Source: a virus
Lineage: Duplodnaviria; Caudoviricetes
IMG/VR virus record: IMGVR_UViG_3300010371_000007
Span: 1-57,735 of that record
Reading direction: 5' to 3' (one strand)
DNA: 57,735 bases
Part shown: in pieces, positions 1 to 57,735 of the stretch
Layout: each line of letters starts with the position of its first letter
How positions within the stretch are numbered: the first letter of the stretch is position 1
Made by a program: the position numbers and the translations under genes
The notes under the pieces: model-generated
What the model saw: only the letters and a program-made list of their open reading frames with translations
Databases searched by the model: none
Told to the model about the DNA's origin: nothing

Positions 1-123
1 ACAGCCATCTAGTCTTTTGTTTTTGCGTTGTAGAACGCCACAGTCATTTAACTTATCATCACCCGCCTGCCGCTGAGTTACCGACCCGGTAACTTCGGCG
101 GACTAGCGCGCTCAAACCGCAGG
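1..123. repeat. Direct terminal repeat / circular overlap, left copy
   Basis: Bases 1-123 are identical to 57613-57735. Confidence 0.95.
77..93. promoter_or_regulatory. 17-bp palindrome copy 1 (GTTACCGACCCGGTAAC)
   Basis: Read directly; the stem can extend to about 70-101 with one bulge. Confidence 0.85.
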
Positions 124-127
124 TACG

Positions 128-228
128 AAAAAGCCCCGACACCCCTAGCTCTTGGACTCAGAGACTCAGGGTGACGGGGCCGACTCGCGCCCAGCAAAAA
201 GCCCCGACACCTTGTGTGGTGCCGGGGC
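128..228 (-). terminator. Two tandem intrinsic terminators downstream of 243..986
   Basis: GC hairpins at 133-180 and 201-228, each preceded on + by AAAAA (U-tract on -). Both start with the same 16-mer AAAAAGCCCCGACACC (128-143, 196-211). Confidence 0.7.
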
Positions 229-242
229 CAGATTCGCACCAC

Positions 243-986
243 TTAATCCGCCGGGCGCAGCGCCTTGATCGCATCCGCCGCGGCCTCGATCGCCTCGCGC
301 GCGTCACTCACCTTGCGCAGCAGCTTGGCACTCACGTCGATCTTGCCCAGCTGTTCGAGCATGTCGCCGAGGGACAACAGCGCCAGCGATGCAAAGGCGC
401 CCATGGTTTCCGCCTTGCCGACCCGGTGCTGCGCGCCGCGCGGCGCAGGCTTCACCGGCGCGGCCGCTTCGCGCGCTTCGGTCGCCGCCTTGTTGAGCGC
501 CTTTTTCAGCGCCTCGCCCTTCAGGTTCGCGGACTTGATCGCACCCGCCAGTTCCTTTGCCTTGCGCAGCACGCGCAGCACGTTCGCGCGACGGTCGACG
601 CCATGGCTCGCGGCCTCGTCGATCATCCGCGCGGTGAGCTGGGCGACGAACGCGCAGCGCACCTTCCACGCGGAATTGAACTCGCTCGCGCGGATCTTGG
701 CGTCACTGCGCGCGCCGAACTGGCCCGGCGTCACGGCCCCGTGGATACACGCGCGGAACACGTCGACCGCCGCGCCGCGCATGTTGCCTTCGGCCGCGAG
801 GAACGCATCGACCACAGACTGGGCGACGGGCGGCGCGGCTTTCTTGTCGGCCCCGGCCAGCTTGGCCTTGCCTTCGGCATCGGTGATGGCAGGGATGACG
901 GTCACCGGCGCAGGGGTCGCGGGGATGGCGGCGGCCACGGCAACAGCGGTGGCGGACTTGCGGGGGGCTTTCTTGGAAATGGACAT
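243..986 (-). CDS. Ala/Lys-rich basic helical protein (247 aa), candidate DNA-binding or regulatory protein
   Basis: ATG at 986 with GGAG RBS, own sigma70-like promoter and double terminator; function inferred from composition and context only. Confidence 0.75.
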   Translation of the reverse strand: MSISKKAPRKSATAVAVAAAIPATPAPVTVIPAITDAEGKAKLAGADKKAAPPVAQSVVDAFLAAEGNMRGAAVDVFRACIHGAVTPGQFGARSDAKIRASEFNSAWKVRCAFVAQLTARMIDEAASHGVDRRANVLRVLRKAKELAGAIKSANLKGEALKKALNKAATEAREAAAPVKPAPRGAQHRVGKAETMGAFASLALLSLGDMLEQLGKIDVSAKLLRKVSDAREAIEAAADAIKALRPAD

Positions 987-1040
987 GGCAGTTCTCCAGC
1001 GAATGGGTGCAGGGCATGCGGGATTGCATGCTGCGGAGTG

Positions 1041-1070
1041 ATTGTAACACGTAGGGACTATTCCCTGCAA
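1041..1070 (-). promoter_or_regulatory. Sigma70-type promoter for 243..986
   Basis: TTGCAG-N18-TACAAT with extended -10 TG on the minus strand. Confidence 0.7.
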
Positions 1071-1087
1071 GTTACCGGGTCGGTAAC
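1071..1087. promoter_or_regulatory. 17-bp palindrome copy 2 (GTTACCGGGTCGGTAAC), abutting the -35 box
   Basis: Read directly. Confidence 0.85.
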
Positions 1088-1349
1088 TCCGCTGGCCCCG
1101 TGGGCGCTTCGCGCGGCGGTTTGAGGGGGTAGGGGCTGGGTGGCGCGGGGCATCCGGGAACCTTGGACGGTCATGCCACCCATCCCCTTCACCCCTCCCC
1201 GTTTTGCAGGTAAGCCTCCACATACCATGTAACTTTCACAACCAAAAATTTCCAGGAAAAATTCCTGAGCGCCTCCCGCTGGAACCCAACCCCGTCCACA
1301 CCGTACACTTCAGCAACCCCGGCCCGCGGGGCTGACCGGGAGAATCCTC

Positions 1350-2303
1350 ATGGCACAAACAACCATCTTGGCGGCAGGGAATGCCGCGGCGTCAAGCGCT
1401 TCCGTCGCGGTCGCTGCGGGCGCGAAAGTCACCGTGGGACTGTTCGTGGCGGCGGGGGGCATACCCTCCAATGCCCAGTTCCAAGTCGTCGAGACCACAC
1501 CGGGCGCGGACCTGCCGCTTCCACTGGTGCTCTCGCCGTCCAGTCCGCGGATCGTGCTCGACAGCCCCGGCACCTACAAGGTGAACCGCATCACGGGTGG
1601 TTCGGCGCTGGCGCGCGGCGCCGTGCCCGATGGTCACTGGTTCTACCGCGTGACCGCGGTGAACGCGCAAGGCGAGTCGCTGCCATCGAACGAGCAGGCA
1701 GTGGCGCTGCCCGAGTCGAACAACACGGTGACCGTCAGTTGGGCCGCGGTCACCGGAGCGGTGACGTACAACGTGTACCGCGGTACGGCAGCAGGTGGTG
1801 AGTCGATGGTCGCCACGGGGGTCGCAGGCACCTCTTACGTGGACACGAACGCGATGGTGGCGGGTACGCCGCCGGCGGCCAACACCAGTGCGCTGCCCGC
1901 ACCCGTGCAGGCAGCGAGCAGTACGGCGACGGCCGGCGGCGCGCTTGCCGCGGGGACGTACTACTACGTGGTCACCGCGACCAACGCGTTGGGCGAGACG
2001 CTCAAGTCCAACGAACAGTCACAGGTGACCACGGGGTCGGCCTCGACCGTGACCGTGAATTGGGCGCTCGTGCCGGGGGCGACGGGATACAAGATCTATC
2101 GCGGCACCGTGGCAGGCGCGGAAGGGACGTTCTTCACGGTAGGCGCCGTGGCGACGTTCACGGACACCGGTGCGGCGGGGACCGCCGGGACACCGCCGGT
2201 AGCGAACACGACGGGGCTCGTCACGCCGGTGCAGGCGGCGCTGGTGACCGCGACGCCCGGTGTGGTCACGCCGGCCAGCGTAGGGGTGTTCACCGAGAGC
2301 TGA
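1350..2303 (+). CDS. Virion decoration-type protein with two fibronectin-III-like repeats
   Basis: Duplicated Y-x-VTA-x-N-x-x-GE...TVTV-x-W...GA-x-x-Y-x-(V/I)YRG units; GGAG RBS. Confidence 0.7.
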   Translation: MAQTTILAAGNAAASSASVAVAAGAKVTVGLFVAAGGIPSNAQFQVVETTPGADLPLPLVLSPSSPRIVLDSPGTYKVNRITGGSALARGAVPDGHWFYRVTAVNAQGESLPSNEQAVALPESNNTVTVSWAAVTGAVTYNVYRGTAAGGESMVATGVAGTSYVDTNAMVAGTPPAANTSALPAPVQAASSTATAGGALAAGTYYYVVTATNALGETLKSNEQSQVTTGSASTVTVNWALVPGATGYKIYRGTVAGAEGTFFTVGAVATFTDTGAAGTAGTPPVANTTGLVTPVQAALVTATPGVVTPASVGVFTES

Positions 2304-2324
2304 TGGGTAGCTCCGGGGGCACGG

Positions 2325-4301
2325 ATGCCCTACACTATGCTGAACCTCGACTGGAGCACCCCGATGACCTTGCCCACCACTTGGCCGACCGTGCCCGTGT
2401 TCGGCACTTACCTGCGCGTCGATGGCACGCCGAACGAAGGGTCCGTCTGGTTCGAGACTTCACAGCGCGTGGTGGTGCTCGACGAGAATGGGCTGACGAT
2501 CGGCGTGGTGCCGCGCCGGATCATCGCGAACCTCGACGCGACGGGCCACTTCATGCTGGACCTACCCTGCACCGACGCCGGCGCGCAGCCGACCGGGTGG
2601 ACGTGGCAGGTCTATGAACGGTTCAACAGCGGCCAGCCTGTGTACAGCATCGAGGTGCCGCAGGCGCTGGCGGCGCAGGGGATCAACCTCGCGCAGTACC
2701 CGCATGCTGTGCCCGTGCCCGTGGCGCCGCCCGTGGTGTCGTACCTGACTACGGCCGACATCGGCGTGACTGTCGCCGATCAGGTGGGTGTGAACACCGC
2801 GATCAGTACGGCGAATGCCGCCTCGACCACGGCGAGTGCCGCGCAGGCGGCGGCAGGGGACGCGGTGACCACGGCGAATGCGGCGAGTGCGACCGCGAAC
2901 GCGATCGACGGGAAAGCGCAGTCGGCACTGGACAACAGCAACGCCGCGGTGACCACGGCGAACACGGCGAGCGCGACCGCCACGGCAGCGCAGAACACGG
3001 CGAACGCGATCGATGGGAAGGCGCAGTCGGCGTTGGACAACAGCAACGCCGCGGTGACCACGGCGAACGCGGCGAGTGCGACCGCCAACGCGATCGACGG
3101 GAAGGCGCAGTCGGCGCTGGACAACAGCAACGCGGCGGTGACCACGGCGAACGCGGCGAGTGCGACCGCCACGGCGGCGAGCAACACGGCGAACGCGATC
3201 TTGCCGATCACGACAGCGAAGATGCTGGGCACCGGGTCGACCGCCGGTCAGGTGCCCGTGTCACAGGGTGCGGCGTCCGCGCCGGCGTGGGGATGGACGT
3301 CGCCCGGATTCAAGAACCTGCTGATAAACGGGAACTTCGACTTCTGGCAACGCGGAACATCTTGGGCGGCTTATGCAAACAGTATTTATACAGCGGATCG
3401 TTGGATCGACCGCAGCGCCGGCACAACCATCGCGCCAAGTAGGCAGTCGTTCGCCACGGGTCAAACCGCAGTGCCGAATGGTCCCGCTTATTTTCATCGC
3501 GCGGTTATTGCGTCTGTTGCGGGTGCTAGCAATTACGCTCGCAGTGAATACCGCATGGAGGGTGTTGCGCCATCGGCGGGTCAAATCTGTACGCTTAGTT
3601 TTTGGGCCAAGGCAGATGCGCCCAAGAAGCTAGCGACAGAATTCGCACAATACTTCGGCTCGGGGGGCGCCCCGTCAGCACCCGCGCTACAGATAGGTGT
3701 AACCCAGTTCAGCCTGACGACAGCGTGGCAGAAGTTTTCAGCTACCATTGTAATGCCGTCCATTGCCGGAGCAACGATGGGGACCAATGGCGATGACACT
3801 TTGCGATTTTGGTTTTGGTACGATGCGGGTTCGACATTCAACGTTGACACGGGAACGATGGGCCAGCAGTCCGGCACGTTCGATATTGCGCAGGTACAGC
3901 TGGAAGTGGGGAGCGTGCCGACGCCGTTCGAGATGCGTCCATTCGGGTTGGAGTTGTCTTTGTGCCAGCGGTATTTCGAGAAGTCTTACGACGTGGGCAC
4001 GGCGCCCGGAACGAACACGACATTGGGGATCATGCAATTCTTTATGTCACCACTACCGTCAGCAACCTACACTGTTAATGTGGGCTCGATATTCAAAGTG
4101 GAGAAGCGCGCCGTGCCTAGCGTGACGCCGTATACGACAGCGGGGGTTTCAGGCAAAGTCAGAGACGCATTCGGGGGTGCGGATGTCACGCCTATTAGCT
4201 CGACTATCAGCACAAAGACATTCTCTTTTGGTGCTGTCACGACAGCAGCCATGACGGCGATTAATATGCAGGGTCATTGGACAGCAGACGCGGAGCTTTG
4301 A
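2325..4301 (+). CDS. Tail fibre / receptor-binding protein
   Basis: Ala/Thr/Asn coiled repeats followed by a C-terminal module with KNLLINGNFDFWQRG...ADRW and ELSLCQRYFEK, typical of phage fibre tips. Confidence 0.8.
   Translation: MPYTMLNLDWSTPMTLPTTWPTVPVFGTYLRVDGTPNEGSVWFETSQRVVVLDENGLTIGVVPRRIIANLDATGHFMLDLPCTDAGAQPTGWTWQVYERFNSGQPVYSIEVPQALAAQGINLAQYPHAVPVPVAPPVVSYLTTADIGVTVADQVGVNTAISTANAASTTASAAQAAAGDAVTTANAASATANAIDGKAQSALDNSNAAVTTANTASATATAAQNTANAIDGKAQSALDNSNAAVTTANAASATANAIDGKAQSALDNSNAAVTTANAASATATAASNTANAILPITTAKMLGTGSTAGQVPVSQGAASAPAWGWTSPGFKNLLINGNFDFWQRGTSWAAYANSIYTADRWIDRSAGTTIAPSRQSFATGQTAVPNGPAYFHRAVIASVAGASNYARSEYRMEGVAPSAGQICTLSFWAKADAPKKLATEFAQYFGSGGAPSAPALQIGVTQFSLTTAWQKFSATIVMPSIAGATMGTNGDDTLRFWFWYDAGSTFNVDTGTMGQQSGTFDIAQVQLEVGSVPTPFEMRPFGLELSLCQRYFEKSYDVGTAPGTNTTLGIMQFFMSPLPSATYTVNVGSIFKVEKRAVPSVTPYTTAGVSGKVRDAFGGADVTPISSTISTKTFSFGAVTTAAMTAINMQGHWTADAEL
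2862..3200 (+). repeat. Three near-identical repeats coding NAIDGKAQSALDNSNAAVTTAN in the fibre shaft
   Basis: DNA units of about 69 bp at about 2895, 3000 and 3084. Confidence 0.85.
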
Positions 4302-4303
4302 CC

Positions 4304-4735
4304 ATGTATCAGCAAACCACTAATCCTGATGTGATTTTCGACACCGACACTGGCGCATTCATTCCGCGTGGAAACCCACAGTGGCCGGAGGACGAATCCA
4401 CGATCCAGCCGTTGCCACCGCCCACCGTCGCTGACATCGTGGCGCGGTTCCTACCGCAGCTGCAGTCGTGGGTCGATGGGGTCGCGAAGCAGAACGGCTA
4501 CGACACGGCGCTGTCCTGTATCAGCTACGTGGGCAGCAGCGTGACGCAGTGGGACACCGACGCCAAGGCCATGCTCGCGTACCGTGACGCGCTCTGGACG
4601 TGGGCCTACGGCCAGCAGGCGACGCTTGCGGCGATGGCACCTGCAGCACTGGCCGCGCTCACTGTGGACGAGATCCTCGCGCAGGCGCCGAAAGCTGCGG
4701 ATAGCGGGTGGGTCGTGCATGGAGGTGCACCGTGA
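4304..4735 (+). CDS. Tail fibre assembly/chaperone-like protein
   Basis: Directly after the fibre gene; GAFIP...NP-W and GYD...SY...W...A...RD..W pattern. Confidence 0.55.
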   Translation: MYQQTTNPDVIFDTDTGAFIPRGNPQWPEDESTIQPLPPPTVADIVARFLPQLQSWVDGVAKQNGYDTALSCISYVGSSVTQWDTDAKAMLAYRDALWTWAYGQQATLAAMAPAALAALTVDEILAQAPKAADSGWVVHGGAP

Positions 4736-5022
4736 AGTCACGCCTGACGCTCCTCTTGCTGTTCCCCATGATCGCCGCTGGCGCTGCACTGGCGCTCGTG
4801 CGGTATCTGCTCTGTGTGTTCCGCGTGCCGGCGAAGGGCATGCGCATCGCCGTGGAGATCGACGAGGCGGTGAACGTGGCGGCGAACGGTCGCAGCGACG
4901 AGACGGTGAGCCTGCGCGCGGCGAAGGCACAGGTCGCCGGACGACGGTGGGGGTGCGTGCTATGCCGTCTGATGGACGTTGTGGCGCCCGGCCACTGCGC
5001 CGACCAGCTGAAAGGAGAGTGA
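4732..5022 (+). CDS. Small phage protein with N-terminal hydrophobic segment
   Basis: GTG overlaps the upstream stop, GGAGG RBS; DETVS-R...W...LC...HC pattern. Confidence 0.65.
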   Translation: MKSRLTLLLLFPMIAAGAALALVRYLLCVFRVPAKGMRIAVEIDEAVNVAANGRSDETVSLRAAKAQVAGRRWGCVLCRLMDVVAPGHCADQLKGE

Positions 5023-5023
5023 C

Positions 5024-5509
5024 GTGCTGACGCTACCGACAACCGTCGACGCCGTGCTGGCACAGGTCTGGCGCCCCGCCATGGCGATATTGCCGCCGCT
5101 CGTGCGGTCCGGACGCGCCGATGTGATCGGTCTGGCGATCGGCGGTCAGGAGTCGGGGTATCGGACGCGCGTCCAGACGGGCGGTGGACCGGCGCGGTCG
5201 TTCTGGCAGTTCGAGCGGGGCGGCATCCGCGGCGTGCTCAGCGACCAAACCAGTCGAGCCATGGCCGTTGCCGCATGCACCGAGTTGGGCGTCATGCCGA
5301 CCGTCGACACCGTGTACGTGGCGATGGAGACCAACGACCTGCTGGGTGCCGTGTTCGCCCGTTTGCTGCTCTGGACTGACCCTTTGCCGCTCCCCACTGA
5401 CCCGGCTGGTGCGTATGCGCTCTATCTGCGACTATGGCGGCCGGGGAAGCCAGATGACAGTCGATGGCCACCGGCCTATAAGGCTGCGCTTCATGCACTT
5501 GCCGATTGA
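5024..5509 (+). CDS. Putative endolysin (lysozyme-like fold)
   Basis: QESG...GPARSFWQFE motif resembles lysozyme/transglycosylase catalytic Glu and G-x-x-Q motifs; upstream of membrane proteins and spanins. Confidence 0.6.
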   Translation: MLTLPTTVDAVLAQVWRPAMAILPPLVRSGRADVIGLAIGGQESGYRTRVQTGGGPARSFWQFERGGIRGVLSDQTSRAMAVAACTELGVMPTVDTVYVAMETNDLLGAVFARLLLWTDPLPLPTDPAGAYALYLRLWRPGKPDDSRWPPAYKAALHALAD

Positions 5510-5918
5510 TGTGAAAGCGACCTACGAAGGTATCCGATACGGTTCCACGATCGCCGTGCGCATGCTGCTGGCGATCGCGGCGACGCTGTATGCCGTGTTC
5601 ACCGCGGCAGCGCACGTGGTGCCGTCCGCCGACACGACCTATGTGCTGGTCTCCGGGTTCCGGCACTGGTGGGCGCTGGCGTTCGCGGTCGACGCCGCGT
5701 TCTTGTGGTGGCGCCTGTTCGACCCGCATGCGCGGCCAGCGTTCGCGGCTGTGACCAACATCGCGACATTCGGGTTGTGGGTTGGCGTCACGGGCGGTAC
5801 GATCCTCACTGCCCCCCATGTCGATCCCGACTTCGTGGGGTACATCATCACGTGCATCATGGCGCTCCATGCCGTGGTCCGCACGGATCTGACGCCGCGC
5901 GACCGGGAGACTGCATAG
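5493..5918 (+). CDS. Multi-pass membrane protein, holin candidate
   Basis: About 4 hydrophobic segments; inside the lysis cassette. Confidence 0.55.
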   Translation: MHLPIDVKATYEGIRYGSTIAVRMLLAIAATLYAVFTAAAHVVPSADTTYVLVSGFRHWWALAFAVDAAFLWWRLFDPHARPAFAAVTNIATFGLWVGVTGGTILTAPHVDPDFVGYIITCIMALHAVVRTDLTPRDRETA

Positions 5919-5920
5919 TG

Positions 5921-6319
5921 ATGTTGCCGGCGCCTCCCAATCCCGACCTCAGCATCGATGTCGGGAAGATCATCGGTGGCGCTGTTCTTGTGGCAGGCGC
6001 CGCATGGGGCGTCATCCGGAGGTGGTCGGCGAACCGCCGTGTCGATGGTGTCGCCGACGCGCAGGCTGCGGTGCAGGTGGACTCGTTTCAGGCGTACAGC
6101 CAGACGATCACCATGCTCAACACCATGGTGAAGCAGCTGCGTGACGAGCACGAGAGCGCCAGTGCGAAATGGCGTGCCGACATGGACGCACTCGACGCAC
6201 GGCTGAAACAGGTTTCCGATCAGGTCGACTCCGCGATCCGCCGCGCGCGGCAGGCCGAAGACCTCGTTGACAAGCTGCGCGCCCAGCTGCGCGCGGCGAA
6301 TATGGAGCCCGCCGCATGA
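5921..6319 (+). CDS. Single-TM coiled-coil protein (holin/antiholin-like)
   Basis: N-terminal TM (IIGGAVLVAGAAWGVI) then heptad repeats; GGGAG RBS. Confidence 0.55.
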   Translation: MLPAPPNPDLSIDVGKIIGGAVLVAGAAWGVIRRWSANRRVDGVADAQAAVQVDSFQAYSQTITMLNTMVKQLRDEHESASAKWRADMDALDARLKQVSDQVDSAIRRARQAEDLVDKLRAQLRAANMEPAA

Positions 6320-6753
6320 CCTCGCAGATCAAACTCGCCATCGTGGCCATCGCGTTCGTGATCGGCGCGATTGTCGGTTCCGGCCTGTGCACGCTGATCC
6401 ACCGCGCCAGCGCTGCCGCCGACCTGAAGGCGCAGATCGACCACGACCAGAAAGTGATGGACCAGCGGATCGAGGACGAGCGCGCTGCAGCGAAACGGAT
6501 CGCGAACCAGCTGGATCAGGAGCGCAGCAAGACGTCCACACTGAACAGCCAGCTGGCCGACCTGCGTACGACGAACCAGACCCTCACGGAGAAGATCAGC
6601 CATGTCGACTTCCATCCCGCGCCGCAGGTGGCCCCGAGTCATCCTGCAGTGGTGTGCCCCGGTCATCCTGTGGCTTCTCCTGAGTTCCTGCAGCTCTACG
6701 ACGCCGCGGCCGGTGCCACCGGTGGCGCAGCCCACGGTGCCGGTCCCGGCTGA
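6316..6753 (+). CDS. i-spanin (Rz-like)
   Basis: N-terminal TM, coiled coil and C-terminal Cys; overlapped by a lipoprotein ORF. Confidence 0.75.
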   Translation: MTSQIKLAIVAIAFVIGAIVGSGLCTLIHRASAAADLKAQIDHDQKVMDQRIEDERAAAKRIANQLDQERSKTSTLNSQLADLRTTNQTLTEKISHVDFHPAPQVAPSHPAVVCPGHPVASPEFLQLYDAAAGATGGAAHGAGPG

Positions 6754-6928
6754 GTGCCTGAAGTCTGCGCTGGAGGCGACGCCGGCGCTGCTGTCGCGCC
6801 TGCCCGGCGGCTACCTGCTGCTCGCGCCCGACGCGCAGGCACGGGCGATCCTGACCAGCAAGGCGGCAGACGCACAGGCATACGGTACGCTGCGTGTCGT
6901 GGCGATCCGCTGCGCACCGGAGAAGTGA
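6602..6928 (+). CDS. o-spanin (Rz1-like lipoprotein), overlapping the i-spanin
   Basis: Lipobox LLLSS-C followed by a Pro-rich linker; GGAG RBS; alternate frame. Confidence 0.75.
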   Translation: MSTSIPRRRWPRVILQWCAPVILWLLLSSCSSTTPRPVPPVAQPTVPVPAECLKSALEATPALLSRLPGGYLLLAPDAQARAILTSKAADAQAYGTLRVVAIRCAPEK

Positions 6929-6929
6929 C

Positions 6930-7268
6930 ATGGACACTCCCACGCCGATCCGCCCTGATGCCACGGGCAAGCTGATCCCCTCCCTTCGCGATGTCGTTGG
7001 TCGGTTGCGCCACATGGCGGATGTGATCGAGCGTGGAGATTACGGCGTCGACAGCGATGGCGACCCCGTGTCGGTACGCACGTTGCTGGTGACCACCTAC
7101 AGCAACAATGGCGAGATCCGACTGCATGCGTTCGGCGAAGCCTGCACCATGAAAACACAGGTGGTGGGTATCCTCGCGCTGGCACAGCGGACGTTCACCG
7201 AAGGGGAAGGCGACATCTCCCGCGGCGAAATTTTCGACGACAAGTCGGATGTCGTCCCGATCAGGTGA
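6930..7268 (+). CDS. Hypothetical protein (112 aa)
   Basis: GGAG RBS; converges on and overlaps the terminase stop. Confidence 0.6.
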   Translation: MDTPTPIRPDATGKLIPSLRDVVGRLRHMADVIERGDYGVDSDGDPVSVRTLLVTTYSNNGEIRLHAFGEACTMKTQVVGILALAQRTFTEGEGDISRGEIFDDKSDVVPIR

Positions 7269-8697
7269 ACGCCTTGAGGCTGCGCCGCACCTGCGTGCGC
7301 TTCACGCCACCCCCGAACAGCGCGCTGCGGTTGACGCCGCCGGCGACCAGCGCGGCGTACTGCAAGGTGTCCTGAAGGTCCGACACGGGGTGCTTCTTCT
7401 CGGGCCGGTCTTCCAGCTCGCCGTTGCGCTTCGTGCGGAACCGGTACTCGCTGGTCAGGCCGCGGATCAGTTCCTTGCACCCGGGGTCGATCAGTAGGCC
7501 ATCGCTGCGCTGCAGCGTGCGCTCGACGGCTTCGATGCGCCGCATGATGTCGTTGGTAGGCGCCGGCATGACGGCGAAGCCCATGCGCTTCAGCACCTCG
7601 GCGGGCGACAGGTCGTTGATCTGTGACTTCTGGAAGCCAGCGGGATCGATCACCAGCGTGCACGGCAGCCCGACGAACCCGCGCTCGGCGAGCGCCGGGC
7701 GCAGCACCTCGGTGCCGAACCGGTCCATGCCCATGTTCTGGCCGAACAGCTCGCGCAGGACGTACAGCGTGCCGCGGGGTTGTTGCTGGCAGATCAATGC
7801 TGCCGGGTTGCGCCCTTGGTCCACGGCGATCAGCAGGGAGGGCGAGAAGTCACCGAATTGCCATGTCTGCAGTGGGAGTTCGCTGACGTGCTGGTGGCGC
7901 TTGAACGTGCCGAGGTATACCGCCTTGCCATCGAGACTGGGCGGGTATTCGCACAGCACCATCGACTTCATCCAGTTCTCGGTCGCGCCCTCGGCCAGAT
8001 CCTCGTAGTAGCCCGGTGCGAGCCACTTCACGTTCTCCGCCATCGGGTTCGGCTCGAAGCCGCCGTCCTCTTTCCGCAGCATCGCTGGCGGCTGCATGAG
8101 TGGGTTCAGCCAGCTCGGGCGGTCGACCTCCAGCAGCTGGTGCCACTCGCTGCCTTCGATGGGCATGTTCGACTCGGCCAGCACGCCGTGCCACGTGCAG
8201 CCGCCGTCCTTCATGGAGGGGTAGCGCCCCATGCGCGAGCGCAGGTCGGTGAGCAGCTGGACGGGGATCTCGCGGAACTCGGACAGCCAGCCCGCGGTGT
8301 ACTCCACGGAGAGCAGCTTGCGGGCGTCGTCGGCGTCGTCGAGGGAACGGAACACCCATTCGCTGTAGACCTGCGTGCCGTCCTCCATGCGGTAGGAGAT
8401 GACCTGCGTCATGTCTGTCTCGCGCCAGAGGATGCTCGATCCGTTGGGCGGCAGCCAGTCGTGGACGGACTTCAGCACCGAGTCTTTCAACTGCTGCCTC
8501 GTGTTGCGGACCACGGCGAAGCGCGTGCGGCGGCGACCGCGTTCGTCGGCCTTCTGCGCGTTCATGATACTCAGCAGCGTCATGATGATGCCCACCGTCT
8601 TGCCGCCGCCGATCGGACCCAGCAGGGTCGACACGCGCGAATAGCGGTAGCTCAGCATGAGCTGCGCGACGGTCGGGCTGGCCTCGTAGGTCTTCAT
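7261..8697 (-). CDS. terL: Terminase large subunit
   Basis: Walker A GPIGGGKT, VVRNT motif, Walker B-like WLSE, RNase H-like IAVDQG and SDLQD. Confidence 0.9.
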   Translation of the reverse strand: MKTYEASPTVAQLMLSYRYSRVSTLLGPIGGGKTVGIIMTLLSIMNAQKADERGRRRTRFAVVRNTRQQLKDSVLKSVHDWLPPNGSSILWRETDMTQVISYRMEDGTQVYSEWVFRSLDDADDARKLLSVEYTAGWLSEFREIPVQLLTDLRSRMGRYPSMKDGGCTWHGVLAESNMPIEGSEWHQLLEVDRPSWLNPLMQPPAMLRKEDGGFEPNPMAENVKWLAPGYYEDLAEGATENWMKSMVLCEYPPSLDGKAVYLGTFKRHQHVSELPLQTWQFGDFSPSLLIAVDQGRNPAALICQQQPRGTLYVLRELFGQNMGMDRFGTEVLRPALAERGFVGLPCTLVIDPAGFQKSQINDLSPAEVLKRMGFAVMPAPTNDIMRRIEAVERTLQRSDGLLIDPGCKELIRGLTSEYRFRTKRNGELEDRPEKKHPVSDLQDTLQYAALVAGGVNRSALFGGGVKRTQVRRSLKAFT

Positions 8698-8701
8698 GCC
8701 G

Positions 8702-9238
8702 TCACTGCTCCGAGACCACGGGACCGATCACACGCGGCGAGGCGTTCCCGCCCGGCATGATGATCGTGATCAGTGGACCGGCGCCGGCTTGGCTGGCCTG
8801 CTGGTCCTTGTGGCGGGTGATGCCGGCGACGTCCGCCAGTGAGTCGAACGCGCCCTTGCGGATGTTCGGTGCGGTCTTGGGGTCGGCCATGATCGAGGCC
8901 ATGTCGAGCACGCCGCCCTCGTTGAGCGCCATGAGCGCCTTCAGGCGCACCTGATCGACAAGCCCGTTGGCGCTGTTCGCCTCGTCGCGCGCCTCCCCCA
9001 TGAGCTTCATGAAGTGGGGATGGAACTCCAGCACCTGCCACTGCTCGGGCGTCAGGCCCATGCCGATGGCCAGCTGCAGGGGTTGGTCCAGCCCGGCTAC
9101 AATGCGGCGCGCCAGCTCGCGAGCGTCGTACTGCAGGAATCGATCCGAGACGCCCACCGCGAGCGGAGAAGCGGCTGGAAGCGTGGTGGGACCCTCGATG
9201 GCCGCAGATGTCGGCGCAGGGGTGTTGGGAACGAACAT
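8702..9238 (-). CDS. Terminase small subunit candidate
   Basis: Directly upstream of terL, GAGGAG RBS, helical 178 aa with a beta-like C-terminus (PLITIIMP). Confidence 0.6.
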   Translation of the reverse strand: MFVPNTPAPTSAAIEGPTTLPAASPLAVGVSDRFLQYDARELARRIVAGLDQPLQLAIGMGLTPEQWQVLEFHPHFMKLMGEARDEANSANGLVDQVRLKALMALNEGGVLDMASIMADPKTAPNIRKGAFDSLADVAGITRHKDQQASQAGAGPLITIIMPGGNASPRVIGPVVSEQ

Positions 9239-9239
9239 G

Positions 9240-9270
9240 CTGACTCCTCGGGGTCGCGTCTGTATATTAC
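9240..9270. promoter_or_regulatory. Overlapping divergent promoter region between terS and portal
   Basis: Plus strand CTGACT-N17-TATATT; the same AT core reads TAATAT on the minus strand. Confidence 0.45.
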
Positions 9271-9295
9271 CCGGAACTCGGACGGAGACGACAAC

Positions 9296-11455
9296 GTGGC
9301 CACCCCCCTCCTGCGCGGCACCTTGGGTGTACCCGTCCCGGCAACGTCCGACGGCGGCGCCATGGGTGGTATGGGGTCGAGCGCTGACCCAACAGATACC
9401 ACGGCGCCATCGTCCGCCGCCAATGAATCGATCGCCTCGGGCCTCGCGAAATACATCCGCGACGCCTACGAGGCATCCCGCGACACGCGCAAGCTGCGCG
9501 GCGTGGACGATGACCTGCTTGCCGCCCTGCGCGCCTCGCGCGGCGAGTACGCCCCGGACAAGCTGAAGCAGATTCAGGACTCCGAGTCGACGGACGTGTT
9601 CCTGCGGCTGGCCGCCAACAAGATCCGAGGCGTCGCCGCGGCGTTGCGCGACGTCTACACATCCACGGATCGACCGTGGGGGATCGAGTCGACGGCCGAG
9701 CCGGAGATGCCGCTCGACACCGAGACGGAAAGCATGATCGCGCAACTGCTGCAGACCGAGGTTCGGCAGGCGCAGAACGACGCGGCAGCCAGCGGCCAGC
9801 CGATTCAGCTGACCCCGCAGATGCTGTTCGCACGCCGGCGCGACCTGCGCGACATGCTGTATCAGCACAAGATGCAGGACTCCACGCAGGCACTGCGACA
9901 GCGCGAGAACCAGCTGGACGACCTGCTGCAGCAGGGTGGGTTCTACTCTGCGCTTTGGTCGTTCCTGCAAGACATCGCCACATTCCCCTACGCCGTGCTG
10001 AAGGGACCGGTGGTGTACTACCGCAACCAGATGCACTGGGAAGGTGGGAAGGCCGTCGTCAAGAACGAGCCGACCATGACGTGGGAGCGGTGCTCACCGT
10101 TCGACGTCTACGTCGCGCCATGGTCCCAGTCGGCGCAGGACGGCTACATCGTCCATAAGCAACGGATCAACCGGCAGGCGTTGCAGTCCCTGATTGGGCT
10201 GCCGGCCTACGACACCGATGCGATCAAGTCGATCCTCGACCGTCAGCCGGAGTCGTTCAAGGACTGGTTCTCGTACACGGAGTGGGAGCGCTCGGTGCTG
10301 GAGCAGCGCGAGTCCGACCAGACGCAGAGCTACCGCACGGACGCCGTGGACCGGCCGTTCCCGATGCTGGAGTTCCATGGCAGTGTGAGCGGCGACCTGC
10401 TGATCGACTGGGGTATGGACGCGAAGGATGTCCCCGATGCCACGCAGGATCTGAACATCACGGGCTGGCTGATCGACGACACGGTGATCGGTGTGCGCAT
10501 CAACCCGCACCCGCTCGGCAACAAGCCGTTCTACATCGACTCGTTCGAGCGCGTGCCCGGCAGCGTGATCGGCCTCGGCGTCCCGAAGATGATCGAGGAC
10601 ATCTGCGACGCAGGCAACGCCACGTTCCGCGCGCTGATCAACAACATGGCGATCGCCAGCGGCCCGCAGGTGGCCGTGAACGAAGGTCGGCTCGACCCCG
10701 AGGAGAAAGACCTCACGATGTTCCCGTGGAAGGTCTGGCCATTCACGGATGACCCCATGGGCCAAGGCAGCCAGCCGCCGATCAATTTCTTCCAGCCCAG
10801 CTCGAACGCCAACGAGCTGATGGGTGTGTTGGAGAAGCTGATGCAGATGGCGGACATCTTCAGCGCCATGCCGCAGTTCATGCAGGGCGACCCGCAGGGG
10901 ATGTCGACGATCGGCCGCACATCGAGCGGCTTGTCGATGCTCATGGACGCCGCGAACCGCACCATGAAACAGGCGGTCACCAGCATCGACAAGAACGTGA
11001 TCGAGCCGGCCGTCATCGACCTGAACATCTACCTGTCGCTGACGCGGCCCGACCTCGTGGACGACGGCGACATCAACGTGGTGGCGAAGGGCGCCACGCA
11101 GCTCGTGCAGCGCGACCAGCTGCGCATGCGCCGCGCGCAGTTCCTGCAGGTCACGGCGAACCCCACCGACCTTGCGATCGTCGGCCCGCAGTTCCGCACG
11201 GAGCTGATCAAGGAAATGGCCAACGACCTGCAGCTGCCCACCGACTCCATCGGCCGCGGCGTGCCGCAGATGGGCGTGGCGCCCGGTCAGGGCGCACCCG
11301 GCCAGCCGCCGCAGCAACCCAACCCTCCGGCGCCGGGTGGCGCCATGGGTGGTCCGTCTGGCCCCGGCACCCCGCCGTCGGCGCAGGCGCCCAACGTCCC
11401 GGCGACGCCGGCACCGCAACCCGCCGCCGATGGCGCGGCACCACCGAAGGCATGA
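9296..11455 (+). CDS. Portal protein (719 aa)
   Basis: GTG start with GGAG RBS; size, position before scaffold and capsid, GRTSSGLSMLM motif, Pro/Gly/Gln-rich tail. Confidence 0.85.
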   Translation: MATPLLRGTLGVPVPATSDGGAMGGMGSSADPTDTTAPSSAANESIASGLAKYIRDAYEASRDTRKLRGVDDDLLAALRASRGEYAPDKLKQIQDSESTDVFLRLAANKIRGVAAALRDVYTSTDRPWGIESTAEPEMPLDTETESMIAQLLQTEVRQAQNDAAASGQPIQLTPQMLFARRRDLRDMLYQHKMQDSTQALRQRENQLDDLLQQGGFYSALWSFLQDIATFPYAVLKGPVVYYRNQMHWEGGKAVVKNEPTMTWERCSPFDVYVAPWSQSAQDGYIVHKQRINRQALQSLIGLPAYDTDAIKSILDRQPESFKDWFSYTEWERSVLEQRESDQTQSYRTDAVDRPFPMLEFHGSVSGDLLIDWGMDAKDVPDATQDLNITGWLIDDTVIGVRINPHPLGNKPFYIDSFERVPGSVIGLGVPKMIEDICDAGNATFRALINNMAIASGPQVAVNEGRLDPEEKDLTMFPWKVWPFTDDPMGQGSQPPINFFQPSSNANELMGVLEKLMQMADIFSAMPQFMQGDPQGMSTIGRTSSGLSMLMDAANRTMKQAVTSIDKNVIEPAVIDLNIYLSLTRPDLVDDGDINVVAKGATQLVQRDQLRMRRAQFLQVTANPTDLAIVGPQFRTELIKEMANDLQLPTDSIGRGVPQMGVAPGQGAPGQPPQQPNPPAPGGAMGGPSGPGTPPSAQAPNVPATPAPQPAADGAAPPKA

Positions 11456-11459
11456 TCCC

Positions 11460-11627
11460 ATGGCACAGAAGGCAAACCTCGGCACCGGCAAGTCGAAAGT
11501 GATCAGCAGCAAGACCTCGCAGACACCGACCCCGGTCAAGACCCCCACCCTGAAGCCGTTCCCGGCGAACAAGTCGGGCAACAAGAACGGCAACAAGCGT
11601 CAGGCGCCGTCGGTCACCGTCTCGTGA
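11460..11627 (+). CDS. Small basic protein (55 aa)
   Basis: Fills the gap after the portal; Lys/Pro-rich. Confidence 0.5.
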   Translation: MAQKANLGTGKSKVISSKTSQTPTPVKTPTLKPFPANKSGNKNGNKRQAPSVTVS

Positions 11628-11863
11628 GTGACCTGACGGTCCCGAAGGCGTACAGCAAGGAAGCCCAGCTGCGGCTGACCGAAGCGGTTTGCGCCCTTCG
11701 GCTCAGCCCGGCGTTCAAGGTCGTCCTGACCTGCATGGAAGACCTGCTCGCGCAGCAGAAAGATGCACTCGTCACCAACACGTCAGCGGCCGTTCCGAAC
11801 CTCCAAGGTCGGGCACAACAGCTGAACGACATCATCGCTATCCTCAACAGGAAAAATACCTAA
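11624..11863 (+). CDS. Small head-associated protein
   Basis: Coupled overlaps at both ends; helical with QGRAQ-L motif; between portal and scaffold. Confidence 0.6.
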   Translation: MSDLTVPKAYSKEAQLRLTEAVCALRLSPAFKVVLTCMEDLLAQQKDALVTNTSAAVPNLQGRAQQLNDIIAILNRKNT

Positions 11864-12921
11864 TGGCTACCCCCCAGCGCGTACGCGACGCCGCCCGTGA
11901 GGCGGACGAACAGATCACGGCGATCCAGAACGCGGATGGCGTACCGGACGATGGCGCCCCGGCGCCCGATGGCGCGCCGCGTGACCCCGATACCCAGTTC
12001 GGCGTAGGCCAGCAGGTCACGCAGATCGGTGGCGACGGCGCACCGCCGTCCGGCACGGGTCCGATCACGGCCGAGGCGTACGCACAGCTGCAGCAGCGGC
12101 TGGCGACGCTGGAGGGTAACTTCAACCGCACCAACGCCGAGCTGGCGGCCGAGCGCGGCCGTTCGCAGACGCTGGAGCGCATGCTGGAGCGCCGGGTCGA
12201 GCAGCCGCCTGCCGCGCCGGCGCCGGCCGCGCCGCGGTCCAGCGTGACCGAGCAGGAGATCGAGGAATACGGCGCCGACCTGACGGACTTCGTGCGCCGT
12301 ATCGTGGGCGATGGCGTCCGGCCGCTGCTGGACAAGATCCAGAGCATGGAGTCGGCGCTGGCCGGCGTGCGCAACACCTCCGAGGCGACGGCGCAGGTGA
12401 CCCGGAACACGGTCGAGCAGCAATTCGCCGCGCGCATGAACCAGCTGGTGGTCGATGCGCAGGGCGCTCCCGACTGGGAACATATCAATCACATGCACGA
12501 AAGCGGTGACACGCGGTTTGTTGACTGGCTGCAAAAAGTCGGTGAAGATAGCGACGAGCCGAGGTTGGGCATCATCCAGCGAGCTTTCCAGAGGGGGGAC
12601 GCTGACCGATGCGCTCGGATGATCAATCGATTCAAGCAGGACGTGGGAATGGCTGACGGCAATGCCCGTCCAGCCGCCACGCCTCCGCCGGCGAATCCCG
12701 CCGCTGCGCTTGTGTCCCCCTCAGCCTCAGCTGCCTCGACGTCGCCCGGCCGCAATGCGCGGCCGCAGCGGACGTACACGGTGGAAGACGTCAACCGTCA
12801 CTACGACGAGAAGACGAAGGGCAAGTGGAAGGGTCGCGAAGCGAAGTGGCAGGAGATCGCCGACGACATGGACCGGGCAGTGGCGGAGAGTCGGTTTGCC
12901 GACTCCACGCGCCGCCGGTAA
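11863..12921 (+). CDS. Capsid scaffolding protein
   Basis: Acidic/Pro-rich N-terminus, coiled coil, basic C-terminus, immediately before the capsid gene. Confidence 0.75.
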   Translation: MATPQRVRDAAREADEQITAIQNADGVPDDGAPAPDGAPRDPDTQFGVGQQVTQIGGDGAPPSGTGPITAEAYAQLQQRLATLEGNFNRTNAELAAERGRSQTLERMLERRVEQPPAAPAPAAPRSSVTEQEIEEYGADLTDFVRRIVGDGVRPLLDKIQSMESALAGVRNTSEATAQVTRNTVEQQFAARMNQLVVDAQGAPDWEHINHMHESGDTRFVDWLQKVGEDSDEPRLGIIQRAFQRGDADRCARMINRFKQDVGMADGNARPAATPPPANPAAALVSPSASAASTSPGRNARPQRTYTVEDVNRHYDEKTKGKWKGREAKWQEIADDMDRAVAESRFADSTRRR

Positions 12922-12949
12922 CGCGATCCGCCACTACTGAGGAGCCATC

Positions 12950-13873
12950 ATGGCCGTCTATCCCATCGCCGCAGGGCAGCCGGATTACTCCGGTAATATC
13001 ATCCCGACCCTCTGGTCGCGCAAGCTGCTGGAGCGCTTCTACGACGCCGCTGTCGTCCCCGCGATCTCGACCACCGACTACCTCGGTGAGATCAAGAACA
13101 TGGGCGACACCGTGGTGATCAACCAAGTACCGGACATCACCATCACGCCGTACAAGATGGGTGACAACCTCACCAATCAGCGGCCGACGCAGACCACGCT
13201 GGACCTGATGATCGATCAGGGCAACTACTGGTCGTTCATCCTCGACGACGTCGCCGATGCGCAGGCCATGTTCAACATGACCGGCCCGTGGGCGGACAAC
13301 GCGTCCGAGAAGATGAAGATCACCGTCGATACCGAGGTGCTGGCGTTCCTGCGTACCCGCGCGGCCGCGGCGAACAAGGGCGCGACGGCGGGCCGTATCT
13401 CGGCCAACATCAACCTCGGTGCCACCGGTGCACCGCTCTCGCTGACGCCGGCCAACATCATCGACACGATCATCGATCTCGGTCTGGTGCTGGACGAGCA
13501 GAACATCCCCGAGACCGGCCGCAAGCTGGTCATGCCGATGTCCTACGCGGCGATGCTGAAAAAGTCCGACCTGCGCAACGCGTCGATCACCGGTGACACG
13601 GTGAGCGTGATGCGCAACGGCCTGCTCGGCACCATCGACCGGTTCGAGATCTACGGCTCGAACCTGATGCCGACGGCGGTGGAAGGCGCGGCCACCGCGT
13701 CGTACATCTACGCGATCCACCCGATGGCGCTGACCTTCGCCACCCAGCTGGTGAAGTCGGAGACCATCCGGTCGGAGAGCACGTTCGGCACGATCATGCG
13801 CGGCCTGCAGGTCTACGGCCGTGGCGTGCCGCAGCCGACGGCGCTCGCCACCGCGTATGCGGTGAAGGGCTAA
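12950..13873 (+). CDS. Major capsid protein
   Basis: IPTLWS-KLL...Y-GEIK-MGDTV-I pattern, GAGGAG RBS, strong codon bias, followed by a terminator. Confidence 0.9.
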   Translation: MAVYPIAAGQPDYSGNIIPTLWSRKLLERFYDAAVVPAISTTDYLGEIKNMGDTVVINQVPDITITPYKMGDNLTNQRPTQTTLDLMIDQGNYWSFILDDVADAQAMFNMTGPWADNASEKMKITVDTEVLAFLRTRAAAANKGATAGRISANINLGATGAPLSLTPANIIDTIIDLGLVLDEQNIPETGRKLVMPMSYAAMLKKSDLRNASITGDTVSVMRNGLLGTIDRFEIYGSNLMPTAVEGAATASYIYAIHPMALTFATQLVKSETIRSESTFGTIMRGLQVYGRGVPQPTALATAYAVKG

Positions 13874-13903
13874 GCGTAGCGAGGTTTCTCGCAGCGTGAC
13901 CTT

Positions 13904-13930
13904 ACCCCCGGCTTCGGCCGGGGGTTCTTT
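13904..13930 (+). terminator. Intrinsic terminator with C(UUCG)G tetraloop
   Basis: ACCCCCGGC-TTCG-GCCGGGGGT then TCTTT. Confidence 0.85.
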
Positions 13931-13948
13931 CCGGCCCATGGAGGCGTC

Positions 13949-14287
13949 ATGTCCAAGATCGAAGAGAAAGTCGAGGCATTGTTCTCGCACTACCTGCACA
14001 AGCCGAGCGGTGAAACCGTCGCGGCACTGAAGTTCCCGGCGGGGTACGAGGACCGCAATCCGGGCGAGTTCGAGGGCGTTGCAGGCACCGAGAAGGCTGC
14101 TGCCACGCCGCCGCTGCCCGCCGACCCCGTGCCCGCCGACCCCGTGCTGCAGTTCGAGCCTGCGCCCGCTGACCCCGTGCCCGTCGAGCCCGTGCTGCAG
14201 TTCGAGCCTGCGCCTGCTGACCCCGCGCCCGTTGATCTGGCGCCTGCCGCCGGCGATACTGGCGAGGAAGAAATTTCCACCGAGTAA
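13949..14287 (+). CDS. Acidic Pro-rich protein with a 16-aa tandem repeat
   Basis: GGAGG RBS; PADPVPxxPVLQFEPA repeated twice (48-bp unit, about 14117-14230). Confidence 0.7.
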   Translation: MSKIEEKVEALFSHYLHKPSGETVAALKFPAGYEDRNPGEFEGVAGTEKAAATPPLPADPVPADPVLQFEPAPADPVPVEPVLQFEPAPADPAPVDLAPAAGDTGEEEISTE

Positions 14288-14298
14288 TCGAGGACGCC

Positions 14299-14664
14299 AT
14301 GGGTTACAAGGTCTCTGATCTGCTGGATCGCGTTCGTCAGGTCCTCCAAGATCAGGACCAAGGGCGTGGCTTCCGATACCCCACGAGCGATCTCGTGGGG
14401 TATCTCAACGATGCGGTGTCCGAGGCGAAGCGCCTCCGCCCCGACATGTTCGTCGGCACGTTCCAGCTCAGCCGCAGCTTCGTTTCGACCGACCCCTCGA
14501 CTGACTACTCGGCGGTTGACTTCCCCCTAGCCGATACGTGCTTCAGCGCCTGCGTTGGGTATGTCGCCGGCTGGGCGGAGATCCGTGATGACGAGTTTGC
14601 CGTCGACGGCCGCGCGATGACGTTCATCACGGCGTTCACGCAGAAACTGATCGGAGCCGCGTGA
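14299..14664 (+). CDS. Head-tail adaptor-like protein
   Basis: R..LQD...R...L..YLN.A...RPD pattern and position. Confidence 0.6.
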   Translation: MGYKVSDLLDRVRQVLQDQDQGRGFRYPTSDLVGYLNDAVSEAKRLRPDMFVGTFQLSRSFVSTDPSTDYSAVDFPLADTCFSACVGYVAGWAEIRDDEFAVDGRAMTFITAFTQKLIGAA

Positions 14665-15311
14665 TGGCGAACTTCAAGGATTTCTACGACTACATCATGC
14701 CAGTGCTCCGCGGTGTCGATGCGCCCATGGTGGACTTCGAGTTGCGCAAGGCGATCCGTGATTGGCAGCGCTCGACGACCATGTGGCGTGAGGCTGTCCC
14801 GCTCACGTTCCAGCCCGGCGTGACGGACTACCGCGTCGAAGCGCGCGACGGCGGCCTCATTGCGGGCATTCTGTCGATGCCCTACCCGACGGACCCATCG
14901 CGGTCGATGCCGTCGGTGGTCGAGTCCCATCGCTGGCCGGAGGGCTACTTGCCTGAGCCCGGCACGCCAGATGGCTGGTGGCAGCTGTACCCCGGCGTCA
15001 TCCGCATCAACCGGCCGCCGGATGCTGCCTACCCGGTCACCGTGTTGATCTACAAGCAGCTGACGCAGGACCCCGCGGACGACTACGTGCCCGACGACCT
15101 GTTCGACGACTACGCGGAGAAGGTCGCGTCCGGCGCGCTCGCGCAGTTCTTCGCGATGCCTGCCAAGCCGTGGCGCGACACGTCCATGGCCAGCTACCAC
15201 ATGATGAACTTCACCAAGGCGAAGCAGGCACTCCGCGCCAAAGTACGGCGTGGTGGTGCGACGGCGCAGCCGCGCGTGAAGGCACCCACCTTCGCCGGCA
15301 GGATTCGTTGA
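14664..15311 (+). CDS. Adaptor / tail tubular A-like protein
   Basis: Position; GAL..F.MP.KPW pattern. Confidence 0.55.
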   Translation: MANFKDFYDYIMPVLRGVDAPMVDFELRKAIRDWQRSTTMWREAVPLTFQPGVTDYRVEARDGGLIAGILSMPYPTDPSRSMPSVVESHRWPEGYLPEPGTPDGWWQLYPGVIRINRPPDAAYPVTVLIYKQLTQDPADDYVPDDLFDDYAEKVASGALAQFFAMPAKPWRDTSMASYHMMNFTKAKQALRAKVRRGGATAQPRVKAPTFAGRIR

Positions 15312-15312
15312 C

Positions 15313-16413
15313 ATGGCCAAGTACCTCTACGCCAACAATGCGCGCAGCTCGTTGCTCGGCAACGTCGCACCGACGGACCCCGCCATCACGCTGCCCAACG
15401 GCGACGGCGCGCTGTTTCCGATGCCGGCGGCTGGCAAGACGTTTCTTTTGACGATCGAGGACATCACAGGCAATATCGAGATCGTCGAGTGCACCGCGCG
15501 TACGGCGGACACGCTGACCGTGACTCGCGGACGCGAGGGAACACTCGCTCGCGCGTTTTCTGCCTCGACGCTGGTCGAGATGCGGATCACTGCAGGCATG
15601 CTCGGCAACATCGACTGGACGGCGTTCGCTGGCACCGCGAATGGTGTCGCGACGCTCGACGGCGACGCAAAGCTCCCGATCGCGCAGTTCGACACGCCGC
15701 TGCAGACGTTCGGCGATGCGCGCTGGAATGCAAAGCTCAACTTCACGCCCGTGCAGCAGGGTGGTGGCGCAGGCCAGCTGACGAACAAGGTTTACGTGGG
15801 GTGGAATGGCGCGGACGTAACGATGCAGGTCGACGCCACGGGGATGGGCGCTATCGCATCGAAAGCGTGGGTCGCGACCACGACCGTTGCGAACGCGAAC
15901 AAGCTCACCAACGCGCGAAACATCGCACTGACCGGGACGGTCACAGGCAGTGCGAACTTCGACGGCTCTGGCAACATAGCGCTCGCGACGTCGATCGGTG
16001 CCGCAGCGCTTTCGACGGCGATGACCAACGGGCTCGATGCGGCGCTCGCCGCACGCCCGCAGAACAACGCGACGAATGCTGCCAGCATCACGTTCACTGG
16101 CACGATCACGGGCGGCTCTGTGATCGACAGTTCCGACATGCGGATCAAGGAAAACATCGACAGCATGGCGCTCGACGACGCCGTGGGCATCGTCATGCAG
16201 TCGCGCCCGGTGCGCTACCACAACCTGCAAACGGACCGCGCTGACTTCGGGTTCGTTGCGGACGAGCAGGCGGACGTCACCCCCGAGCTGATCTTCGAGG
16301 GTCCCGGCGACAAGAAACTCAAGGGTATGGCTTACCAGCGGATGACGTCACCGATCACGCGCGTCTTGCAGGCGCTTATCGAAGACGCACGCTCGCGCGG
16401 AGTGCAGATCTGA
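15313..16413 (+). CDS. Tail spike/fibre with C-terminal intramolecular chaperone (peptidase S74-like)
   Basis: EIV-CT-R...LTV-RG-EGT N-terminus; SDMRIKENI...GFVADE chaperone signature. Confidence 0.75.
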   Translation: MAKYLYANNARSSLLGNVAPTDPAITLPNGDGALFPMPAAGKTFLLTIEDITGNIEIVECTARTADTLTVTRGREGTLARAFSASTLVEMRITAGMLGNIDWTAFAGTANGVATLDGDAKLPIAQFDTPLQTFGDARWNAKLNFTPVQQGGGAGQLTNKVYVGWNGADVTMQVDATGMGAIASKAWVATTTVANANKLTNARNIALTGTVTGSANFDGSGNIALATSIGAAALSTAMTNGLDAALAARPQNNATNAASITFTGTITGGSVIDSSDMRIKENIDSMALDDAVGIVMQSRPVRYHNLQTDRADFGFVADEQADVTPELIFEGPGDKKLKGMAYQRMTSPITRVLQALIEDARSRGVQI

Positions 16414-16898
16414 TGGCGGTCCCCGGGCCTCCGGTGTCCCTGTCTGCGGTGCGCGCGGAGTTCGGCGCGCCGGCAGGCACGCCGCTGCACGCGTTCGTGC
16501 GCGGTGGTGCGTGGGTACCGGATACGGCGCAGAACGCTGGTGTTCCGACGGCACCTCCGATCCGTTTGGCGCAGCTGGCCGGCGCGGTGAAATACCAGCC
16601 GGTGACAGCCACGGCGGCGCCTACGTCTGTGTCTGGTAGTGGTAGCGGCCCCAACCCGAGCGGCTTCGTGGCCAGCAACACGGTCACCGTCACTGGGCAC
16701 GGTGGCAATGCCGCCTACACCTACAGCTGGAGCATCATCTCTGGCTCAGTGACAATAAACGCGCCCAGTAGTGCGTCGACCTATTTTTCCGCGCAGGTGT
16801 TCAATACGCTCGACGCCGTTGCGCGCTGCACCGTTTCCGATGGCACGACGTCGAGCTACGTGGACGTGCCGGTCTCGCTCACGTACACGAGGGACTAG
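16413..16898 (+). CDS. Small tail-tip/adhesin-like protein
   Basis: VSLSAVRAEFG N-terminus and beta-rich Ig-like C-terminus; coupled to the spike gene. Confidence 0.55.
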   Translation: MAVPGPPVSLSAVRAEFGAPAGTPLHAFVRGGAWVPDTAQNAGVPTAPPIRLAQLAGAVKYQPVTATAAPTSVSGSGSGPNPSGFVASNTVTVTGHGGNAAYTYSWSIISGSVTINAPSSASTYFSAQVFNTLDAVARCTVSDGTTSSYVDVPVSLTYTRD

Positions 16899-16903
16899 GG
16901 TCA

Positions 16904-18679
16904 ATGACGATCCTGCGCATCTCTGGCTTCGGCGGCATCATCCCGCGACTGGGAAGCCGACTGCTGCCTGACAACGCTGCGCAGTACGCGCTCAATGCGC
17001 AGCTGTTCTCTGGCGAGCTTCGCAGCTGGAGCCAGCTGAAGCTGCTCGCGACGTATGCGTCGCACCCCAACCTGCAGGACGTTTTTCACTACCGCCACCC
17101 GAACGACCCGACGCTGACGAACTACTACATCCCGTTCGACCAGCGCACGGACGTGGTGAAGGCGCCGATCATCAACGATGCGTACAACCGGCTCTACTGG
17201 ACGGATGGTATCAAGTTCACCATCACGACGATGGCCGATGTCGAGGCGGGCACGCCGGGCCAACCGGTCGGCCTACCCCCACCGACGTTCGGGACGACGC
17301 CTGCGATCGCCACCGCGGGTGGTACATCGGCGAATGCCGTTACGCGCGTGTACACGTTCATCCTCGTGTCGAAGTACGGCGAGGAAGGCCCGGCCAGCGA
17401 CACGTCCACGATCACTGTGTCGGGCAACAGTGACGGCACGTGGACGATCACCAACGCAAACACGCTGGTGGCGCCCACGAACCCGAACATCATCAAGCTG
17501 CGGATGTACCGCACGATCGCGTCGCTCACCTCGAACACCGTCACATATCGTGAAGTGGTGGAGTGGGACATCGGCAGCGTGCCTGCCAGCTACTCGGATG
17601 TGATGTCAGAGACCACGCTGGCGACGCAGCCCGCCATGCAGTCGCTGCAATGGGATGCGCCGCCGGCCGACCTGAAGGGTCTGTGTGCTGGCCCGAACGG
17701 CATGCTGTCGGCGTTCAAGGGTCGCACGGTGTATTTCAGCGTGCCGTGGTTCCCGCACGCATGGCCCGACAGCTACCAGATCGCGGTGCCTGAAGACATC
17801 GTGGCCATCGGGTGGATCGGTTCGCTGCTGGTGATCGGCACGACCGGACGCCCAGCCGTGGTGTCAGGCACGAGCCCGACGTCGCTCTCCACACAGAACT
17901 TCGGCGAAGTCATCCCTTGCCTGTCGCAGGACGGCTTCGTGTGCACGTCGACCGCTGCGTTCTACCCGTCGCTGGATGGCTTGATCTCGCTCTCGGCCGA
18001 CGGCGTGGTGAACAACAGCAACGCGTTCGCCACGCGCAAGGACTGGCTGGCGCGGTTCCCGCCAGTGTCGACGTCCGGCGCGATCTACCAGAGCCGGTAC
18101 TTCGGGTTCTACTCGTCACAGCTGGGCTACTCGCTCGGTTTCGACGACGCGACGACGGGCCTCACGGACCTGCAGGTCAACGGCGTGAAGCGGATCAAGA
18201 ACTCCGCCGTGGACAATAGTGCGCACGTCATCATCGGTGACCAGCTGTTCCAGTGGGATGGTGCGGTGGACAGCCCGCTGGTGTTCGTGTGGCGGTCGAA
18301 ACCGTTCATGGTGCCGAAGCCGGTGAACATGGGCGTACTGCAGGTGCGCGGCGATTTCCTCGCGTTCGGCAACGCACCGGCGCCGCCGGCACCGCCGCCG
18401 TTCGACCCATCGGGCTACGCCATCGACGACAAGGGCATCAACGAGGGCGGCATCAACGGGCTGGGTGTCCCACAGCAGTCGCTGGCCTCGGACTCGATCG
18501 GCGTGAAGGTCTACGCGGACGACACGCTCGTGTGGGTCGGTGTGGTGAACTCGGAGGAGCCGGTTAACCTGCCGTCGGGCTTCAAGGCGGTAAAGTGGGA
18601 AGTCGAGGTATCCGGCACCCTCTCAGTGTTCTCGGTAGTGCTGGCCGGTACGCGGAAAGAACTGGAGAACGTCCCATGA
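16904..18679 (+). CDS. Tail nozzle / DNA-stabilisation protein (tubular B-like)
   Basis: F-G-IPR...LP-NAAQ-A-N start, beta-rich, W-SK-F motif near the C-terminus. Confidence 0.7.
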   Translation: MTILRISGFGGIIPRLGSRLLPDNAAQYALNAQLFSGELRSWSQLKLLATYASHPNLQDVFHYRHPNDPTLTNYYIPFDQRTDVVKAPIINDAYNRLYWTDGIKFTITTMADVEAGTPGQPVGLPPPTFGTTPAIATAGGTSANAVTRVYTFILVSKYGEEGPASDTSTITVSGNSDGTWTITNANTLVAPTNPNIIKLRMYRTIASLTSNTVTYREVVEWDIGSVPASYSDVMSETTLATQPAMQSLQWDAPPADLKGLCAGPNGMLSAFKGRTVYFSVPWFPHAWPDSYQIAVPEDIVAIGWIGSLLVIGTTGRPAVVSGTSPTSLSTQNFGEVIPCLSQDGFVCTSTAAFYPSLDGLISLSADGVVNNSNAFATRKDWLARFPPVSTSGAIYQSRYFGFYSSQLGYSLGFDDATTGLTDLQVNGVKRIKNSAVDNSAHVIIGDQLFQWDGAVDSPLVFVWRSKPFMVPKPVNMGVLQVRGDFLAFGNAPAPPAPPPFDPSGYAIDDKGINEGGINGLGVPQQSLASDSIGVKVYADDTLVWVGVVNSEEPVNLPSGFKAVKWEVEVSGTLSVFSVVLAGTRKELENVP

Positions 18680-18867
18680 CGGATGTCAAGAAAATCGATG
18701 TCACGACCCACATCGGCGCGACGCCGAAGTTTCAGCTGGAGAAGCTCGCCGAGGCGGTCAACATGCTGCAGGGTGTCACCGACGATGACCAGCGCGCGAC
18801 TCGGAAGTTCGAGTTCGAGCAGCGGCTGGCAGCGGTGGAGGCCCGGCTGAAGAACGCCGGTGTGTGA
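18676..18867 (+). CDS. Small virion protein (63 aa)
   Basis: ATGA overlap, GGAG RBS. Confidence 0.55.
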   Translation: MTDVKKIDVTTHIGATPKFQLEKLAEAVNMLQGVTDDDQRATRKFEFEQRLAAVEARLKNAGV

Positions 18868-19246
18868 CGACCCGAACTACCTCGCGCGCCTGCTCTACGC
18901 GCGCGTGATGTCGGCGCACGAGACGGTGGGCGCCCCCATCGAGCCGTTCGGCGAATTCGCTGCCGGGGAGTGGGAGCTGACACATCTCGGCACGGACGGC
19001 GTGATCGGGTTCAAGCTCTGCCCGGAGAAGGATGGCGACAGTGTGATCGTGGCCCTCCCGACGAACCATTCCCCCGCGGCGTCGCGCCGGGTCGTCCGGT
19101 TGATATGGGGGAGGGTTCGCACCGGGCGGAAGGTCTACAGTGCGGCATGGAAAAACCATACGCTGGCGGTTAATATCAACGTCAGGATGGGCGCACGGGC
19201 GCTCGGGGAAACACCCGGCGGGTACTTCCACTTCGTGTACGAGTAG
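18860..19246 (+). CDS. Hypothetical protein, possibly GNAT-like
   Basis: N..A.....RMG.R C-terminal pattern; position before the ejection genes. Confidence 0.45.
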   Translation: MCDDPNYLARLLYARVMSAHETVGAPIEPFGEFAAGEWELTHLGTDGVIGFKLCPEKDGDSVIVALPTNHSPAASRRVVRLIWGRVRTGRKVYSAAWKNHTLAVNINVRMGARALGETPGGYFHFVYE

Positions 19247-19261
19247 CTGAGGAGCACTCCG

Positions 19262-20692
19262 GTGGGAAAAAAGAGCACGCCTAAGCCGCCCGACCTGACC
19301 CCGCTCAGCAACGCGCAGCTGGAGATCTCCAAGCAGCAGCTGGCGCAGGCGCAGCAGCAGATGAACATGTCCGCGGAGCAGTTCAACCGCTACATGGACC
19401 TGTCCAACCAAGAGCTGCAGCAGAGTCAGGCGCAGTACGACACGCAGATGGGTCTGCAGAGCCGCGCGCTGGATCAGGCGGACGCGGCCAACGCCATCTC
19501 GCGCCAAGTCGCTGACAAGCAGATGTCGGCCATGGACCAGTCCATGCAGTACGCGCAGGAGGACCGCGCGCGCTACACGAACACGATCCTGCCGCTGCAA
19601 GACCAATACATCAAGGAAGCGCAGGCGTACTCGTCGCCTGAGAAGCAAGCTGCTGCTGCGGCTCAGGCGCTGGCCGACAACCAGACGCAGATCGAGGCGC
19701 AGCGCAACAACCAGATGTCCCAGCTCGCGTCGATGGGTATCGACCCGTCGCAGGTGATGTCGTCGTCGCTGTCGAGTCAGCTCGGTGTCGCCGGCGCGGC
19801 GCAGGGCGCGCTCAACGCCAACACGGCGCGCGAGAACACGATCCAGACCGGGTACAACATGCTCGGCAATGCGATCAACATGGGCAACAACCTGCCCTCG
19901 CAGGCGCTGGGAGCACTGGGCACGGGCACGCAGGCAGGCAACAGCGCCGCCGGCAACATGCAGTCGGGCGCGAACGTCTACGCCAACGCGTCGCAGATCG
20001 GCGCCACGGCGTCCGGCATCCGCCAGAGTTCGCTCGGCCTGTCCTCACAGCTGACCGGCTCGCCGATGTCGTGGGCGTCGTTGGGTAACCAGTCTTACGG
20101 TGGCGCCAGCAACGGCATCATGAACGCATCGAGCATCCAGAACCAGATGTTCCAGAACCAGATGTCGCAGCAGGCGATGAAAAACCAGCAGTCGCAGTCC
20201 ACCATGAGCGCGATCGGCGGCATGGCCGGTATGGCCGCGATGTTCATGGCGGAAGGTGGCGTGGTCGATCCTGAACAGCTGCCTCCGATCATCGGGAGCA
20301 CTGGAGCGCCCGTAATCGCACAACCGAACACGGACGTCACGCTCAGCGACGCCGCGCCGGCGATCGGCGACGTCAATCATGTGTACGCGGCACGTCCCGC
20401 CATGTTGTCCGACCGCGACCGTATGGGGATGTCGATCGCCGCAGGCATGCTGGACCGCGGCGCCAATTCGCCGGCGTACACGGACGCCAATATGCAGACG
20501 CCGTGGCTGCGCCCGCAGATGCGTGCGGAGGGTGGCGCCATGGGCCGCGTGATGCCGAGTATGGCCGCGCGCGACAAGATCCTGACCTTTACGACGCCGG
20601 GCGAGTACGTGGTGCCTGCTGACGTCGTTCGCCAGCTGGGTATCCAGCACTTCGAGAAGCTGGTCCATAAATACCATCGACCGGGAGCGTGA
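19262..20692 (+). CDS. Internal virion / DNA ejection protein 1
   Basis: MGKKSTPKPPD start, Gln/Ala/Gly-rich helices, two AEGG motifs and GEYVVPADVV. Confidence 0.75.
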   Translation: MGKKSTPKPPDLTPLSNAQLEISKQQLAQAQQQMNMSAEQFNRYMDLSNQELQQSQAQYDTQMGLQSRALDQADAANAISRQVADKQMSAMDQSMQYAQEDRARYTNTILPLQDQYIKEAQAYSSPEKQAAAAAQALADNQTQIEAQRNNQMSQLASMGIDPSQVMSSSLSSQLGVAGAAQGALNANTARENTIQTGYNMLGNAINMGNNLPSQALGALGTGTQAGNSAAGNMQSGANVYANASQIGATASGIRQSSLGLSSQLTGSPMSWASLGNQSYGGASNGIMNASSIQNQMFQNQMSQQAMKNQQSQSTMSAIGGMAGMAAMFMAEGGVVDPEQLPPIIGSTGAPVIAQPNTDVTLSDAAPAIGDVNHVYAARPAMLSDRDRMGMSIAAGMLDRGANSPAYTDANMQTPWLRPQMRAEGGAMGRVMPSMAARDKILTFTTPGEYVVPADVVRQLGIQHFEKLVHKYHRPGA

Positions 20693-20693
20693 C

Positions 20694-22647
20694 ATGTCGG
20701 CATCTAGCGGGTTCATGACGGGTCTGCTGCAGGGCGTTGCTGCCGGCAAGGTGCTCGGCGATCGTTTCGCAATGTCTCGGTCCAACAGCCGCATGCAGGC
20801 GGTGCAGGACGCCATCGACGCGGGCAAGTACACCAACGATGCCGCTGGGCAGGCGCAGCTCCAGACCGACCTGCGCAACGCGCAAGCGCCGTTGTCGAAC
20901 CGCGGCATGGACGATACCTACGGTGAAGACCAGTATTCGCGCCTGCTCGACCTAGAAGCTCCGCGCCGCGCAGCAGGCGGGGTCCAGTGTCCCTGCGTCG
21001 GCGCCGGGCGCCGACGGCGCGTCCTCGCTGCCGCCGGATTACAGCGGCGCACTGAGTGGCTACGCGACGAACCTGCGCGGACTCGGCGACCTGCAGGGCG
21101 GCATGCAGGCAGACCAGATGTCGGGCCAGATCACAGCAGGTCGCAACGCGATCAACCAGACGGGCCAGATGTCGCCGACCGGCACGCAGCCGGGTGAGGT
21201 GGATCAGGCGCGACTGGGGGCGGGCGTGGCGGCGAACAATGCCGCCATGGGCGATGCCAGTGGCTCGGCGCAGTGGGGTGACCGTGCGAAGCAGCAGGGC
21301 GATACCCAGCTGCAGGGAATGCTCGGTCGCGCGCTGACCATGGCGCAGAACCCTTCGCTGGGTGGCATGCAGGGCGCCGCACCGTTCCTCAATTCCGCTG
21401 CGCAGATGATGGGCTACGGCCAAGTGCAGTATTCGCCGAGTCAGGACTCGCTGACGGTGATGTCGCGCGACAACCAGCCACTGGCGACGATCAACCAGCA
21501 GAACATCCAGCAGTTCGCGGAAACGCTCGGCAACCAACCTGAGAACCTGCTCGGCAACCTGCGTGCGCTGCAGACCCAGCAGTATCAGGCCGCTACGAAG
21601 CAGCGCACGGACGACTACAACGCAGGCCGCTACACGCTGCTCGGGCTCGCCAAGAGCGCGCCGAGCGATGCCATGCTCAATCAGGCGGAACGTATCGCCG
21701 TGTCGAGCAGCAACGCGGCGGAGAAAACGAACTGGCAGACCATCTCGACGACGCCAGTCACCGACAAGGACGGCGCGCCGACGGGCGTGGTGCGCTCGAT
21801 CGTGAAGCCGCCCGGTAGCCCGGCGCTGATCCTCACCGTGCTGCCCGAAGACCCCTCCAAGCCGGCGCAGCCAGCGTACCGGCTCCAGCGGCAGGACGGC
21901 TCCGATGTGTCCGGCAACGAGCTAGGCCAGTACGCTGCGTCCGCACAGATTGTGGCGCAGGCGGCGCGCGACCGCGCCATGCTCGACAACCTGAAGCTCA
22001 ATCAGGCTCGGTTCCAGCAGGGGCGCGCGAACGTCTACGACGTGCTGGGTTCGCTCGGCTCAGGTGCCTTCGGTGGGTCAATGCCACAAGGTGGCCAGCT
22101 GCCACCTCCGCATGCCATTACGAGCGCACAGGTGCAGGTCGAGTCTGGCGGCAACCAGAACGCGGTCTCACCCAAGGGCGCCGTTGGCGCCATGCAGCTG
22201 ATGCCCGACACGGCGCGCGAGCAGGAACAGAAGCTCGGCTTGGCGCCGGGCTCAACAGACACGTCGGCCGCGGCGAACACGAAGGCAGGCGAAGCGTACC
22301 GCCAGCAGCTGGTGGCGCGGTACACGAAACAGTCGGGCAACGAGCTCACCGGCCTCGCGCAGGGTCTGATCGCCTACAACATGGGTCCGGGCAAGACGGA
22401 CAAGTGGCTGGCCGCCGGCGCTGACCCGGCGAAGCTGCCGAAGGAAACCCGCGACTACGTGACCAAGGTTTTCTCGAAACTGGGCCTCCCCGGAATGACC
22501 GCAGCGCGCGGCAGTTCTGGCATCATGGGCGCCAGCGCGGAGCCGAAGCTGCCGAAGGTGAAGCTCAACGCTGCGGGGACCGCCCCGCTCACCTCGGCGC
22601 CCACGGCGAAACTCTCCAACGGGCCGGCAAACAAGTACCTCCTCTAA
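20694..22647 (+). CDS. Internal virion protein 2 with lytic transglycosylase (SLT) domain; +1 frame break near 20955
   Basis: VESGG...SPKGAVGAMQLMP...AYNMGPG motifs; the biased reading passes from ORF 20694..21197 into the frame of 21103..22647. Confidence 0.75.
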
Positions 22648-22656
22648 GGACGATCC

Positions 22657-25600
22657 ATGGCCGACTTCACCGACCCGATCACGCAGGCACTCCAGCAGCG
22701 CCTTGCGTCCGGCCCGACGATCTCGGACAACGGCACGCCCCGAGGCGACGCGCAGCTCCAGCAGAACCTCGCCGATGTCACTGCCTCGGCGTCGAATGGC
22801 GCGGTGGGTGGTGCGATGGGCGCCATGGGTGGCGCCGCGGCACAGGCGCCGGAAGCGACGTTCTACGCGTACAACCCGCACACGGACACCCTGCTCGTCA
22901 ACGGCGAGGCCGTCCCCCACGATTTCCAAGCGTGGTCGCATGTCGCGTCGGTGAGTCCAGACCAGCTGCGGCCGATGTCGGTCAGCGCCGTGTCCGAGGA
23001 TGGCTACATCCCACTGACGCAAGGGCGCTTGCAGGAGTTTCTGCAGCAGACGGACCAGAACGCGCAGTCGCATTTCACCGGCGACACGCTGAGCCATCTC
23101 TGGACGGGCACCGTGCGCATGGCGGGCGGCCTCGCACGTGAGCTTCCTCGTGTACTGGCGGGTACACCCGATGGGCGCATGGCGGCGTTCGCAGGTGACG
23201 CGCTGGCTAGCGGGTTGGGTGTAGACCCGAGCAAGTACGGCGGCTTGGCTGCCGCTGCGCAGGACGTGGGCCGGAACATTTCCGACACGAATGCCGCCTA
23301 TGCCCAACAGTGGGATGCCGACCGCCGCGCGGGCCAGACGCTGGCCGAGCAGGCGTACAGCGACTCGACGTTCAGCGCGCACCCACTGCGCGCCACAGGC
23401 AATCTGATATCGAACCAGCTGGCGGAGAGCATCCCCGCGATCGGCGCGTTCGCGTTCAACCCTGCGGCCGGCGCGCTCGCGATCGGTGGGCAGGGCGCAC
23501 AGATGAACGCCGAGAACGCGGGTCAGCGCTTCGACGCGTGGCGACAGGCGCACCCCGAGCAGTTCTCGGCGACCAACCCTGTCTATGCGCAGCTGCGTGC
23601 GCAAGGTCTGAGTGACGAGCAGACCGTCGCCGCGATGCGCCAGCAGTCGATGGACGTCGCCGGTGATGTCGGCGGTGCCCTGTCGCTGGCCACGGCGCCG
23701 CTGGCAGGACGCATCCCGCTGGCCGCGATCGGCCGTGCGTCTGCGCTGGCGCCCGCCATGGGCGGATCGGGCATCGGGTCGTTCATCGGCCGACGGCTCG
23801 CCATGAGCGGACTGACGGCAGCCGAGGGTGCCGGTATCGGCGCGGTGTCGAACATTCCGGGTCAGGTGGCAGCGGACGCCACCAGCGGTCGCGGTGTCCA
23901 AGGCGTGGGAGACTACACGCACGGCCTCGGTGAGATGGCGCTGCTCGGTGGCCTCATGGGCAGCGTGACGCGCGCGCCGGTGCGCAACGCCGCCGCTGCA
24001 TCGGATATCGCCGCGGCCACGGGTGCGATCCCCGGCAAGTCCCCGGTGAGTGACGCCAACCCGGCGCCCACCGGCATGCCGCAGATGCCGCTCCCCGACG
24101 TGCAAGGCCCGGCGCCCGCTGGCGCACCGCCCGTCCCCGGCTCCCCCGCGCGGCCGATGCCGCAGCCGGGCGAGATGGGCGATCTGCTCGGTGGGCAGCC
24201 GCGCCCAGCACCACAGCCCTCCGCTCCGGAGCCCGGCGCGGCGACACCGCCGGCGTTCAACCCGAACCAGACCGAACTCCCCGGGGTGCCGCCGGTCGGT
24301 CCGCAGCTGCCGCAGCGCGCCGGGCCGTCCCTGATCCAGCAGCGCGCAGCTGAACAGGCTGCCGCGCAGAACGCTCCGGCGCCCGCCGAGCCAGCCGGCG
24401 CGCTCCCCGCGCCCGGCATCACGCCGGCGCAAACGGAAGCCGCGGCCAGCGCGCACCAGTCGCTCCAGATGGTCCAGAACCTGCTGGACTCCGGGCAGTT
24501 CAACAAGCGCACGAAGACGGGCAAGGCGACGATCGACCAGCTGACGGCCGAACGCGACCGGCTGCAGGCCGTCGTGGACCAGCACCAGAACGACATACTG
24601 GCCGACCAGATCGCGCAGGCGCGCGCGGCGCGACCACCACAGCCGCCCGCTTCGTTCGTCGAGGACGCGAACGGCCAGCGCGGTCTGCCCGGTGTCGAGC
24701 CCGTGTCCACCCCGGACGGCGCGCCGCCGGCGAACATGGAGCCGGCACCGATCGGTCAGGACCAGCCGATGTCGCCGCAGGAGGCGCAGGCGCGCCTCGC
24801 CATGCAGCGCGCGCGCAACCCGGAGAACCGGCCGCCGCAGGAGGACTTGTTCCCGCGCCAGCTGAAGCAGGGGCTGCAGGCGGTCATCGACAAGAGCCGT
24901 CAGAGCGTGTCCGAGTCGACGCCAGAGCCTGCGGTGGACTTGGCGGCGCAGATGGCCGCGCTCAAGTCCGGCGCGCGGGACGCGGTGTTCGTCGCTGCAG
25001 GCAACGAGGCGCAGGCACCGAAGGTAGCCGGCAAGGCGGTCCGAAAGGTCGTGCGTCCGGAGGGGACGCTGTACACCACGAACGCAGCGAAAGCCAAAGC
25101 CTACAGGGAGGCGCCGGCGCTCAATGACGACATTCTCGCCCGCATGCAGGACTTGCCACAGTCGAAAGCTGACGCTGTACAGCGAGGCGACACGACTGTC
25201 ACTCAGGCGCTGGACGCGAATGGCGCCGTGGTCAAAGAGGCACTGGGGAAGGGAAACACGGCTGCGGTCGCGGAAGCGGCACCACCCGGTGGCGCAGTGC
25301 GCCAGTTGCCGGCCGAGGCGGCACAAGCGCGTCGCGCGGAGCTGAACGCTCGATTCGACCGCGGCGAGGCGATGTCGAACGCCGACCTGCGAGCTGCTGT
25401 CACACACGCAAGCGGAGCGCGACACGGGCGCGCCGGGCCAGCAGCCGTTGGAGGGCATGCTGAACGGCACGGCAGGCCCGCGCGCGGCGGCAGAGGCTGG
25501 TCACAAGGGTTTCCTGCATGCCGACATGAACGGCCTCAAGGCCATCAACGACACGGCGGGTCACGCGGCCGGCGACGCGCTGCTGCAGGCGTTCGGCTCG

Positions 25601-28600
25601 CTGTACCGTGACGTGGCGCGCCGGCACGGTGGCACGCCGTGGCTCGCCGGCGGCGACGAGTTCGTCTCGTCGTACCCGACGCGCGCGGCTGCGCAGAAGG
25701 CGCACGCAGAGCTGCAGGCGCTGGCGAAAAACCACGTCGTCGATTTCCAAGCCAACGACGGCACCACTCACCGAATCGAAGGCGTCGGGTTTGCCGGCGG
25801 GGTAGGGAAAAATGTCCGAGAAGCCGATGCAGCCTCTGAAGCCGCCAAGCGTGCCCACTACGCCAGCTCCGGCACCGAACGACGCGTCGGGTCAGCCCCC
25901 GGCCGTCGTGCACAAGAACCTCACCCTGCAACAGATCGCCGAGCTGATGAAGGCGCAGGGCGTGCAGCCGGGAAGCGTGCGCGTGTTCCCGAGCCCGCGC
26001 CGCGTGAAGTAAAGCCCACCCGCGCGGAACAGCTGAAGGCCAAGACGGCGGCGAAGCGTGAGGCCAAGGCCGACGCTTCGCGCGTCGAGTCTGTCATCGG
26101 TAAAAAAAAAGTCACGCCCGAGGAGCTAAGCGCCCGGACCCGCGCAAGCGACGCTGACGTCGCCGCGGCGACCAAGACGCTGCAGGAGGACGTGGCCGCG
26201 AACCACCCGCAGCACGTCGACGCGTTCGCCGCACAGGCGCATGAGGGCGCCGGGCGCCAGCCCGAGTCCCCGCTGCTGTCGGTGCCGCTGACCGAGCGCG
26301 AGCTGGGCACCGTGGGCGAGCGCGTGCAGGCGACGGCACAGGCGGAGCACGCGCAGGTCAAGGACGGCTCGTGGTCGCCGGCCAAGTCGGTGGTCGCGCG
26401 CGTGCTCGACGCCGCCGGCATGACGCTGGAGGGGTCGAAGCTCAAGGCCGCGATCCAGTCGTTCGCCGAGGCCACGCCGAAGCAGCTGAAGGCGTTCATG
26501 GAGATGGTCGCGCCGCGGCTCGCCGACTCGACGCTTGCCAAGGGCATTGCGCGCGGGATGGACAACGTGCGTGCGGCAGCCAAGGACACGAACAGCGACA
26601 TCCGCGAGATGGCGCTCGGCACGCCGAAGGCACCGAAGCCTGACAAGGCGCCCGAGAAAAACGACGCCTTCAGCGGCGGCCGCGTCACCATGTACGGCCA
26701 CGACGTGCCGGCCGCGGCCGGTCGCGCCGTGCGCCACTGGGTGGGTACGTTCGAGAAGACGTCCGGCCAGTTCCTCCCCGACGAGCTGCACGTGATGTCG
26801 CCGGCGGAGGCCAGCGCACGCTACGGGCAGGACTTCGGCAGTGAGGGGTTCTCCGGTGCGGCCAAGAACCCCGAGACGGGCGCCATGGAGCACGTGATCG
26901 CGGTCGACTGGAAGCGCGTCGGGGATGGTCCGGCGGCCGTGGAGGCGCTGGCGCACGAGTTCGCCCACACCGCCATGGACCACGTGTTCGACAAGCTCCC
27001 CAAGGTGGATCAGGACGCCGTGCGCAGTGCGTACAACGACTGGCTCAAGGCGCAGGGGCGCGGCACGCCGACAGAGACGCTGCTGAACCGCCTGCCGCCA
27101 GCGCTGGCGGACCTCGCGCGCGAGGTGGGGTCGAAGCCCGAGCGCGCCTATGCGGAGAGCTGGCACGAGTGGCTGGCCGACCAGACGGCGAAGTGGATGC
27201 TCACCGATGCCCGGCCGCGCACGGCGGTGGAGCGGTTTTTCGGCCGTCTGGCCGACGCATTCCAGAAGCTCTACGCCAGCGTGACCGGCCGCGGTCGCCC
27301 CACCGACGCCGTGGCGGCGATGATGGACAACCTCGTCGAGCGGTCGCAGAACCTGCGACAGCAGGATGCCACGGTGCGCGCCAACGAGATGACTTATGGC
27401 CGTGAGGCGGCCACGCCGCCCCCGGCGCCCGAGCTGGCGCGCCAGAAGATCGACGTGCGTGCGGTGCAGGCGCGGGTCGACCGCACGCTGCAGGGCGCCA
27501 AGGCGCTCGGCGACGACGTGGGCAAGATGCTCGGGGGCGACACCCATGCCGTGCTCGACCGCCTCAACCGTTCGTGGTCGCACCTCGCGGAGGGGAAGGC
27601 CGGCGACCTCATGCGGAACATCTTCCATGGTGTCATGTCCATGCGCGACATCGTGGACCGATACCGCAAGCGGGGGGAGTTCGGCGAGGGGCTGGTCGAC
27701 TGGGACAACGCCATGCGCGCCGCCGAGAAGCACTCGCGCGAGGTGCAGCAGTCGGCGAACATCGCCAGCGAGCAGGCGCACCGCCTGAGCGCCCCGGTGC
27801 GCACCGCCCTGAACACGCTGATGTACAAGACCACGACGTGGGGTATCCACCCGGACGAGGCGTTCGGCACGGGCCGCAACGCGCACCTCGCCGACGCCGA
27901 CAAGACCGTCGAGGGGAACAACCGAGCGCGCTACAACGAGGTGCGCCAGTTGTGGGACCAGATGCGCAGTATCCCCGGCGACCCGCAGCGGATCTTCAAG
28001 CAGCTGGCTGGCGCGCTGCGCACGATCCAGCACGAGACGTTCACCGCGCGCCACGCGAACATCGATCGCCTCCAGCTGTCCGAAGCGGCGAAGGCGGAGA
28101 TGCACGCCCTGCTCGACGCGCAGGAAGCCCGGATGGTCAAGGGTCCGTATTTCCCGCTGACGCGACAGGGCAACTACATCACCTCGGTAACGATGCCGCA
28201 GACCCGCGTGGGCGAGTACCCGACCAAGGCGGAAGCGAAGCGCATCGCGGACCAGCAGAAGTCGATCAACCCGCACGCGGACGTGACGGTCTCAAAGACA
28301 CCGGACGACACGTGGGATGTGCATGTGGGCGAGAAGGCGGTTTACTTCCACCCCACCCTGCGCGACGCCAAGGAAGCCCAAGCGGGCATCTTGCGTGAGG
28401 TGAAGGAAGCGTGGGCGCACATGGGCGTCGACTACGACATGGCGCAGACCGAGCTGGGGCGCTCGATGGTCAAGGGTCCGTTCCACACGCAGGACTTCTA
28501 TCGCAAGATGGAGGTTCCGAACTTCAACAAGTTCACCCACGAGCTGAACGACCTGTACGCCAAGGGCCAGATCGACCCCGAGGTGTATAAGACATTCAGC

Positions 28601-30508
28601 GAGATGGTGATCGAGGCGCTGCCTGAGACCAGCACGCGCAAGTCGGGCCTCGCGCGGCAGAACATCCGCGGCGCCGATCAGGACATGCTGGGCGGCTACG
28701 TGCGTCACGTCGCCGGCGCCGCGCACGCCTACGGCAAGACGAAGGTCGCGCGCGACATCAACGACGCGTGGGCGCTGATGCACAAGCATGCAGATAGCGA
28801 GCCCGAGCTGAACACCGTCATGAACAGCCTGCGCAACCGGCAGGAAGTGCTGGCGAAGCGCATGGCGCGCAACTGGGAGAACACCACGGCGAACACGCTA
28901 CAGGACATGTCCAGCATGATGTCGCTCGGCATGTCACCGGCGTTCATGGTGCAGCAGGCGCTGCAGCCGATCGTGGTCACGCTGCCGGTACTCGCTGCGC
29001 GCAACATGGAGCGGGGCGGCAAGGCGGTCGGCTACGGCCACGCCATGCAGTACCTGAAGGACGCCTACCAAGGCGCCGTGCCGTTCTTCACCAAGCGCGG
29101 CGGTGAGCAGTTCATGGCCGAAGCGCGCCGCATGCTCGGCACCTACGCGGGCGAGGGGAAGACGCTGCAGGAGTCGGCCAACGACATGATCTCCACGTTC
29201 GGCAAGAACGCCAACGAGCGCGAGATGCTGGAGTACATGCACGCCCGCGGCACGCTCGACTTCGCGTTCCTGAACGCCGTCGCCGATGCTGCGTCGTCCT
29301 CGAAGTTTGGTGATAAGACAAAGGCCGCGCTGCGTATCGCGATGGCGCTCCCCCAGCAGATCGAGGCAATGAACCGCATGGTCTCCGGGCTCGCCGCGTA
29401 CCGCCTCGCGCGTGACCTGCGCGGATTCGACCACGCGCAGGCGATGCACGAGGCGGACACGGTGGTCTCGCAGACGCACGGCGACTACAGCCGCTACAAC
29501 CGCCCCAGCGCGTTCAACCGGCCGTGGGTCGGCATGGCGCTGCAGTTCAAGATGTATACCCAGTTCGTCTACTCGCTGCTGGTGCGCAACTTCGCGAACA
29601 TGATGGACCGCAGCCTGACGAAGGACGAGCGCACGCAGGCGGCGCGCACGCTCGGTTACGTGATCGGCAGCCACGCCACGTTCGGCGGCCTGACCGGCAT
29701 CGGTCCCGTCGCCGCTGCGGCGAAGGTGGGGCTGGGCGGCCTGATGTACGCGGCGGCCGGCGCCGGCGTGATCGACCCGAAAAAGCGCGACCAGACGGTC
29801 GGTGACTGGATCGACGCGAACTTCAACCAGTGGGCGGATGACTCGCTCGGCAAGGGCGCCGGCGCGTACCTGTCGAAGATCGCGGCCTACGGCCTGCCCG
29901 CGGCGGCGAACATCAACATCGCCAACAAGATCGGCATCCCCGACCTGACCGACTCGCGCTACATGGGCAAGGCGGACAAGGCCAGCGACACGATCGGCCA
30001 GCAGGTGCTCGCGATGCTCGGCCCGGTCTACGCGAACGCGGTGCGCGTCGCCGATGGCGCGCAGCAGCTCACGAAGGGGAACCTCGGGGCGGCGGGCAAG
30101 CTGATGCTGCCGGCGGCACCGCGCGCCATCCTGAACGCGATCACGGAGCAGCAGGACGGCGTGGCCACGTCGAGCGGCAACGTGATCCGACCGGCGGCGG
30201 ACCTGTCGCCCTACCGGACGTTCCTGCGCGCCATGGGGCTGCAGGACGCCGACACATCGCGCATCTACGACCAGCGCAGCGCGCGGTACGCCGCGAAGGA
30301 CCGGATCACCAGCGAGCGTACCGACCTGTTGCAGGAGTACGCGCAGGCGAAGGGCGATGACCGCCACGACGTCGCGCTGAAGATTGCCGCGTTCAACAAG
30401 GGCCGCGCGCCGGAGTTCCAGATCTCGCCGGCAACGCTGCAGCGCCAGCTCCAGCGTCAGCCGATGTCGAAGACGGACCGCGCCGCAGCACGCGCGATCG
30501 GACAGTAG
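22657..30508 (+). CDS. Giant polyvalent internal virion protein (about 2,600 aa if joined): GGDEF + HExxH zincin + PLxRFG-like region; +1 frame break near 25390
   Basis: ORFs 22657..25611 and 25448..30508 overlap in different frames; DMNGLK-INDTAGHAAGD, GGDEF (25649-25663), HEFAH (26954-26968), YFPLTRQGNY (about 28148-28177). Confidence 0.75.
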
Positions 30509-30546
30509 AAAAGGGAAACGCCCGACAGGGGGCTGCCGGGCGTTTC
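30509..30546 (-). terminator. Intrinsic terminator where the two arms converge
   Basis: GAAACGCCCG...CGGGCGTTTC stem (30515-30546) followed by CCTTTT on the minus strand. Confidence 0.7.
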
Positions 30547-30652
30547 GGGGGTGCGATGGGTGCGGGCCATCGCGGGTTGGGGTCCCCTCACGGACACCAA
30601 GGCCAGCATATAGCCGCCTTGGTGCAATGCGCAAGGGGGTGTTGTCTGGCGT

Positions 30653-30834
30653 TCAGGCGAGCAGAACGCCGTTCGCGCACTCCTTCGCTGCGGCTTTCAG
30701 TGTCGCCGCCAGCGCAGGACGCCGGGCAGCAGCGGCTTCACTTTCTGAATCGTGTGGCCTGCCGCGCGCAGGTGCTGCTCGAAGACCGGCAGCTTCCACT
30801 CGTCGAGCATGATGGCGGCTTTCTTGACGGCCAT
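30653..30834 (-). CDS. Small hypothetical protein (MAVKKAAIMLDEWKLPVF...), possibly frameshifted near 30715
   Basis: GAGGAG RBS; in-frame stop at 30697, but the adjacent frame continues ALAATLKAAAKEC to 30653. Confidence 0.5.
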
Positions 30835-30844
30835 GGGGATCTCC

Positions 30845-31069
30845 TCAGAAGAAACTGGGCTTCGCCACGCCGCGCGTGAGCGCCATGAGACCAGTCTGCA
30901 GGTCTGTCGCACCGATGCTAACCCAACGCTGGTCGACTTCCGAGTTCGCTCGCAGCTGAGCGACCAGTTCGCCGAGCACGACGCCTTGCGCCTTGATCTG
31001 GTTCATGAGGTCGATCTCGGTCTGCGATAGCTCGCGGTAGCCTTTTATCTGACGATGCTGATTGTCCAT
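30845..31069 (-). CDS. acb2: Anti-CBASS cyclic-oligonucleotide sponge, Acb2 family
   Basis: MDNQH..IKGYR.LSQ.EID.MN..K..G and RW..IG.TD.QTG.MA..R..A.P.F match the Acb2 signature as I recall it from Pseudomonas phage Acb2. Confidence 0.85.
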   Translation of the reverse strand: MDNQHRQIKGYRELSQTEIDLMNQIKAQGVVLGELVAQLRANSEVDQRWVSIGATDLQTGLMALTRGVAKPSFF

Positions 31070-31078
31070 GGTGGTCTC

Positions 31079-34000
31079 CTAGTGTGCCGCCGCGATGGCG
31101 ACGACGTTGGTGGCAGGTGCCGCGATGGAGATGACGGGGTAGCCCAGCACCTCCGCGGTGAACTCGATACCGTCGGCCCGGAAACTCTTGGCCGTGCCGC
31201 GCATGAACACGATGCGCGCGATGCGCTTGACCTTCTCGCCCTGTTTCGCCGACTGCCGCATCCAGTCGAGCACCGCCTTGAAGTCGCCGTTCTTGCCGAT
31301 GACGTACTCGCGCAGCAGGTGGGTGGGCACGATGACGTCGGACACGGTGAGCTTCGAGCCGGACGTGGCGCCGCGGATCTCGCCGACGTACGCATGGGTG
31401 GGCGCCGTGATCAGGTTGTCGCCGGTCGGGCCGCCGAACACCGCGAATGCGTTGATCTTGTCCGTGATGTACTGGGTCACGAAGTCCTCGGGGCGCGTGC
31501 GCGCCATGTCGAACTCGGTGGTCTGCGTTTCCCAGTGCTGGCGCACCACGTCGACGATGGCGGCGCGGTCGAACGCGAGACCGAACGCCTTGCCGATGCC
31601 CGCGCCGATGTCGATCAGTGCCGCGACCACGGTGCGGAAGCGGTCGCCCGTGTCGTGCGCCATGTGCTGGTCCCACCACGCGAGGCGGTCCATCACGACC
31701 TTGCGCCAGAAGTCCGCGCCCTTGTCCACGAACAGCTTCGCCAGCTTCGGGCCGAGGAAACCGTAGTTCGTCTTGAGCAGGCCGATCTCGACCTTCGCCG
31801 CGCCCATCTGCATGGGGTCGATGTTGAGCGGGTACAGGCGCATCTCGAATACGCGCGCGGCTTCGGCGGTGGCGTCCTGCCGGAAGTTCTGCAGCTTCGC
31901 GTGCACGCTGGTGTTCGACGTGGCGATCGCCGGCAGGCACCAGCGGTGCACGTTGTCGCGCAGCTTCGCCTCGCTCGATAGGCGGTGGCGCTCGCGCCCC
32001 TGCGTGATCGTGTAGACGTAGTTCGACAGCTCCTTCCCTTCGACGTTGGTAAACTCGTCGATCACCATGGGCATGTTGCCACTCACGCTGGCGAGGTGGA
32101 ACGTAGCCGCCGGCGAGTCGCGGAAGTCCTTGCGGAGCGTGTCCGGCTTCCCCCATATCGACAGGATCGCGTCGCACAGGGTGGACTTGCCCACGCCCGA
32201 CTCGGGGCTGTACGCGTTCAGCAGCACGCCGTCCACGCCGGTGAACGCCATGAGCGGCGCGGCGATGCCGAGCGCGACGATGGCGGCGCGGTCGTTGCCG
32301 CCGGCGATCACACGGTTGAACGCGCGCAGCCACTCCTGCTCGCTGCCCTCTTGGTGGTACGCCTCGATCTCGGACACGGCGGTGGCAGGGCGCACCGACT
32401 CGGTGCCGGCGGCGCTGTACATCGACGTGCCGAGCACGAATTTCTGCATGTCCTCGGTCCAGCCGCAGCGGGACGCGATGGTGCTTGCCTGCCGCAAGCG
32501 CTGGAGCTGGGAGAGGAACTCTGGCATGAATTTGTCCTGTAGGTCCTTGACCTGCTGCGACGTGTAGTGCATGCCCGCACCCGACAGCAGGGTAGCGAAC
32601 GCGCGCACGTCCGTCATGGCCTTGTGGTCGAACTCGACGCGGGTAATGCCGTCCGAATGCCGGTTGAACGTGATCGACGTCAGCGAGGCATGCCCCTGCA
32701 CGTCGAGCAGGCGCTCCGCGCTGATCATGGCGTAGCTGCCGATCGGGATGATGATCGGCGGGGGCGGCTGACCGCCGGGCACGGGCGCCGGGTCCTGCTT
32801 CAGGATCGACGGGATGCCGTTGTGCACGGTGAGCCGGGACGTGAGCTGGCCATCGACCACCTGCACGCTGTTGACCCCGTTCGTGATCAGGAAGCACCCG
32901 ACCTGCTGGCTGGCCGCAGCCGGCGACAGGCCGATCTGCTGGGCACTGGGCGGGGGCGGCACGCTGGCGGCCGGCGGCGCTACCGCGGGGACGGGCACGG
33001 CGGCGGTCGACGGCAACACGCGGGGCTGGTATCGCCCGGTGACCGATGGCGCTTTGTGCGTGGCTCGCAGGGGGCAGCGCTGGCACTCGGCCATGCCGAG
33101 CCTCGCCATGGTCTCGCAGGTCGGCGGCTCATACTGCTGATCGACCACCTGCGCCCATTTCGCGTCGAACACGGCACGGTCGAAGTCGGGGTGGCCGGCG
33201 GACAGGTGCAGCGCCACGCGTTCCTTGGTATGCGCCGGGTCATCGCTGGCCGCGACGAGGGTGAGCACGGCATGCCACAGGGGCTCGCTGTCGTGCGCGC
33301 CCTGCGTCTGGAACCGAGCCACCATGCCCGGACAGGTCTTGAGCACGCCCTGCATGGAGAACGGCGGGTGCATGTTCGCCGACAGCGGCGACACCGTGGT
33401 GCCGAGACCCATGGGGCGCTGACCGGCGATAGCCGGCGCGGCGCTGACGGGGGTGTAGCGCGCCAGCTGCTGCTCGTACCACGCCGGGTCCATCGGGGTG
33501 CCGGTAGTCAGCTGCTTGACCGGTTGCGGGTTCGCCAAGTCCTTGAAATTCCAGCTGCCCGGCAAGCGCAGGATGCGCGCGGCGTCCTGCGTGGTCGTGG
33601 TGTCGACCACTAGCCCGTGCTGCGCCAGCGCTGCGCCCAGCTGGCGCACCAGTGGCTGCCAGCGTACCAGCTCGATATCGCGATCCAGCAGCCAATAGCA
33701 GTGGATGCCATAGCCCGAGTCGACCAGCGTGGGCATGGGCAGCCCGATGCCCTGCAGCGCGGCCTTGAGCGCCTGCCAGCCTTGCGCCTTCGATCGGTAC
33801 GGGACCTGCGCCAGCTTGTTCGTGTCGGTGCCGTTGTACACGTCCACGTCGATGCGCAGGCTGCGGTGCCACAGCGCGTTCTCCGCGGTGCGCGCGGCGA
33901 CCAGCACGCCGGCGTTCTTGCCCGACTTGATCGGACGCTGGCCCGGACCGTAGCCGGCGATGGCGACGTAGGCGTCAGCCTGCCGCTGGATCGCCCACGC

Positions 34001-34153
34001 CAGCTGGCGCTCGGTGTCCGCCTGCGCGGTGCCGGGTGCAGCATCCAGCTGCCACGTGGAGCGCTGGCCCGGCGCACCGGGGAAGATCAGGTCATAGATT
34101 CGCGTGCCACATGAGGGGAGTACCGCGTCGAGGAAGTTCGTTGGTAGTTGCAT
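31079..34153 (-). CDS. Primase-helicase (RepB/prim-pol-like N-terminus, Zn finger, DUF927-type P-loop NTPase)
   Basis: IDVD, SGYGIHCYW, RILRLPG, C...C-x2-C, SGVGKST Walker A, VIDE Walker B. Confidence 0.85.
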   Translation of the reverse strand: MQLPTNFLDAVLPSCGTRIYDLIFPGAPGQRSTWQLDAAPGTAQADTERQLAWAIQRQADAYVAIAGYGPGQRPIKSGKNAGVLVAARTAENALWHRSLRIDVDVYNGTDTNKLAQVPYRSKAQGWQALKAALQGIGLPMPTLVDSGYGIHCYWLLDRDIELVRWQPLVRQLGAALAQHGLVVDTTTTQDAARILRLPGSWNFKDLANPQPVKQLTTGTPMDPAWYEQQLARYTPVSAAPAIAGQRPMGLGTTVSPLSANMHPPFSMQGVLKTCPGMVARFQTQGAHDSEPLWHAVLTLVAASDDPAHTKERVALHLSAGHPDFDRAVFDAKWAQVVDQQYEPPTCETMARLGMAECQRCPLRATHKAPSVTGRYQPRVLPSTAAVPVPAVAPPAASVPPPPSAQQIGLSPAAASQQVGCFLITNGVNSVQVVDGQLTSRLTVHNGIPSILKQDPAPVPGGQPPPPIIIPIGSYAMISAERLLDVQGHASLTSITFNRHSDGITRVEFDHKAMTDVRAFATLLSGAGMHYTSQQVKDLQDKFMPEFLSQLQRLRQASTIASRCGWTEDMQKFVLGTSMYSAAGTESVRPATAVSEIEAYHQEGSEQEWLRAFNRVIAGGNDRAAIVALGIAAPLMAFTGVDGVLLNAYSPESGVGKSTLCDAILSIWGKPDTLRKDFRDSPAATFHLASVSGNMPMVIDEFTNVEGKELSNYVYTITQGRERHRLSSEAKLRDNVHRWCLPAIATSNTSVHAKLQNFRQDATAEAARVFEMRLYPLNIDPMQMGAAKVEIGLLKTNYGFLGPKLAKLFVDKGADFWRKVVMDRLAWWDQHMAHDTGDRFRTVVAALIDIGAGIGKAFGLAFDRAAIVDVVRQHWETQTTEFDMARTRPEDFVTQYITDKINAFAVFGGPTGDNLITAPTHAYVGEIRGATSGSKLTVSDVIVPTHLLREYVIGKNGDFKAVLDWMRQSAKQGEKVKRIARIVFMRGTAKSFRADGIEFTAEVLGYPVISIAAPATNVVAIAAAH

Positions 34154-34172
34154 CGCCCCAGCCCTTGTAAGT

Positions 34173-34198
34173 CGCCCCGGTGGATACCCACCGGGGTG
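34173..34198. other. GC hairpin between the SSB-like gene and the primase start
   Basis: CGCCCCGGTGG-ATAC-CCACCGGGGTG. Confidence 0.5.
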
Positions 34199-34220
34199 TT
34201 ACCGCACAGCGGGTAGGCGA

Positions 34221-35435
34221 TCAGCCGAACATGCTGTCCACGCCCTCGATCACAGCCTGCGGCAGCGGCGCGCCGGCGGCGGGCGCCGGAGGGACCGCCG
34301 CGAACGGCTGCGGGTTCGGCTGCGGCGCCATGGTCGGCTGGACGGGCGGCGCGAACTGGGGCTGGCCCGGCGGCGGAGCGAACTGCGGCGGCTGCATGGC
34401 GACCGTGGTCGGGATCGTGGGCGCTGCCATCGGCTGGGCGAGCGGCTGCGCGACCGGCGCGGTGCCCCATGCGGCCGTCGGCTGCGCGGGTGCGGGAGGC
34501 GCCGGCGGATATGCAACGGGCTGGGCGACCGCCGGAGGCGCCGGCGGGTACGCAGGCTGGGGCGCCACGGGGGGCTGCGGCTGGGCGGCCGGAGCGCTGA
34601 CCATGGGCTGGGGCGCCCCCATCCCCGCGGGCGCCACGCCGGCCGGCGCCGGCAGTGCTGCAGTGTTCTGTGGTGCGGCGAGGGAACCGTTCGACAGGAT
34701 GTCCAGCGTGCGGTGGTCGTTGCGCAGCGCCTGCGCCTTCGCGAACTGGGCGTCGTCGAGGTACTGCATCGCTTGGAACTGCAGCTTCGGGTAAGCCACG
34801 GTGTAGTCGAACGTGATGCGGACAATCACTGCGAAGTAGGGCACGCCCTGCGCTTGCAGCTGGCGGTCGAACTGGGCGAGGCCCGACAGCGACGCCGCCG
34901 GCACGCGCAGCAGCATGGGGCCGCCGAACTGTTCGTTGTCCATGTTCACCGGCGGCACGATCACGACCTTGCGGGTGTCGGCGCACGCCTTGCTGTTCGA
35001 CGCCGTGCCGTCGGTCGATTTCTTGGAGCCGAACGCGTTCCACGGGCAGGTGCGGCAGTCGACCGCCTGCGGCTGTTTGCCGGGGGGCGCCACCGGGTGC
35101 ACGCCGTCCTCACTGGAGCAGTCGGGCGCCTCGCTGGTGCCCTCCACGTAGGACTTCTCGTAGAACGTCTTCGACAGCTCGGCCTTGGCCGAGATGATCA
35201 CGACGTCGAGGTACTGCAGCGGCTGGTTGCTGCGCGGGTCGATCAGCAGCGTCTCATTGGCGCCGTACTTGATCTTGAAGACCTTGCCCTTGTAGGACAC
35301 GTTGGCGAACTGCACGCCAACACCCTGACTGAGGTCGCCGCCGGCTGGCTGGCCTGCGTGCTGGGCGAGGTACTGCTGGATGGCAGCGGGGACCGGCATC
35401 TGGCCGGCGTTGAACGGAACGACATTGGTGGACAT
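34221..35435 (-). CDS. ssDNA-binding/annealing-like protein with Zn motif and Pro/Gln tail
   Basis: PDC-S-DG..P...C-x2-CP-N-FGS...KAC; LRVPAASL; replication context. Confidence 0.6.
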   Translation of the reverse strand: MSTNVVPFNAGQMPVPAAIQQYLAQHAGQPAGGDLSQGVGVQFANVSYKGKVFKIKYGANETLLIDPRSNQPLQYLDVVIISAKAELSKTFYEKSYVEGTSEAPDCSSEDGVHPVAPPGKQPQAVDCRTCPWNAFGSKKSTDGTASNSKACADTRKVVIVPPVNMDNEQFGGPMLLRVPAASLSGLAQFDRQLQAQGVPYFAVIVRITFDYTVAYPKLQFQAMQYLDDAQFAKAQALRNDHRTLDILSNGSLAAPQNTAALPAPAGVAPAGMGAPQPMVSAPAAQPQPPVAPQPAYPPAPPAVAQPVAYPPAPPAPAQPTAAWGTAPVAQPLAQPMAAPTIPTTVAMQPPQFAPPPGQPQFAPPVQPTMAPQPNPQPFAAVPPAPAAGAPLPQAVIEGVDSMFG

Positions 35436-35449
35436 GAAGGGCTCCCGGG

Positions 35450-36061
35450 TTAACGACGAAACTGGACGACGACTTCGCTCCAGACCTTGATGCCCGGAGG
35501 CAGCGTGCCTGTGTGCTCGAAGTAATCCCGCACTGGGTCTTGCTTGACGTCGCGCTTGAGCATGTCGGTCTGGCCGTTGGCCTCGACCCACGGCATGAAC
35601 ACGGCGGCGTCGTCGACACTATAACGCGAGACCGTCTTGGTGAACGCAGTCCCCGTGTCCGCCTTGAACTGCGTGAGGTTGCCACGGTCGAGCCGGCCCT
35701 TCATGACCGTCTCGATGCGGTCCATCCGCTGGACGAACTGCTTGTCGATGGCTTCCTTGTGAGCGGCCTCGCGGCGCTTTTTCTCGTCGCGCAGCGCGAT
35801 GTACTGCTCGATCAGCTCGGCCTCGGTGTGCTTGTCGTCCGGGTCCGGTGCGGCCGGGACAGCCAGAACCGGCGGCGAGCCCGGCAGCTGGGGCGCAAGG
35901 ATCGGCGCGCTGGCCGTGGGGAGCGCCGGCGGCGGGCTGGCCATCGCCTGCATCGCGGGGTTGCCGAGGTGCGGCGCGCCGAGGACAGGGATGCCACCGA
36001 CGGGCTTGGGCACGACGGGCGGCGGTGGGGGTGCAGCGGGGTTCAGCAGGTTCGGGATCAT
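35450..36061 (-). CDS. Replication-module hypothetical protein with Pro-rich N-terminus
   Basis: YIALRD.K...GTAF...LPPG pattern; GGAG RBS. Confidence 0.65.
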   Translation of the reverse strand: MIPNLLNPAAPPPPPVVPKPVGGIPVLGAPHLGNPAMQAMASPPPALPTASAPILAPQLPGSPPVLAVPAAPDPDDKHTEAELIEQYIALRDEKKRREAAHKEAIDKQFVQRMDRIETVMKGRLDRGNLTQFKADTGTAFTKTVSRYSVDDAAVFMPWVEANGQTDMLKRDVKQDPVRDYFEHTGTLPPGIKVWSEVVVQFRR

Positions 36062-36071
36062 GAGGGGTCTC

Positions 36072-37652
36072 CTAGAGGACTTCAGCGAGCTGCTGGTTCT
36101 TGACCAGCGACATCAGCAGCCCGGCGGTGGTCACCCGCTGTTCGAGCTGCCGATAACGTTGCGCCTCCATCGTGGTCGCCACGATGTGCGCGATGTACTG
36201 GTGCTGCTTTTGGCCGGGGCGCGTGATGCGCGCGTTGGCCTGTTCGTAGATCTCGACGCTCGGTGGTAGACCCCACCACGCGATGACGCTCGCGGAGGTG
36301 AGCGTCAGACCGTGTGACATGCACTGCGGGTGCGCCACGAGGATGCGTAGGGATGGGTCGTCCATGAACGCCTTGAAGATCCGGTCGCGCTCGCCGACCG
36401 ACGTGTCGCCTGACACCTGCTCCGCGGACCAGCCGCCCTTGTGCAGGTGCTCCACGAGCATTTTCAGGTTGTGCTTGTACGGCGTGAACACGATCAGCTT
36501 TGACGCCAGTGCGGTCTGCTGCACGATCTCGTCGAGCACCTTCAGCCGCGGGGAGCAATCGAGGTAGTGCACCGTGCCGTCAGTCTGGTACACGCAGCCG
36601 AGCACGACCTGCAGCATTTTGTTGATCTTGTCTGCCTCGTTCTGGACGGTGATCTCGCCTGCCTGCAGCTGCGCGTGGAACTCCTTCCGAAGGATATCGA
36701 ACAGTTTGTGCTGCTCGGCGGACAGCTTGCACTCGTAGTCGACGTACTGGCACGGCGGCAAGTCGATGCACTGGTCGCGCGTGAACCGCACGGCCGGCTG
36801 CGCGAACCGGAACACGGTTTCGTTGGCGTCAGGCTTCGGCAGATACTTGAACGCGGTGACCTTCCGCATGGTGACGTCGCGGAACTGCGAGAACGACATG
36901 CCGTCCAGCGCACGCGGTGTCAGCGCTTTGATCTGGCCGTAGGCGTCGATCGGCGACTGCGGCGTGAGCAGGCCCGTCATGCCGACGAGGCGCCTAATGT
37001 GTGGCAGGCGGAACAGCGCGTTCGCCGTCTTCCATCGGTCGCTTCGCGCGTTCTTGATCGCGGTCAGCTCGTCGTAGATCACCATGTCGATGTCGGGCCG
37101 CTGGCGCAACGCGTCGAGGATGATCGGCAGGCCGTCGTGGTTGATGATATAGACGTCCGCATCCTCGGCGAGCAGCTTGTGCCGCCTGTCCGCGGAGCCG
37201 TGCAGTACGCGCGTGGTCATGCCACTGAACGCCTGCAGGACCTCCAGCGCCCACGTGCGGCGCAGGGTCGATAGCGGCGCGACCACGAGCACCTTGTGCA
37301 CGACACCCTCGCGCTTAAGGTAGTCGAATGCGAACAGCGACGCTCTGGTTTTGCCTGTGCCGAGGTCATTGCACACGTAGGACGCGTCGTTCGTCGTGAT
37401 AAGTGCAGCCGTGAACCGCTGCGCGTCGAACGGCTGGAACCCGTTGACAATGGGCCACGTGTAGTCGGTGAGGATCGGCGGCGTGATGTCGTACTGGAGG
37501 TTGCGCAGCACGCGGTACTCGTCCAGCTTGTGCGGGACGATGGTGAACTCGCGACCGTCTTTCTGCATGACCTTGGCGTGCGGGATCAATGCCTTGATCC
37601 GTGGGTCGTCGGCGATGATCAGATGGTTTCGGTAGAGGGTAGGCTGGGGCAT
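36072..37652 (-). CDS. SNF2-family (SF2) helicase
   Basis: DLGTGKT, YDE, MTG, HGLTL, QANARITRPGQ motifs. Confidence 0.9.
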   Translation of the reverse strand: MPQPTLYRNHLIIADDPRIKALIPHAKVMQKDGREFTIVPHKLDEYRVLRNLQYDITPPILTDYTWPIVNGFQPFDAQRFTAALITTNDASYVCNDLGTGKTRASLFAFDYLKREGVVHKVLVVAPLSTLRRTWALEVLQAFSGMTTRVLHGSADRRHKLLAEDADVYIINHDGLPIILDALRQRPDIDMVIYDELTAIKNARSDRWKTANALFRLPHIRRLVGMTGLLTPQSPIDAYGQIKALTPRALDGMSFSQFRDVTMRKVTAFKYLPKPDANETVFRFAQPAVRFTRDQCIDLPPCQYVDYECKLSAEQHKLFDILRKEFHAQLQAGEITVQNEADKINKMLQVVLGCVYQTDGTVHYLDCSPRLKVLDEIVQQTALASKLIVFTPYKHNLKMLVEHLHKGGWSAEQVSGDTSVGERDRIFKAFMDDPSLRILVAHPQCMSHGLTLTSASVIAWWGLPPSVEIYEQANARITRPGQKQHQYIAHIVATTMEAQRYRQLEQRVTTAGLLMSLVKNQQLAEVL

Positions 37653-37993
37653 CGTGAGAGAATCCAATGGGTGAAGATCGCCAGATCCGCATCTGAGGCG
37701 ATGACGACCGCCGCAATGCCGCCGAAGCGCATGGTGCGGATGGTCTTTTCCTGCCGGCCGGTCAGCTTCCCTTTACCGTCGAACCGCTTCACTTCGACCG
37801 CAAAGGGAATACCCCAAACGTTCTCGGGGAATTTGATCGTGCCGGTAATGTCGAGCGTGGGGGTGCTGAACCCATCCCCCGCATGCGACTCGTAGTAGAG
37901 CATCGCGCCAGACCTAGTGCAAGCGCCCTTCATGGCGTTCAGGATCGCTGCCTTCGCACGCGACTCAGGTGTCGCTGCCATGATCGTCTCCAT
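37619..37993 (-). CDS. VRR-NUC-type nuclease
   Basis: TPE...D...FAVEVKR...LT-RQ. Confidence 0.75.
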   Translation of the reverse strand: METIMAATPESRAKAAILNAMKGACTRSGAMLYYESHAGDGFSTPTLDITGTIKFPENVWGIPFAVEVKRFDGKGKLTGRQEKTIRTMRFGGIAAVVIASDADLAIFTHWILSRCPSLPSTETI

Positions 37994-38372
37994 ACGACGG
38001 GTGCTTCGTGTGCATGTGGCGCTGCAGGTTCTGGAACGTTCGCTGGCAGCACGGGCAGACGCCGTTCGACACGCGCTCCTTCACCTTTTTCAGTCGCGTG
38101 CCTTGCGCCTTCGTCGCGCGCTGCGCGTAGTCGAGCTGCTTTCGGGTTCGCTCCACTCGCGAGCGTTCGATATCGAGCTGCGACGCGAGTCGTTGGATCT
38201 TGGTCTCGTCCGCCTCGCCGGGGAACCACTGCGGATGGCCTGCGGGGCAGTAGAACAAGTCGCGCTTGGCCCGCCGCTGTCCCTCGAACTCCCGCGTAAG
38301 GGCGAACTCCAAGGAACACCGCGCGCAGGCAAACACAACAAACGTCGTTCGGTTCGTGAATACGGTGCTCAT
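37965..38372 (-). CDS. Zn-binding coiled-coil protein
   Basis: CxxC...CPxGH and CPCC...H-x3-H. Confidence 0.7.
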   Translation of the reverse strand: MSTVFTNRTTFVVFACARCSLEFALTREFEGQRRAKRDLFYCPAGHPQWFPGEADETKIQRLASQLDIERSRVERTRKQLDYAQRATKAQGTRLKKVKERVSNGVCPCCQRTFQNLQRHMHTKHPSYGDDHGSDT

Positions 38373-38375
38373 GGC

Positions 38376-39074
38376 TTACTCCGGTTGGCGCGCGGCAGCT
38401 TCCCGCGCAAGGCGTTCGTCCATCGTGTTGTGCTGGCACTGCTTGACCGGGCACCAGCCGCACAGCGGACCGGGCGTCTTCGGCCAGTTGTCCTGCTGCT
38501 TCGCTTGCGCGAGTCGGTTGACGTCCGGCAAGAACAGGTTCCAGATCGTCGGGATGTCCTCGCGCCGCCAGTGGTTCGGCACCCACTTGTCGTGCAGGGC
38601 ATACCAGTAGTTCGTCGTCACCTCCTGCACCTGCGGGTGGGTGTGCATGAGCACGGCGGCGCCGAGCGCGTTCTGCTCCTGATCCTTTTTCGGCTTGCCG
38701 AACTTGTAGTCGATCCACCACGCGCGCGACCCGTTGACGATCGACACGTCGGCGACGGCGCGGACGAACGCGCGGTCCCAGTCCTTGAATCCGCACGACT
38801 GGTAGTTCGCATCGAGCGCCAGCTGGTTCTCGCACAGCAGGGCGCCGGGCTGGCGCTTGATCCGGTCGAGCACGGGCGCGTAGCGCTGGAGGTTCACCGG
38901 CAGGGATTTCCCGCGCGATACGTACAGCTCGAAATCGCGATGGTAGTCCTCGCCGGCAGAGTTCTGCTGGTTGACGTCGGAGACGATCTTGCCGATGCGC
39001 ACCGCCCAGTATTTGTACGGGCAGGTCTTGAAGTCGTTGAGCGCGGAAAAACTCCACGCGATGATCGGGCGCAT
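38376..39074 (-). CDS. PD-(D/E)XK (Cas4/RecB-like) exonuclease
   Basis: WSFS-L..F..CP, E, D, IDYK-GK, C-x2-CPV-x2-C. Confidence 0.85.
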   Translation of the reverse strand: MRPIIAWSFSALNDFKTCPYKYWAVRIGKIVSDVNQQNSAGEDYHRDFELYVSRGKSLPVNLQRYAPVLDRIKRQPGALLCENQLALDANYQSCGFKDWDRAFVRAVADVSIVNGSRAWWIDYKFGKPKKDQEQNALGAAVLMHTHPQVQEVTTNYWYALHDKWVPNHWRREDIPTIWNLFLPDVNRLAQAKQQDNWPKTPGPLCGWCPVKQCQHNTMDERLAREAAARQPE

Positions 39075-39162
39075 TACTTGTCTCCTCGCAAATAATCCTG
39101 CATGTCGTTCAGTAGTTTTGTCTCGCCATCGCCTGTACAGCCGCGCTTGAAAATGAGGTCAG

Positions 39163-39585
39163 TCAGCTTTTTGAGAGCGCGTCGGCGTTCGCTCTGAAAC
39201 CACTACGCGCTTGGTCGCGAATGAACGCCTCTGCCGCGTCGCGCGTCCCAAACGCTGGGTAGGGGTATGTCATGCTTTGGTAATTTTTGTTGAAGTCATC
39301 CCCGTCGATGATCGACAACGGGAACTTCGCTTCGCGCACCACGCGCCCTTCCTCGCCTCCCGCCGTATCGACGTAGTACACCGTCAGGTGCTCGCAGCGT
39401 TTCGCGCGTTCGTCAGATATTCCATACGTTGGCGATGCGAACTGTGTCGGCTGGAATGCTGCTTTTTGGGCGTTGTACGCACCCATCAGAGACTGCTGCG
39501 CGATGGGCGGTTGGCTGGACATCATCGCGCCCTGCATGGCTACCATTTTTTGCATGTGCTCATTCATCACGTCTTGGGTCGACAC
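39163..39585 (-). CDS. Hypothetical protein
   Basis: GTG start with GGAG RBS directly after the polymerase stop. Confidence 0.6.
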   Translation of the reverse strand: MSTQDVMNEHMQKMVAMQGAMMSSQPPIAQQSLMGAYNAQKAAFQPTQFASPTYGISDERAKRCEHLTVYYVDTAGGEEGRVVREAKFPLSIIDGDDFNKNYQSMTYPYPAFGTRDAAEAFIRDQARSGFRANADALSKS

Positions 39586-39594
39586 GGTAGTCTC

Positions 39595-41478
39595 CTATTT
39601 TGCTTCGCCATACGACTTGCCGATGGAGCCTTCCGCGGCGAGCGGCAGGCCCATGGCAACGAAGGGATGGCTGGTCATGCACCGGATCGCCAGTGCTTCC
39701 GTTGTTTTCACGTCACAGGTATCCGGAACGACGTAGATCGCCTCGTCGTGCACGCTGCCGGCGACCCACACGTGTTTGCGCAGCTGCAGGATGCCATCGC
39801 GCATGATGCCTCGCGCGATGCGCTGACATAGGTTCTCGAAAACAAGTCCTCCGTATACCCACTTCGGCCGCATGCGCCGCGACTTCCCGTCCCACTTGTC
39901 GTACACCCATCCTGTCTTGCCTTCATCACTGGTGTACCGCCGCAGGTTCGGGTACCGCAGCCACATGCCATCGGGCATGGCGATGGCGCCGTTCTCGATC
40001 CGCAGCGACCCGAGCATCCCGTTGCCGCCGGCGGCCATGATCTCCAGCGCCTGCTCGCACGCCCGCCAGAACGCCACGATCTGCGGGTTCTTCCGGCGGT
40101 ATGCCTGCACGACGCGCAGCCCGAACTCCTCACTCTCGTCGGCCAGCACCAACCCTTCCCGACGCGCGTTCACCTGCAGCATGCGGGCGAACTTCGGACC
40201 GCCCACGCCGTACTGCGCTGACAGGCACGCGACCTTGCCGACGAACCGCTCCATGGGGTGCTGTGCCTTGACGACCGCGTAGCCGTAGATGTCGGCGGCC
40301 ATCGCGCAATACAGGTCCTGCCCGTTGCGCAGCATGTCGAGTGCGTCGACCTGCCCGGACAGCCAGAGCGCCACGCGCATCTCGATCTGCGACAGGTCGA
40401 CCACGCCGAGCAGGTGGCCCGGTGGCGGCTTGATCGCGTCGCGGAGCGGCGACCGTCCACCCTTCGGCGCGCGTGGCAGGTTTTGCAGGTTGATCTGCTG
40501 GCCGAGCGCCGCCTGCCAGCGGTCCGTGGGGAGCGCCGCAGCGTAGCCGAGGGGGTAAGGCATCGTACCGCGCCGGCCGATCGCGGCGAACGCGCCGAGC
40601 CGGGTCTCGACGATCGACGTCTTGGCGCTCAGCCGTGCGTCGATGACCGCGGACACACGGGGGTCGGGATGCTCGGCGAGGTCGAGGAACGCGACGTCCG
40701 ACTTTGCGAACGCCCACAGCTCCTTCGGCGAGCCGTCTGCGTTCTTCTGCTTCGGGCTCTCCTTGGTCGGCGGGTCGACGCCGAGCGAGATCAGCATGTC
40801 GGCGACCACCTGATCGCTGCGCAACGCTTCGATGGTCACGCCGAGGTTCGCCAGCGCCGTGTCGCGCTGCTGGATGTGATCGCGCAGCGCCTGCTCGGCG
40901 AGCGGCACGTCCACGCGCAACGTGGGTCGCGCGAAGATCTGCGTGGTCCAGTCGATCGCCTGCAGCTCTTCCACGGGGAAGTATGGGCGCATGAGCTTGT
41001 ACAGCTGTCGGCACAACCACGTGTCGTGCTTGCAGTACTCGCCGTAGTCCGCGAGCATCGCCGCGGTGAAGTCCTCGCGCCGCAGTCCGTCGGCGATGGC
41101 GACGTAGCCGCCCTTCTCCGGTAGCCCGTAGCGCTCCGCCATGGCCGCGAGTGAGCAGGACCCTTCGAGACCATGCAGCTTGCGCGCCATCGCGAGCGTG
41201 TCGCACATCACGGTGGGATAGATACCGAAGCGCCAGCACAGGATCGCCATGTCGAACAGGGCGTTGTGCGAGCATACGGCTTGGTTCCAGTCGAACCGGC
41301 GCAGCCACTCGCTGATGGCCACCTCGTCGCCCGTGAACCACTCCACAGGACCGTCGTCGACCATGACGGACAGTCCGATGGCCTCGAAACGCGGGTCGCG
41401 GACGTACTCCTCGTACGTCATCTTCGACAGCGTGTAGTCGGCCTTGGAGTAGAACGTCTCCCAGTCCAGCGTGATCAT
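39595..41478 (-). CDS. Family A DNA polymerase with 3'-5' exonuclease
   Basis: ExoI LDWET, HNALFD; motif A DLSQIEMR, motif B R..GK...L..QYG, motif C VHDE. Confidence 0.92.
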   Translation of the reverse strand: MITLDWETFYSKADYTLSKMTYEEYVRDPRFEAIGLSVMVDDGPVEWFTGDEVAISEWLRRFDWNQAVCSHNALFDMAILCWRFGIYPTVMCDTLAMARKLHGLEGSCSLAAMAERYGLPEKGGYVAIADGLRREDFTAAMLADYGEYCKHDTWLCRQLYKLMRPYFPVEELQAIDWTTQIFARPTLRVDVPLAEQALRDHIQQRDTALANLGVTIEALRSDQVVADMLISLGVDPPTKESPKQKNADGSPKELWAFAKSDVAFLDLAEHPDPRVSAVIDARLSAKTSIVETRLGAFAAIGRRGTMPYPLGYAAALPTDRWQAALGQQINLQNLPRAPKGGRSPLRDAIKPPPGHLLGVVDLSQIEMRVALWLSGQVDALDMLRNGQDLYCAMAADIYGYAVVKAQHPMERFVGKVACLSAQYGVGGPKFARMLQVNARREGLVLADESEEFGLRVVQAYRRKNPQIVAFWRACEQALEIMAAGGNGMLGSLRIENGAIAMPDGMWLRYPNLRRYTSDEGKTGWVYDKWDGKSRRMRPKWVYGGLVFENLCQRIARGIMRDGILQLRKHVWVAGSVHDEAIYVVPDTCDVKTTEALAIRCMTSHPFVAMGLPLAAEGSIGKSYGEAK

Positions 41479-41750
41479 CGGGCGTCTCCGCGCTGCACGT
41501 CCTGCATCGGCGTGCCGTACGTGCGGAAGTGGCTACGAAGCGACGTAACAAAGGGGATGTGGCGCTTCAGTTTCGACGCGCCGGCAAGCGCGACAAGCGC
41601 ACTGGGGCGGCGCGTGTCATTGATATAACAACCGAGCTTATGCCAAAGCTCGATTCCGCGATCCAGCGCTTCAAAATCGAGGTACTTGCAGAACGGCGGT
41701 ATGCCGCGCCGAATGCCAAACGTACCATCCGGAAACTGGATGAGCTTCAT
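41475..41750 (-). CDS. Hypothetical protein (MKLIQFPDG...)
   Basis: GGAG RBS; ATGA coupling to the polymerase gene. Confidence 0.55.
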   Translation of the reverse strand: MKLIQFPDGTFGIRRGIPPFCKYLDFEALDRGIELWHKLGCYINDTRRPSALVALAGASKLKRHIPFVTSLRSHFRTYGTPMQDVQRGDAR

Positions 41751-42035
41751 GGTAGATCTCCGTGAGGGCGCGACGTTACTGCGTAGCTTATTTCGCGAGT
41801 GCGGTGTCGGTCGCACGGTTCTCTTTTCCCAAGCCTTAGCAACAGCGGTGGCTTGGCGGTACGCAGCAACCATTGCGTCGTCGATAGTTGACGCCTCAAT
41901 GCTAGTAGCGTATTCCAACGAATCAATAAGGCCGTGTGTCGTTCCGAACTGATGCTTAAACGTGAATTCAAAATGGAACGTCGGCGTAGATGCGTTCGTT
42001 CGCTCCACACTGACGCAATGGAGGTATATGCGCAT
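41747..42035 (-). CDS. Hypothetical protein (MRIYLHC...); 3' end uncertain
   Basis: GGAG RBS 25 nt below palindrome 3; reads in frame into the next gene unless shifted near 41820. Confidence 0.45.
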
Positions 42036-42059
42036 GATTGTGCTCCGTGAGAGGACGCG

Positions 42060-42076
42060 GTTACCGAGTCGGTAAC
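42060..42076. promoter_or_regulatory. 17-bp palindrome copy 3 (GTTACCGAGTCGGTAAC; extends to 42056-42080)
   Basis: Read directly; supplies the TAA stop of 42061..42249. Confidence 0.85.
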
Positions 42077-42249
42077 CGCGGTAGTGAACAACCCTTGACG
42101 CGCTTGAGCCTCGGGTTGGCTTTCTTCGCTTTGGTGGACGCACCACGCGCACTCGCGGCGAGGATGGCTTTCGCGCCCTTCATCGGGATGCCTTCCTTGG
42201 CGGCGATGGACGCGGCGGCTTTCTGGAAGCCGGGGTGCTTGCTGGCCAT
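42061..42249 (-). CDS. Small very basic protein
   Basis: HPGF...EG....A.AILA...NPRLKRVK; GGAG RBS. Confidence 0.65.
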   Translation of the reverse strand: MASKHPGFQKAAASIAAKEGIPMKGAKAILAASARGASTKAKKANPRLKRVKGCSLPRLPTR

Positions 42250-42258
42250 GCTGCTCTC

Positions 42259-42477
42259 CTACTGCTTGACACGGTTGGCGTGGGCCGAGATGACCCGCTT
42301 GTTGCTCGGCCTGTTGTTCATCGGATCGCCGTCCTTGTGATCGACGTGCTTGCCGTCACCCTTGTGCGCCTTTCCTTCGCGCATCGCTTGCCGGCGTGCC
42401 TTGTTGCGCGCCGCGCGCTCTTTCTTCATGCGCGGCGACGCATGGTACTTTTCGTAGTCCCCCTGCTTGTACCCCAT
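42259..42477 (-). CDS. Minimal HNH-motif protein
   Basis: HVDHKDG..MNN..SN.R......NR. Confidence 0.7.
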   Translation of the reverse strand: MGYKQGDYEKYHASPRMKKERAARNKARRQAMREGKAHKGDGKHVDHKDGDPMNNRPSNKRVISAHANRVKQ

Positions 42478-42480
42478 GGC

Positions 42481-42702
42481 TCAGCTCCGGCAGGGGTTGA
42501 ACGGGGCTCCGACGGCCTTCCCGTCCGCCTTGGTGGTCTCCGGACCTGCCTTGGCCGCCTGCTCGGTGACCGCGTAGTACGGGCGGTTGGCGTTCACGAT
42601 CGCCGCCTGCGCCGCGTTCGCCGCCGACTCCAGCTTCTCGTCGTTGTCGTTCGGGTCCTTGATCGGGGTGCTGCTCTTGGTGCCGCCCAGCTGCTTTGCC
42701 AT
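42481..42702 (-). CDS. Hypothetical protein (73 aa)
   Basis: GGAG RBS; strong codon bias. Confidence 0.6.
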   Translation of the reverse strand: MAKQLGGTKSSTPIKDPNDNDEKLESAANAAQAAIVNANRPYYAVTEQAAKAGPETTKADGKAVGAPFNPCRS

Positions 42703-42779
42703 GGTCTGCGCTCCGTGGATGGTCACTTGATGATAAGCGCGTTCAGGGCGCGGCGCTACTGCCATGTTCCTACGCGCGG

Positions 42780-43073
42780 TCAGTCGTCGACCATGTTTGC
42801 GTTGCTTGCCTCGGCACGAAAAACCGGCTGCCCATATGCCTCGCCGATCTGCGCCCACCGATAACCGACCTTCGGCAGCCGCTTGCCGTTCGGCGCGCAG
42901 TAGTAGTCACTCCCCAACACGTACACCGAGGGCGAAGTGAAGCGGGTCGGCTGATACCGGCACTCACTCATTTCGGCAAGGTCGTACCCGCGCAGGAACG
43001 CAATGCGCTCGGCGGCCGTCACTCGGCGCGCAGTCTGTGCAGGGGTTTCGGGTGGCGCGTCTTTGTGGGTCAT
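42780..43073 (-). CDS. Hypothetical protein
   Basis: AAGGAG RBS; tightly packed. Confidence 0.6.
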   Translation of the reverse strand: MTHKDAPPETPAQTARRVTAAERIAFLRGYDLAEMSECRYQPTRFTSPSVYVLGSDYYCAPNGKRLPKVGYRWAQIGEAYGQPVFRAEASNANMVDD

Positions 43074-43076
43074 CTC

Positions 43077-43607
43077 TCACTCCTTCTCGGGCTTCGCTGA
43101 TCCCTTTTTAAGCATTTCACGAGCAAGACTAAATGCCTTTTCTCGCGCATTCTTAGGCCATATGGTTTCGGGCTTCGGGGCAGCGGCGAGCATAGTAATC
43201 ACTCGCTCTACTCGCTGCGCCCACCCAATATGGGTGAGGCGATTGTTGTTCCCTGCCTGTTGTCGCATGTCATAGGCAAGGTTTTTCAAGGCGATCAGCT
43301 CAGCTTCCGGCACCCGCGCACTCGCCAGCATCGGCGCGACGGCTTCAAGGGCGGCGCGCATGGCTGCGTTGTCAGACACATTGATGCGGCCTTTTCGTGA
43401 AATGATTTCGATACGCGCATCCACTGCTCGCTCCACCATTTCATCCGTCACCGCCGCCTTCGCCGATTCGCGCTCGCGCAGGAGGGCGTCGATGGCATCG
43501 GCCATGGCATTAAGTCTGCCAGCGCTTTCGAGAGAGTTAGATTCATACTCTTCTGTAGCCTCGCTTCGCAGCCAATCACGCACCTGCTCCGCTGTGTATT
43601 TGCTCAT
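43077..43607 (-). CDS. Hypothetical protein (MSKYTAEQVR...), mosaic with lower-GC patches
   Basis: GAGGA RBS, ATGA overlap; VTDEMVERA segment. Confidence 0.6.
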   Translation of the reverse strand: MSKYTAEQVRDWLRSEATEEYESNSLESAGRLNAMADAIDALLRERESAKAAVTDEMVERAVDARIEIISRKGRINVSDNAAMRAALEAVAPMLASARVPEAELIALKNLAYDMRQQAGNNNRLTHIGWAQRVERVITMLAAAPKPETIWPKNAREKAFSLAREMLKKGSAKPEKE

Positions 43608-43819
43608 GGCTGTCCTCGCTGTGTGGTCTGGTACGCGAACGGTTCGCCGCGTACGTCGGGGTTGGTGACGCGAACCTCGCGTCGGTTGCGCATGCCGCGC
43701 AGGCAGGCGTTGACGCCCTCTTCCGCGATGCCGGTGATCTGCGCGATCTCCTTGGTGGTGTAGGGGCGACGCTCCGTCATCGCGGCCTTGATCTTGAGGT
43801 GGGTGTCCGTGCGTTTCAC
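43604..43819 (-). CDS. Small winged-HTH-like protein (71 aa)
   Basis: YTTKEIAQITGIAEEGVNACLRGM...VRV...Y; GGAG RBS before GTG. Confidence 0.6.
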   Translation of the reverse strand: MKRTDTHLKIKAAMTERRPYTTKEIAQITGIAEEGVNACLRGMRNRREVRVTNPDVRGEPFAYQTTQRGQP

Positions 43820-43821
43820 GA

Positions 43822-44148
43822 CTAGCTCCAAGCCCGACGCTCGCCGTCGGGGTGTATCGGGTTGAACGTGCACCAGCCACGACCATGGGCGTGGGGGAAA
43901 CTGTAGCCGCTGCATCCGGAGTGGTCCGGACGGCAGGTGCCTGTCGACCGCTGCTCGCGACCGCTGTTGCGGTACGTGTCGACGCGCCATGTCGGCGGAA
44001 ACGGACGTCCCTTCCGGTCGGCCTTGTCGAACGCGCGGCGCTCCAGACGACAGCCACACCGCGGCACGCGGGTGTAGTGCTCCGGGTGGTCCGCCAGCGT
44101 GCGGCGTCGCCCGCAGAACCGACACCGGCAACGCGTGCGGGCTTTCAT
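43822..44148 (-). CDS. Cys/His-rich Zn-binding protein
   Basis: CRCRFC, C-x-C, C...C-GYSFPH...C. Confidence 0.6.
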   Translation of the reverse strand: MKARTRCRCRFCGRRRTLADHPEHYTRVPRCGCRLERRAFDKADRKGRPFPPTWRVDTYRNSGREQRSTGTCRPDHSGCSGYSFPHAHGRGWCTFNPIHPDGERRAWS

Positions 44149-44621
44149 GGCTTGGCCACCCATGCAGACGGCGGCTTGACCGGCGTGCTGCCCAGTGCAC
44201 CGGGCTCGGGCGTGGTATCCGCCTTCGCTTCAGCCGCCTCGTTGATGTGCTGCAGGTACGCGTCGACGCTACCGAACCGATCGATGGTATCGACCAGCTG
44301 CGTGACGGTTGCCTCGTCCTGCTGGATCTGCTCCGCAGCAACGATGACACCGAGTGCCTTCGCCATGTTGTAGACGTTGGCGACGGCGCCTTGCGGTAGC
44401 CAGTCGGGCATGTCGACGTGGCGCGGCTTGCCGACGCGCGTGGCGTACGGACGGCACCCGGCCGATCCACACGACTTGATGCGGCCGGCGCGCAGGTTCG
44501 AGCGCAGCACCCACTTCTGGCGCCCGCAGGTGCACTCGACGAGTGCGGTGTCGCCACCGTAGTCCGCGACGACTTTCAGCGCGCCGTAGTGGGGGTCGAG
44601 GGGGGATCGTGGCCGTGCCAT
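44145..44621 (-). CDS. Protein with N-terminal Zn-ribbon (C-x-CG...SCG..C)
   Basis: GALKVV...CTCG...SNLRAG-IKSCG resembles N-terminal modules of HNH/AP2 endonucleases; no nuclease motif seen. Confidence 0.55.
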   Translation of the reverse strand: MARPRSPLDPHYGALKVVADYGGDTALVECTCGRQKWVLRSNLRAGRIKSCGSAGCRPYATRVGKPRHVDMPDWLPQGAVANVYNMAKALGVIVAAEQIQQDEATVTQLVDTIDRFGSVDAYLQHINEAAEAKADTTPEPGALGSTPVKPPSAWVAKP

Positions 44622-44623
44622 GG

Positions 44624-45193
44624 TCAGCTCCGGTTGGGGTGATTGATGGCATCGATGTTCATCACACCGACGAAGGGGACGGTAACCGTGCGCGGCTCGA
44701 ACCGCCGGCGTGGTCGGTTGCACTGTCGCAGGAACTCCTCGCTTTCGAGGAGCGGCCATGCGCGGGCAAACGTACGCTCCCATGGCGGGTATCGACCGGC
44801 GAGCCGCCATATCACAGGGTCCATGGGCAGGGCGTTCCTCGCCACCCAGCGGCGGAGGTGCCTCCGAAAATTGTCCTGCGATATGTCGCTGAGCTCGATG
44901 CACGTGACACCCTCCACGATCAGATACGCGTCGTGGAATTGCGCGTCCAGCTGCGCGACGCACTCCCCGACGATGTTGTCGATGGAGATCTCGTGGAAAT
45001 CGCTGTCGGCTGCGTCGTCGAGCGCGCAGTCGGGGCGTAGCAAAAACGCTATCCCATGGCCATTGGCGAACGCGTCGATGTCACTGTGATTGATGGAGGG
45101 GTCAGCGAAGAGAACCGTGAAGTCACGACGTATCGCGCAGCTGCGCCGTTGGAACCTGTCCACACTACGACGCACGCAGGAGTTGATTTTCAT
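44624..45193 (-). CDS. Hypothetical protein
   Basis: GAGG RBS, ATGA overlap. Confidence 0.5.
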   Translation of the reverse strand: MKINSCVRRSVDRFQRRSCAIRRDFTVLFADPSINHSDIDAFANGHGIAFLLRPDCALDDAADSDFHEISIDNIVGECVAQLDAQFHDAYLIVEGVTCIELSDISQDNFRRHLRRWVARNALPMDPVIWRLAGRYPPWERTFARAWPLLESEEFLRQCNRPRRRFEPRTVTVPFVGVMNIDAINHPNRS

Positions 45194-45537
45194 GTCCGCT
45201 TCCTCGCAAACATCCACGCCATCGCCAGTGCGAACCCATCGCGATCCGCGTTCAGGACGGACCCAACCATCGGACCGAGCGCGGTCAGGAGCGTCTTGTC
45301 CGAAAGCAGCTGCCAGATGTCCGGGTGCGGGTCGATCCCGGCTTCACGCATGTTGTTCGCCATGGCTGTCGCTGCGCGCCGCCACTCGCGACGCGACAGC
45401 TTGCGACGGACACTAGACGACCCACCCGCACCTGTTGCGTATTGGACGTAGGATGTTCTGATTGTTTGGCTCACTGTTGCCTCTACTGCAGCACGGTCAT
45501 ACAGGATTTGGGGAAACCGCTTCACCTTCGAGCCCAT
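45190..45537 (-). CDS. Hypothetical protein
   Basis: Starts just after the upstream stop and is coupled to the next gene. Confidence 0.5.
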   Translation of the reverse strand: MGSKVKRFPQILYDRAAVEATVSQTIRTSYVQYATGAGGSSSVRRKLSRREWRRAATAMANNMREAGIDPHPDIWQLLSDKTLLTALGPMVGSVLNADRDGFALAMAWMFARKRT

Positions 45538-45538
45538 G

Positions 45539-46411
45539 TCACAACCCCATCGACGCCATGCGGTCCACGATCGACTGCGCCGTCTGCCGTGCCTCCGCCG
45601 CGACCATGATGCTGCCGCGCAGGTCGTCGACGTCGTACCGGCACAGCTGGCCATCCAGCGCGCTGTGCAGTGCCTTCAGCTCCGGCGAGTCGAACACGTT
45701 GAGGCTGGCCATGAGTGCCACCGTCTCACGCAGGTTCGACACCAGCGTGTAGGTGAACTGCTTGTTCTTGCCATCGGCCGTCGGGGTCAGTCGCTCCAGC
45801 ATGCGCTCGACGTTCTCGCGCAGGCGGGTGAACGCCGACGCCTGTGCGTCCTCGAACTGCGACTTCACCTGCTGCGCGTACTGCTCGTTCAATGCCCTCA
45901 CCTGCTCGGGCGACAGACCGGTGCGCACGTCGTCGTAGCCGGCGGGGAGTGGCGACAGCGCGGTCGCCATGGAGAACTTCGCACGCACCTGCTCGGCGCT
46001 GGGATAGTCGTTCACGTCAGCCATGTCGCCGAGCGCGGCGATCGACTTCGCCATGAGTGTGGGGTAGTCCGCGACGAACGCGTCAGCCGCTGCGGAGAAC
46101 TCACGCTCCACGCTGCCCAGCTCGCCGAGCAGGGTGAACAGGGTGAGGTTCGACACGAGACGATTACCTGCGGCGTCCCACGGCAAGGTGTGCTCCTCGA
46201 CCAGATCGCGGGCCTGCCGCGCGAGCCGGGCGATGTTTTTGAGCTGCGTGTCCGCCTCGGCCATGAGGTACTTGTTGACGCGGCTGGCGTTCACCGACGC
46301 CGACTTCTCCGTGTTGAGTTCGGCGGTAACGGTCTTGTCCAGCTTGCGCGCCGCCCACTGCGACACGGTGAGGTAGATCAGCTGGCTGGAGCTATGGATA
46401 TCGTTGTGCAT
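45539..46411 (-). CDS. Conserved helical phage protein (DUF3150-like) linked to the AAA/vWA pair
   Basis: W.ARK.D...K.L...TLPW...R.V...YP...DYP pattern; GGAG RBS just below palindrome 4. Confidence 0.65.
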   Translation of the reverse strand: MHNDIHSSSQLIYLTVSQWAARKLDKTVTAELNTEKSASVNASRVNKYLMAEADTQLKNIARLARQARDLVEEHTLPWDAAGNRLVSNLTLFTLLGELGSVEREFSAAADAFVADYPTLMAKSIAALGDMADVNDYPSAEQVRAKFSMATALSPLPAGYDDVRTGLSPEQVRALNEQYAQQVKSQFEDAQASAFTRLRENVERMLERLTPTADGKNKQFTYTLVSNLRETVALMASLNVFDSPELKALHSALDGQLCRYDVDDLRGSIMVAAEARQTAQSIVDRMASMGL

Positions 46412-46428
46412 GAGGGTTCTCCGAATGG

Positions 46429-46445
46429 GTTACCGAGTCGGTAAC
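46429..46445. promoter_or_regulatory. 17-bp palindrome copy 4 (GTTACCGAGTCGGTAAC)
   Basis: Read directly; 18 nt above the 46411 start. Confidence 0.85.
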
Positions 46446-46639
46446 TAGTAGGGTAGTTCGGTGTAGCGCAGCGTGTACGTGTACCCCGGCTTCTCGCGTT
46501 TTCTAAGCGCGGCGTGTAGATCAACCCTGCGGTCCGCGTAGATACGAACCACGTGCGGCTGCGTTACTGCGGGATGCCAGTACTCGCCGTGGAACACGTA
46601 ACAGATAAGGCGATCAGCAGATTTTGATGTTTCGTCCAT
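46445..46639 (-). CDS. Small hypothetical protein
   Basis: Fills the gap between two genes; start uncertain. Confidence 0.4.
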   Translation of the reverse strand: MDETSKSADRLICYVFHGEYWHPAVTQPHVVRIYADRRVDLHAALRKREKPGYTYTLRYTELPY

Positions 46640-47753
46640 AGGGCGCCTGCACCTCCGTCGTCATCGCCCAGATCACCGGGCGTTTCGGTCCCTTCGTGAA
46701 AGCCGTATAGCCATCCGTGAGTACGGCGATGACGTCGCACTTATCATCGACGGCGTTCTTGATGCCACACTCCATGTCGGTGCCACCGCCACCGGGTACG
46801 GGCTTCGACAGCATCTGGCGCAGCTGCTGACCCGACTTGATCGTGTCCACGCGGTGGACCTTCGCATCGGTCCAGTACACGCGGATCTCGCGCGGCTTTG
46901 CGTCCGACAGGATCGCACCCATGTGCGAGCCGAACAGCTGCAGCAACTCGTCGCCGATACTGCCGCTGGTGTCGACCACCACGCCGACCGGGCCGCAGGC
47001 ATACCCGGTGCGACCGGGCATCACCACGCCGCGCGACATCATGTGCCGGTTGAGGCGGCGCCACGTCGTCGTGTCGTGGCCGCGCATGGCGCTGATGACG
47101 GCTTGCCGCAGCCTCGCCCATGGCGAGTGCTTGGGTCGGATGATGCTGCCGATCAGGCGCTCGATACCGGCCGGCACGTGGCCGAGCGCCTTCGCGGTCT
47201 CGAACGCCGACTGCACGTCCTGCGGCTGGATCGCGTTCTGTTTCTGGTTGCCCGCGGCGCCATCGGAGATGTGCGTGTCGTGGCTCTGCTGGGCGCCACC
47301 CTTGCCGCCACCGCCCTTCGGCGGGTTGGACGGCAACGCCTCGTAGATCTCCGCCGGCGTCATGGTGTGTGGGTACGCCGCGTCCCAGCACCAGCCCGCA
47401 CCGATCGTGCCGATGCCGTTCTGTTTGATCAGATCGTTGATGACGTAATCGGCGGCGCGGTTGTACTTGTCCTGTTCGTAGGGCTTGCCGTCCGGGCCGA
47501 TGCCCGACTCGTGGTACATGTCCATCTCGACGAGGTGCGCGAACATGCCGTGCATGACCTCGTGCGTGATGGCGGCGATGCACTCGTCGTCACTGATCGA
47601 CTCGATGAATGCCGGGTTGTAGTACATCGTGTCGAGCGAGACGGCGAGCGTCGGGAACCGATCGGTCGGCTCGATCTTGAACCGCGTGAGCAGCTGACCG
47701 AAGAACGGCTGCGTGAGCATCACCGCGGTGTATGCGTCATCGAAGATAGCCAT
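46614..47753 (-). CDS. HExxH metallopeptidase-like + vWA (MIDAS) protein, DUF2201-type
   Basis: HEVMH, N.A.D..IN, VVVDTSGSI, GGGTD, LTDG. Confidence 0.85.
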   Translation of the reverse strand: MAIFDDAYTAVMLTQPFFGQLLTRFKIEPTDRFPTLAVSLDTMYYNPAFIESISDDECIAAITHEVMHGMFAHLVEMDMYHESGIGPDGKPYEQDKYNRAADYVINDLIKQNGIGTIGAGWCWDAAYPHTMTPAEIYEALPSNPPKGGGGKGGAQQSHDTHISDGAAGNQKQNAIQPQDVQSAFETAKALGHVPAGIERLIGSIIRPKHSPWARLRQAVISAMRGHDTTTWRRLNRHMMSRGVVMPGRTGYACGPVGVVVDTSGSIGDELLQLFGSHMGAILSDAKPREIRVYWTDAKVHRVDTIKSGQQLRQMLSKPVPGGGGTDMECGIKNAVDDKCDVIAVLTDGYTAFTKGPKRPVIWAMTTEVQAPYGRNIKIC

Positions 47754-47754
47754 G

Positions 47755-47931
47755 TCACTTCACCTCTCGGGTCTTGACGTCAAGCACGCGCTCTTCGTCG
47801 GGGATGCGACCGCGTACCTGCAGATCCATAGCGGTGTTGGAGGCGCCGTCTTTTGAAAATGCCGTAACGTAATAGACGCGCTCCGTCAAGATCGCAACGC
47901 GATAACGCGGAATATGCGTGTCGTGTGTCAT
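47755..47931 (-). CDS. Small hypothetical protein (58 aa, MTHDTHIPRYRVAIL...), not in the ORF track
   Basis: Open frame translated by hand that fills the gap between the AAA and vWA genes. Confidence 0.55.
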   Translation of the reverse strand: MTHDTHIPRYRVAILTERVYYVTAFSKDGASNTAMDLQVRGRIPDEERVLDVKTREVK

Positions 47932-47934
47932 GAC

Positions 47935-49038
47935 TTACCCCTTCTTCACGCGCAGGTGGCGCGACAGCTTCTGCACCATCGTCTTGTTGTCGCGCACCCA
48001 CTCCGACAGTCCCTTGGCGCGCGAGAACGACGCGTCGCGATTCAGCAGCGCGGCGATGCCGACGATGGCGAAGTTCGCATCGAACCGGGTGAGGTACTTC
48101 ATCACGGGGTCGCCGTCGGTGTCCTTGGCGCGCATCGCCGTCATCATGAGGCTGGCGTACGCCTCGTCCGGCTTGCTCGGCACGGGCACCTTGTCCGGCG
48201 TGGCGACGATCTCCTCGTACGTGGGCAGCTTCGATGCCATCGTGATGACGCCGTACAGCTCGGCCGCCGCGCCGTCGCCGACGAACCCACGGATCACCGC
48301 CATGCCGGCCGGCTGGTCGATCATCGCGATCAGGCCGTTCGGCCAGCGCGCCGCCACGTTAGACAGCGCCTCGACCGAGCGCGGCGTGCAGTACGGCTTG
48401 TCCGCGACGGACAGGTCGGGCGCACCGAACACAGTGCCCGGCCGGATCTTCGCGAACGCCATCAGCTCCGGCATCACGCCGGCGCCGGCGGCCCACTCCA
48501 GCCAGTCGTCCACTTCGGGCGGCGCGACGTCGATCAGGCACATGCGGTTGATGACGTGCGACAGCAGGTCGTTCGCGCCGGCGTTGTCCTCGGTGCGGTT
48601 GCCGGCGCAGCACAGCATCCAGCCGGGCGGCAGGACGTACTCGCCAATGCGCCGGTCGAGCAGCAGCGGCGCGACTGCCTTCTGCATCTCCGGTGGCGCT
48701 TGCGGGAACTCGTCGAGGAACAGGATGCCGCGGGCATGCTTCGCGACCTGCGAGGCGAACGGCGGCGTGGTGAACCGCGCCTCACCGTCGGTCGGGATCA
48801 GATACCCGCGCACGTCCACCTCGGACATGCTGGCGAGGTGCAGCTCGATCACGCCGACCTCGGTGTGCGCATCGCCGATCGACTGCATCCACGCGCCGAT
48901 CTGCCGGGCGCCTTCGTGCACGAGGTCGGTCTTGCCGCAGCCGGGCTGGCCGCGGAAGTACGGCGTGCGGCCGGAGCCATAGAACGCCATGAGGACCGAG
49001 GGGATATCGGTGGAGCGGATGGACTGCTTCATGTTCAT
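47935..49038 (-). CDS. MoxR-like AAA+ ATPase
   Basis: GQPGCGKT, LFLDE, AGNR..D, TPRS. Confidence 0.88.
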   Translation of the reverse strand: MNMKQSIRSTDIPSVLMAFYGSGRTPYFRGQPGCGKTDLVHEGARQIGAWMQSIGDAHTEVGVIELHLASMSEVDVRGYLIPTDGEARFTTPPFASQVAKHARGILFLDEFPQAPPEMQKAVAPLLLDRRIGEYVLPPGWMLCCAGNRTEDNAGANDLLSHVINRMCLIDVAPPEVDDWLEWAAGAGVMPELMAFAKIRPGTVFGAPDLSVADKPYCTPRSVEALSNVAARWPNGLIAMIDQPAGMAVIRGFVGDGAAAELYGVITMASKLPTYEEIVATPDKVPVPSKPDEAYASLMMTAMRAKDTDGDPVMKYLTRFDANFAIVGIAALLNRDASFSRAKGLSEWVRDNKTMVQKLSRHLRVKKG

Positions 49039-49058
49039 GAGGGGATTCCTTGGTTGGA

Positions 49059-49075
49059 GTTACCGACTCGGTAAC
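49059..49075. promoter_or_regulatory. 17-bp palindrome copy 5 (GTTACCGACTCGGTAAC)
   Basis: Read directly; in the leader between the promoter and the AAA start. Confidence 0.85.
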
Positions 49076-49110
49076 CATGCCAGCAGACCGCACGTCTGCT
49101 GGTATTGTGT

Positions 49111-49139
49111 ATATTACATTTAACTGGTGGTTAAGTCAA
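49111..49139 (-). promoter_or_regulatory. Sigma70-type promoter for the AAA/vWA operon
   Basis: TTGACT-N17-TAATAT on the minus strand. Confidence 0.75.
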
Positions 49140-49334
49140 GTCGTACTGGTCGAGCCAGTACTTCGCCCGGGCGTAGCCCGGCGCGACCACGACCGTGAAG
49201 TCCTTGCCGTCCACCATCTCGCAGCGACAGCTCAGCTGCAGGCGGTCCAGCTCGTCCAGCAGGGTCGCCAGCCGCTCGCGGTCGTTGTCCCGAAGCTTCT
49301 GCCAGTCGACGAGGGTGGCGTGCCGGTTACTCAC
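49131..49334 (-). CDS. Small hypothetical protein (67 aa)
   Basis: GTG overlapping the upstream stop. Confidence 0.5.
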   Translation of the reverse strand: MSNRHATLVDWQKLRDNDRERLATLLDELDRLQLSCRCEMVDGKDFTVVVAPGYARAKYWLDQYDLT

Positions 49335-50433
49335 TGTCGCCGCCCTGCAGCATCCACTTCTCGAACGCCAGCAGCGTCGGACCAGCTGCCGAGGTGGACG
49401 CGTTGTAACGCAGGTGGTCGAGGTGCCACATGAGGTAGCCGACCGGGCAGTTGGCGTCGGGCACACTGGCCAGCGCCTGCTTCAACAGGCTGACCGCAGC
49501 GAGGTACACGCGCTGGCGCTGCGCGCTGCCCGTTCCCTTGCCCACCACGTCGCCGGCCGGCATCGCGAACATCCGGGGCATCATGTCGTACATGTCGCGG
49601 ATCTGGCGCTGCACGTTCTTCGGCGGCTCGCCGCCGGGGTCCTTGTCGAACGGGCTGGCGCCCTTGCTCGCGGTCATGTGTGGCTGGGGCAGGCCGTACT
49701 GGCCCGCGCCTTCCACCTGCGGCGGCTCCTGCGCGGCGGGCGGTGGGGGGGCCGCATGGGGAGTACCACCCGACAGCCCGACGTCCATGGCGGGCGCGCT
49801 GGTGGCCTCCCGCGGCGTGTGGCGCGCGGCCTCGATCTGCTCGGCGGTCGCCGCCGGCATGCTGATCTGCGCGCCCATGACCGGGGTCTGCACCATCACC
49901 GGCGCTGCCGCGGCCGGCTCGACGCTGAACTCGCCCTCGATCGTGGTCGGCTGCAGGTCCAGCGTCTGCGGCGCCGGCGGCGTGGCGGCGACTGGCACGG
50001 GCTGCGGGAACGGGTCGGGTGTGGGCGCCGGCGCCGGCGCAGGCTGCGCGGCCGGCGGTGCGACCGGTGCGACCACGGGCGCAGGCACGGGCTTGAACCG
50101 CGGCTGGATATAGCTGAGCGGCTGCCACGCACCGTCGACGCCCACGTAGAGGTTGTCGGGGATCGGCGCGCCGACCTTCTCGCACAGGTCGACGAGCAGC
50201 TGGGCGAACACGTAGGGGTGCGCGATGCGCGGCCAGTCCTGCGACTGGAACGCCGGCAGCGATGACAGCTCGGTCCAGCCGGCCTCCATGCGCGGGTTGC
50301 GGGCATAGAAGTCCTGCGGGTTGGCACCGTGCTGCTGCACGATGCTGGTCAGGAACTCCAGCTGGTCGGGCGTGCCGGTGAACATGGCGAGCAGGTTCTG
50401 CACCGGCTCGTAATTGTTGGGAAGCTGAATCAT
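49327..50433 (-). CDS. Two-domain protein with a long Pro/Ala linker
   Basis: GGAG RBS; strong codon bias. Confidence 0.7.
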   Translation of the reverse strand: MIQLPNNYEPVQNLLAMFTGTPDQLEFLTSIVQQHGANPQDFYARNPRMEAGWTELSSLPAFQSQDWPRIAHPYVFAQLLVDLCEKVGAPIPDNLYVGVDGAWQPLSYIQPRFKPVPAPVVAPVAPPAAQPAPAPAPTPDPFPQPVPVAATPPAPQTLDLQPTTIEGEFSVEPAAAAPVMVQTPVMGAQISMPAATAEQIEAARHTPREATSAPAMDVGLSGGTPHAAPPPPAAQEPPQVEGAGQYGLPQPHMTASKGASPFDKDPGGEPPKNVQRQIRDMYDMMPRMFAMPAGDVVGKGTGSAQRQRVYLAAVSLLKQALASVPDANCPVGYLMWHLDHLRYNASTSAAGPTLLAFEKWMLQGGDSE

Positions 50434-50444
50434 GGAGGGAACTC

Positions 50445-50639
50445 CTAGTCGGACAGGCGCAGGGATGCGCGGGCGGCGCGGGCAAGGTCACGAGCGTACG
50501 CCAGTGCCTGTTCCGCAGTAAGCATGGACACGACCACACCACCGTCTTCGGTGTCGGTGTCCACGCGGACGAGGCTCGGCGCGACCGCGCACACGACGTG
50601 CACGTGGTCGGCCAAGATGGGGGCGAGTTCACGCGCCAT
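50445..50639 (-). CDS. Hypothetical protein
   Basis: Overlaps the upstream stop. Confidence 0.5.
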   Translation of the reverse strand: MARELAPILADHVHVVCAVAPSLVRVDTDTEDGGVVVSMLTAEQALAYARDLARAARASLRLSD

Positions 50640-50979
50640 CGGGGGCGCGCTGCAGCTTCACGGGGACGAACCGGGTTTCGTTGCGCGCCGCGGCATTGGC
50701 ACGGATGACGTAGGCCGTCGCCGCGGCCGGTCCGTGGAACAGCTGGTTGACGTACAGCTGGTCACCGCTGTCCCATACCGCCCACACCGGCTCGACACCG
50801 GGTGGTGCGATGCGGTACTCGCATTCGGTGAAGTTCAGCAGGTGCGGGTGGCTGGATACCTTCGTCCACGTATCAGGGGCAGCAAACTCGGGCTGCGCGC
50901 TGCGCCGTTTGCGGACTTCGACAACCTTGCCCGCAGCGATGGCGGTGAGGATGGACAGCTGGTGCTCGAATGCGTTCAT
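50629..50979 (-). CDS. Hypothetical protein
   Basis: GGAG RBS; AGK-VE...W......NF...EYRI-P pattern common in phage early genes. Confidence 0.65.
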   Translation of the reverse strand: MNAFEHQLSILTAIAAGKVVEVRKRRSAQPEFAAPDTWTKVSSHPHLLNFTECEYRIAPPGVEPVWAVWDSGDQLYVNQLFHGPAAATAYVIRANAAARNETRFVPVKLQRAPDGA

Positions 50980-51033
50980 GGTGTTCTCCGAATGGCGCCG
51001 CGTCGCGCGGCAAAAAGCGATTGATGATAAGTG

Positions 51034-51354
51034 TTACTGCGGATCGAGCAGCCAGTCAAGGCCATACTGGTCGTTGGCTGCGCGGATGCAGCTGCTCGCG
51101 GCCGACGTTTGGGGGATACACACGAGTCCGCCGTTTCCGATCAGGGGTAGCCAGCCGCGCAACTCGGCCGCCGTCGTGTCGGCTTCGATGATCGCAAGCT
51201 GCCCGCTCGGGGTCACGAACACCCATCGTGAACGGTGCTTGTTCGCCAACCTGCATACCTCCGCGACCACGTTCGGCGAGGGCGTGATGCCGCACGCCGC
51301 CGCGATACCCAGCACCACTTGAGACTCCGTGACTGTATCGCGCATGGCGGTCAC
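51034..51354 (-). CDS. Hypothetical protein
   Basis: Packed ORF. Confidence 0.5.
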   Translation of the reverse strand: MTAMRDTVTESQVVLGIAAACGITPSPNVVAEVCRLANKHRSRWVFVTPSGQLAIIEADTTAAELRGWLPLIGNGGLVCIPQTSAASSCIRAANDQYGLDWLLDPQ

Positions 51355-51584
51355 CCGAAGATCTGGAACGCGGCGGCGGCGCCGACGAGCAGGTGTACGA
51401 AGCGCCAGAATGACGCCGCGCTCGAAAACCGGGTGTACTCACGAACGCCGGCGGTGTCGTTCACCATGCGTGCGTTCGCGTTCATCGCCTTTGCGATGCC
51501 CACCAGCCGGCTGAAGTGCCAGACGGAGTACGCACAGTACAGCGCGACCATTCCACAAACCCACATCCACAGGAAGTGCAACAT
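51351..51584 (-). CDS. Small two-TM membrane protein
   Basis: AAGGAG RBS; two hydrophobic helices. Confidence 0.6.
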   Translation of the reverse strand: MLHFLWMWVCGMVALYCAYSVWHFSRLVGIAKAMNANARMVNDTAGVREYTRFSSAASFWRFVHLLVGAAAAFQIFG

Positions 51585-51595
51585 GTCGTTCTCCT

Positions 51596-51715
51596 TCAGA
51601 GATGACTGAACGCCACGGCCAGCAGGCCGAGCGCGGTGGTGATGACAGTGACGAGCAGGGACAGCACGACGGCGATCCCCCACTGCGTCGCGGTGAGCGG
51701 CGTGTACGGTTTCAT
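51596..51715 (-). CDS. 39-aa single-TM peptide
   Basis: GGAGG RBS; WGIAVVLSLLVTVITTALGLLAVAF. Confidence 0.55.
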   Translation of the reverse strand: MKPYTPLTATQWGIAVVLSLLVTVITTALGLLAVAFSHL

Positions 51716-51888
51716 TCGTCGTCCTCCAGATACTTCGTCAGGATGATGTTGAGCTGGCCGAGCAGTCCCTGCACGCGGCGGAACGTGTCCACCTCGGGCC
51801 AGCGCTGCCGGCAACGACTGGTGTCCGCGCTCAGCTTCCGCACCTTCTCGCGCAGCGTGAACGCGCTCTCTCGCTGGATGTCGTTCAT
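51712..51888 (-). CDS. Small hypothetical protein (58 aa, MNDIQRESAF...), not in the ORF track
   Basis: Translated by hand; ATGA coupling at both ends, GAGGA RBS. Confidence 0.55.
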   Translation of the reverse strand: MNDIQRESAFTLREKVRKLSADTSRCRQRWPEVDTFRRVQGLLGQLNIILTKYLEDDE

Positions 51889-52214
51889 GACACGATCCTC
51901 GGTGTGGCCCAGTCGGCGGCGTAGCCCGGTGCGAACCGCGCACCCACGGTCATGTGGTTCATCGCCTCGTTGATCGTCTGCGTCAGCTCGATCGCACTCA
52001 GGTCCGCGAGGTGGTCAACGTCCACGACGTAGTGCCGCTGCATCTGCTTCAGCATGCCGACAACGCCCAGCTGCAGCACCTGCATGGCGGGGACGTCGGG
52101 TGCGTTCTCACGGTGCGCGCACTCGACCACCGTCGCGGCGTATCGCTCGCCGATGGTGGCGCATGCCACCACGAACCGCCCTTGCTGCACCAGCTTCTCG
52201 TAGTCACGATTCAT
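51885..52214 (-). CDS. Hypothetical protein
   Basis: GGAGG RBS immediately below palindrome 6. Confidence 0.65.
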   Translation of the reverse strand: MNRDYEKLVQQGRFVVACATIGERYAATVVECAHRENAPDVPAMQVLQLGVVGMLKQMQRHYVVDVDHLADLSAIELTQTINEAMNHMTVGARFAPGYAADWATPRIVS

Positions 52215-52569
52215 TGCACACCTCCGTTACCGACTCGGTAACCGGCGCGGCAACGGAATCCACCAGCTTCGACTTCTCGCGGTCGATGGACGGGAGCGCT
52301 GCGGCAGCGTCGGGCGCCGGCTGCGGCAGCGCGGACAGCTTGATGCCGAGGATCGCCAGCTCATGCTCGATCTTGCGGGCGCGGTCGGCGAACACCGAGC
52401 GCACCTCGTCGACGGTGAGCCGCAGCGTGACGTCGCCTACATCGGCGTTTACGGTGGCGCTGTTGTCGTGCTGGGCAAGTGAAGCGATCACGCGCTCGAT
52501 CTGTTCGAGATCGAGCAACAGGGCCGCGGTGCGCTTGCGGTTGTCGGGGCCGTACAGGACACAGGACAT
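52204..52569 (-). CDS. Hypothetical protein
   Basis: AGGAG RBS. Confidence 0.6.
   Translation of the reverse strand: MSCVLYGPDNRKRTAALLLDLEQIERVIASLAQHDNSATVNADVGDVTLRLTVDEVRSVFADRARKIEHELAILGIKLSALPQPAPDAAAALPSIDREKSKLVDSVAAPVTESVTEVCNES
52226..52242. promoter_or_regulatory. 17-bp palindrome copy 6 (GTTACCGACTCGGTAAC)
   Basis: Inside the 3' end of 52204..52569 (codes VTESVT); adjacent to the next RBS. Confidence 0.85.
52304..52360. repeat. 57-bp direct repeat, copy A
   Basis: Matches 53105-53161 with one mismatch. Confidence 0.9.
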
Positions 52570-52571
52570 GG

Positions 52572-52844
52572 TTAAACTCCTAGCCGGCCGAGCAGATGCT
52601 GGCCTTCGGCGTGTGGGTTGAGGTAGTAGACGGGAACTTCGAGGAAGAACTGTGCGGCGTCTTCAGGAAGCCGGTAGTTCAGGTATTTGAGGTCGAGGTA
52701 GGCCCTCCCCGGTAGCTGCCGAAACGAACAACCGATGGTTTGCGCCAGCTCCGTCAGCTGGTAGAACAACGCCGTGTCTTCGTCGTCGAGCACGATGAAC
52801 CGCTTCATCCATCCGGGTTTCGCGAACTCGAACGCGCGGATCAT
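52572..52844 (-). CDS. Hypothetical protein
   Basis: ATGA coupling. Confidence 0.6.
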   Translation of the reverse strand: MIRAFEFAKPGWMKRFIVLDDEDTALFYQLTELAQTIGCSFRQLPGRAYLDLKYLNYRLPEDAAQFFLEVPVYYLNPHAEGQHLLGRLGV

Positions 52845-53095
52845 GGGTCACCCATTGCAGCGATGATGTGTAGCAGTGCAGCTGCTTGTTCGTCCGGCAT
52901 CACGAACACGGCGACGGTGGGCACCGGGCGAGCCGTTTCACCGGACGCCACGACAATGTGCTGGAAGAACGCCAGCTCGTTCAGTGCTACCAAGGACGCC
53001 GTGCTGCCCTTGCGAGCGACCACTTCGCATATCAGTCCCTCGGACATGGCGCACCGCGAGTCGTACAGGCGGTATATCCGGAACTCCTCGTTCAT
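52841..53095 (-). CDS. Hypothetical protein
   Basis: ATGA coupling. Confidence 0.55.
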   Translation of the reverse strand: MNEEFRIYRLYDSRCAMSEGLICEVVARKGSTASLVALNELAFFQHIVVASGETARPVPTVAVFVMPDEQAAALLHIIAAMGDP

Positions 53096-53454
53096 GGCGC
53101 CGGAGCAGCGTCGGGCGCAGGCTGCGGCAGCGCGGACAGCTTGATGCCGAGGATCGCCAGCATGAGCGCGTCGTACGACTTGACGATGCGCTGCAGGCGA
53201 TCGCGCTCGATCTGCAGATCCTTGATCGCGCAGCGGCGCTGCGTCAGTTCCTGTCCCTGCACGCGCAGCATCGCCTTCGCGCGGCTCACTCGGTTACTCA
53301 GGTCCACGTTCAACAGCGCAAGCCGATCAAGCTGCGTGGTGAGTTGTGCGATGGTCTGTTCCTGCGCGGTGACCTGCGCCTCCAGCTGCATGTTCTCGGA
53401 CAGCAAGTGGTCCAGCGCGCAGTCGGATTTCGTCGGAACGATCAGGTTCGTCAT
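53092..53454 (-). CDS. Coiled-coil protein (120 aa)
   Basis: GGAG RBS; heptad repeats. Confidence 0.65.
   Translation of the reverse strand: MTNLIVPTKSDCALDHLLSENMQLEAQVTAQEQTIAQLTTQLDRLALLNVDLSNRVSRAKAMLRVQGQELTQRRCAIKDLQIERDRLQRIVKSYDALMLAILGIKLSALPQPAPDAAPAP
53105..53161. repeat. 57-bp direct repeat, copy B
   Basis: Matches 52304-52360 with one mismatch. Confidence 0.9.
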
Positions 53455-53528
53455 GGTTGTTTCTCCGTGAGGGTGAGTGGCCAACAGGGTCATTTTTGCA
53501 TGAAAAACTTTTTGATGATAAGTGACCG

Positions 53529-55043
53529 TCACAGCAGTGCTGCGATGGTGTCGACCTCGCTCGCGGGGATGTCGTGGCAACCGATCACGAGCGATCCATC
53601 CGTGCGGATCGTGGACAGGGGGTAGTTACCGACCCGGTAACCTTCGGCCGTCAACCGCGTCGCCAACTGGGTCGTCCCTTCCACGTCACCACGAACACGC
53701 TGCAGCAGGCGCCACAAGCGACGCGCCGACTCCGCCGGAACACGCGCACCCCAGCTCGTCTCGACGACATCCCCGACCAACCGCAGCAGCGGCGTGGTGG
53801 TGTGGCCGATGCTCCCCATCCCCGCACGCCATGCGTCGACGGCTGCCGCCTCACGCGCTGCGCGGTTCGCTTCCCACTCGGCGAGTGCCTCTTCCGCAGC
53901 GACGCTGCGTTCTGCCAGTGCAGACAGCTGGACGTTGATGGGGTGTGTCGGCGGGAACGCCGCCATGTCGCGAACAGTCTTCTGGTACATGGCCAACCAC
54001 GACGCCAGCTGCGGCATGTCTACCGTGGCCGTTCCGCGAAGTGCGACCAACCGTTCCTCACAGTCCGCGACGACGGCTGATCGCTCAAGCCGCCGACGCA
54101 GGTCGACCACGCGCGCCGGGACGGGGATACCACAATAGCTCGCGATGTTGATGCTATGGTCGATCCAAGCGCCGCTGCTCGTATCCTTCCGCGTGTCGCG
54201 CTGCGCGCGCTCCGTCGTCTGCCACGCGCGCCGCAGGTTGTGCATGGCGGCCGTGCGGCGTTCTTGTCGGATCTCTGCAGTCACCTGCTGCCGCACGGCC
54301 TCGATCTGATCGACGGACGGTACACCTTGCGGACGCACGAACCGTTTCCCGCACTCCTTCGCGAGCAGCTGCAGCTGACTGACTGCCTGCGCCAGACTGT
54401 CCAACGCATGCTCCCGTGACGACAGGCTGAGCGCAGCATCGGAGGCCATCTCCCAACCGCGCACCGCGCGACCAACCGCGTCGGCACGACGCGCCGCACG
54501 TGACGGCTCGCCGAGCGCCGCTGCTCGCTTCGCCCATGCGTCGACAGGCAGGCCCAGTGCGTTGACCACAGCACGGTGCAATGCTGCCATCCCGCGCTGG
54601 CGCGGCGCCCGCTGGATCATGCGCATGGCATCGTCCAGCCGCTGGTGCGCGGTATCGACCAGTGTCTCCCTTACGAACGACTCGCGCTTTTTCGCCGCGG
54701 CCTGCCGGTACTTCTCGCTGGCGTCCCGCACCAGCCACGCCGCCAGTCGCCTCTCCCAACCGTCACGCTGCAGGTCCATCGCATGCAGACTCTCGCACTG
54801 GACCACGGTCGCGCCACGGGGTATCGCTCGACGCACCCACGACTGGTGTTTGCTCGTCGTGATGCTGAACCGACCCACGTCGACCACGAACAACGTGGGT
54901 GCAACACGAACGGCGATGGTGGTGTTGTAGCTGTACAGTATGCCGCCCGCGAACGACACGTTCCCTCCGGGGTTACGCGCGCTGTCCTGTGTGGCATGTG
55001 CCCACAGGTGGGCAATCTCAGTGGATGGATACACGGTCTTCAT
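53529..55043 (-). CDS. Large early protein of unknown function (504 aa)
   Basis: GAGGAG RBS; EIAHLWA...YSY...TTSKHQ and VETS-GA-VP...IGCH-I segments look like conserved motifs. Confidence 0.7.
   Translation of the reverse strand: MKTVYPSTEIAHLWAHATQDSARNPGGNVSFAGGILYSYNTTIAVRVAPTLFVVDVGRFSITTSKHQSWVRRAIPRGATVVQCESLHAMDLQRDGWERRLAAWLVRDASEKYRQAAAKKRESFVRETLVDTAHQRLDDAMRMIQRAPRQRGMAALHRAVVNALGLPVDAWAKRAAALGEPSRAARRADAVGRAVRGWEMASDAALSLSSREHALDSLAQAVSQLQLLAKECGKRFVRPQGVPSVDQIEAVRQQVTAEIRQERRTAAMHNLRRAWQTTERAQRDTRKDTSSGAWIDHSINIASYCGIPVPARVVDLRRRLERSAVVADCEERLVALRGTATVDMPQLASWLAMYQKTVRDMAAFPPTHPINVQLSALAERSVAAEEALAEWEANRAAREAAAVDAWRAGMGSIGHTTTPLLRLVGDVVETSWGARVPAESARRLWRLLQRVRGDVEGTTQLATRLTAEGYRVGNYPLSTIRTDGSLVIGCHDIPASEVDTIAALL
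53625..53641. promoter_or_regulatory. 17-bp palindrome copy 7 (GTTACCGACCCGGTAAC)
   Basis: Inside the coding sequence (YRVGN), about 100 nt before the stop. Confidence 0.85.
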
Positions 55044-55103
55044 GGTGTAGCTCCTCAAGGGCCGATGGCCCGTTGGCTATGTGCCGATGGCACAGGTGGT
55101 GAA

Positions 55104-55685
55104 TCACTTCGCGGTTACCGACTCGGTAACCGTCACGGACGGCGACGCCCGCATCTCGTGCAGTATCTCATCGGCCAGCTGCCGCGCTTCCTCCATGATG
55201 TTCGCCTCGCTGCCGGGCAGACCCCAGTCCATGCCGCCCAACGAGGACGACCGCTCTGTCGGCGCGCCGTACGCATCCTGCAGCGCCACGGTGACGACCG
55301 CCCAACACCAGTCGTCGCGCAGCCAGCCACGCAGGGTATCCATGTCCTGCTGCACAGCCAGCGCCGCGATGCGCCGACGCGTCAACGGCAGCCCGCGCAG
55401 CAGCTGGTCGCGGCGTGTCTCGTCACTGATCCCCCACCCATCGCGCAGGGCGGTCTGCTGGGCCTTCTGGACGTCGTACACCCACGCCGTGCCGTCGTCG
55501 ATGTGCAGCACGCGCTCGCCCGGCGCGGTCGGACAGTGGACATGCCCTCGGAACGTCCGTTCCTCGACCGGTCCGTGCCCGTCGTGCTCGATCCACGGGG
55601 GACCCATGCCGCCGTCCCGATCGACCGCCACGAGGAAATGACGTCCGCCATACGCGAGCGGCTCGATGTGCAGTGTCCCGATCAT
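55104..55685 (-). CDS. Early hypothetical protein (193 aa)
   Basis: ATGA coupling; LRGW..D.W...V.V...SLGG pattern. Confidence 0.65.
   Translation of the reverse strand: MIGTLHIEPLAYGGRHFLVAVDRDGGMGPPWIEHDGHGPVEERTFRGHVHCPTAPGERVLHIDDGTAWVYDVQKAQQTALRDGWGISDETRRDQLLRGLPLTRRRIAALAVQQDMDTLRGWLRDDWCWAVVTVALQDAYGAPTERSSSLGGMDWGLPGSEANIMEEARQLADEILHEMRASPSVTVTESVTAK
55114..55130. promoter_or_regulatory. 17-bp palindrome copy 8 (GTTACCGACTCGGTAAC)
   Basis: In the last codons of 55104..55685 (VTESVT). Confidence 0.85.
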
Positions 55686-55831
55686 GGCGACACCCCCAGC
55701 AGGCGGGACAGGACGAGGACGGCGGCGAGCAGCGCACCGCGGACGAGCCACGGCACGACGTTGACGGTGTGCCGCCGGACTGGCGCGGTCGGGTATCGGA
55801 ACGTGGGGGTGACGCGGTGGGTGCGGCTCAT
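55682..55831 (-). CDS. Small TM peptide (49 aa)
   Basis: ATGA coupling; C-terminal hydrophobic helix. Confidence 0.5.
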   Translation of the reverse strand: MSRTHRVTPTFRYPTAPVRRHTVNVVPWLVRGALLAAVLVLSRLLGVSP

Positions 55832-56037
55832 GACGCGAACGCCATGCAGTCGGCGAACGGGACGCCCGCCGCCACGTCGCAGCCGATGGCGTAGGCCACG
55901 TCGGCTGACACGTGCGACGCGCACCAGCGCATCTGCCAGAGGGTGAGTGGCATGGTGGTGAACCCACGGTACGCGAACTCGCGGACGAGTCCGTCTACGT
56001 AGTCGCGCTCTTCGGGTGATCGACTCTGAACGTTCAT
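55828..56037 (-). CDS. Early hypothetical protein
   Basis: AAGGAG RBS just below palindrome 9. Confidence 0.6.
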   Translation of the reverse strand: MNVQSRSPEERDYVDGLVREFAYRGFTTMPLTLWQMRWCASHVSADVAYAIGCDVAAGVPFADCMAFAS

Positions 56038-56059
56038 GACGCTAGCTCCTTCAGGCTAG

Positions 56060-56076
56060 GTTACCGACTCGGTAAC
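56060..56076. promoter_or_regulatory. 17-bp palindrome copy 9 (GTTACCGACTCGGTAAC)
   Basis: Read directly; intergenic. Confidence 0.85.
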
Positions 56077-56142
56077 CGGTAAGGTCAGCGCGTCGCCGTC
56101 GCAGACGGTGACCACGCGGACTGAGGGTGTATCACGGGGTAC

Positions 56143-56922
56143 TCACCGCAGGCGGGACCACGGTACGCGCGGCCGAGATCCGGACGCTTTCCAGTCGCAT
56201 ATCGTGTCGCCGTCGACCACGGCATGGCTGTAGACGCGGCCATGCCGCGTCACCCGTGCCCGGTCGCACACGGTGGCATGGGCGCACACCACGGCGTCGC
56301 CCTCGACGATGGCACGGTCGCGCACCACGGCGTGGCTGTACACGCGGGCACGGTCACGGATGACCGCCGTGCCGCGCACCTGCGCATCGCCTTGCACCTG
56401 CGCCGCGTCGATCACCATGGCATCGTCGTACACCCAGCCGTCGCCGTCGTGCGACAGGTTGTACTCCGACTCGACCCAGCCGCCGACGTCGCCCTCGTGC
56501 ACTCGGTTGTCGCCCACACCGAACGGGATGATGGCGACGATGCGATGCAGTACGCGGTTCGGGTTGTCCCGTGTGGGCAGGGGCAGTGTCGCGCCGGTCA
56601 GTGCGTATTTGGGTTCGCCACGCTTGCGCTGGTGCGGCTGCGGATTCGCCGTGTAGGCCGGGGGCAAGACGATCGATGGCTTCCGCGCAGGGTGCAGGGC
56701 CAGCCACTTCGCCACCGCCTCGTTGTAGCGCTTCAGGGACGGCCAGCGCTCGACTGGAATCGTCCGGGGGTCGACGGTCGGGTCGAACGTGGCGAACGCC
56801 TGCGGGCTGGCAGGGCGCGGGGAGTGCGGTTCGCTGAACGCCGGATCAAGCGGACCGGGCAGGGCAGGGGGGTCGATGGGGATGATGGGCAGGAACGTGC
56901 GTTCGCGGGGTAGGCGGGGCAT
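56143..56922 (-). CDS. First early gene: Pro-rich N-terminus + left-handed beta-helix (hexapeptide) domain
   Basis: GGAGG RBS; G..GGWVESE.NL...WVYDDA followed by V.G.A.V hexad repeats. Confidence 0.75.
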   Translation of the reverse strand: MPRLPRERTFLPIIPIDPPALPGPLDPAFSEPHSPRPASPQAFATFDPTVDPRTIPVERWPSLKRYNEAVAKWLALHPARKPSIVLPPAYTANPQPHQRKRGEPKYALTGATLPLPTRDNPNRVLHRIVAIIPFGVGDNRVHEGDVGGWVESEYNLSHDGDGWVYDDAMVIDAAQVQGDAQVRGTAVIRDRARVYSHAVVRDRAIVEGDAVVCAHATVCDRARVTRHGRVYSHAVVDGDTICDWKASGSRPRVPWSRLR

Positions 56923-56965
56923 GAGTGGCCTCCAGTGAGGTGGATGGTTACCGTGGCGCCATGCG

Positions 56966-56982
56966 GTTACCGAGTCGGTAAC
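56966..56982. promoter_or_regulatory. 17-bp palindrome copy 10 (GTTACCGAGTCGGTAAC)
   Basis: In the leader below the major early promoter; extra half-site GTTACCG at 56947-56953. Confidence 0.85.
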
Positions 56983-57018
56983 CTGCGTTCGGTGGGCACG
57001 GTTCTCTCAGATGGTCAC

Positions 57019-57047
57019 ATTATTACACGAAACAGGTGTCGTGTCAA
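57019..57047 (-). promoter_or_regulatory. Major early sigma70-type promoter
   Basis: TTGACA-N17-AATAAT with extended -10 TG. Confidence 0.75.
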
Positions 57048-57049
57048 GG

Positions 57050-57612
57050 TGCTGGGTGGCCGTGAAACGGCGAGCGTAGGGCGCGTTTCGATATACTTGG
57101 GTACGGTGGGTGAAAAGAGGGGTGGTCCCCATTTATGGACCCATGAGGGGTTTTGGGCGCAAATCGTGTGCCCCGAAATCCCGCCAAAAGTCGCGCATAG
57201 GTTCAATTTTTTCTCAAACCAAATCCGTTAAACTTATACGATTCTATATAACTCTAGTTACCTAAAAATAGATATATATATAGTGTTTTGTTCGTGTACG
57301 CGTTTGTTCATGCTGTGCAGCTGCTGTACGTCGTGGCGTACGAGCTTTTTAAAGGGGGTGTTTAATTTTACAATTAAAGCTGTCGTGCATGCACGAGGCA
57401 CTTTTATGGCGTTAGAGTCTATAGCGAAAAACACGCTTGAATCGTACAAAGTACTCTGTAGAGTGCCAAACATACATTCTACGATTTTTTATTTTGCGTG
57501 TTTTGTGACGTAAGGTTCTACAGCCGATTTTTTTCAATACTTACATTTCGAGACTTTTATGCTCGTGCGTCACCGCGTGCCGTCGCCATACATGACGTTA
57601 GTGCTGAAACTT
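57050..57612. other. AT-rich non-coding region (candidate origin or genome-end/packaging region)
   Basis: Sharp drop in GC, T-tracts and a TA run near 57270, no credible ORF. Confidence 0.55.
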
Positions 57613-57735
57613 ACAGCCATCTAGTCTTTTGTTTTTGCGTTGTAGAACGCCACAGTCATTTAACTTATCATCACCCGCCTGCCGCTGAGTTACCGACCCG
57701 GTAACTTCGGCGGACTAGCGCGCTCAAACCGCAGG
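57613..57735. repeat. Direct terminal repeat / circular overlap, right copy
   Basis: Identical to 1-123; includes the duplicate palindrome copy at 57689-57705. Confidence 0.95.

Follow-up and report, generated by a model that had tools for sequence, protein, structure and literature searches.

The giant gene at the end of the virion arm

The window, i.e. the whole stretch of DNA that was analysed (57,735 nucleotides), is the complete, 57.7-kb genome of an uncultured, podovirus-like, high-GC phage from soil. The final gene of its virion arm encodes a giant protein and follows immediately after the gene of a protein with an SLT (lytic transglycosylase) domain. The features of this region are the following:

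21103..22647, + strand: SLT (lytic transglycosylase) domain protein of 514 aa, directly upstream of the giant gene (Pfam SLT PF01464)
22657..30508, + strand: giant polyvalent, PLxRFG-type gene, one ORF of 2,617 codons once a 2-nt gap behind 25388 is allowed for
25388..25389, + strand: frame-breaking 2-nt gap inside the giant gene, in this record only (Logan contigs)
25430..25870, + strand: GGDEF domain of a compact subtype, beginning with a degraded wide-turn motif (Pfam, PDB sequences, AF2, Foldseek, alignments)
25496-25855, + strand: Pfam core of the GGDEF domain (six-frame Pfam search)
25649..25663, + strand: GGDEF signature motif; the two residues before it are Leu-Ala here and Arg/His-x in relatives (census of relatives)
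25812..26012, + strand: 66-codon ORF in the +1 frame of the giant gene, overlapping the GGDEF end and the following linker (GC3)
26954..26968, + strand: HExxH motif of a candidate zincin-type metallopeptidase module (H, E and H invariant in five of five aligned homologues)
27590..28153, + strand: LPD39, large polyvalent-protein-associated domain 39 (Pfam PF18858, 27.0 bits, E 4.2e-6)
28571..30478, + strand: PLxRFG C-terminal domain (NCBIfam "tail-700", NF032893, E 5.6e-64)

An earlier note on this DNA had placed the giant gene last in the virion arm and next to an SLT-domain protein, which is borne out by PHROG and Pfam annotation. The 514-aa protein matches Pfam SLT PF01464 (E 9.1e-15, 54.7 bits), and its PHROG matches are a lytic tail protein and an internal virion protein with endolysin domain. 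In the relatives L002, L003 and L004, too, one finds in succession capsid, fibre, internal virion protein, SLT protein, giant gene and convergent replication genes. The giant gene again precedes convergent replication genes in L005-L007, in which a tblastn search found no SLT or capsid match. A search for a host or a prophage relative of the phage found neither.

As deposited, the record reads the giant gene as two ORFs, 22657-25611 and 25448-30508, and the frame with the GGDEF domain opens only at 25346 and has its first start codon, a TTG, at 25448. This apparent split is caused by the 2-nt gap, and the deposited record holds an error at this place: "GC" is present behind 25388 in independent assemblies of all three runs that cover the site (X1, X2 and X6; Logan contigs), whereas run X4 is without cover there and was left out of the count. 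X1, a 39.9-kb contig and the probable source sample, has no other difference over 1,201 bases. A truly broken gene, i.e. a pseudogene with a frame change at 25388 and a GGDEF part that is not expressed as read, would agree with the two overlapping ORFs and with a TTG start that cuts off the beginning of the domain, but it is very hard to reconcile with two extra bases that restore one ORF in every covering run, including the probable source sample, with the single ORF found in three relatives (2,622, 2,617 and 2,576 aa; 65% identity), and with the listed substitutions downstream of the break, which are all synonymous. The earlier note had read across the frame break unnoticed. The "ERD" that it counted to the domain lies upstream of any ATG, GTG or TTG in that frame, and the domain does not stand at the start of a 1,686-aa protein, but is internal, at approximately residues 926-1072 of the 2,617-aa protein.

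Judged from its sequence matches, the giant protein is a polyvalent, PLxRFG-type protein. Its C-terminal part matches NF032893 with 216.8 bits against a cut-off of 100 (residues 1061-1696 of the translation of 25391-30505) as well as phrog_37402 and phrog_10089 ("DarB-like antirestriction"), and a tblastn search with the protein gave matches in 22 phage records, at 22-27% identity, to PLxRFG or DarB-like proteins. The LPD39 score equals exactly the PF18858 cut-off (27), and this domain is also precomputed for the relatives P0006, P0008, P0009 and P0012. P1 DarB-type antirestriction proteins consist of methyltransferase and helicase modules; such an identity was considered and rejected, as Pfam gives only GGDEF and LPD39 on the window protein and the phrog_10089 match is limited to the C-terminal tail of the profile.

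The HExxH module is possibly a zincin-type metallopeptidase. Its AF2 model reached a pLDDT of 71.0, a Foldseek search against the PDB gave no match at E<=0.001 (the best was an M30 Zn-peptidase, E 0.29), and Pfam MPTase-PolyVal was not found on it, so that the only enzymatic domain firmly identified in the giant protein is GGDEF. When 255 windows were slid along the giant ORF, GC3 of the main frame fell below 0.6 (0.42) only at the 66-codon ORF, and GC3 of the +1 frame reaches 0.90-0.92 there. An ORF with matching start context and stop exists in L002 and L004; no homologue was found among called proteins of 36-116 aa and no match in NCBIfam. The 66-codon ORF is a candidate for an overlapping gene, or else for the remnant of a cassette inserted here.

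The GGDEF domain and its active site

The segment 25430-25870 encodes a genuine GGDEF domain. The earlier note had placed such a domain at 25400-25870, and the residues that it quoted are indeed found there, in frame 2 of the + strand. An HMM search and a structure prediction, which it had suggested as checks, both agree: Pfam GGDEF PF00990 matches the protein with E 1e-9 and 38.8 bits against a cut-off of 23.8, and the six-frame search with 43.1 bits and E 1.3e-12, whereas the AF2 model of the segment (pLDDT 84.7, pTM 0.80) gave 97 Foldseek matches in the PDB at E<=0.001, of which the top ones are all GGDEF domains of diguanylate cyclases. A phmmer search against PDB sequences likewise returned 30 diguanylate-cyclase sequences at E<=0.01 (best 1.2e-6). 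The TM-scores of the model to solved GGDEF domains are only 0.55-0.67.

The domain is an insertion that occurs in one subclade only, and closely related giant proteins are found with and without it in the same gene order. Within 25391-25860, all 21 of the listed strain differences are synonymous, which shows that the module is under strong purifying selection. It is 73-75% identical to the domains of relatives, compared with 65% for the whole protein. Among the 148 nearest GGDEF domains, 38 lie in proteins of at least 1,400 aa, and polyvalent-protein domains occurred in each of the eight of these long proteins that were scanned; one of them carries a pyrophosphatase domain directly before GGDEF. 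The active site is complete in this wider group of polyvalent GGDEFs.

For the comparison of single residues, PleD numbering was placed on the positions of the phage domain. Hypr GGDEF domains, which are cGAMP synthases, have a Ser in place of the guanine-reading Asp; this Asp is kept in the phage domain, which had rightly been set apart from the Ser-type Hypr proteins. By alignment, the metal-binding Asp (D327), K332, N335, D344, GGDEF and K442 are all present in the window and in all three clade relatives, so that the metal-binding and guanine-reading positions are retained as had been claimed. The 148 nearest domains keep D327 in 146, K332 in 141, N335 in 148, D344 in 145, GGDEF in 147-148 and K442 in 140 cases. 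Excerpts of PMC7186502 support the numbering in part, and name N335 and D344 as guanine-reading residues and R366 of PleD among the GTP contacts.

It is at the R366 position, two residues before GGDEF, that the clade departs from its neighbors, since all four members have Leu there, while the 148 nearest domains have Arg in 127, His in 20, Ser in one and Leu in no case. The earlier note had seen this replacement of Arg by Leu correctly, but it is not the minor change that it was taken for, given Arg or His in 147 of 148 domains. The wide-turn motif DxLTGLxNRR is degraded as well: L, G and N are kept in the clade, and D, T and both R, which are retained in 128, 135, 112 and 85 of the 148 nearest domains, respectively, are replaced. 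The R446 position is occupied by Tyr, in a region where the alignment is less certain. The I-site position (RxxD ending five residues before GGDEF) reads RHGG in the window, and RxxD is found in none of the four clade members, in 7 of 38 long relatives and in 34 of 110 short relatives, in agreement with the earlier view that an inhibitory site is missing. For cyclisation, two GGDEF domains have to come together, and a dimerising element was not identified; nor does the phage encode an EAL or PilZ partner. Because the Arg/His before GGDEF is lost and DxLTGLxNRR is degraded, cyclase activity is uncertain.

Probable packaging and possible roles of the GGDEF domain

Its position in the virion arm and its family make it probable that the giant protein is a component of the virion and enters the cell together with the DNA. 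The homologue of the internal virion protein is "virion-associated" in Bcep22 and BcepIL02, and the giant protein of phage JC1 (gp69), encoded at the same position, was detected by mass spectrometry in CsCl-purified virions according to excerpts of PMC9144972. No significant similarity of the giant protein to Bcep22 gp75 was found by BLASTP (best local E 0.5) or profile search, and gp75 does not match NF032893. At the level of titles and abstracts, a literature search returned no experimentally characterised virion-delivered diguanylate cyclase, nor had the earlier note known of any.

The explanation that we think is best, at a probability of roughly 0.4, is that the ejected GGDEF-bearing giant protein makes c-di-GMP without feedback at entry. 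The protein would travel in the capsid and leave it along with the DNA, as other giant proteins at that position do, whereupon the GGDEF module would bind GTP-Mg and two copies would pair and make c-di-GMP. As there is no RxxD site, this synthesis would not be subject to product feedback, and host second-messenger levels would change before phage genes are expressed. If this is true, host motility, pili, matrix production or nucleotide-based immunity could be reset within seconds of entry. The weakest step is GTP turnover by this clade, which is uncertain with the Arg/His before GGDEF and the N-terminal basic residues lost, and an active c-di-GMP synthase would be one of several live readings only.

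The same losses would suit a degenerate GGDEF domain that binds GTP-Mg or a cyclic dinucleotide without synthesizing c-di-GMP, and that acts as a sensor, a switch or a dimerising scaffold in the ejected protein; it could for example signal the arrival in the GTP-rich cytoplasm and thereby trigger other modules. The loss of conserved basic residues is confined to this clade, with Leu at a position that contacts GTP in PleD, the wide-turn D, T, R and R gone and Tyr at the R446 position, and purifying selection tells of a retained function without revealing its nature. On the other side, the metal-binding and GGDEF-hairpin residues, which pure binding domains usually let decay, are kept in all four clade members, and the full active site of the wider polyvalent GGDEFs together with the pairing with a pyrophosphatase domain points to catalysis as the ancestral role. 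We regard a binding module of this kind as possible, though rather unlikely. It is unlikely, too, that the insertion represents a captured GGDEF cassette, composed of the cyclase and the 66-codon partner gene in the +1 frame, that provides the ejected protein with a feedback-free, re-tuned cyclase of altered product or kinetics; Leu for Arg/His and the lost NRR would then give a product or kinetics unlike those of host cyclases.

Two further possibilities retain an active enzyme. It might work late in the producing cell rather than after ejection, the giant protein being unpackaged or processed first. Because the gene lies in the late, virion-gene arm, the enzyme would be in the cytoplasm before lysis in any case, and the link to the proteins verified by mass spectrometry is by position only. 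However, proteins for which packaging is predicted are typically marked by a PLxRFG C-terminal domain and by LPD39, and the gene follows that of an SLT internal protein, as is the case for ejection proteins, which makes a purely late action improbable. Still less probable is another product, such as a mixed or linear dinucleotide that jams or mimics host nucleotide-based immune signaling. The altered substrate-contact residues could shift the positioning of the second substrate, and an interference with host nucleotide responses was suggested by Iyer et al. 2017 (excerpts of PMC5512222), but N335 and the guanine-reading Asp, in place of a Hypr Ser, are kept.

Comparison with known systems

A feedback-free synthase injected at entry would realize a design that is not new. 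According to excerpts of their article, Iyer, Burroughs, Anand, de Souza and Aravind (2017, J Bacteriol; PMC5512222) described GGDEF domains in phage and prophage polyvalent proteins computationally, and predicted that these proteins reach the cell at invasion and exploit or disturb cyclic-nucleotide signaling; a GGDEF domain in a phage polyvalent protein is thus already predicted there. Shared with the window protein are the giant multidomain layout, the late-gene context and the neighbors of the GGDEF domain, namely LPD domains and modules unrelated to it. The example named in these excerpts comes from a Firmicute prophage and combines SNF2, methylase, peptidase and ART domains, whereas the chassis here, a PLxRFG/LPD39 protein, belongs to a podovirus-like soil phage of high GC, and the GGDEF domain in it is a clade-specific insertion that has lost conserved basic residues. 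The locus extends the 2017 prediction in three respects. It offers a natural comparison, as closely related giant proteins that share their gene order either carry or lack the module; it shows that the module is under purifying selection; and it brings in a clade in which active-site contacts to the substrate that are otherwise invariant as a rule have drifted, which makes this clade useful for testing the enzyme against the sensor role of such modules.

With the "DarB-like" Bcep22 gp75 and JC1 gp69 of Bcep22-like podophages, the giant protein shares its place as the last virion-arm gene after a virion protein of ~500 aa, and other virion proteins are homologous at 31-33% identity. Bcep22 gp75 has SNF2-type helicase and methylase-like matches, whereas Pfam finds none such in the window protein. 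With the PLxRFG proteins of ~60-kb phages such as Itty13, SopranoGao, LASTA, Parlo, PBC5 and POI1126, the giant protein shares the C-terminal ~640 aa, which match the family model; the tblastn identity to these phages is 22-27%, and the N-terminal two-thirds are unrelated. When the GGDEF segment was compared by tblastn with the phage collection, none of these phages was returned.

Cellular diguanylate cyclases (PleD, WspR, SadC, DgcZ, DosC) share the fold and the metal, guanine and GGDEF residues. Compared with them, the phage domain is without a sensor or receiver domain and without the RxxD I-site, the helix from the wide turn to strand 1 and the loop before the last helix are shorter, Leu stands at R366, and DxLTGLxNRR is degraded. 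Small compact domains are also found in the stand-alone GGDEF proteins of phages (Pseudomonas MP1412 gp43, Bordetella CN1, Bacillus SP-15 and G), and short metagenomic homologues of 165-280 aa show the same compact C-terminal layout. The stand-alone phage proteins are encoded by separate small genes and are not part of a virion-arm giant protein; the gene of MP1412 gp43 lies among early genes and adjoins an anti-restriction gene.

The GGDEF domain and the reading frame of its gene

The GGDEF domain at window positions 25430-25870 is real. The residues quoted for it in the earlier note are found in frame 2 of the + strand, and the segment matches the Pfam GGDEF model (E 1e-9, 38.8 bits against a cut-off of 23.8), which a six-frame search places at 25496-25855 with 43.1 bits. 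A phmmer comparison with PDB sequences returned, at E<=0.01, 30 different sequences of diguanylate cyclases. Also the predicted structure agrees: an AlphaFold2 model of 25391-25900, built from a 13-row alignment, reached a mean pLDDT of 84.7 and a pTM of 0.80, and Foldseek matched it to 97 PDB chains at E<=0.001, the best of which are all GGDEF domains (SadC, DosC, TpbB, DgcB, PleD, WspR; TM-scores 0.55-0.67). In a viral structure library, nine proteins matched at E<=0.001, the best being A0A516M277; among the nine are phage cyclases that stand alone and part of a long viral protein. The earlier observation of a GGDEF domain was therefore confirmed, while its interpretation as a feedback-free c-di-GMP synthase within an ejected virion protein is supported in part only.

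The earlier note had read across a frame break behind 25388, which turned out to be a two-nucleotide gap of the record. In the record as deposited, frame 1 is open over 22648-25611 and frame 2 over 25346-30508, and the earliest start codon of frame 2 is a TTG at 25448, inside the GGDEF domain. The database call for the window, P0004 (1,683 aa), begins three codons beyond this TTG, and its GGDEF domain is truncated by the split into two called ORFs. In the relatives, which are 65% identical, one protein of 2,622, 2,617 or 2,576 aa spans both window ORFs. When the Logan contigs of four sequencing runs were compared with the window over 24900-26100, all three runs covering the position (X1, X2 and X6; X4 has no cover at 25388) contained an inserted "GC" behind 25388 that is absent from the deposited record. 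The contig of X1, the probable source sample, is 39.9 kb long and has zero other differences, and X2 and X6 show 44 and 43 differences over 24900-26100. As the added GC makes an ORF of 2,617 codons continuous from 22657 to 30508, the break is a defect or minor variant of the deposited record. A location of the break at the (CA)3 run near 25405 was ruled out, because the contigs place it at 25388. A second frameshift at about 25990, suspected from a dip in GC3, was set aside, since the giant frame runs through the linker of the relatives free of stops; an overlapping ORF in the +1 frame accounts better for the dip. The extra contig depth seen at 25515-25596 belongs to GGDEF genes of other organisms, represented by short contigs, and is uninformative on the phage.

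For the first ~910 residues of the giant protein (22657-25387), Pfam, PHROG and NCBIfam gave no family. This part has hydrophobic segments rich in Gly and Ala as well as a long low-complexity region rich in Pro, Ala and Gln, and could serve as a packaging or ejection signal or in membrane insertion. Two motifs lie further along the protein:

25649-25663, + strand: GGDEF motif, after the N-terminal ~910 residues
26954-26968, + strand: HExxH motif, within the region 26603-27397, before LPD39

An Arg/Gln/Ala-rich linker follows the GGDEF domain on its C-terminal side. The HExxH motif is invariant in five of five aligned homologues and lies in a helical region that all five conserve and whose model has a pLDDT of 71.0. 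Foldseek gave no match for this region at E<=0.001, the best being a Zn-peptidase at E 0.29, and Pfam MPTase-PolyVal was not found in the giant protein; the region is at most a candidate zincin-type peptidase that might process the giant protein. LPD39, which comes next, scores 27.0 bits, exactly the Pfam cut-off. The C-terminal ~640 residues form a PLxRFG domain (NF032893, 216.8 bits, cut-off 100). Giant proteins of 22 phage records match this region too, at 22-27% identity, as does the tail of phrog_10089 ("DarB-like antirestriction").

Gene order and probable delivery with the virion

The window, an entire IMG/VR record of 57,735 bp, has direct terminal repeats, is 100% complete by CheckV estimate and has a G+C content of ~65%. 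Its virion arm lies on the + strand from ~9 kb to 30.5 kb:

9014-11455, + strand: portal-like protein
12950-13873, + strand: major head protein
15313-16413, + strand: tail fibre
16904-18679, + strand: internal virion protein (phrog_511)
19262-20692, + strand: virion structural protein
21103-22647, + strand: SLT-domain protein (Pfam SLT, 9.1e-15)
22657-30508, + strand: giant gene with GGDEF, last gene of the virion arm

Directly beyond the giant gene, the opposite strand carries primase/helicase, helicase and DNA polymerase genes, and no tape-measure-sized gene was seen in the window. We infer a podovirus-like phage; the label is put this way because its nearest cultured relatives, which are Bcep22-like Burkholderia podophages, Pseudomonas phage Itty13, and Ralstonia and Rhizobium phages, are known via the internal virion protein at 31-33% identity. 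A megablast of 22000-31000 against the phage collection gave no match. Viral contigs scanned with a single protein returned nothing; an alignment-based scan gave the related loci. When a set with one genome for each prokaryote species was scanned, no prophage relative or host came up, the sole return being one chance GGDEF match in a MAG. Near-identical or related sequence is contained in soil and rhizosphere metagenome runs. In the replication arm, a 379-aa HNH endonuclease (46614-47753, - strand; phrog_1314, E 2.7e-73) is probably a homing endonuclease.

The giant gene follows the SLT protein as the final gene of the virion arm, and its chassis is of the PLxRFG/LPD39 kind. The layout in Bcep22 is the same: gp74, described as "virion-associated", is followed by the 4,602-aa gp75. 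For JC1, mass spectrometry of CsCl-purified virions detected the 4,515-aa protein at the corresponding position (PMC9144972). The window protein has no significant similarity to gp75 (best BLASTP local match E 0.5), a profile from five homologues did not match gp75 significantly either, and gp75, unlike the window protein, does not match the PLxRFG model NF032893. Judged by position and family, the giant protein is likely packaged in the virion.

Catalytic potential of the GGDEF module

PleD numbering is used for the residues discussed here. In a MAFFT alignment of the clade (the window and its three GGDEF-bearing relatives) with the 148 nearest domains, which were chosen by likeness to the window query, the metal Asp is kept in 146, K332 in 141, N335 in 148, D344 in 145 and K442 in 140 of the 148, and the third and fourth residues of the GGDEF motif in 147 and 148. 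All of these are present in the window and its three relatives. Two residues before GGDEF, all four clade members have Leu, where Arg (127), His (20) or Ser (1) stands in the 148 others. In the DxLTGLxNRR stretch, the D, the T and both R are lost in the clade and kept in 128, 135, 112 and 85 of the 148, and a Tyr stands at the position of R446, where the alignment is less certain. PleD contacts GTP-alpha-S through R366, F330, F331, D344 and K442, as stated in a review (PMC7186502); no paper pairing GGDEF with Arg366 was found. The core that binds metal and base is thus preserved, but the clade has lost several of the contacts to phosphate or guanine. The RxxD inhibitory site is absent from all four clade members, as noted before for the window; it occurs in 7 of the 38 long and 34 of the 110 short relatives.

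The module is under strong purifying selection. Among the 40 strain differences listed (45 more lie outside the listing), 35 are synonymous, and within the GGDEF stretch (25391-25860) all 21 listed are synonymous in the giant frame. Also the GGDEF segment is 73-75% identical to its relatives, against 65% for the whole protein. A loss of conserved substrate contacts under such selection is unusual. On these residues, we give a probability of about 0.4 to the module being an active c-di-GMP synthase. No EAL or PilZ partner is encoded in the phage.

Iyer et al. 2017 (PMC5512222) describe GGDEF domains in phage and prophage polyvalent proteins as "not very widespread", propose that these, once delivered, interfere with the nucleotide responses of the host, and estimate that as many as 35% of polyvalent proteins are phage-encoded and likely packaged. 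In the open-access literature searched, no experimental test of a virion-delivered cyclase was found. GGDEF-bearing polyvalent proteins are thus a kind known from computational work. The points of interest here are the natural comparison of related giant proteins with and without the domain, the loss of substrate contacts and a possible embedded small gene.

Origin of the GGDEF block and an overlapping ORF

Nine related viral loci were retrieved, and GGDEF is found in two of these nine records and in two of the four that are >=90% complete. In the relative P0008 (2,421 aa, 49% identical) the flanks are conserved and a block of ~170 residues is missing together with the linker. The GGDEF block is an insertion confined to one subclade. 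The related loci L002, L003 and L004 have the same gene order around the giant gene; L005-L007 retain the succession of internal virion proteins, giant gene and convergent replication genes, but a tblastn search of these three for SLT and capsid gave no match.

When a 153-residue segment was compared by HMMER with 1.84 billion representative proteins, 7,728 matches had E<=0.001, of which 46 reached E<=1e-10 and two E<=1e-30. Proteins of at least 1,400 aa from outside the clade account for 38 of the 148 listed matches, and in all eight of these that were scanned with Pfam, GGDEF occurs together with polyvalent-protein domains (LPD38, ART-PolyVal, LPD22, LPD39, RadC or InPase). The window and short homologues (165-280 aa) have a compact layout in common, in which the helix after the wide turn and the loop preceding the last helix are both short. 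The module is accordingly a member of a compact GGDEF subtype frequent in giant phage-type proteins. The same subtype occurs with an upstream pyrophosphatase or a downstream ART domain in the giant metagenomic proteins P0052, P0060, P0070 and P0090; in P0070, a polyvalent-type inorganic pyrophosphatase (residues 779-919) lies directly upstream of GGDEF (980-1116). As a pyrophosphatase there adjoins a PPi-releasing cyclase, the pairing speaks for a catalytic module in those proteins. The cultured Yuavirus Pseudomonas phage MP1412 (L001, 7935-8405) carries a stand-alone 156-aa GGDEF protein among its early genes, beside a KlcA anti-restriction gene.

An ORF of 66 codons overlaps the giant gene in the window and in two related loci:

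25812-26012, + strand, +1 frame of the giant gene: 66-codon ORF over the GGDEF end and linker
L002, 13158-13355: same ORF
L004, 13020-13217: same ORF

Across 255 sliding windows of the 7.8-kb giant ORF, main-frame GC3 falls below 0.6 only over this ORF (0.42 against a mean of 0.88), and the +1-frame GC3 there is 0.90-0.92, a signature typical of genuine coding. In L002 and L004, the start context and stop are the same as in the window, and the giant-frame GC3 minimum (0.35) falls on the ORF. No homologue was found among called proteins of 36-116 aa, and NCBIfam gave no match. Conservation is higher in the small frame over the second half of the ORF and higher in the giant frame over its first third. 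Five of the listed strain differences lie within the ORF: two in its first part, both synonymous when read in the giant frame, and three in its second part, all of which alter the giant frame and two of which are silent in the small one. In these three genomes, the ORF may still function as an overlapping gene, or it may be what is left of a partner gene that arrived with the GGDEF cassette.

Follow-up and report, generated by a model that had tools for sequence, protein, structure and literature searches.

A conserved palindrome in the early arm of a podophage-like virus and its relatives, possibly the binding site of a dimeric protein

The first-expressed arm of this soil phage carries ten exact copies of the palindrome GTTACCG-N3-CGGTAAC, whose half-sites TTACC and GGTAA reappear in members of a large podophage-like family. 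The sites are real and kept by purifying selection, they belong to the phages and not to a host chromosome, and their behaviour is not that of selected hairpins. We give a probability of roughly 40% to the reading that they are double-stranded binding sites of a dimeric protein, serving as operators or roadblocks for the early transcription units.

Results

Palindromes in the early arm

The window, i.e., the whole 57,735-nt stretch of viral DNA analysed, contains 11 exact matches to the motif, corresponding to 10 unique sites and a terminal-repeat copy, since a 123-bp direct terminal repeat closes the record and site 57689 thus duplicates site 77 (Table 1). No match is expected by chance, as 100 dinucleotide-preserving shuffles yielded none. 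The 7-bp inverted arms, separated by a 3-bp gap, are exact in all ten copies, and the motif scan returned the same coordinates as the sequence-only reading, as well as its two types of centre in both orientations: ACC/GGT at three sites and ACT/AGT at seven, with RGT on the gene (minus) strand at 6/10 sites and ACY at 4/10, therefore without orientation bias relative to transcription. The symmetry reaches 8 bp around a single central base in 7/10 sites (i2), which counts for a DNA site, as a hairpin loop cannot use it.

All ten palindromes lie 0.7 to 4.4 kb apart within the 16.6-kb minus-strand early arm, upstream of the replication genes; by our arithmetic, the chance of finding all of them in 16.6 of 57.6 kb is about 4e-6 if they were randomly placed. 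The relaxed core TTACC-N3-9-GGTAA finds the same ten sites and no others in this genome, and allowing up to two mismatches adds a single match between 1088 and 42055 (position 1749, GTCACCGGAGCGGTGAC). The count, position and confinement of the palindromes are confirmed.

Six sites had been described as lying shortly upstream of a start codon, and on our own gene calls they stand 11, 17, 20, 22, 24 and 43 nt before an ATG. The described overlaps with coding sequence are likewise present, namely VTESVT twice, YRVGN once and a TAA stop that the 42060 arm provides. Of the three sites said to accompany clear sigma70 promoters, two lie 29 to 46 nt downstream of promoters called by our scan (49139-49111 and 57047-57019) and are the only ones of the ten near such a promoter; the element beside 1071, with TACAAT as -10 and only 3/6 matches at -35, was not called, and in our reading the distance between its -10-like hexamer and the palindrome is kept in the two collinear relatives G006 and G007. 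At the AAA_5 gene, the distance from palindrome to start codon is kept in three genomes (20, 16 and 15 nt) and the distance to the promoter is not. None of the ten palindromes, judged as possible intrinsic terminators with a U-tract after the stem, was among the terminator-like hairpin hits. Sites 1071 and 77 are probably untranscribed, because the former is upstream of a promoter-like element and the latter downstream of a terminator-like hairpin.

Table 1. Palindromes and neighbouring features in the window
Coordinates	Strand	Feature	Centre or sequence	Context	Orthologues
77..93		palindrome	ACC	downstream of the terminator-like hairpin that trails gene 243-986	
1071..1087		palindrome	GGT	divergent intergenic region; abuts upstream edge of weak promoter-like element of gene 243-986	G006 711, G007 221
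42060..42076		palindrome		supplies the TAA stop of ORF 42061-42249; 24 nt upstream of ATG at 42035	G006 42323, G007 43226; homology on 5' flank only
46429..46445		palindrome		17 nt upstream of DUF3150 gene; 170-nt strain indel begins at site edge	G006 46690, G007 47791; homology on 3' flank only
49059..49075		palindrome		5' leader of AAA_5 ATPase gene, 20 nt upstream of ATG	G006 49470, G007 50085
52226..52242		palindrome		within 3' end of ORF 52204-52569 (VTESVT); next ATG 11 nt downstream	
53625..53641		palindrome		within ORF 53529-55043 (YRVGN), 96 nt before stop	
55114..55130		palindrome		within 3' end of ORF 55104-55685 (VTESVT), 10 nt before stop	
56060..56076		palindrome		intergenic, 22 nt upstream of ATG at 56037	
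56966..56982		palindrome		about 30 to 46 nt downstream of strongest promoter-like site; 43 nt upstream of ATG 56922	
57689..57705		palindrome		repeat of site 77 in the 123-bp terminal repeat, not independent	
243..986	-	gene		247-aa helical protein, lies between sites 1071 and 77	
200..229	-	terminator-like hairpin	12-pair stem + T run	after gene 243-986	
1041..1070	-	weak promoter-like element	TTGCAG-18-TACAAT	adjoins site 1071 (our reading)	
49077..49105	-	leader hairpin		between promoter and palindrome	stem sequence differs in G006/G007 yet still pairs
49111..49139	-	sigma70-like promoter	TTGACT-17-TAATAT		kept in G006 and G007
57019..57047	-	sigma70-like promoter	TTGACA-17-AATAAT + TG, 11/12 matches	head of early arm	

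Conservation and variation among relatives

The half-sites are the same in distant relatives at only 25 to 50% protein identity. Copy number ranges from 0 to 68 among the genomes given, with eight copies in G006 and seven in G007, all of them in the early arm too (8/8 and 7/7), 24 to 34 copies of the core in distant relatives including Rhizobium phage RHph_TM27A, and the highest number in G010. The core is present in 4/17 surveyed relatives; many others have no motif or another palindrome instead, and the 98%-complete relative G008 (60% capsid identity) has no copy. Conservation was borne out at four sites (1071, 42060, 46429 and 49059), which are orthologous in this phage, G006 and G007 and whose arms are unchanged against a background nucleotide identity of about 70%, whereas the centre and spacer differ.

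The spacer is N3 in 10/10 copies here, N2 in 8/8 in G006 and N2 in 6/7 in G007, and this uniformity within each of the three genomes fits a reader with fixed geometry. Mixed spacers occur in G001 (18 N3 and 6 N2) and, for the TTACC core, in RHph_TM27A (26 N6 and 8 N5). G010 keeps 5-bp arms only, and many of its copies overlap the ribosome-binding site. In the distant relatives, site density is highest in the early and replication arms. Across nine genomes, 53/126 sites extend at least partly outside a CDS (16 expected), and 37/126 stand no more than 40 nt before a predicted start (7.6 expected). The other 73/126 are intragenic, some of them far into large structural genes, and sites within conserved proteins fit the reading frame with no indels. 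The arm's TAA doubles as an upstream stop codon at 42060 and also in several relatives. The gene content between palindromes is mostly clade-specific.

A comparable motif density was sought in host DNA, using a Bradyrhizobium genome that carries a related phage (G026), and the motif proved rare in the chromosome: of 13 matches, 9 fall in a phage contig of 60.5 kb and 4 in the remaining 8.6 Mb; a reversed control pattern gave 13 matches. The same 17-mer forms a six-copy array within 200 bp inside the Phage_rep_O initiator gene of an unrelated provirus (G003), where the copies are read in frame as VTESVT. Clustered repeats inside an initiator gene are the arrangement of lambda-type origin iterons, which are bound by replication protein O, and the array thus makes a protein-binding role for this 17-mer plausible.

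DNA site or RNA hairpin

Stem extension beyond the core and covariation were sought in 199 sites and neither was found, the flanking positions being complementary at 57/199 (o2) and 50/199 (o3) sites, about the chance rate. The one-mismatch copies (n = 115) comprise 27 with G·U on the sense strand, 30 with A·C, 54 unpaired on both strands and 4 ambiguous; the near parity of G·U and A·C, together with the lack of pairing beyond the core, disfavours an RNA hairpin. Predicted RNA hairpin energies in this phage are -7.9 to -16.0 kcal/mol compared with a mean of -4.3 for random 23-mers, and the predicted G010 hairpins are barely more stable than random sequence (-5.9 vs -3.5 kcal/mol).

Search for a reader protein

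Two gene products had been put forward as possible readers, and neither was supported as such. Homologues of the 243..986 product occur only in this phage's own clade, and a search for a DNA-binding family or fold gave no match; it is a candidate local regulator. The 43604..43819 product gave sub-threshold HTH hits only and has no homologue even in G006 and G007, which keep the sites. The stated lack of an integrase and CI was borne out in this record as far as Pfam PF00589 and PF01381 go, and the Pfam families HTH_3, ParB_N, Phage_rep_O and integrase were all absent from this phage, G006 and G007. A scan of 44 proteins of this phage gave no family-level DNA-binding match, no protein cluster across 16 genomes tracks motif presence, and iterating profile searches from 34 early-arm proteins produced no reader candidate. 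Nor did the scanned proteins yield a hit to a Y1 (IS200/IS605-like) transposase, the RAYT enzyme that mobilises REP elements. Only the core replication proteins are common to all motif-bearing genomes; over its C-terminal 190 residues the primase-helicase clusters according to phylogeny and not to motif, and the site-less G008 is 46% identical to this phage there.

Three known kinds of site and reader were also considered, and none was supported. A weak atlas lead to the phiC31 repressor family PF25746 (score 0.80) was not reproduced by Pfam hmmscan of 7 homologues with E up to 10. For a ParB/KorB-type centromere or operator, ParB_N (PF02195) was found in 0/5 records. For lambda O-type iterons, the sites here are dispersed, and Phage_rep_O (PF04492) was found in 1/17 records, only in the unrelated provirus.

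Discussion

In the reading that we prefer, a dimeric, sequence-specific protein would recognise the palindrome on double-stranded DNA, each site presenting two TTACC half-sites about one helical turn apart. The sites would be placed at junctions of the first-expressed minus-strand transcription units, where the bound protein would most likely block, pause or insulate the host RNA polymerase in an operator- or roadblock-like manner, and the copy near -45 relative to the promoter-like element of gene 243-986 may be a classical operator or activator site. We infer that such a protein binds the sites, is a dimer, is encoded by the phage and affects transcription. The binding-site proposal of the sequence-only reading is therefore supported in kind, by the invariant half-sites, the absence of stem extension and of a G·U preference, the rarity in a host chromosome and the orthologous sites, but no reader protein was found.

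Several observations sit less easily with an operator. No reader emerged among the searches made, spacers are mixed in G001 and RHph_TM27A, and scan-called promoters are near 2/10 sites only. The AAA_5 palindrome tracks the start codon, many G010 copies overlap the ribosome-binding site, and G008 is without sites. A broader alternative, which we hold unlikely, is an unrecognised genome-wide system in a large soil and rhizosphere podophage-like family, with the TTACC-Nx-GGTAA dyad as its cis element. Its reader would be of no known DNA-binding family, maybe a conserved core or virion-delivered protein, with which copy number (0 to 68) and spacer would co-evolve; rather than forming a classical repressor-operator pair, the system could time genome entry or expression, or drive cassette exchange.

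The sites could instead act in RNA: each copy in the polycistronic early mRNA would fold into a 7-bp hairpin immediately before the following ribosome-binding site, to stabilise the transcript, direct its processing or couple the translation of neighbouring genes, possibly through a hairpin-specific RNA-binding protein or nuclease. The excess of sites outside CDS and within 40 nt before starts, the use of the arm TAA as upstream stop, the Shine-Dalgarno motif between the arms in G010, the stability of the hairpins predicted in this phage and the distance kept to the AAA_5 start codon all speak for it. We nevertheless hold it improbable, though the likeliest of the three rivals to the preferred reading: pairing ends at the core without covariation, G·U is no commoner than A·C and 54/115 variants are unpaired on both strands, the G010 hairpins hardly differ from random sequence, 73/126 sites are intragenic, with some deep in large structural genes, two sites are probably untranscribed, and a hairpin alone leaves the invariant arm sequence unexplained. 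The mRNA-hairpin alternative named by the sequence-only reading is accordingly disfavoured.

Slightly more doubtful is that the palindromes are joints at which related phages gain, lose or swap early cassettes, as proposed for the T4-type PeSL, with regulation secondary. On this reading synteny breaks would fall at the sites, and homology to G006 and G007 is one-sided at two of the four orthologous sites (flank scores 73/10 and 53/12 at 42060, 19/69 and 16/75 at 46429). Among the 15 listed of 53 joints, taken from contigs of other soil runs, four have an end no more than 5 nt from the edge of a palindrome (46445 to 46616, 49054 to 49059, 53640 to 53743 and 56079 to 56126), and one further joint links 56058 to 49055; the patchy distribution of the core in the family and the clade-specific gene content between sites agree with exchange. 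Strain indels flush with sites lend some support to the recombination alternative of the sequence-only reading but can also be explained by free spacers beside a conserved anchor, since in a short intergenic spacer indels fall beside the only conserved block and aligners anchor there; moreover, two of the four flush joints have undefined sequence between their ends, sites in conserved proteins overlay the frame without indels, 17 bp is short for homologous exchange, and few if any Cluster O repeats lie at rearrangements according to the accessible part of that report (PMC4351075). The least probable of the readings is a role in replication or genome organisation, in which the palindromes would load or bind a core replication protein (such as the 1024-aa DUF927 primase-helicase or one of two conserved proteins of 404 and 203 aa) or serve as condensation or partition sites read by a protein other than a classical ParB. 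The array in the Phage_rep_O gene, the density in the early and replication arms of distant relatives and the sharing of core replication proteins alone by all motif-bearing genomes suggest it; against it, the sites are dispersed and not clustered, the C-terminal primase-helicase residues follow phylogeny, including in the site-less G008, and ParB_N and Phage_rep_O are absent.

Dispersed dyad repeats have already been reported in phages, e.g., in Cluster O, with no reader or function assigned. This case adds comparative leverage: the half-sites stay the same even in very divergent relatives, the spacer changes in concert from one close relative to the next, some lineages have no motif or another palindrome, and the motif is nearly absent from a host chromosome. 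Tractable material exists in the cultured Rhizobium phage RHph_TM27A with its 34 core copies and in related prophages of Bradyrhizobium isolates. Should the reader prove to be a DNA-binding protein of a new kind, or the sites a means of timing gene entry or shuffling cassettes, this would bear on how the early programme is ordered in lytic phages that have neither their own RNA polymerase nor a classical repressor.

The Cluster A stoperators (L5 gp71) and the phiC31 CIRs are many short sites across transcribed DNA, mostly in short intergenic gaps, to which one phage repressor binds, halting the elongating polymerase or shutting early promoters. Stoperators are asymmetric and oriented with transcription, whereas the site described here is a perfect palindrome with an unoriented centre, and the cognate repressor gene is known in L5 and phiC31 phages, while none is detectable here (no HTH_3; 44 proteins scanned). 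The lambda-type array of the provirus shares with this phage the same 17-bp palindrome read in frame as VTESVT inside a gene; it has 6 copies in 200 bp inside an initiator gene, in contrast to the wide spacing and lack of Phage_rep_O here. The PeSL of T4-type phages are promoter/stem-loop cassettes flanking small variable early genes (PMC2839356, PMC4122927), and as far as the accessible text of these papers goes, they may resemble our motif in flanking such genes and in having indels between close relatives that end at it. They are composite promoter-terminator units of tens of bp, unlike the bare 17-bp palindrome, which has promoters called at 2/10 sites and flush joints (4 of the 15 listed of 53) that are confounded by alignment anchoring.

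The closest analogue, functional and not homologous, is the 17-bp dyad repeat 5'-TGTTCGGNNNCCGAACA of Cluster O mycobacteriophages (Cresawn et al. 2015, PMC4351075), for which the authors, in the accessible part of the paper, predict a dimeric DNA-binding protein as reader, with reader and function not established, and mention stoperators in their discussion. In both, as far as that part of the account goes, invariant 7-bp arms enclose an N3 centre that varies but is biased; neither repeat is oriented to transcription (here 6 RGT vs 4 ACY), many copies are intergenic and about one third coding, and the phage is not obviously temperate. The arm sequence, phage lineage and host phylum are different. 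Cluster O has dozens of dispersed copies, more than 30 genome-wide and denser in the leftward non-structural arm, compared with 10 copies confined to 16.6 of 57.6 kb here, half-sites that persist at 25 to 50% protein identity, a spacer that shifts between clades and copy numbers from 0 to 68. As far as the Cluster O figure can be taken from the accessible text, its number of more than 30 copies genome-wide is reached by our distant relatives G010 (68) and RHph_TM27A (34).

Palindromes of the early arm

The exact palindrome GTTACCG-N3-CGGTAAC occurs 11 times in the window and never in 100 shuffles, which upholds the repeat set proposed in the sequence-only reading, and since the copy at 57689 is the terminal-repeat copy of site 77, ten sites remain. 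All ten lie within 42,060 to 1,087 across the record junction, i.e., in the upstream 16.6 kb of the minus-strand arm, so that the claimed confinement to the early DNA holds. The six start codons said to lie close to sites were recovered at 11 to 43 nt from them, as were the coding overlaps, in which the palindrome is read as the peptides VTESVT (twice) and YRVGN and in one case an arm supplies a TAA stop codon. The claim that three sites accompany sigma70-like promoters stood in part: two sites are located 29 to 46 nt downstream of promoters called by our scan, while the third promoter, beside site 1071, was not called and by eye offers a TACAAT -10 element with a poor -35.

Allowing up to two mismatches adds one symmetric variant and one overlapping match, and the looser core TTACC-N3-9-GGTAA returns the same ten window sites and no others. 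By themselves, GTTACC and GGTAAC show no enrichment: base composition predicts about 20 of these hexamers and 9 occur, so the unit is the dyad as a whole. Its symmetry reaches 8 bp around a single central base in seven of the ten sites. The palindrome set is real and under selection, and our preferred, still tentative reading, with a probability of about 0.4, is that a dimeric protein recognises the sites as duplex DNA and thereby acts on early transcription units.

Seven of the ten window centres, CGAGTCG or CGACTCG, include GANTC, the target of CcrM-type methyltransferases in Alphaproteobacteria; the centres in relatives are without it. This resemblance, and that of the flank to a BstEII-like GGTNACC motif, was dropped as not general across the relatives.

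At 57,735 bases, the window spans a complete IMG/VR virus record, which has a 123-bp terminal repeat at its ends and a G+C content of 65%. Genes were called from GC-frame and codon usage and functions were assigned from family scans. No RNA polymerase was detected among the window proteins scanned, and the window and its close relatives G006 and G007 are without integrase, HTH_3 and ParB_N domains. Of the cultured phages, Rhizobium phage RHph_TM27A is the nearest relative; its capsid protein is 51% identical and its genes are arranged in the same order. No cultured phage gave a megablast match to 10 kb of the window.

Table. Coordinates of features in the window and in related or compared genomes.
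Genome	Feature	Coordinates	Strand	Remarks
Window	Portal, capsid protein, internal virion proteins with transglycosylase domain, tail fibres		mostly plus	Structural genes
Window	1683-aa protein			Structural set; DarB-like C-terminal part
Window	Many small genes without annotated function	~57,050 down to 30,700 (arm)	minus	
Window	AAA_5 ATPase, DUF2201 protein, DUF3150 protein		minus	After the small early genes
Window	DNA polymerase A, PD-(D/E)XK nuclease, SNF2 helicase, 1024-aa DUF927 primase-helicase		minus	Next in order
Window	Symmetric variant of the palindrome	1749		Up to two mismatches
Window	Match overlapping a site	52238		Up to two mismatches
Window	HNH_3 protein, 72 aa	42259-42477	minus	85 to 86% identity in G006/G007, well above the typical identity of other shared proteins
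Window	Replaceable segment, 170 nt	46446-46615		Lies between palindrome and end of DUF2201 gene; 6 nt instead in contigs of two other soil runs
Window	Small ORF	46445-46639		
Window	Leader hairpin	49077-49105	minus	Between conserved promoter and palindrome, upstream of AAA_5 ATPase gene; stem sequence differs in G006 and G007 with pairing retained, loop ACGTGCG kept
G003	Palindrome array	19550-19755 (L135, 9540-9760)		Unrelated provirus
G008	63-bp tandem repeat	24,057-24,640 (L149)		Inside a gene
G010	Tandem small paralogous genes	~39,000-49,000 (L232/L233)		About 250 to 300 nt each; common C-terminal ...EAQCLLN-like end; junctions TTACC..GGAG..GGTAA contain stop codon, Shine-Dalgarno motif and next start
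G009, G019, G011	Other dyads	L237-L253		Relatives without the motif
G026	Tyrosine integrase gene	59997-60461 (C42)		At end of 60.5-kb phage contig
G027	Split phage	C111, C166		End of 61-kb contig and start of 170-kb contig

Conservation and distribution among relatives

Two close relatives, G006 (capsid identity 85%) and G007 (82%), are collinear with the window; more than half of the genome aligns at a nucleotide identity of about 65 to 74%. Both keep the motif, as expected of a functional element in the sequence-only reading: GTTACCG-N2-CGGTAAC is present eight times in G006 and six times in G007, which has one additional N3 copy, and all these copies fall inside the equivalent early arm. 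Window sites 1071, 42060, 46429 and 49059 have positional orthologues in both relatives, in which the arms are identical, but centre sequence and spacer length, although uniform in any one genome, vary from one to another. Selection through a genome-specific reader protein of fixed geometry is the best explanation; ten independent neutral changes would be far less likely.

A pattern scan found the exact palindrome in at least 116 stretches of IMG/VR. Several many-copy contigs are distant relatives of the window phage, sharing terminase, portal, capsid, internal virion protein, polymerase, SNF2 and nuclease at 25 to 48% identity. Counted as the core TTACC-N4-6-GGTAA, there are 24 copies in G001 (18 at the window spacing and 6 one base shorter), 24 in G005, 11 in G002, 8 in G004, which also has many one-mismatch copies, 34 in RHph_TM27A (26 N6 and 8 N5) and 68 in the 64.8 kb of G010, with no match to the reversed control pattern in the records of these relatives. 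Here the sites occur genome-wide, even deep within large structural genes, with the highest density in the early and replication arms.

At least 590 capsid hits were obtained in IMG/VR, and not every family member has the motif. The core was present in 4 of 17 further capsid relatives surveyed and absent from 13, and G008, a 98% complete genome whose capsid is 60% identical, has zero sites; the 12-mer recurring there belongs to a tandem repeat and is no analogue of the palindrome. Three relatives lacking the motif have over-represented dyads of their own, i.e., TACTCC-N1-3-GGAGTA in G009 (9 to 10 copies), CTACT-AC-AGTAG in G019 (about 10 copies) and GATTC-N3-4-GAATC in G011 (13 copies), the last consisting of paired GANTC motifs.

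Possible roles as duplex DNA sites, RNA hairpins or recombination joints

If the palindromes acted at the RNA level as hairpins at gene junctions, which we consider unlikely, stable folding and a link to gene boundaries would be in their favour: window copies fold well (predicted -7.9 to -16.0 kcal/mol), and many copies in G010, some of them in the tandem paralogue family, enclose the Shine-Dalgarno motif and also supply the upstream stop codon. The stability of the G010 sites barely exceeds that of random 22-mers (-5.9 vs -3.5 kcal/mol). Complementarity just outside the core is at chance (57/199 at o2 and 50/199 at o3), as are the pairs adjoining the 5-bp arms in G010. Among 115 one-mismatch copies from nine genomes, 54 are unpaired on both strands; the sense strand would carry G·U in 27 and A·C in 30, the other 4 being ambiguous. 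A hairpin loop is unable to use the 8-bp symmetry around the central base, which further counts against a selected hairpin. Sites within the conserved polymerase and SNF2 genes overlay the reading frame without indels, which argues for their origin by substitution and not by insertion of an element. Pairing, mismatches, stability, symmetry and reading frame thus point away from a selected hairpin. By contrast, the leader hairpin upstream of the AAA_5 gene, a separate element from the palindrome, may be a genuine RNA or terminator-like structure, as its retained pairing suggests.

The sites clearly prefer intergenic DNA: in nine genomes, 73 of 126 are fully within predicted coding sequence (110 expected) and for 37 of 126 a predicted start follows within 40 nt (7.6 expected). 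This fits either a DNA site displaced from coding sequence into short spacers or an element linked to the junctions between genes. For the AAA_5 gene, the distance from palindrome to start codon is 20, 16 and 15 nt in three genomes, and that from the conserved promoter is variable; the palindrome therefore tracks the start codon, not the promoter, which we counted against a simple promoter-operator role.

The use of the palindromes as recombination joints appears slightly less probable than the RNA-level role. Synteny breaks at sites, which the sequence-only reading had proposed to look for, were seen in so far as 42060 and 46429 are homologous to G006 and G007 on one side only. When the early arm was compared with contigs of other soil runs, 4 of 15 joints, among those listed, were at most 5 nt from a palindrome edge; one of them is a clean swap of 170 nt for 6 nt starting at 46445, and as this segment is replaceable, the small ORF overlapping it is either dispensable or no gene. 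Another contig links 56058 to 49055 via 31 nt carrying the different dyad CGTGCCG-GT-CGGCACG. Joints at site edges keep a possible recombination role alive; however, short spacers offer no conserved block other than the palindrome to anchor an alignment, and aligners stop at it.

Sites for replication or genome organisation are the least probable of these readings; a part of the probability was given to none of the four. A parallel comes from the unrelated provirus G003, where a gene encoding a Phage_rep_O domain contains six palindrome copies (2 exact and 4 with one mismatch) within 200 bp, and the next gene encodes a DnaB helicase; the array resembles an origin of the lambda type whose iterons are in frame and encode VTESVT.

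Among known systems, stoperators and the phiC31 CIRs are defined by asymmetry with orientation and by a cognate repressor; these features were not found in the window, and the two systems serve as functional models only. Full-text literature searches yielded no paper on such a hexamer inverted repeat in a phage and nothing relevant on conserved stem-loops with early genes. The closest described counterpart is the 17-bp repeat of Cluster O mycobacteriophages, which the window palindrome resembles in its 7-N3-7 architecture and unoriented centre. This repeat has 34 copies, is denser in the non-structural arm and is of unknown function, with a dimeric DNA-binding protein predicted by its authors (PMC4351075).

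Search for a proposed reader protein, and host genomes

For the preferred reading of a dimeric DNA-binding protein, no reader was found. When gene content was tested for association with the motif in 16 genomes, no protein cluster followed it; the best candidate of this test, an 86-aa protein, is encoded in the head module and does not occur in the window's clade. By iterated profile search, no early protein of the window extends past its own clade. The protein encoded at 243-986, proposed earlier as a binder, is still the best local candidate, bracketed by two sites, one of which lies at a constant distance from a -10-like hexamer in three genomes. It is nevertheless clade-restricted, with only 6 database homologues and no remote homologue in a profile search of 13 other family genomes, and family, structure and fold comparisons were uninformative: its AlphaFold2 model has a mean pLDDT of 58.7 and gave no PDB fold match at E 0.001 or better, and there was no useful PDB sequence match. 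The HNH_3 nuclease was rejected since PF13392 is absent from the site-rich G001, G005 and G010 and present in the site-less G008, and the C-terminal domain of the primase-helicase tracks phylogeny, not the motif. The conserved 404-aa and 203-aa proteins have no PDB sequence match.

Capsid relatives are also present in bacterial assemblies. In Bradyrhizobium genome G026, 9 of 13 core matches fall in one 60.5-kb phage contig and the remaining 8.6 Mb hold 4, against 13 for a control pattern; the motif is therefore a phage feature and not a host regulon, in line with the low host density anticipated in the sequence-only reading, and a host transcription factor is an unlikely reader. A tyrosine integrase gene lies at the end of the G026 phage contig, and in the second Bradyrhizobium genome, G027, the phage is split between two contigs. 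Judged from these sequences, the relatives in both isolates look temperate, and such prophage-like members suggest that the family includes temperate phages.
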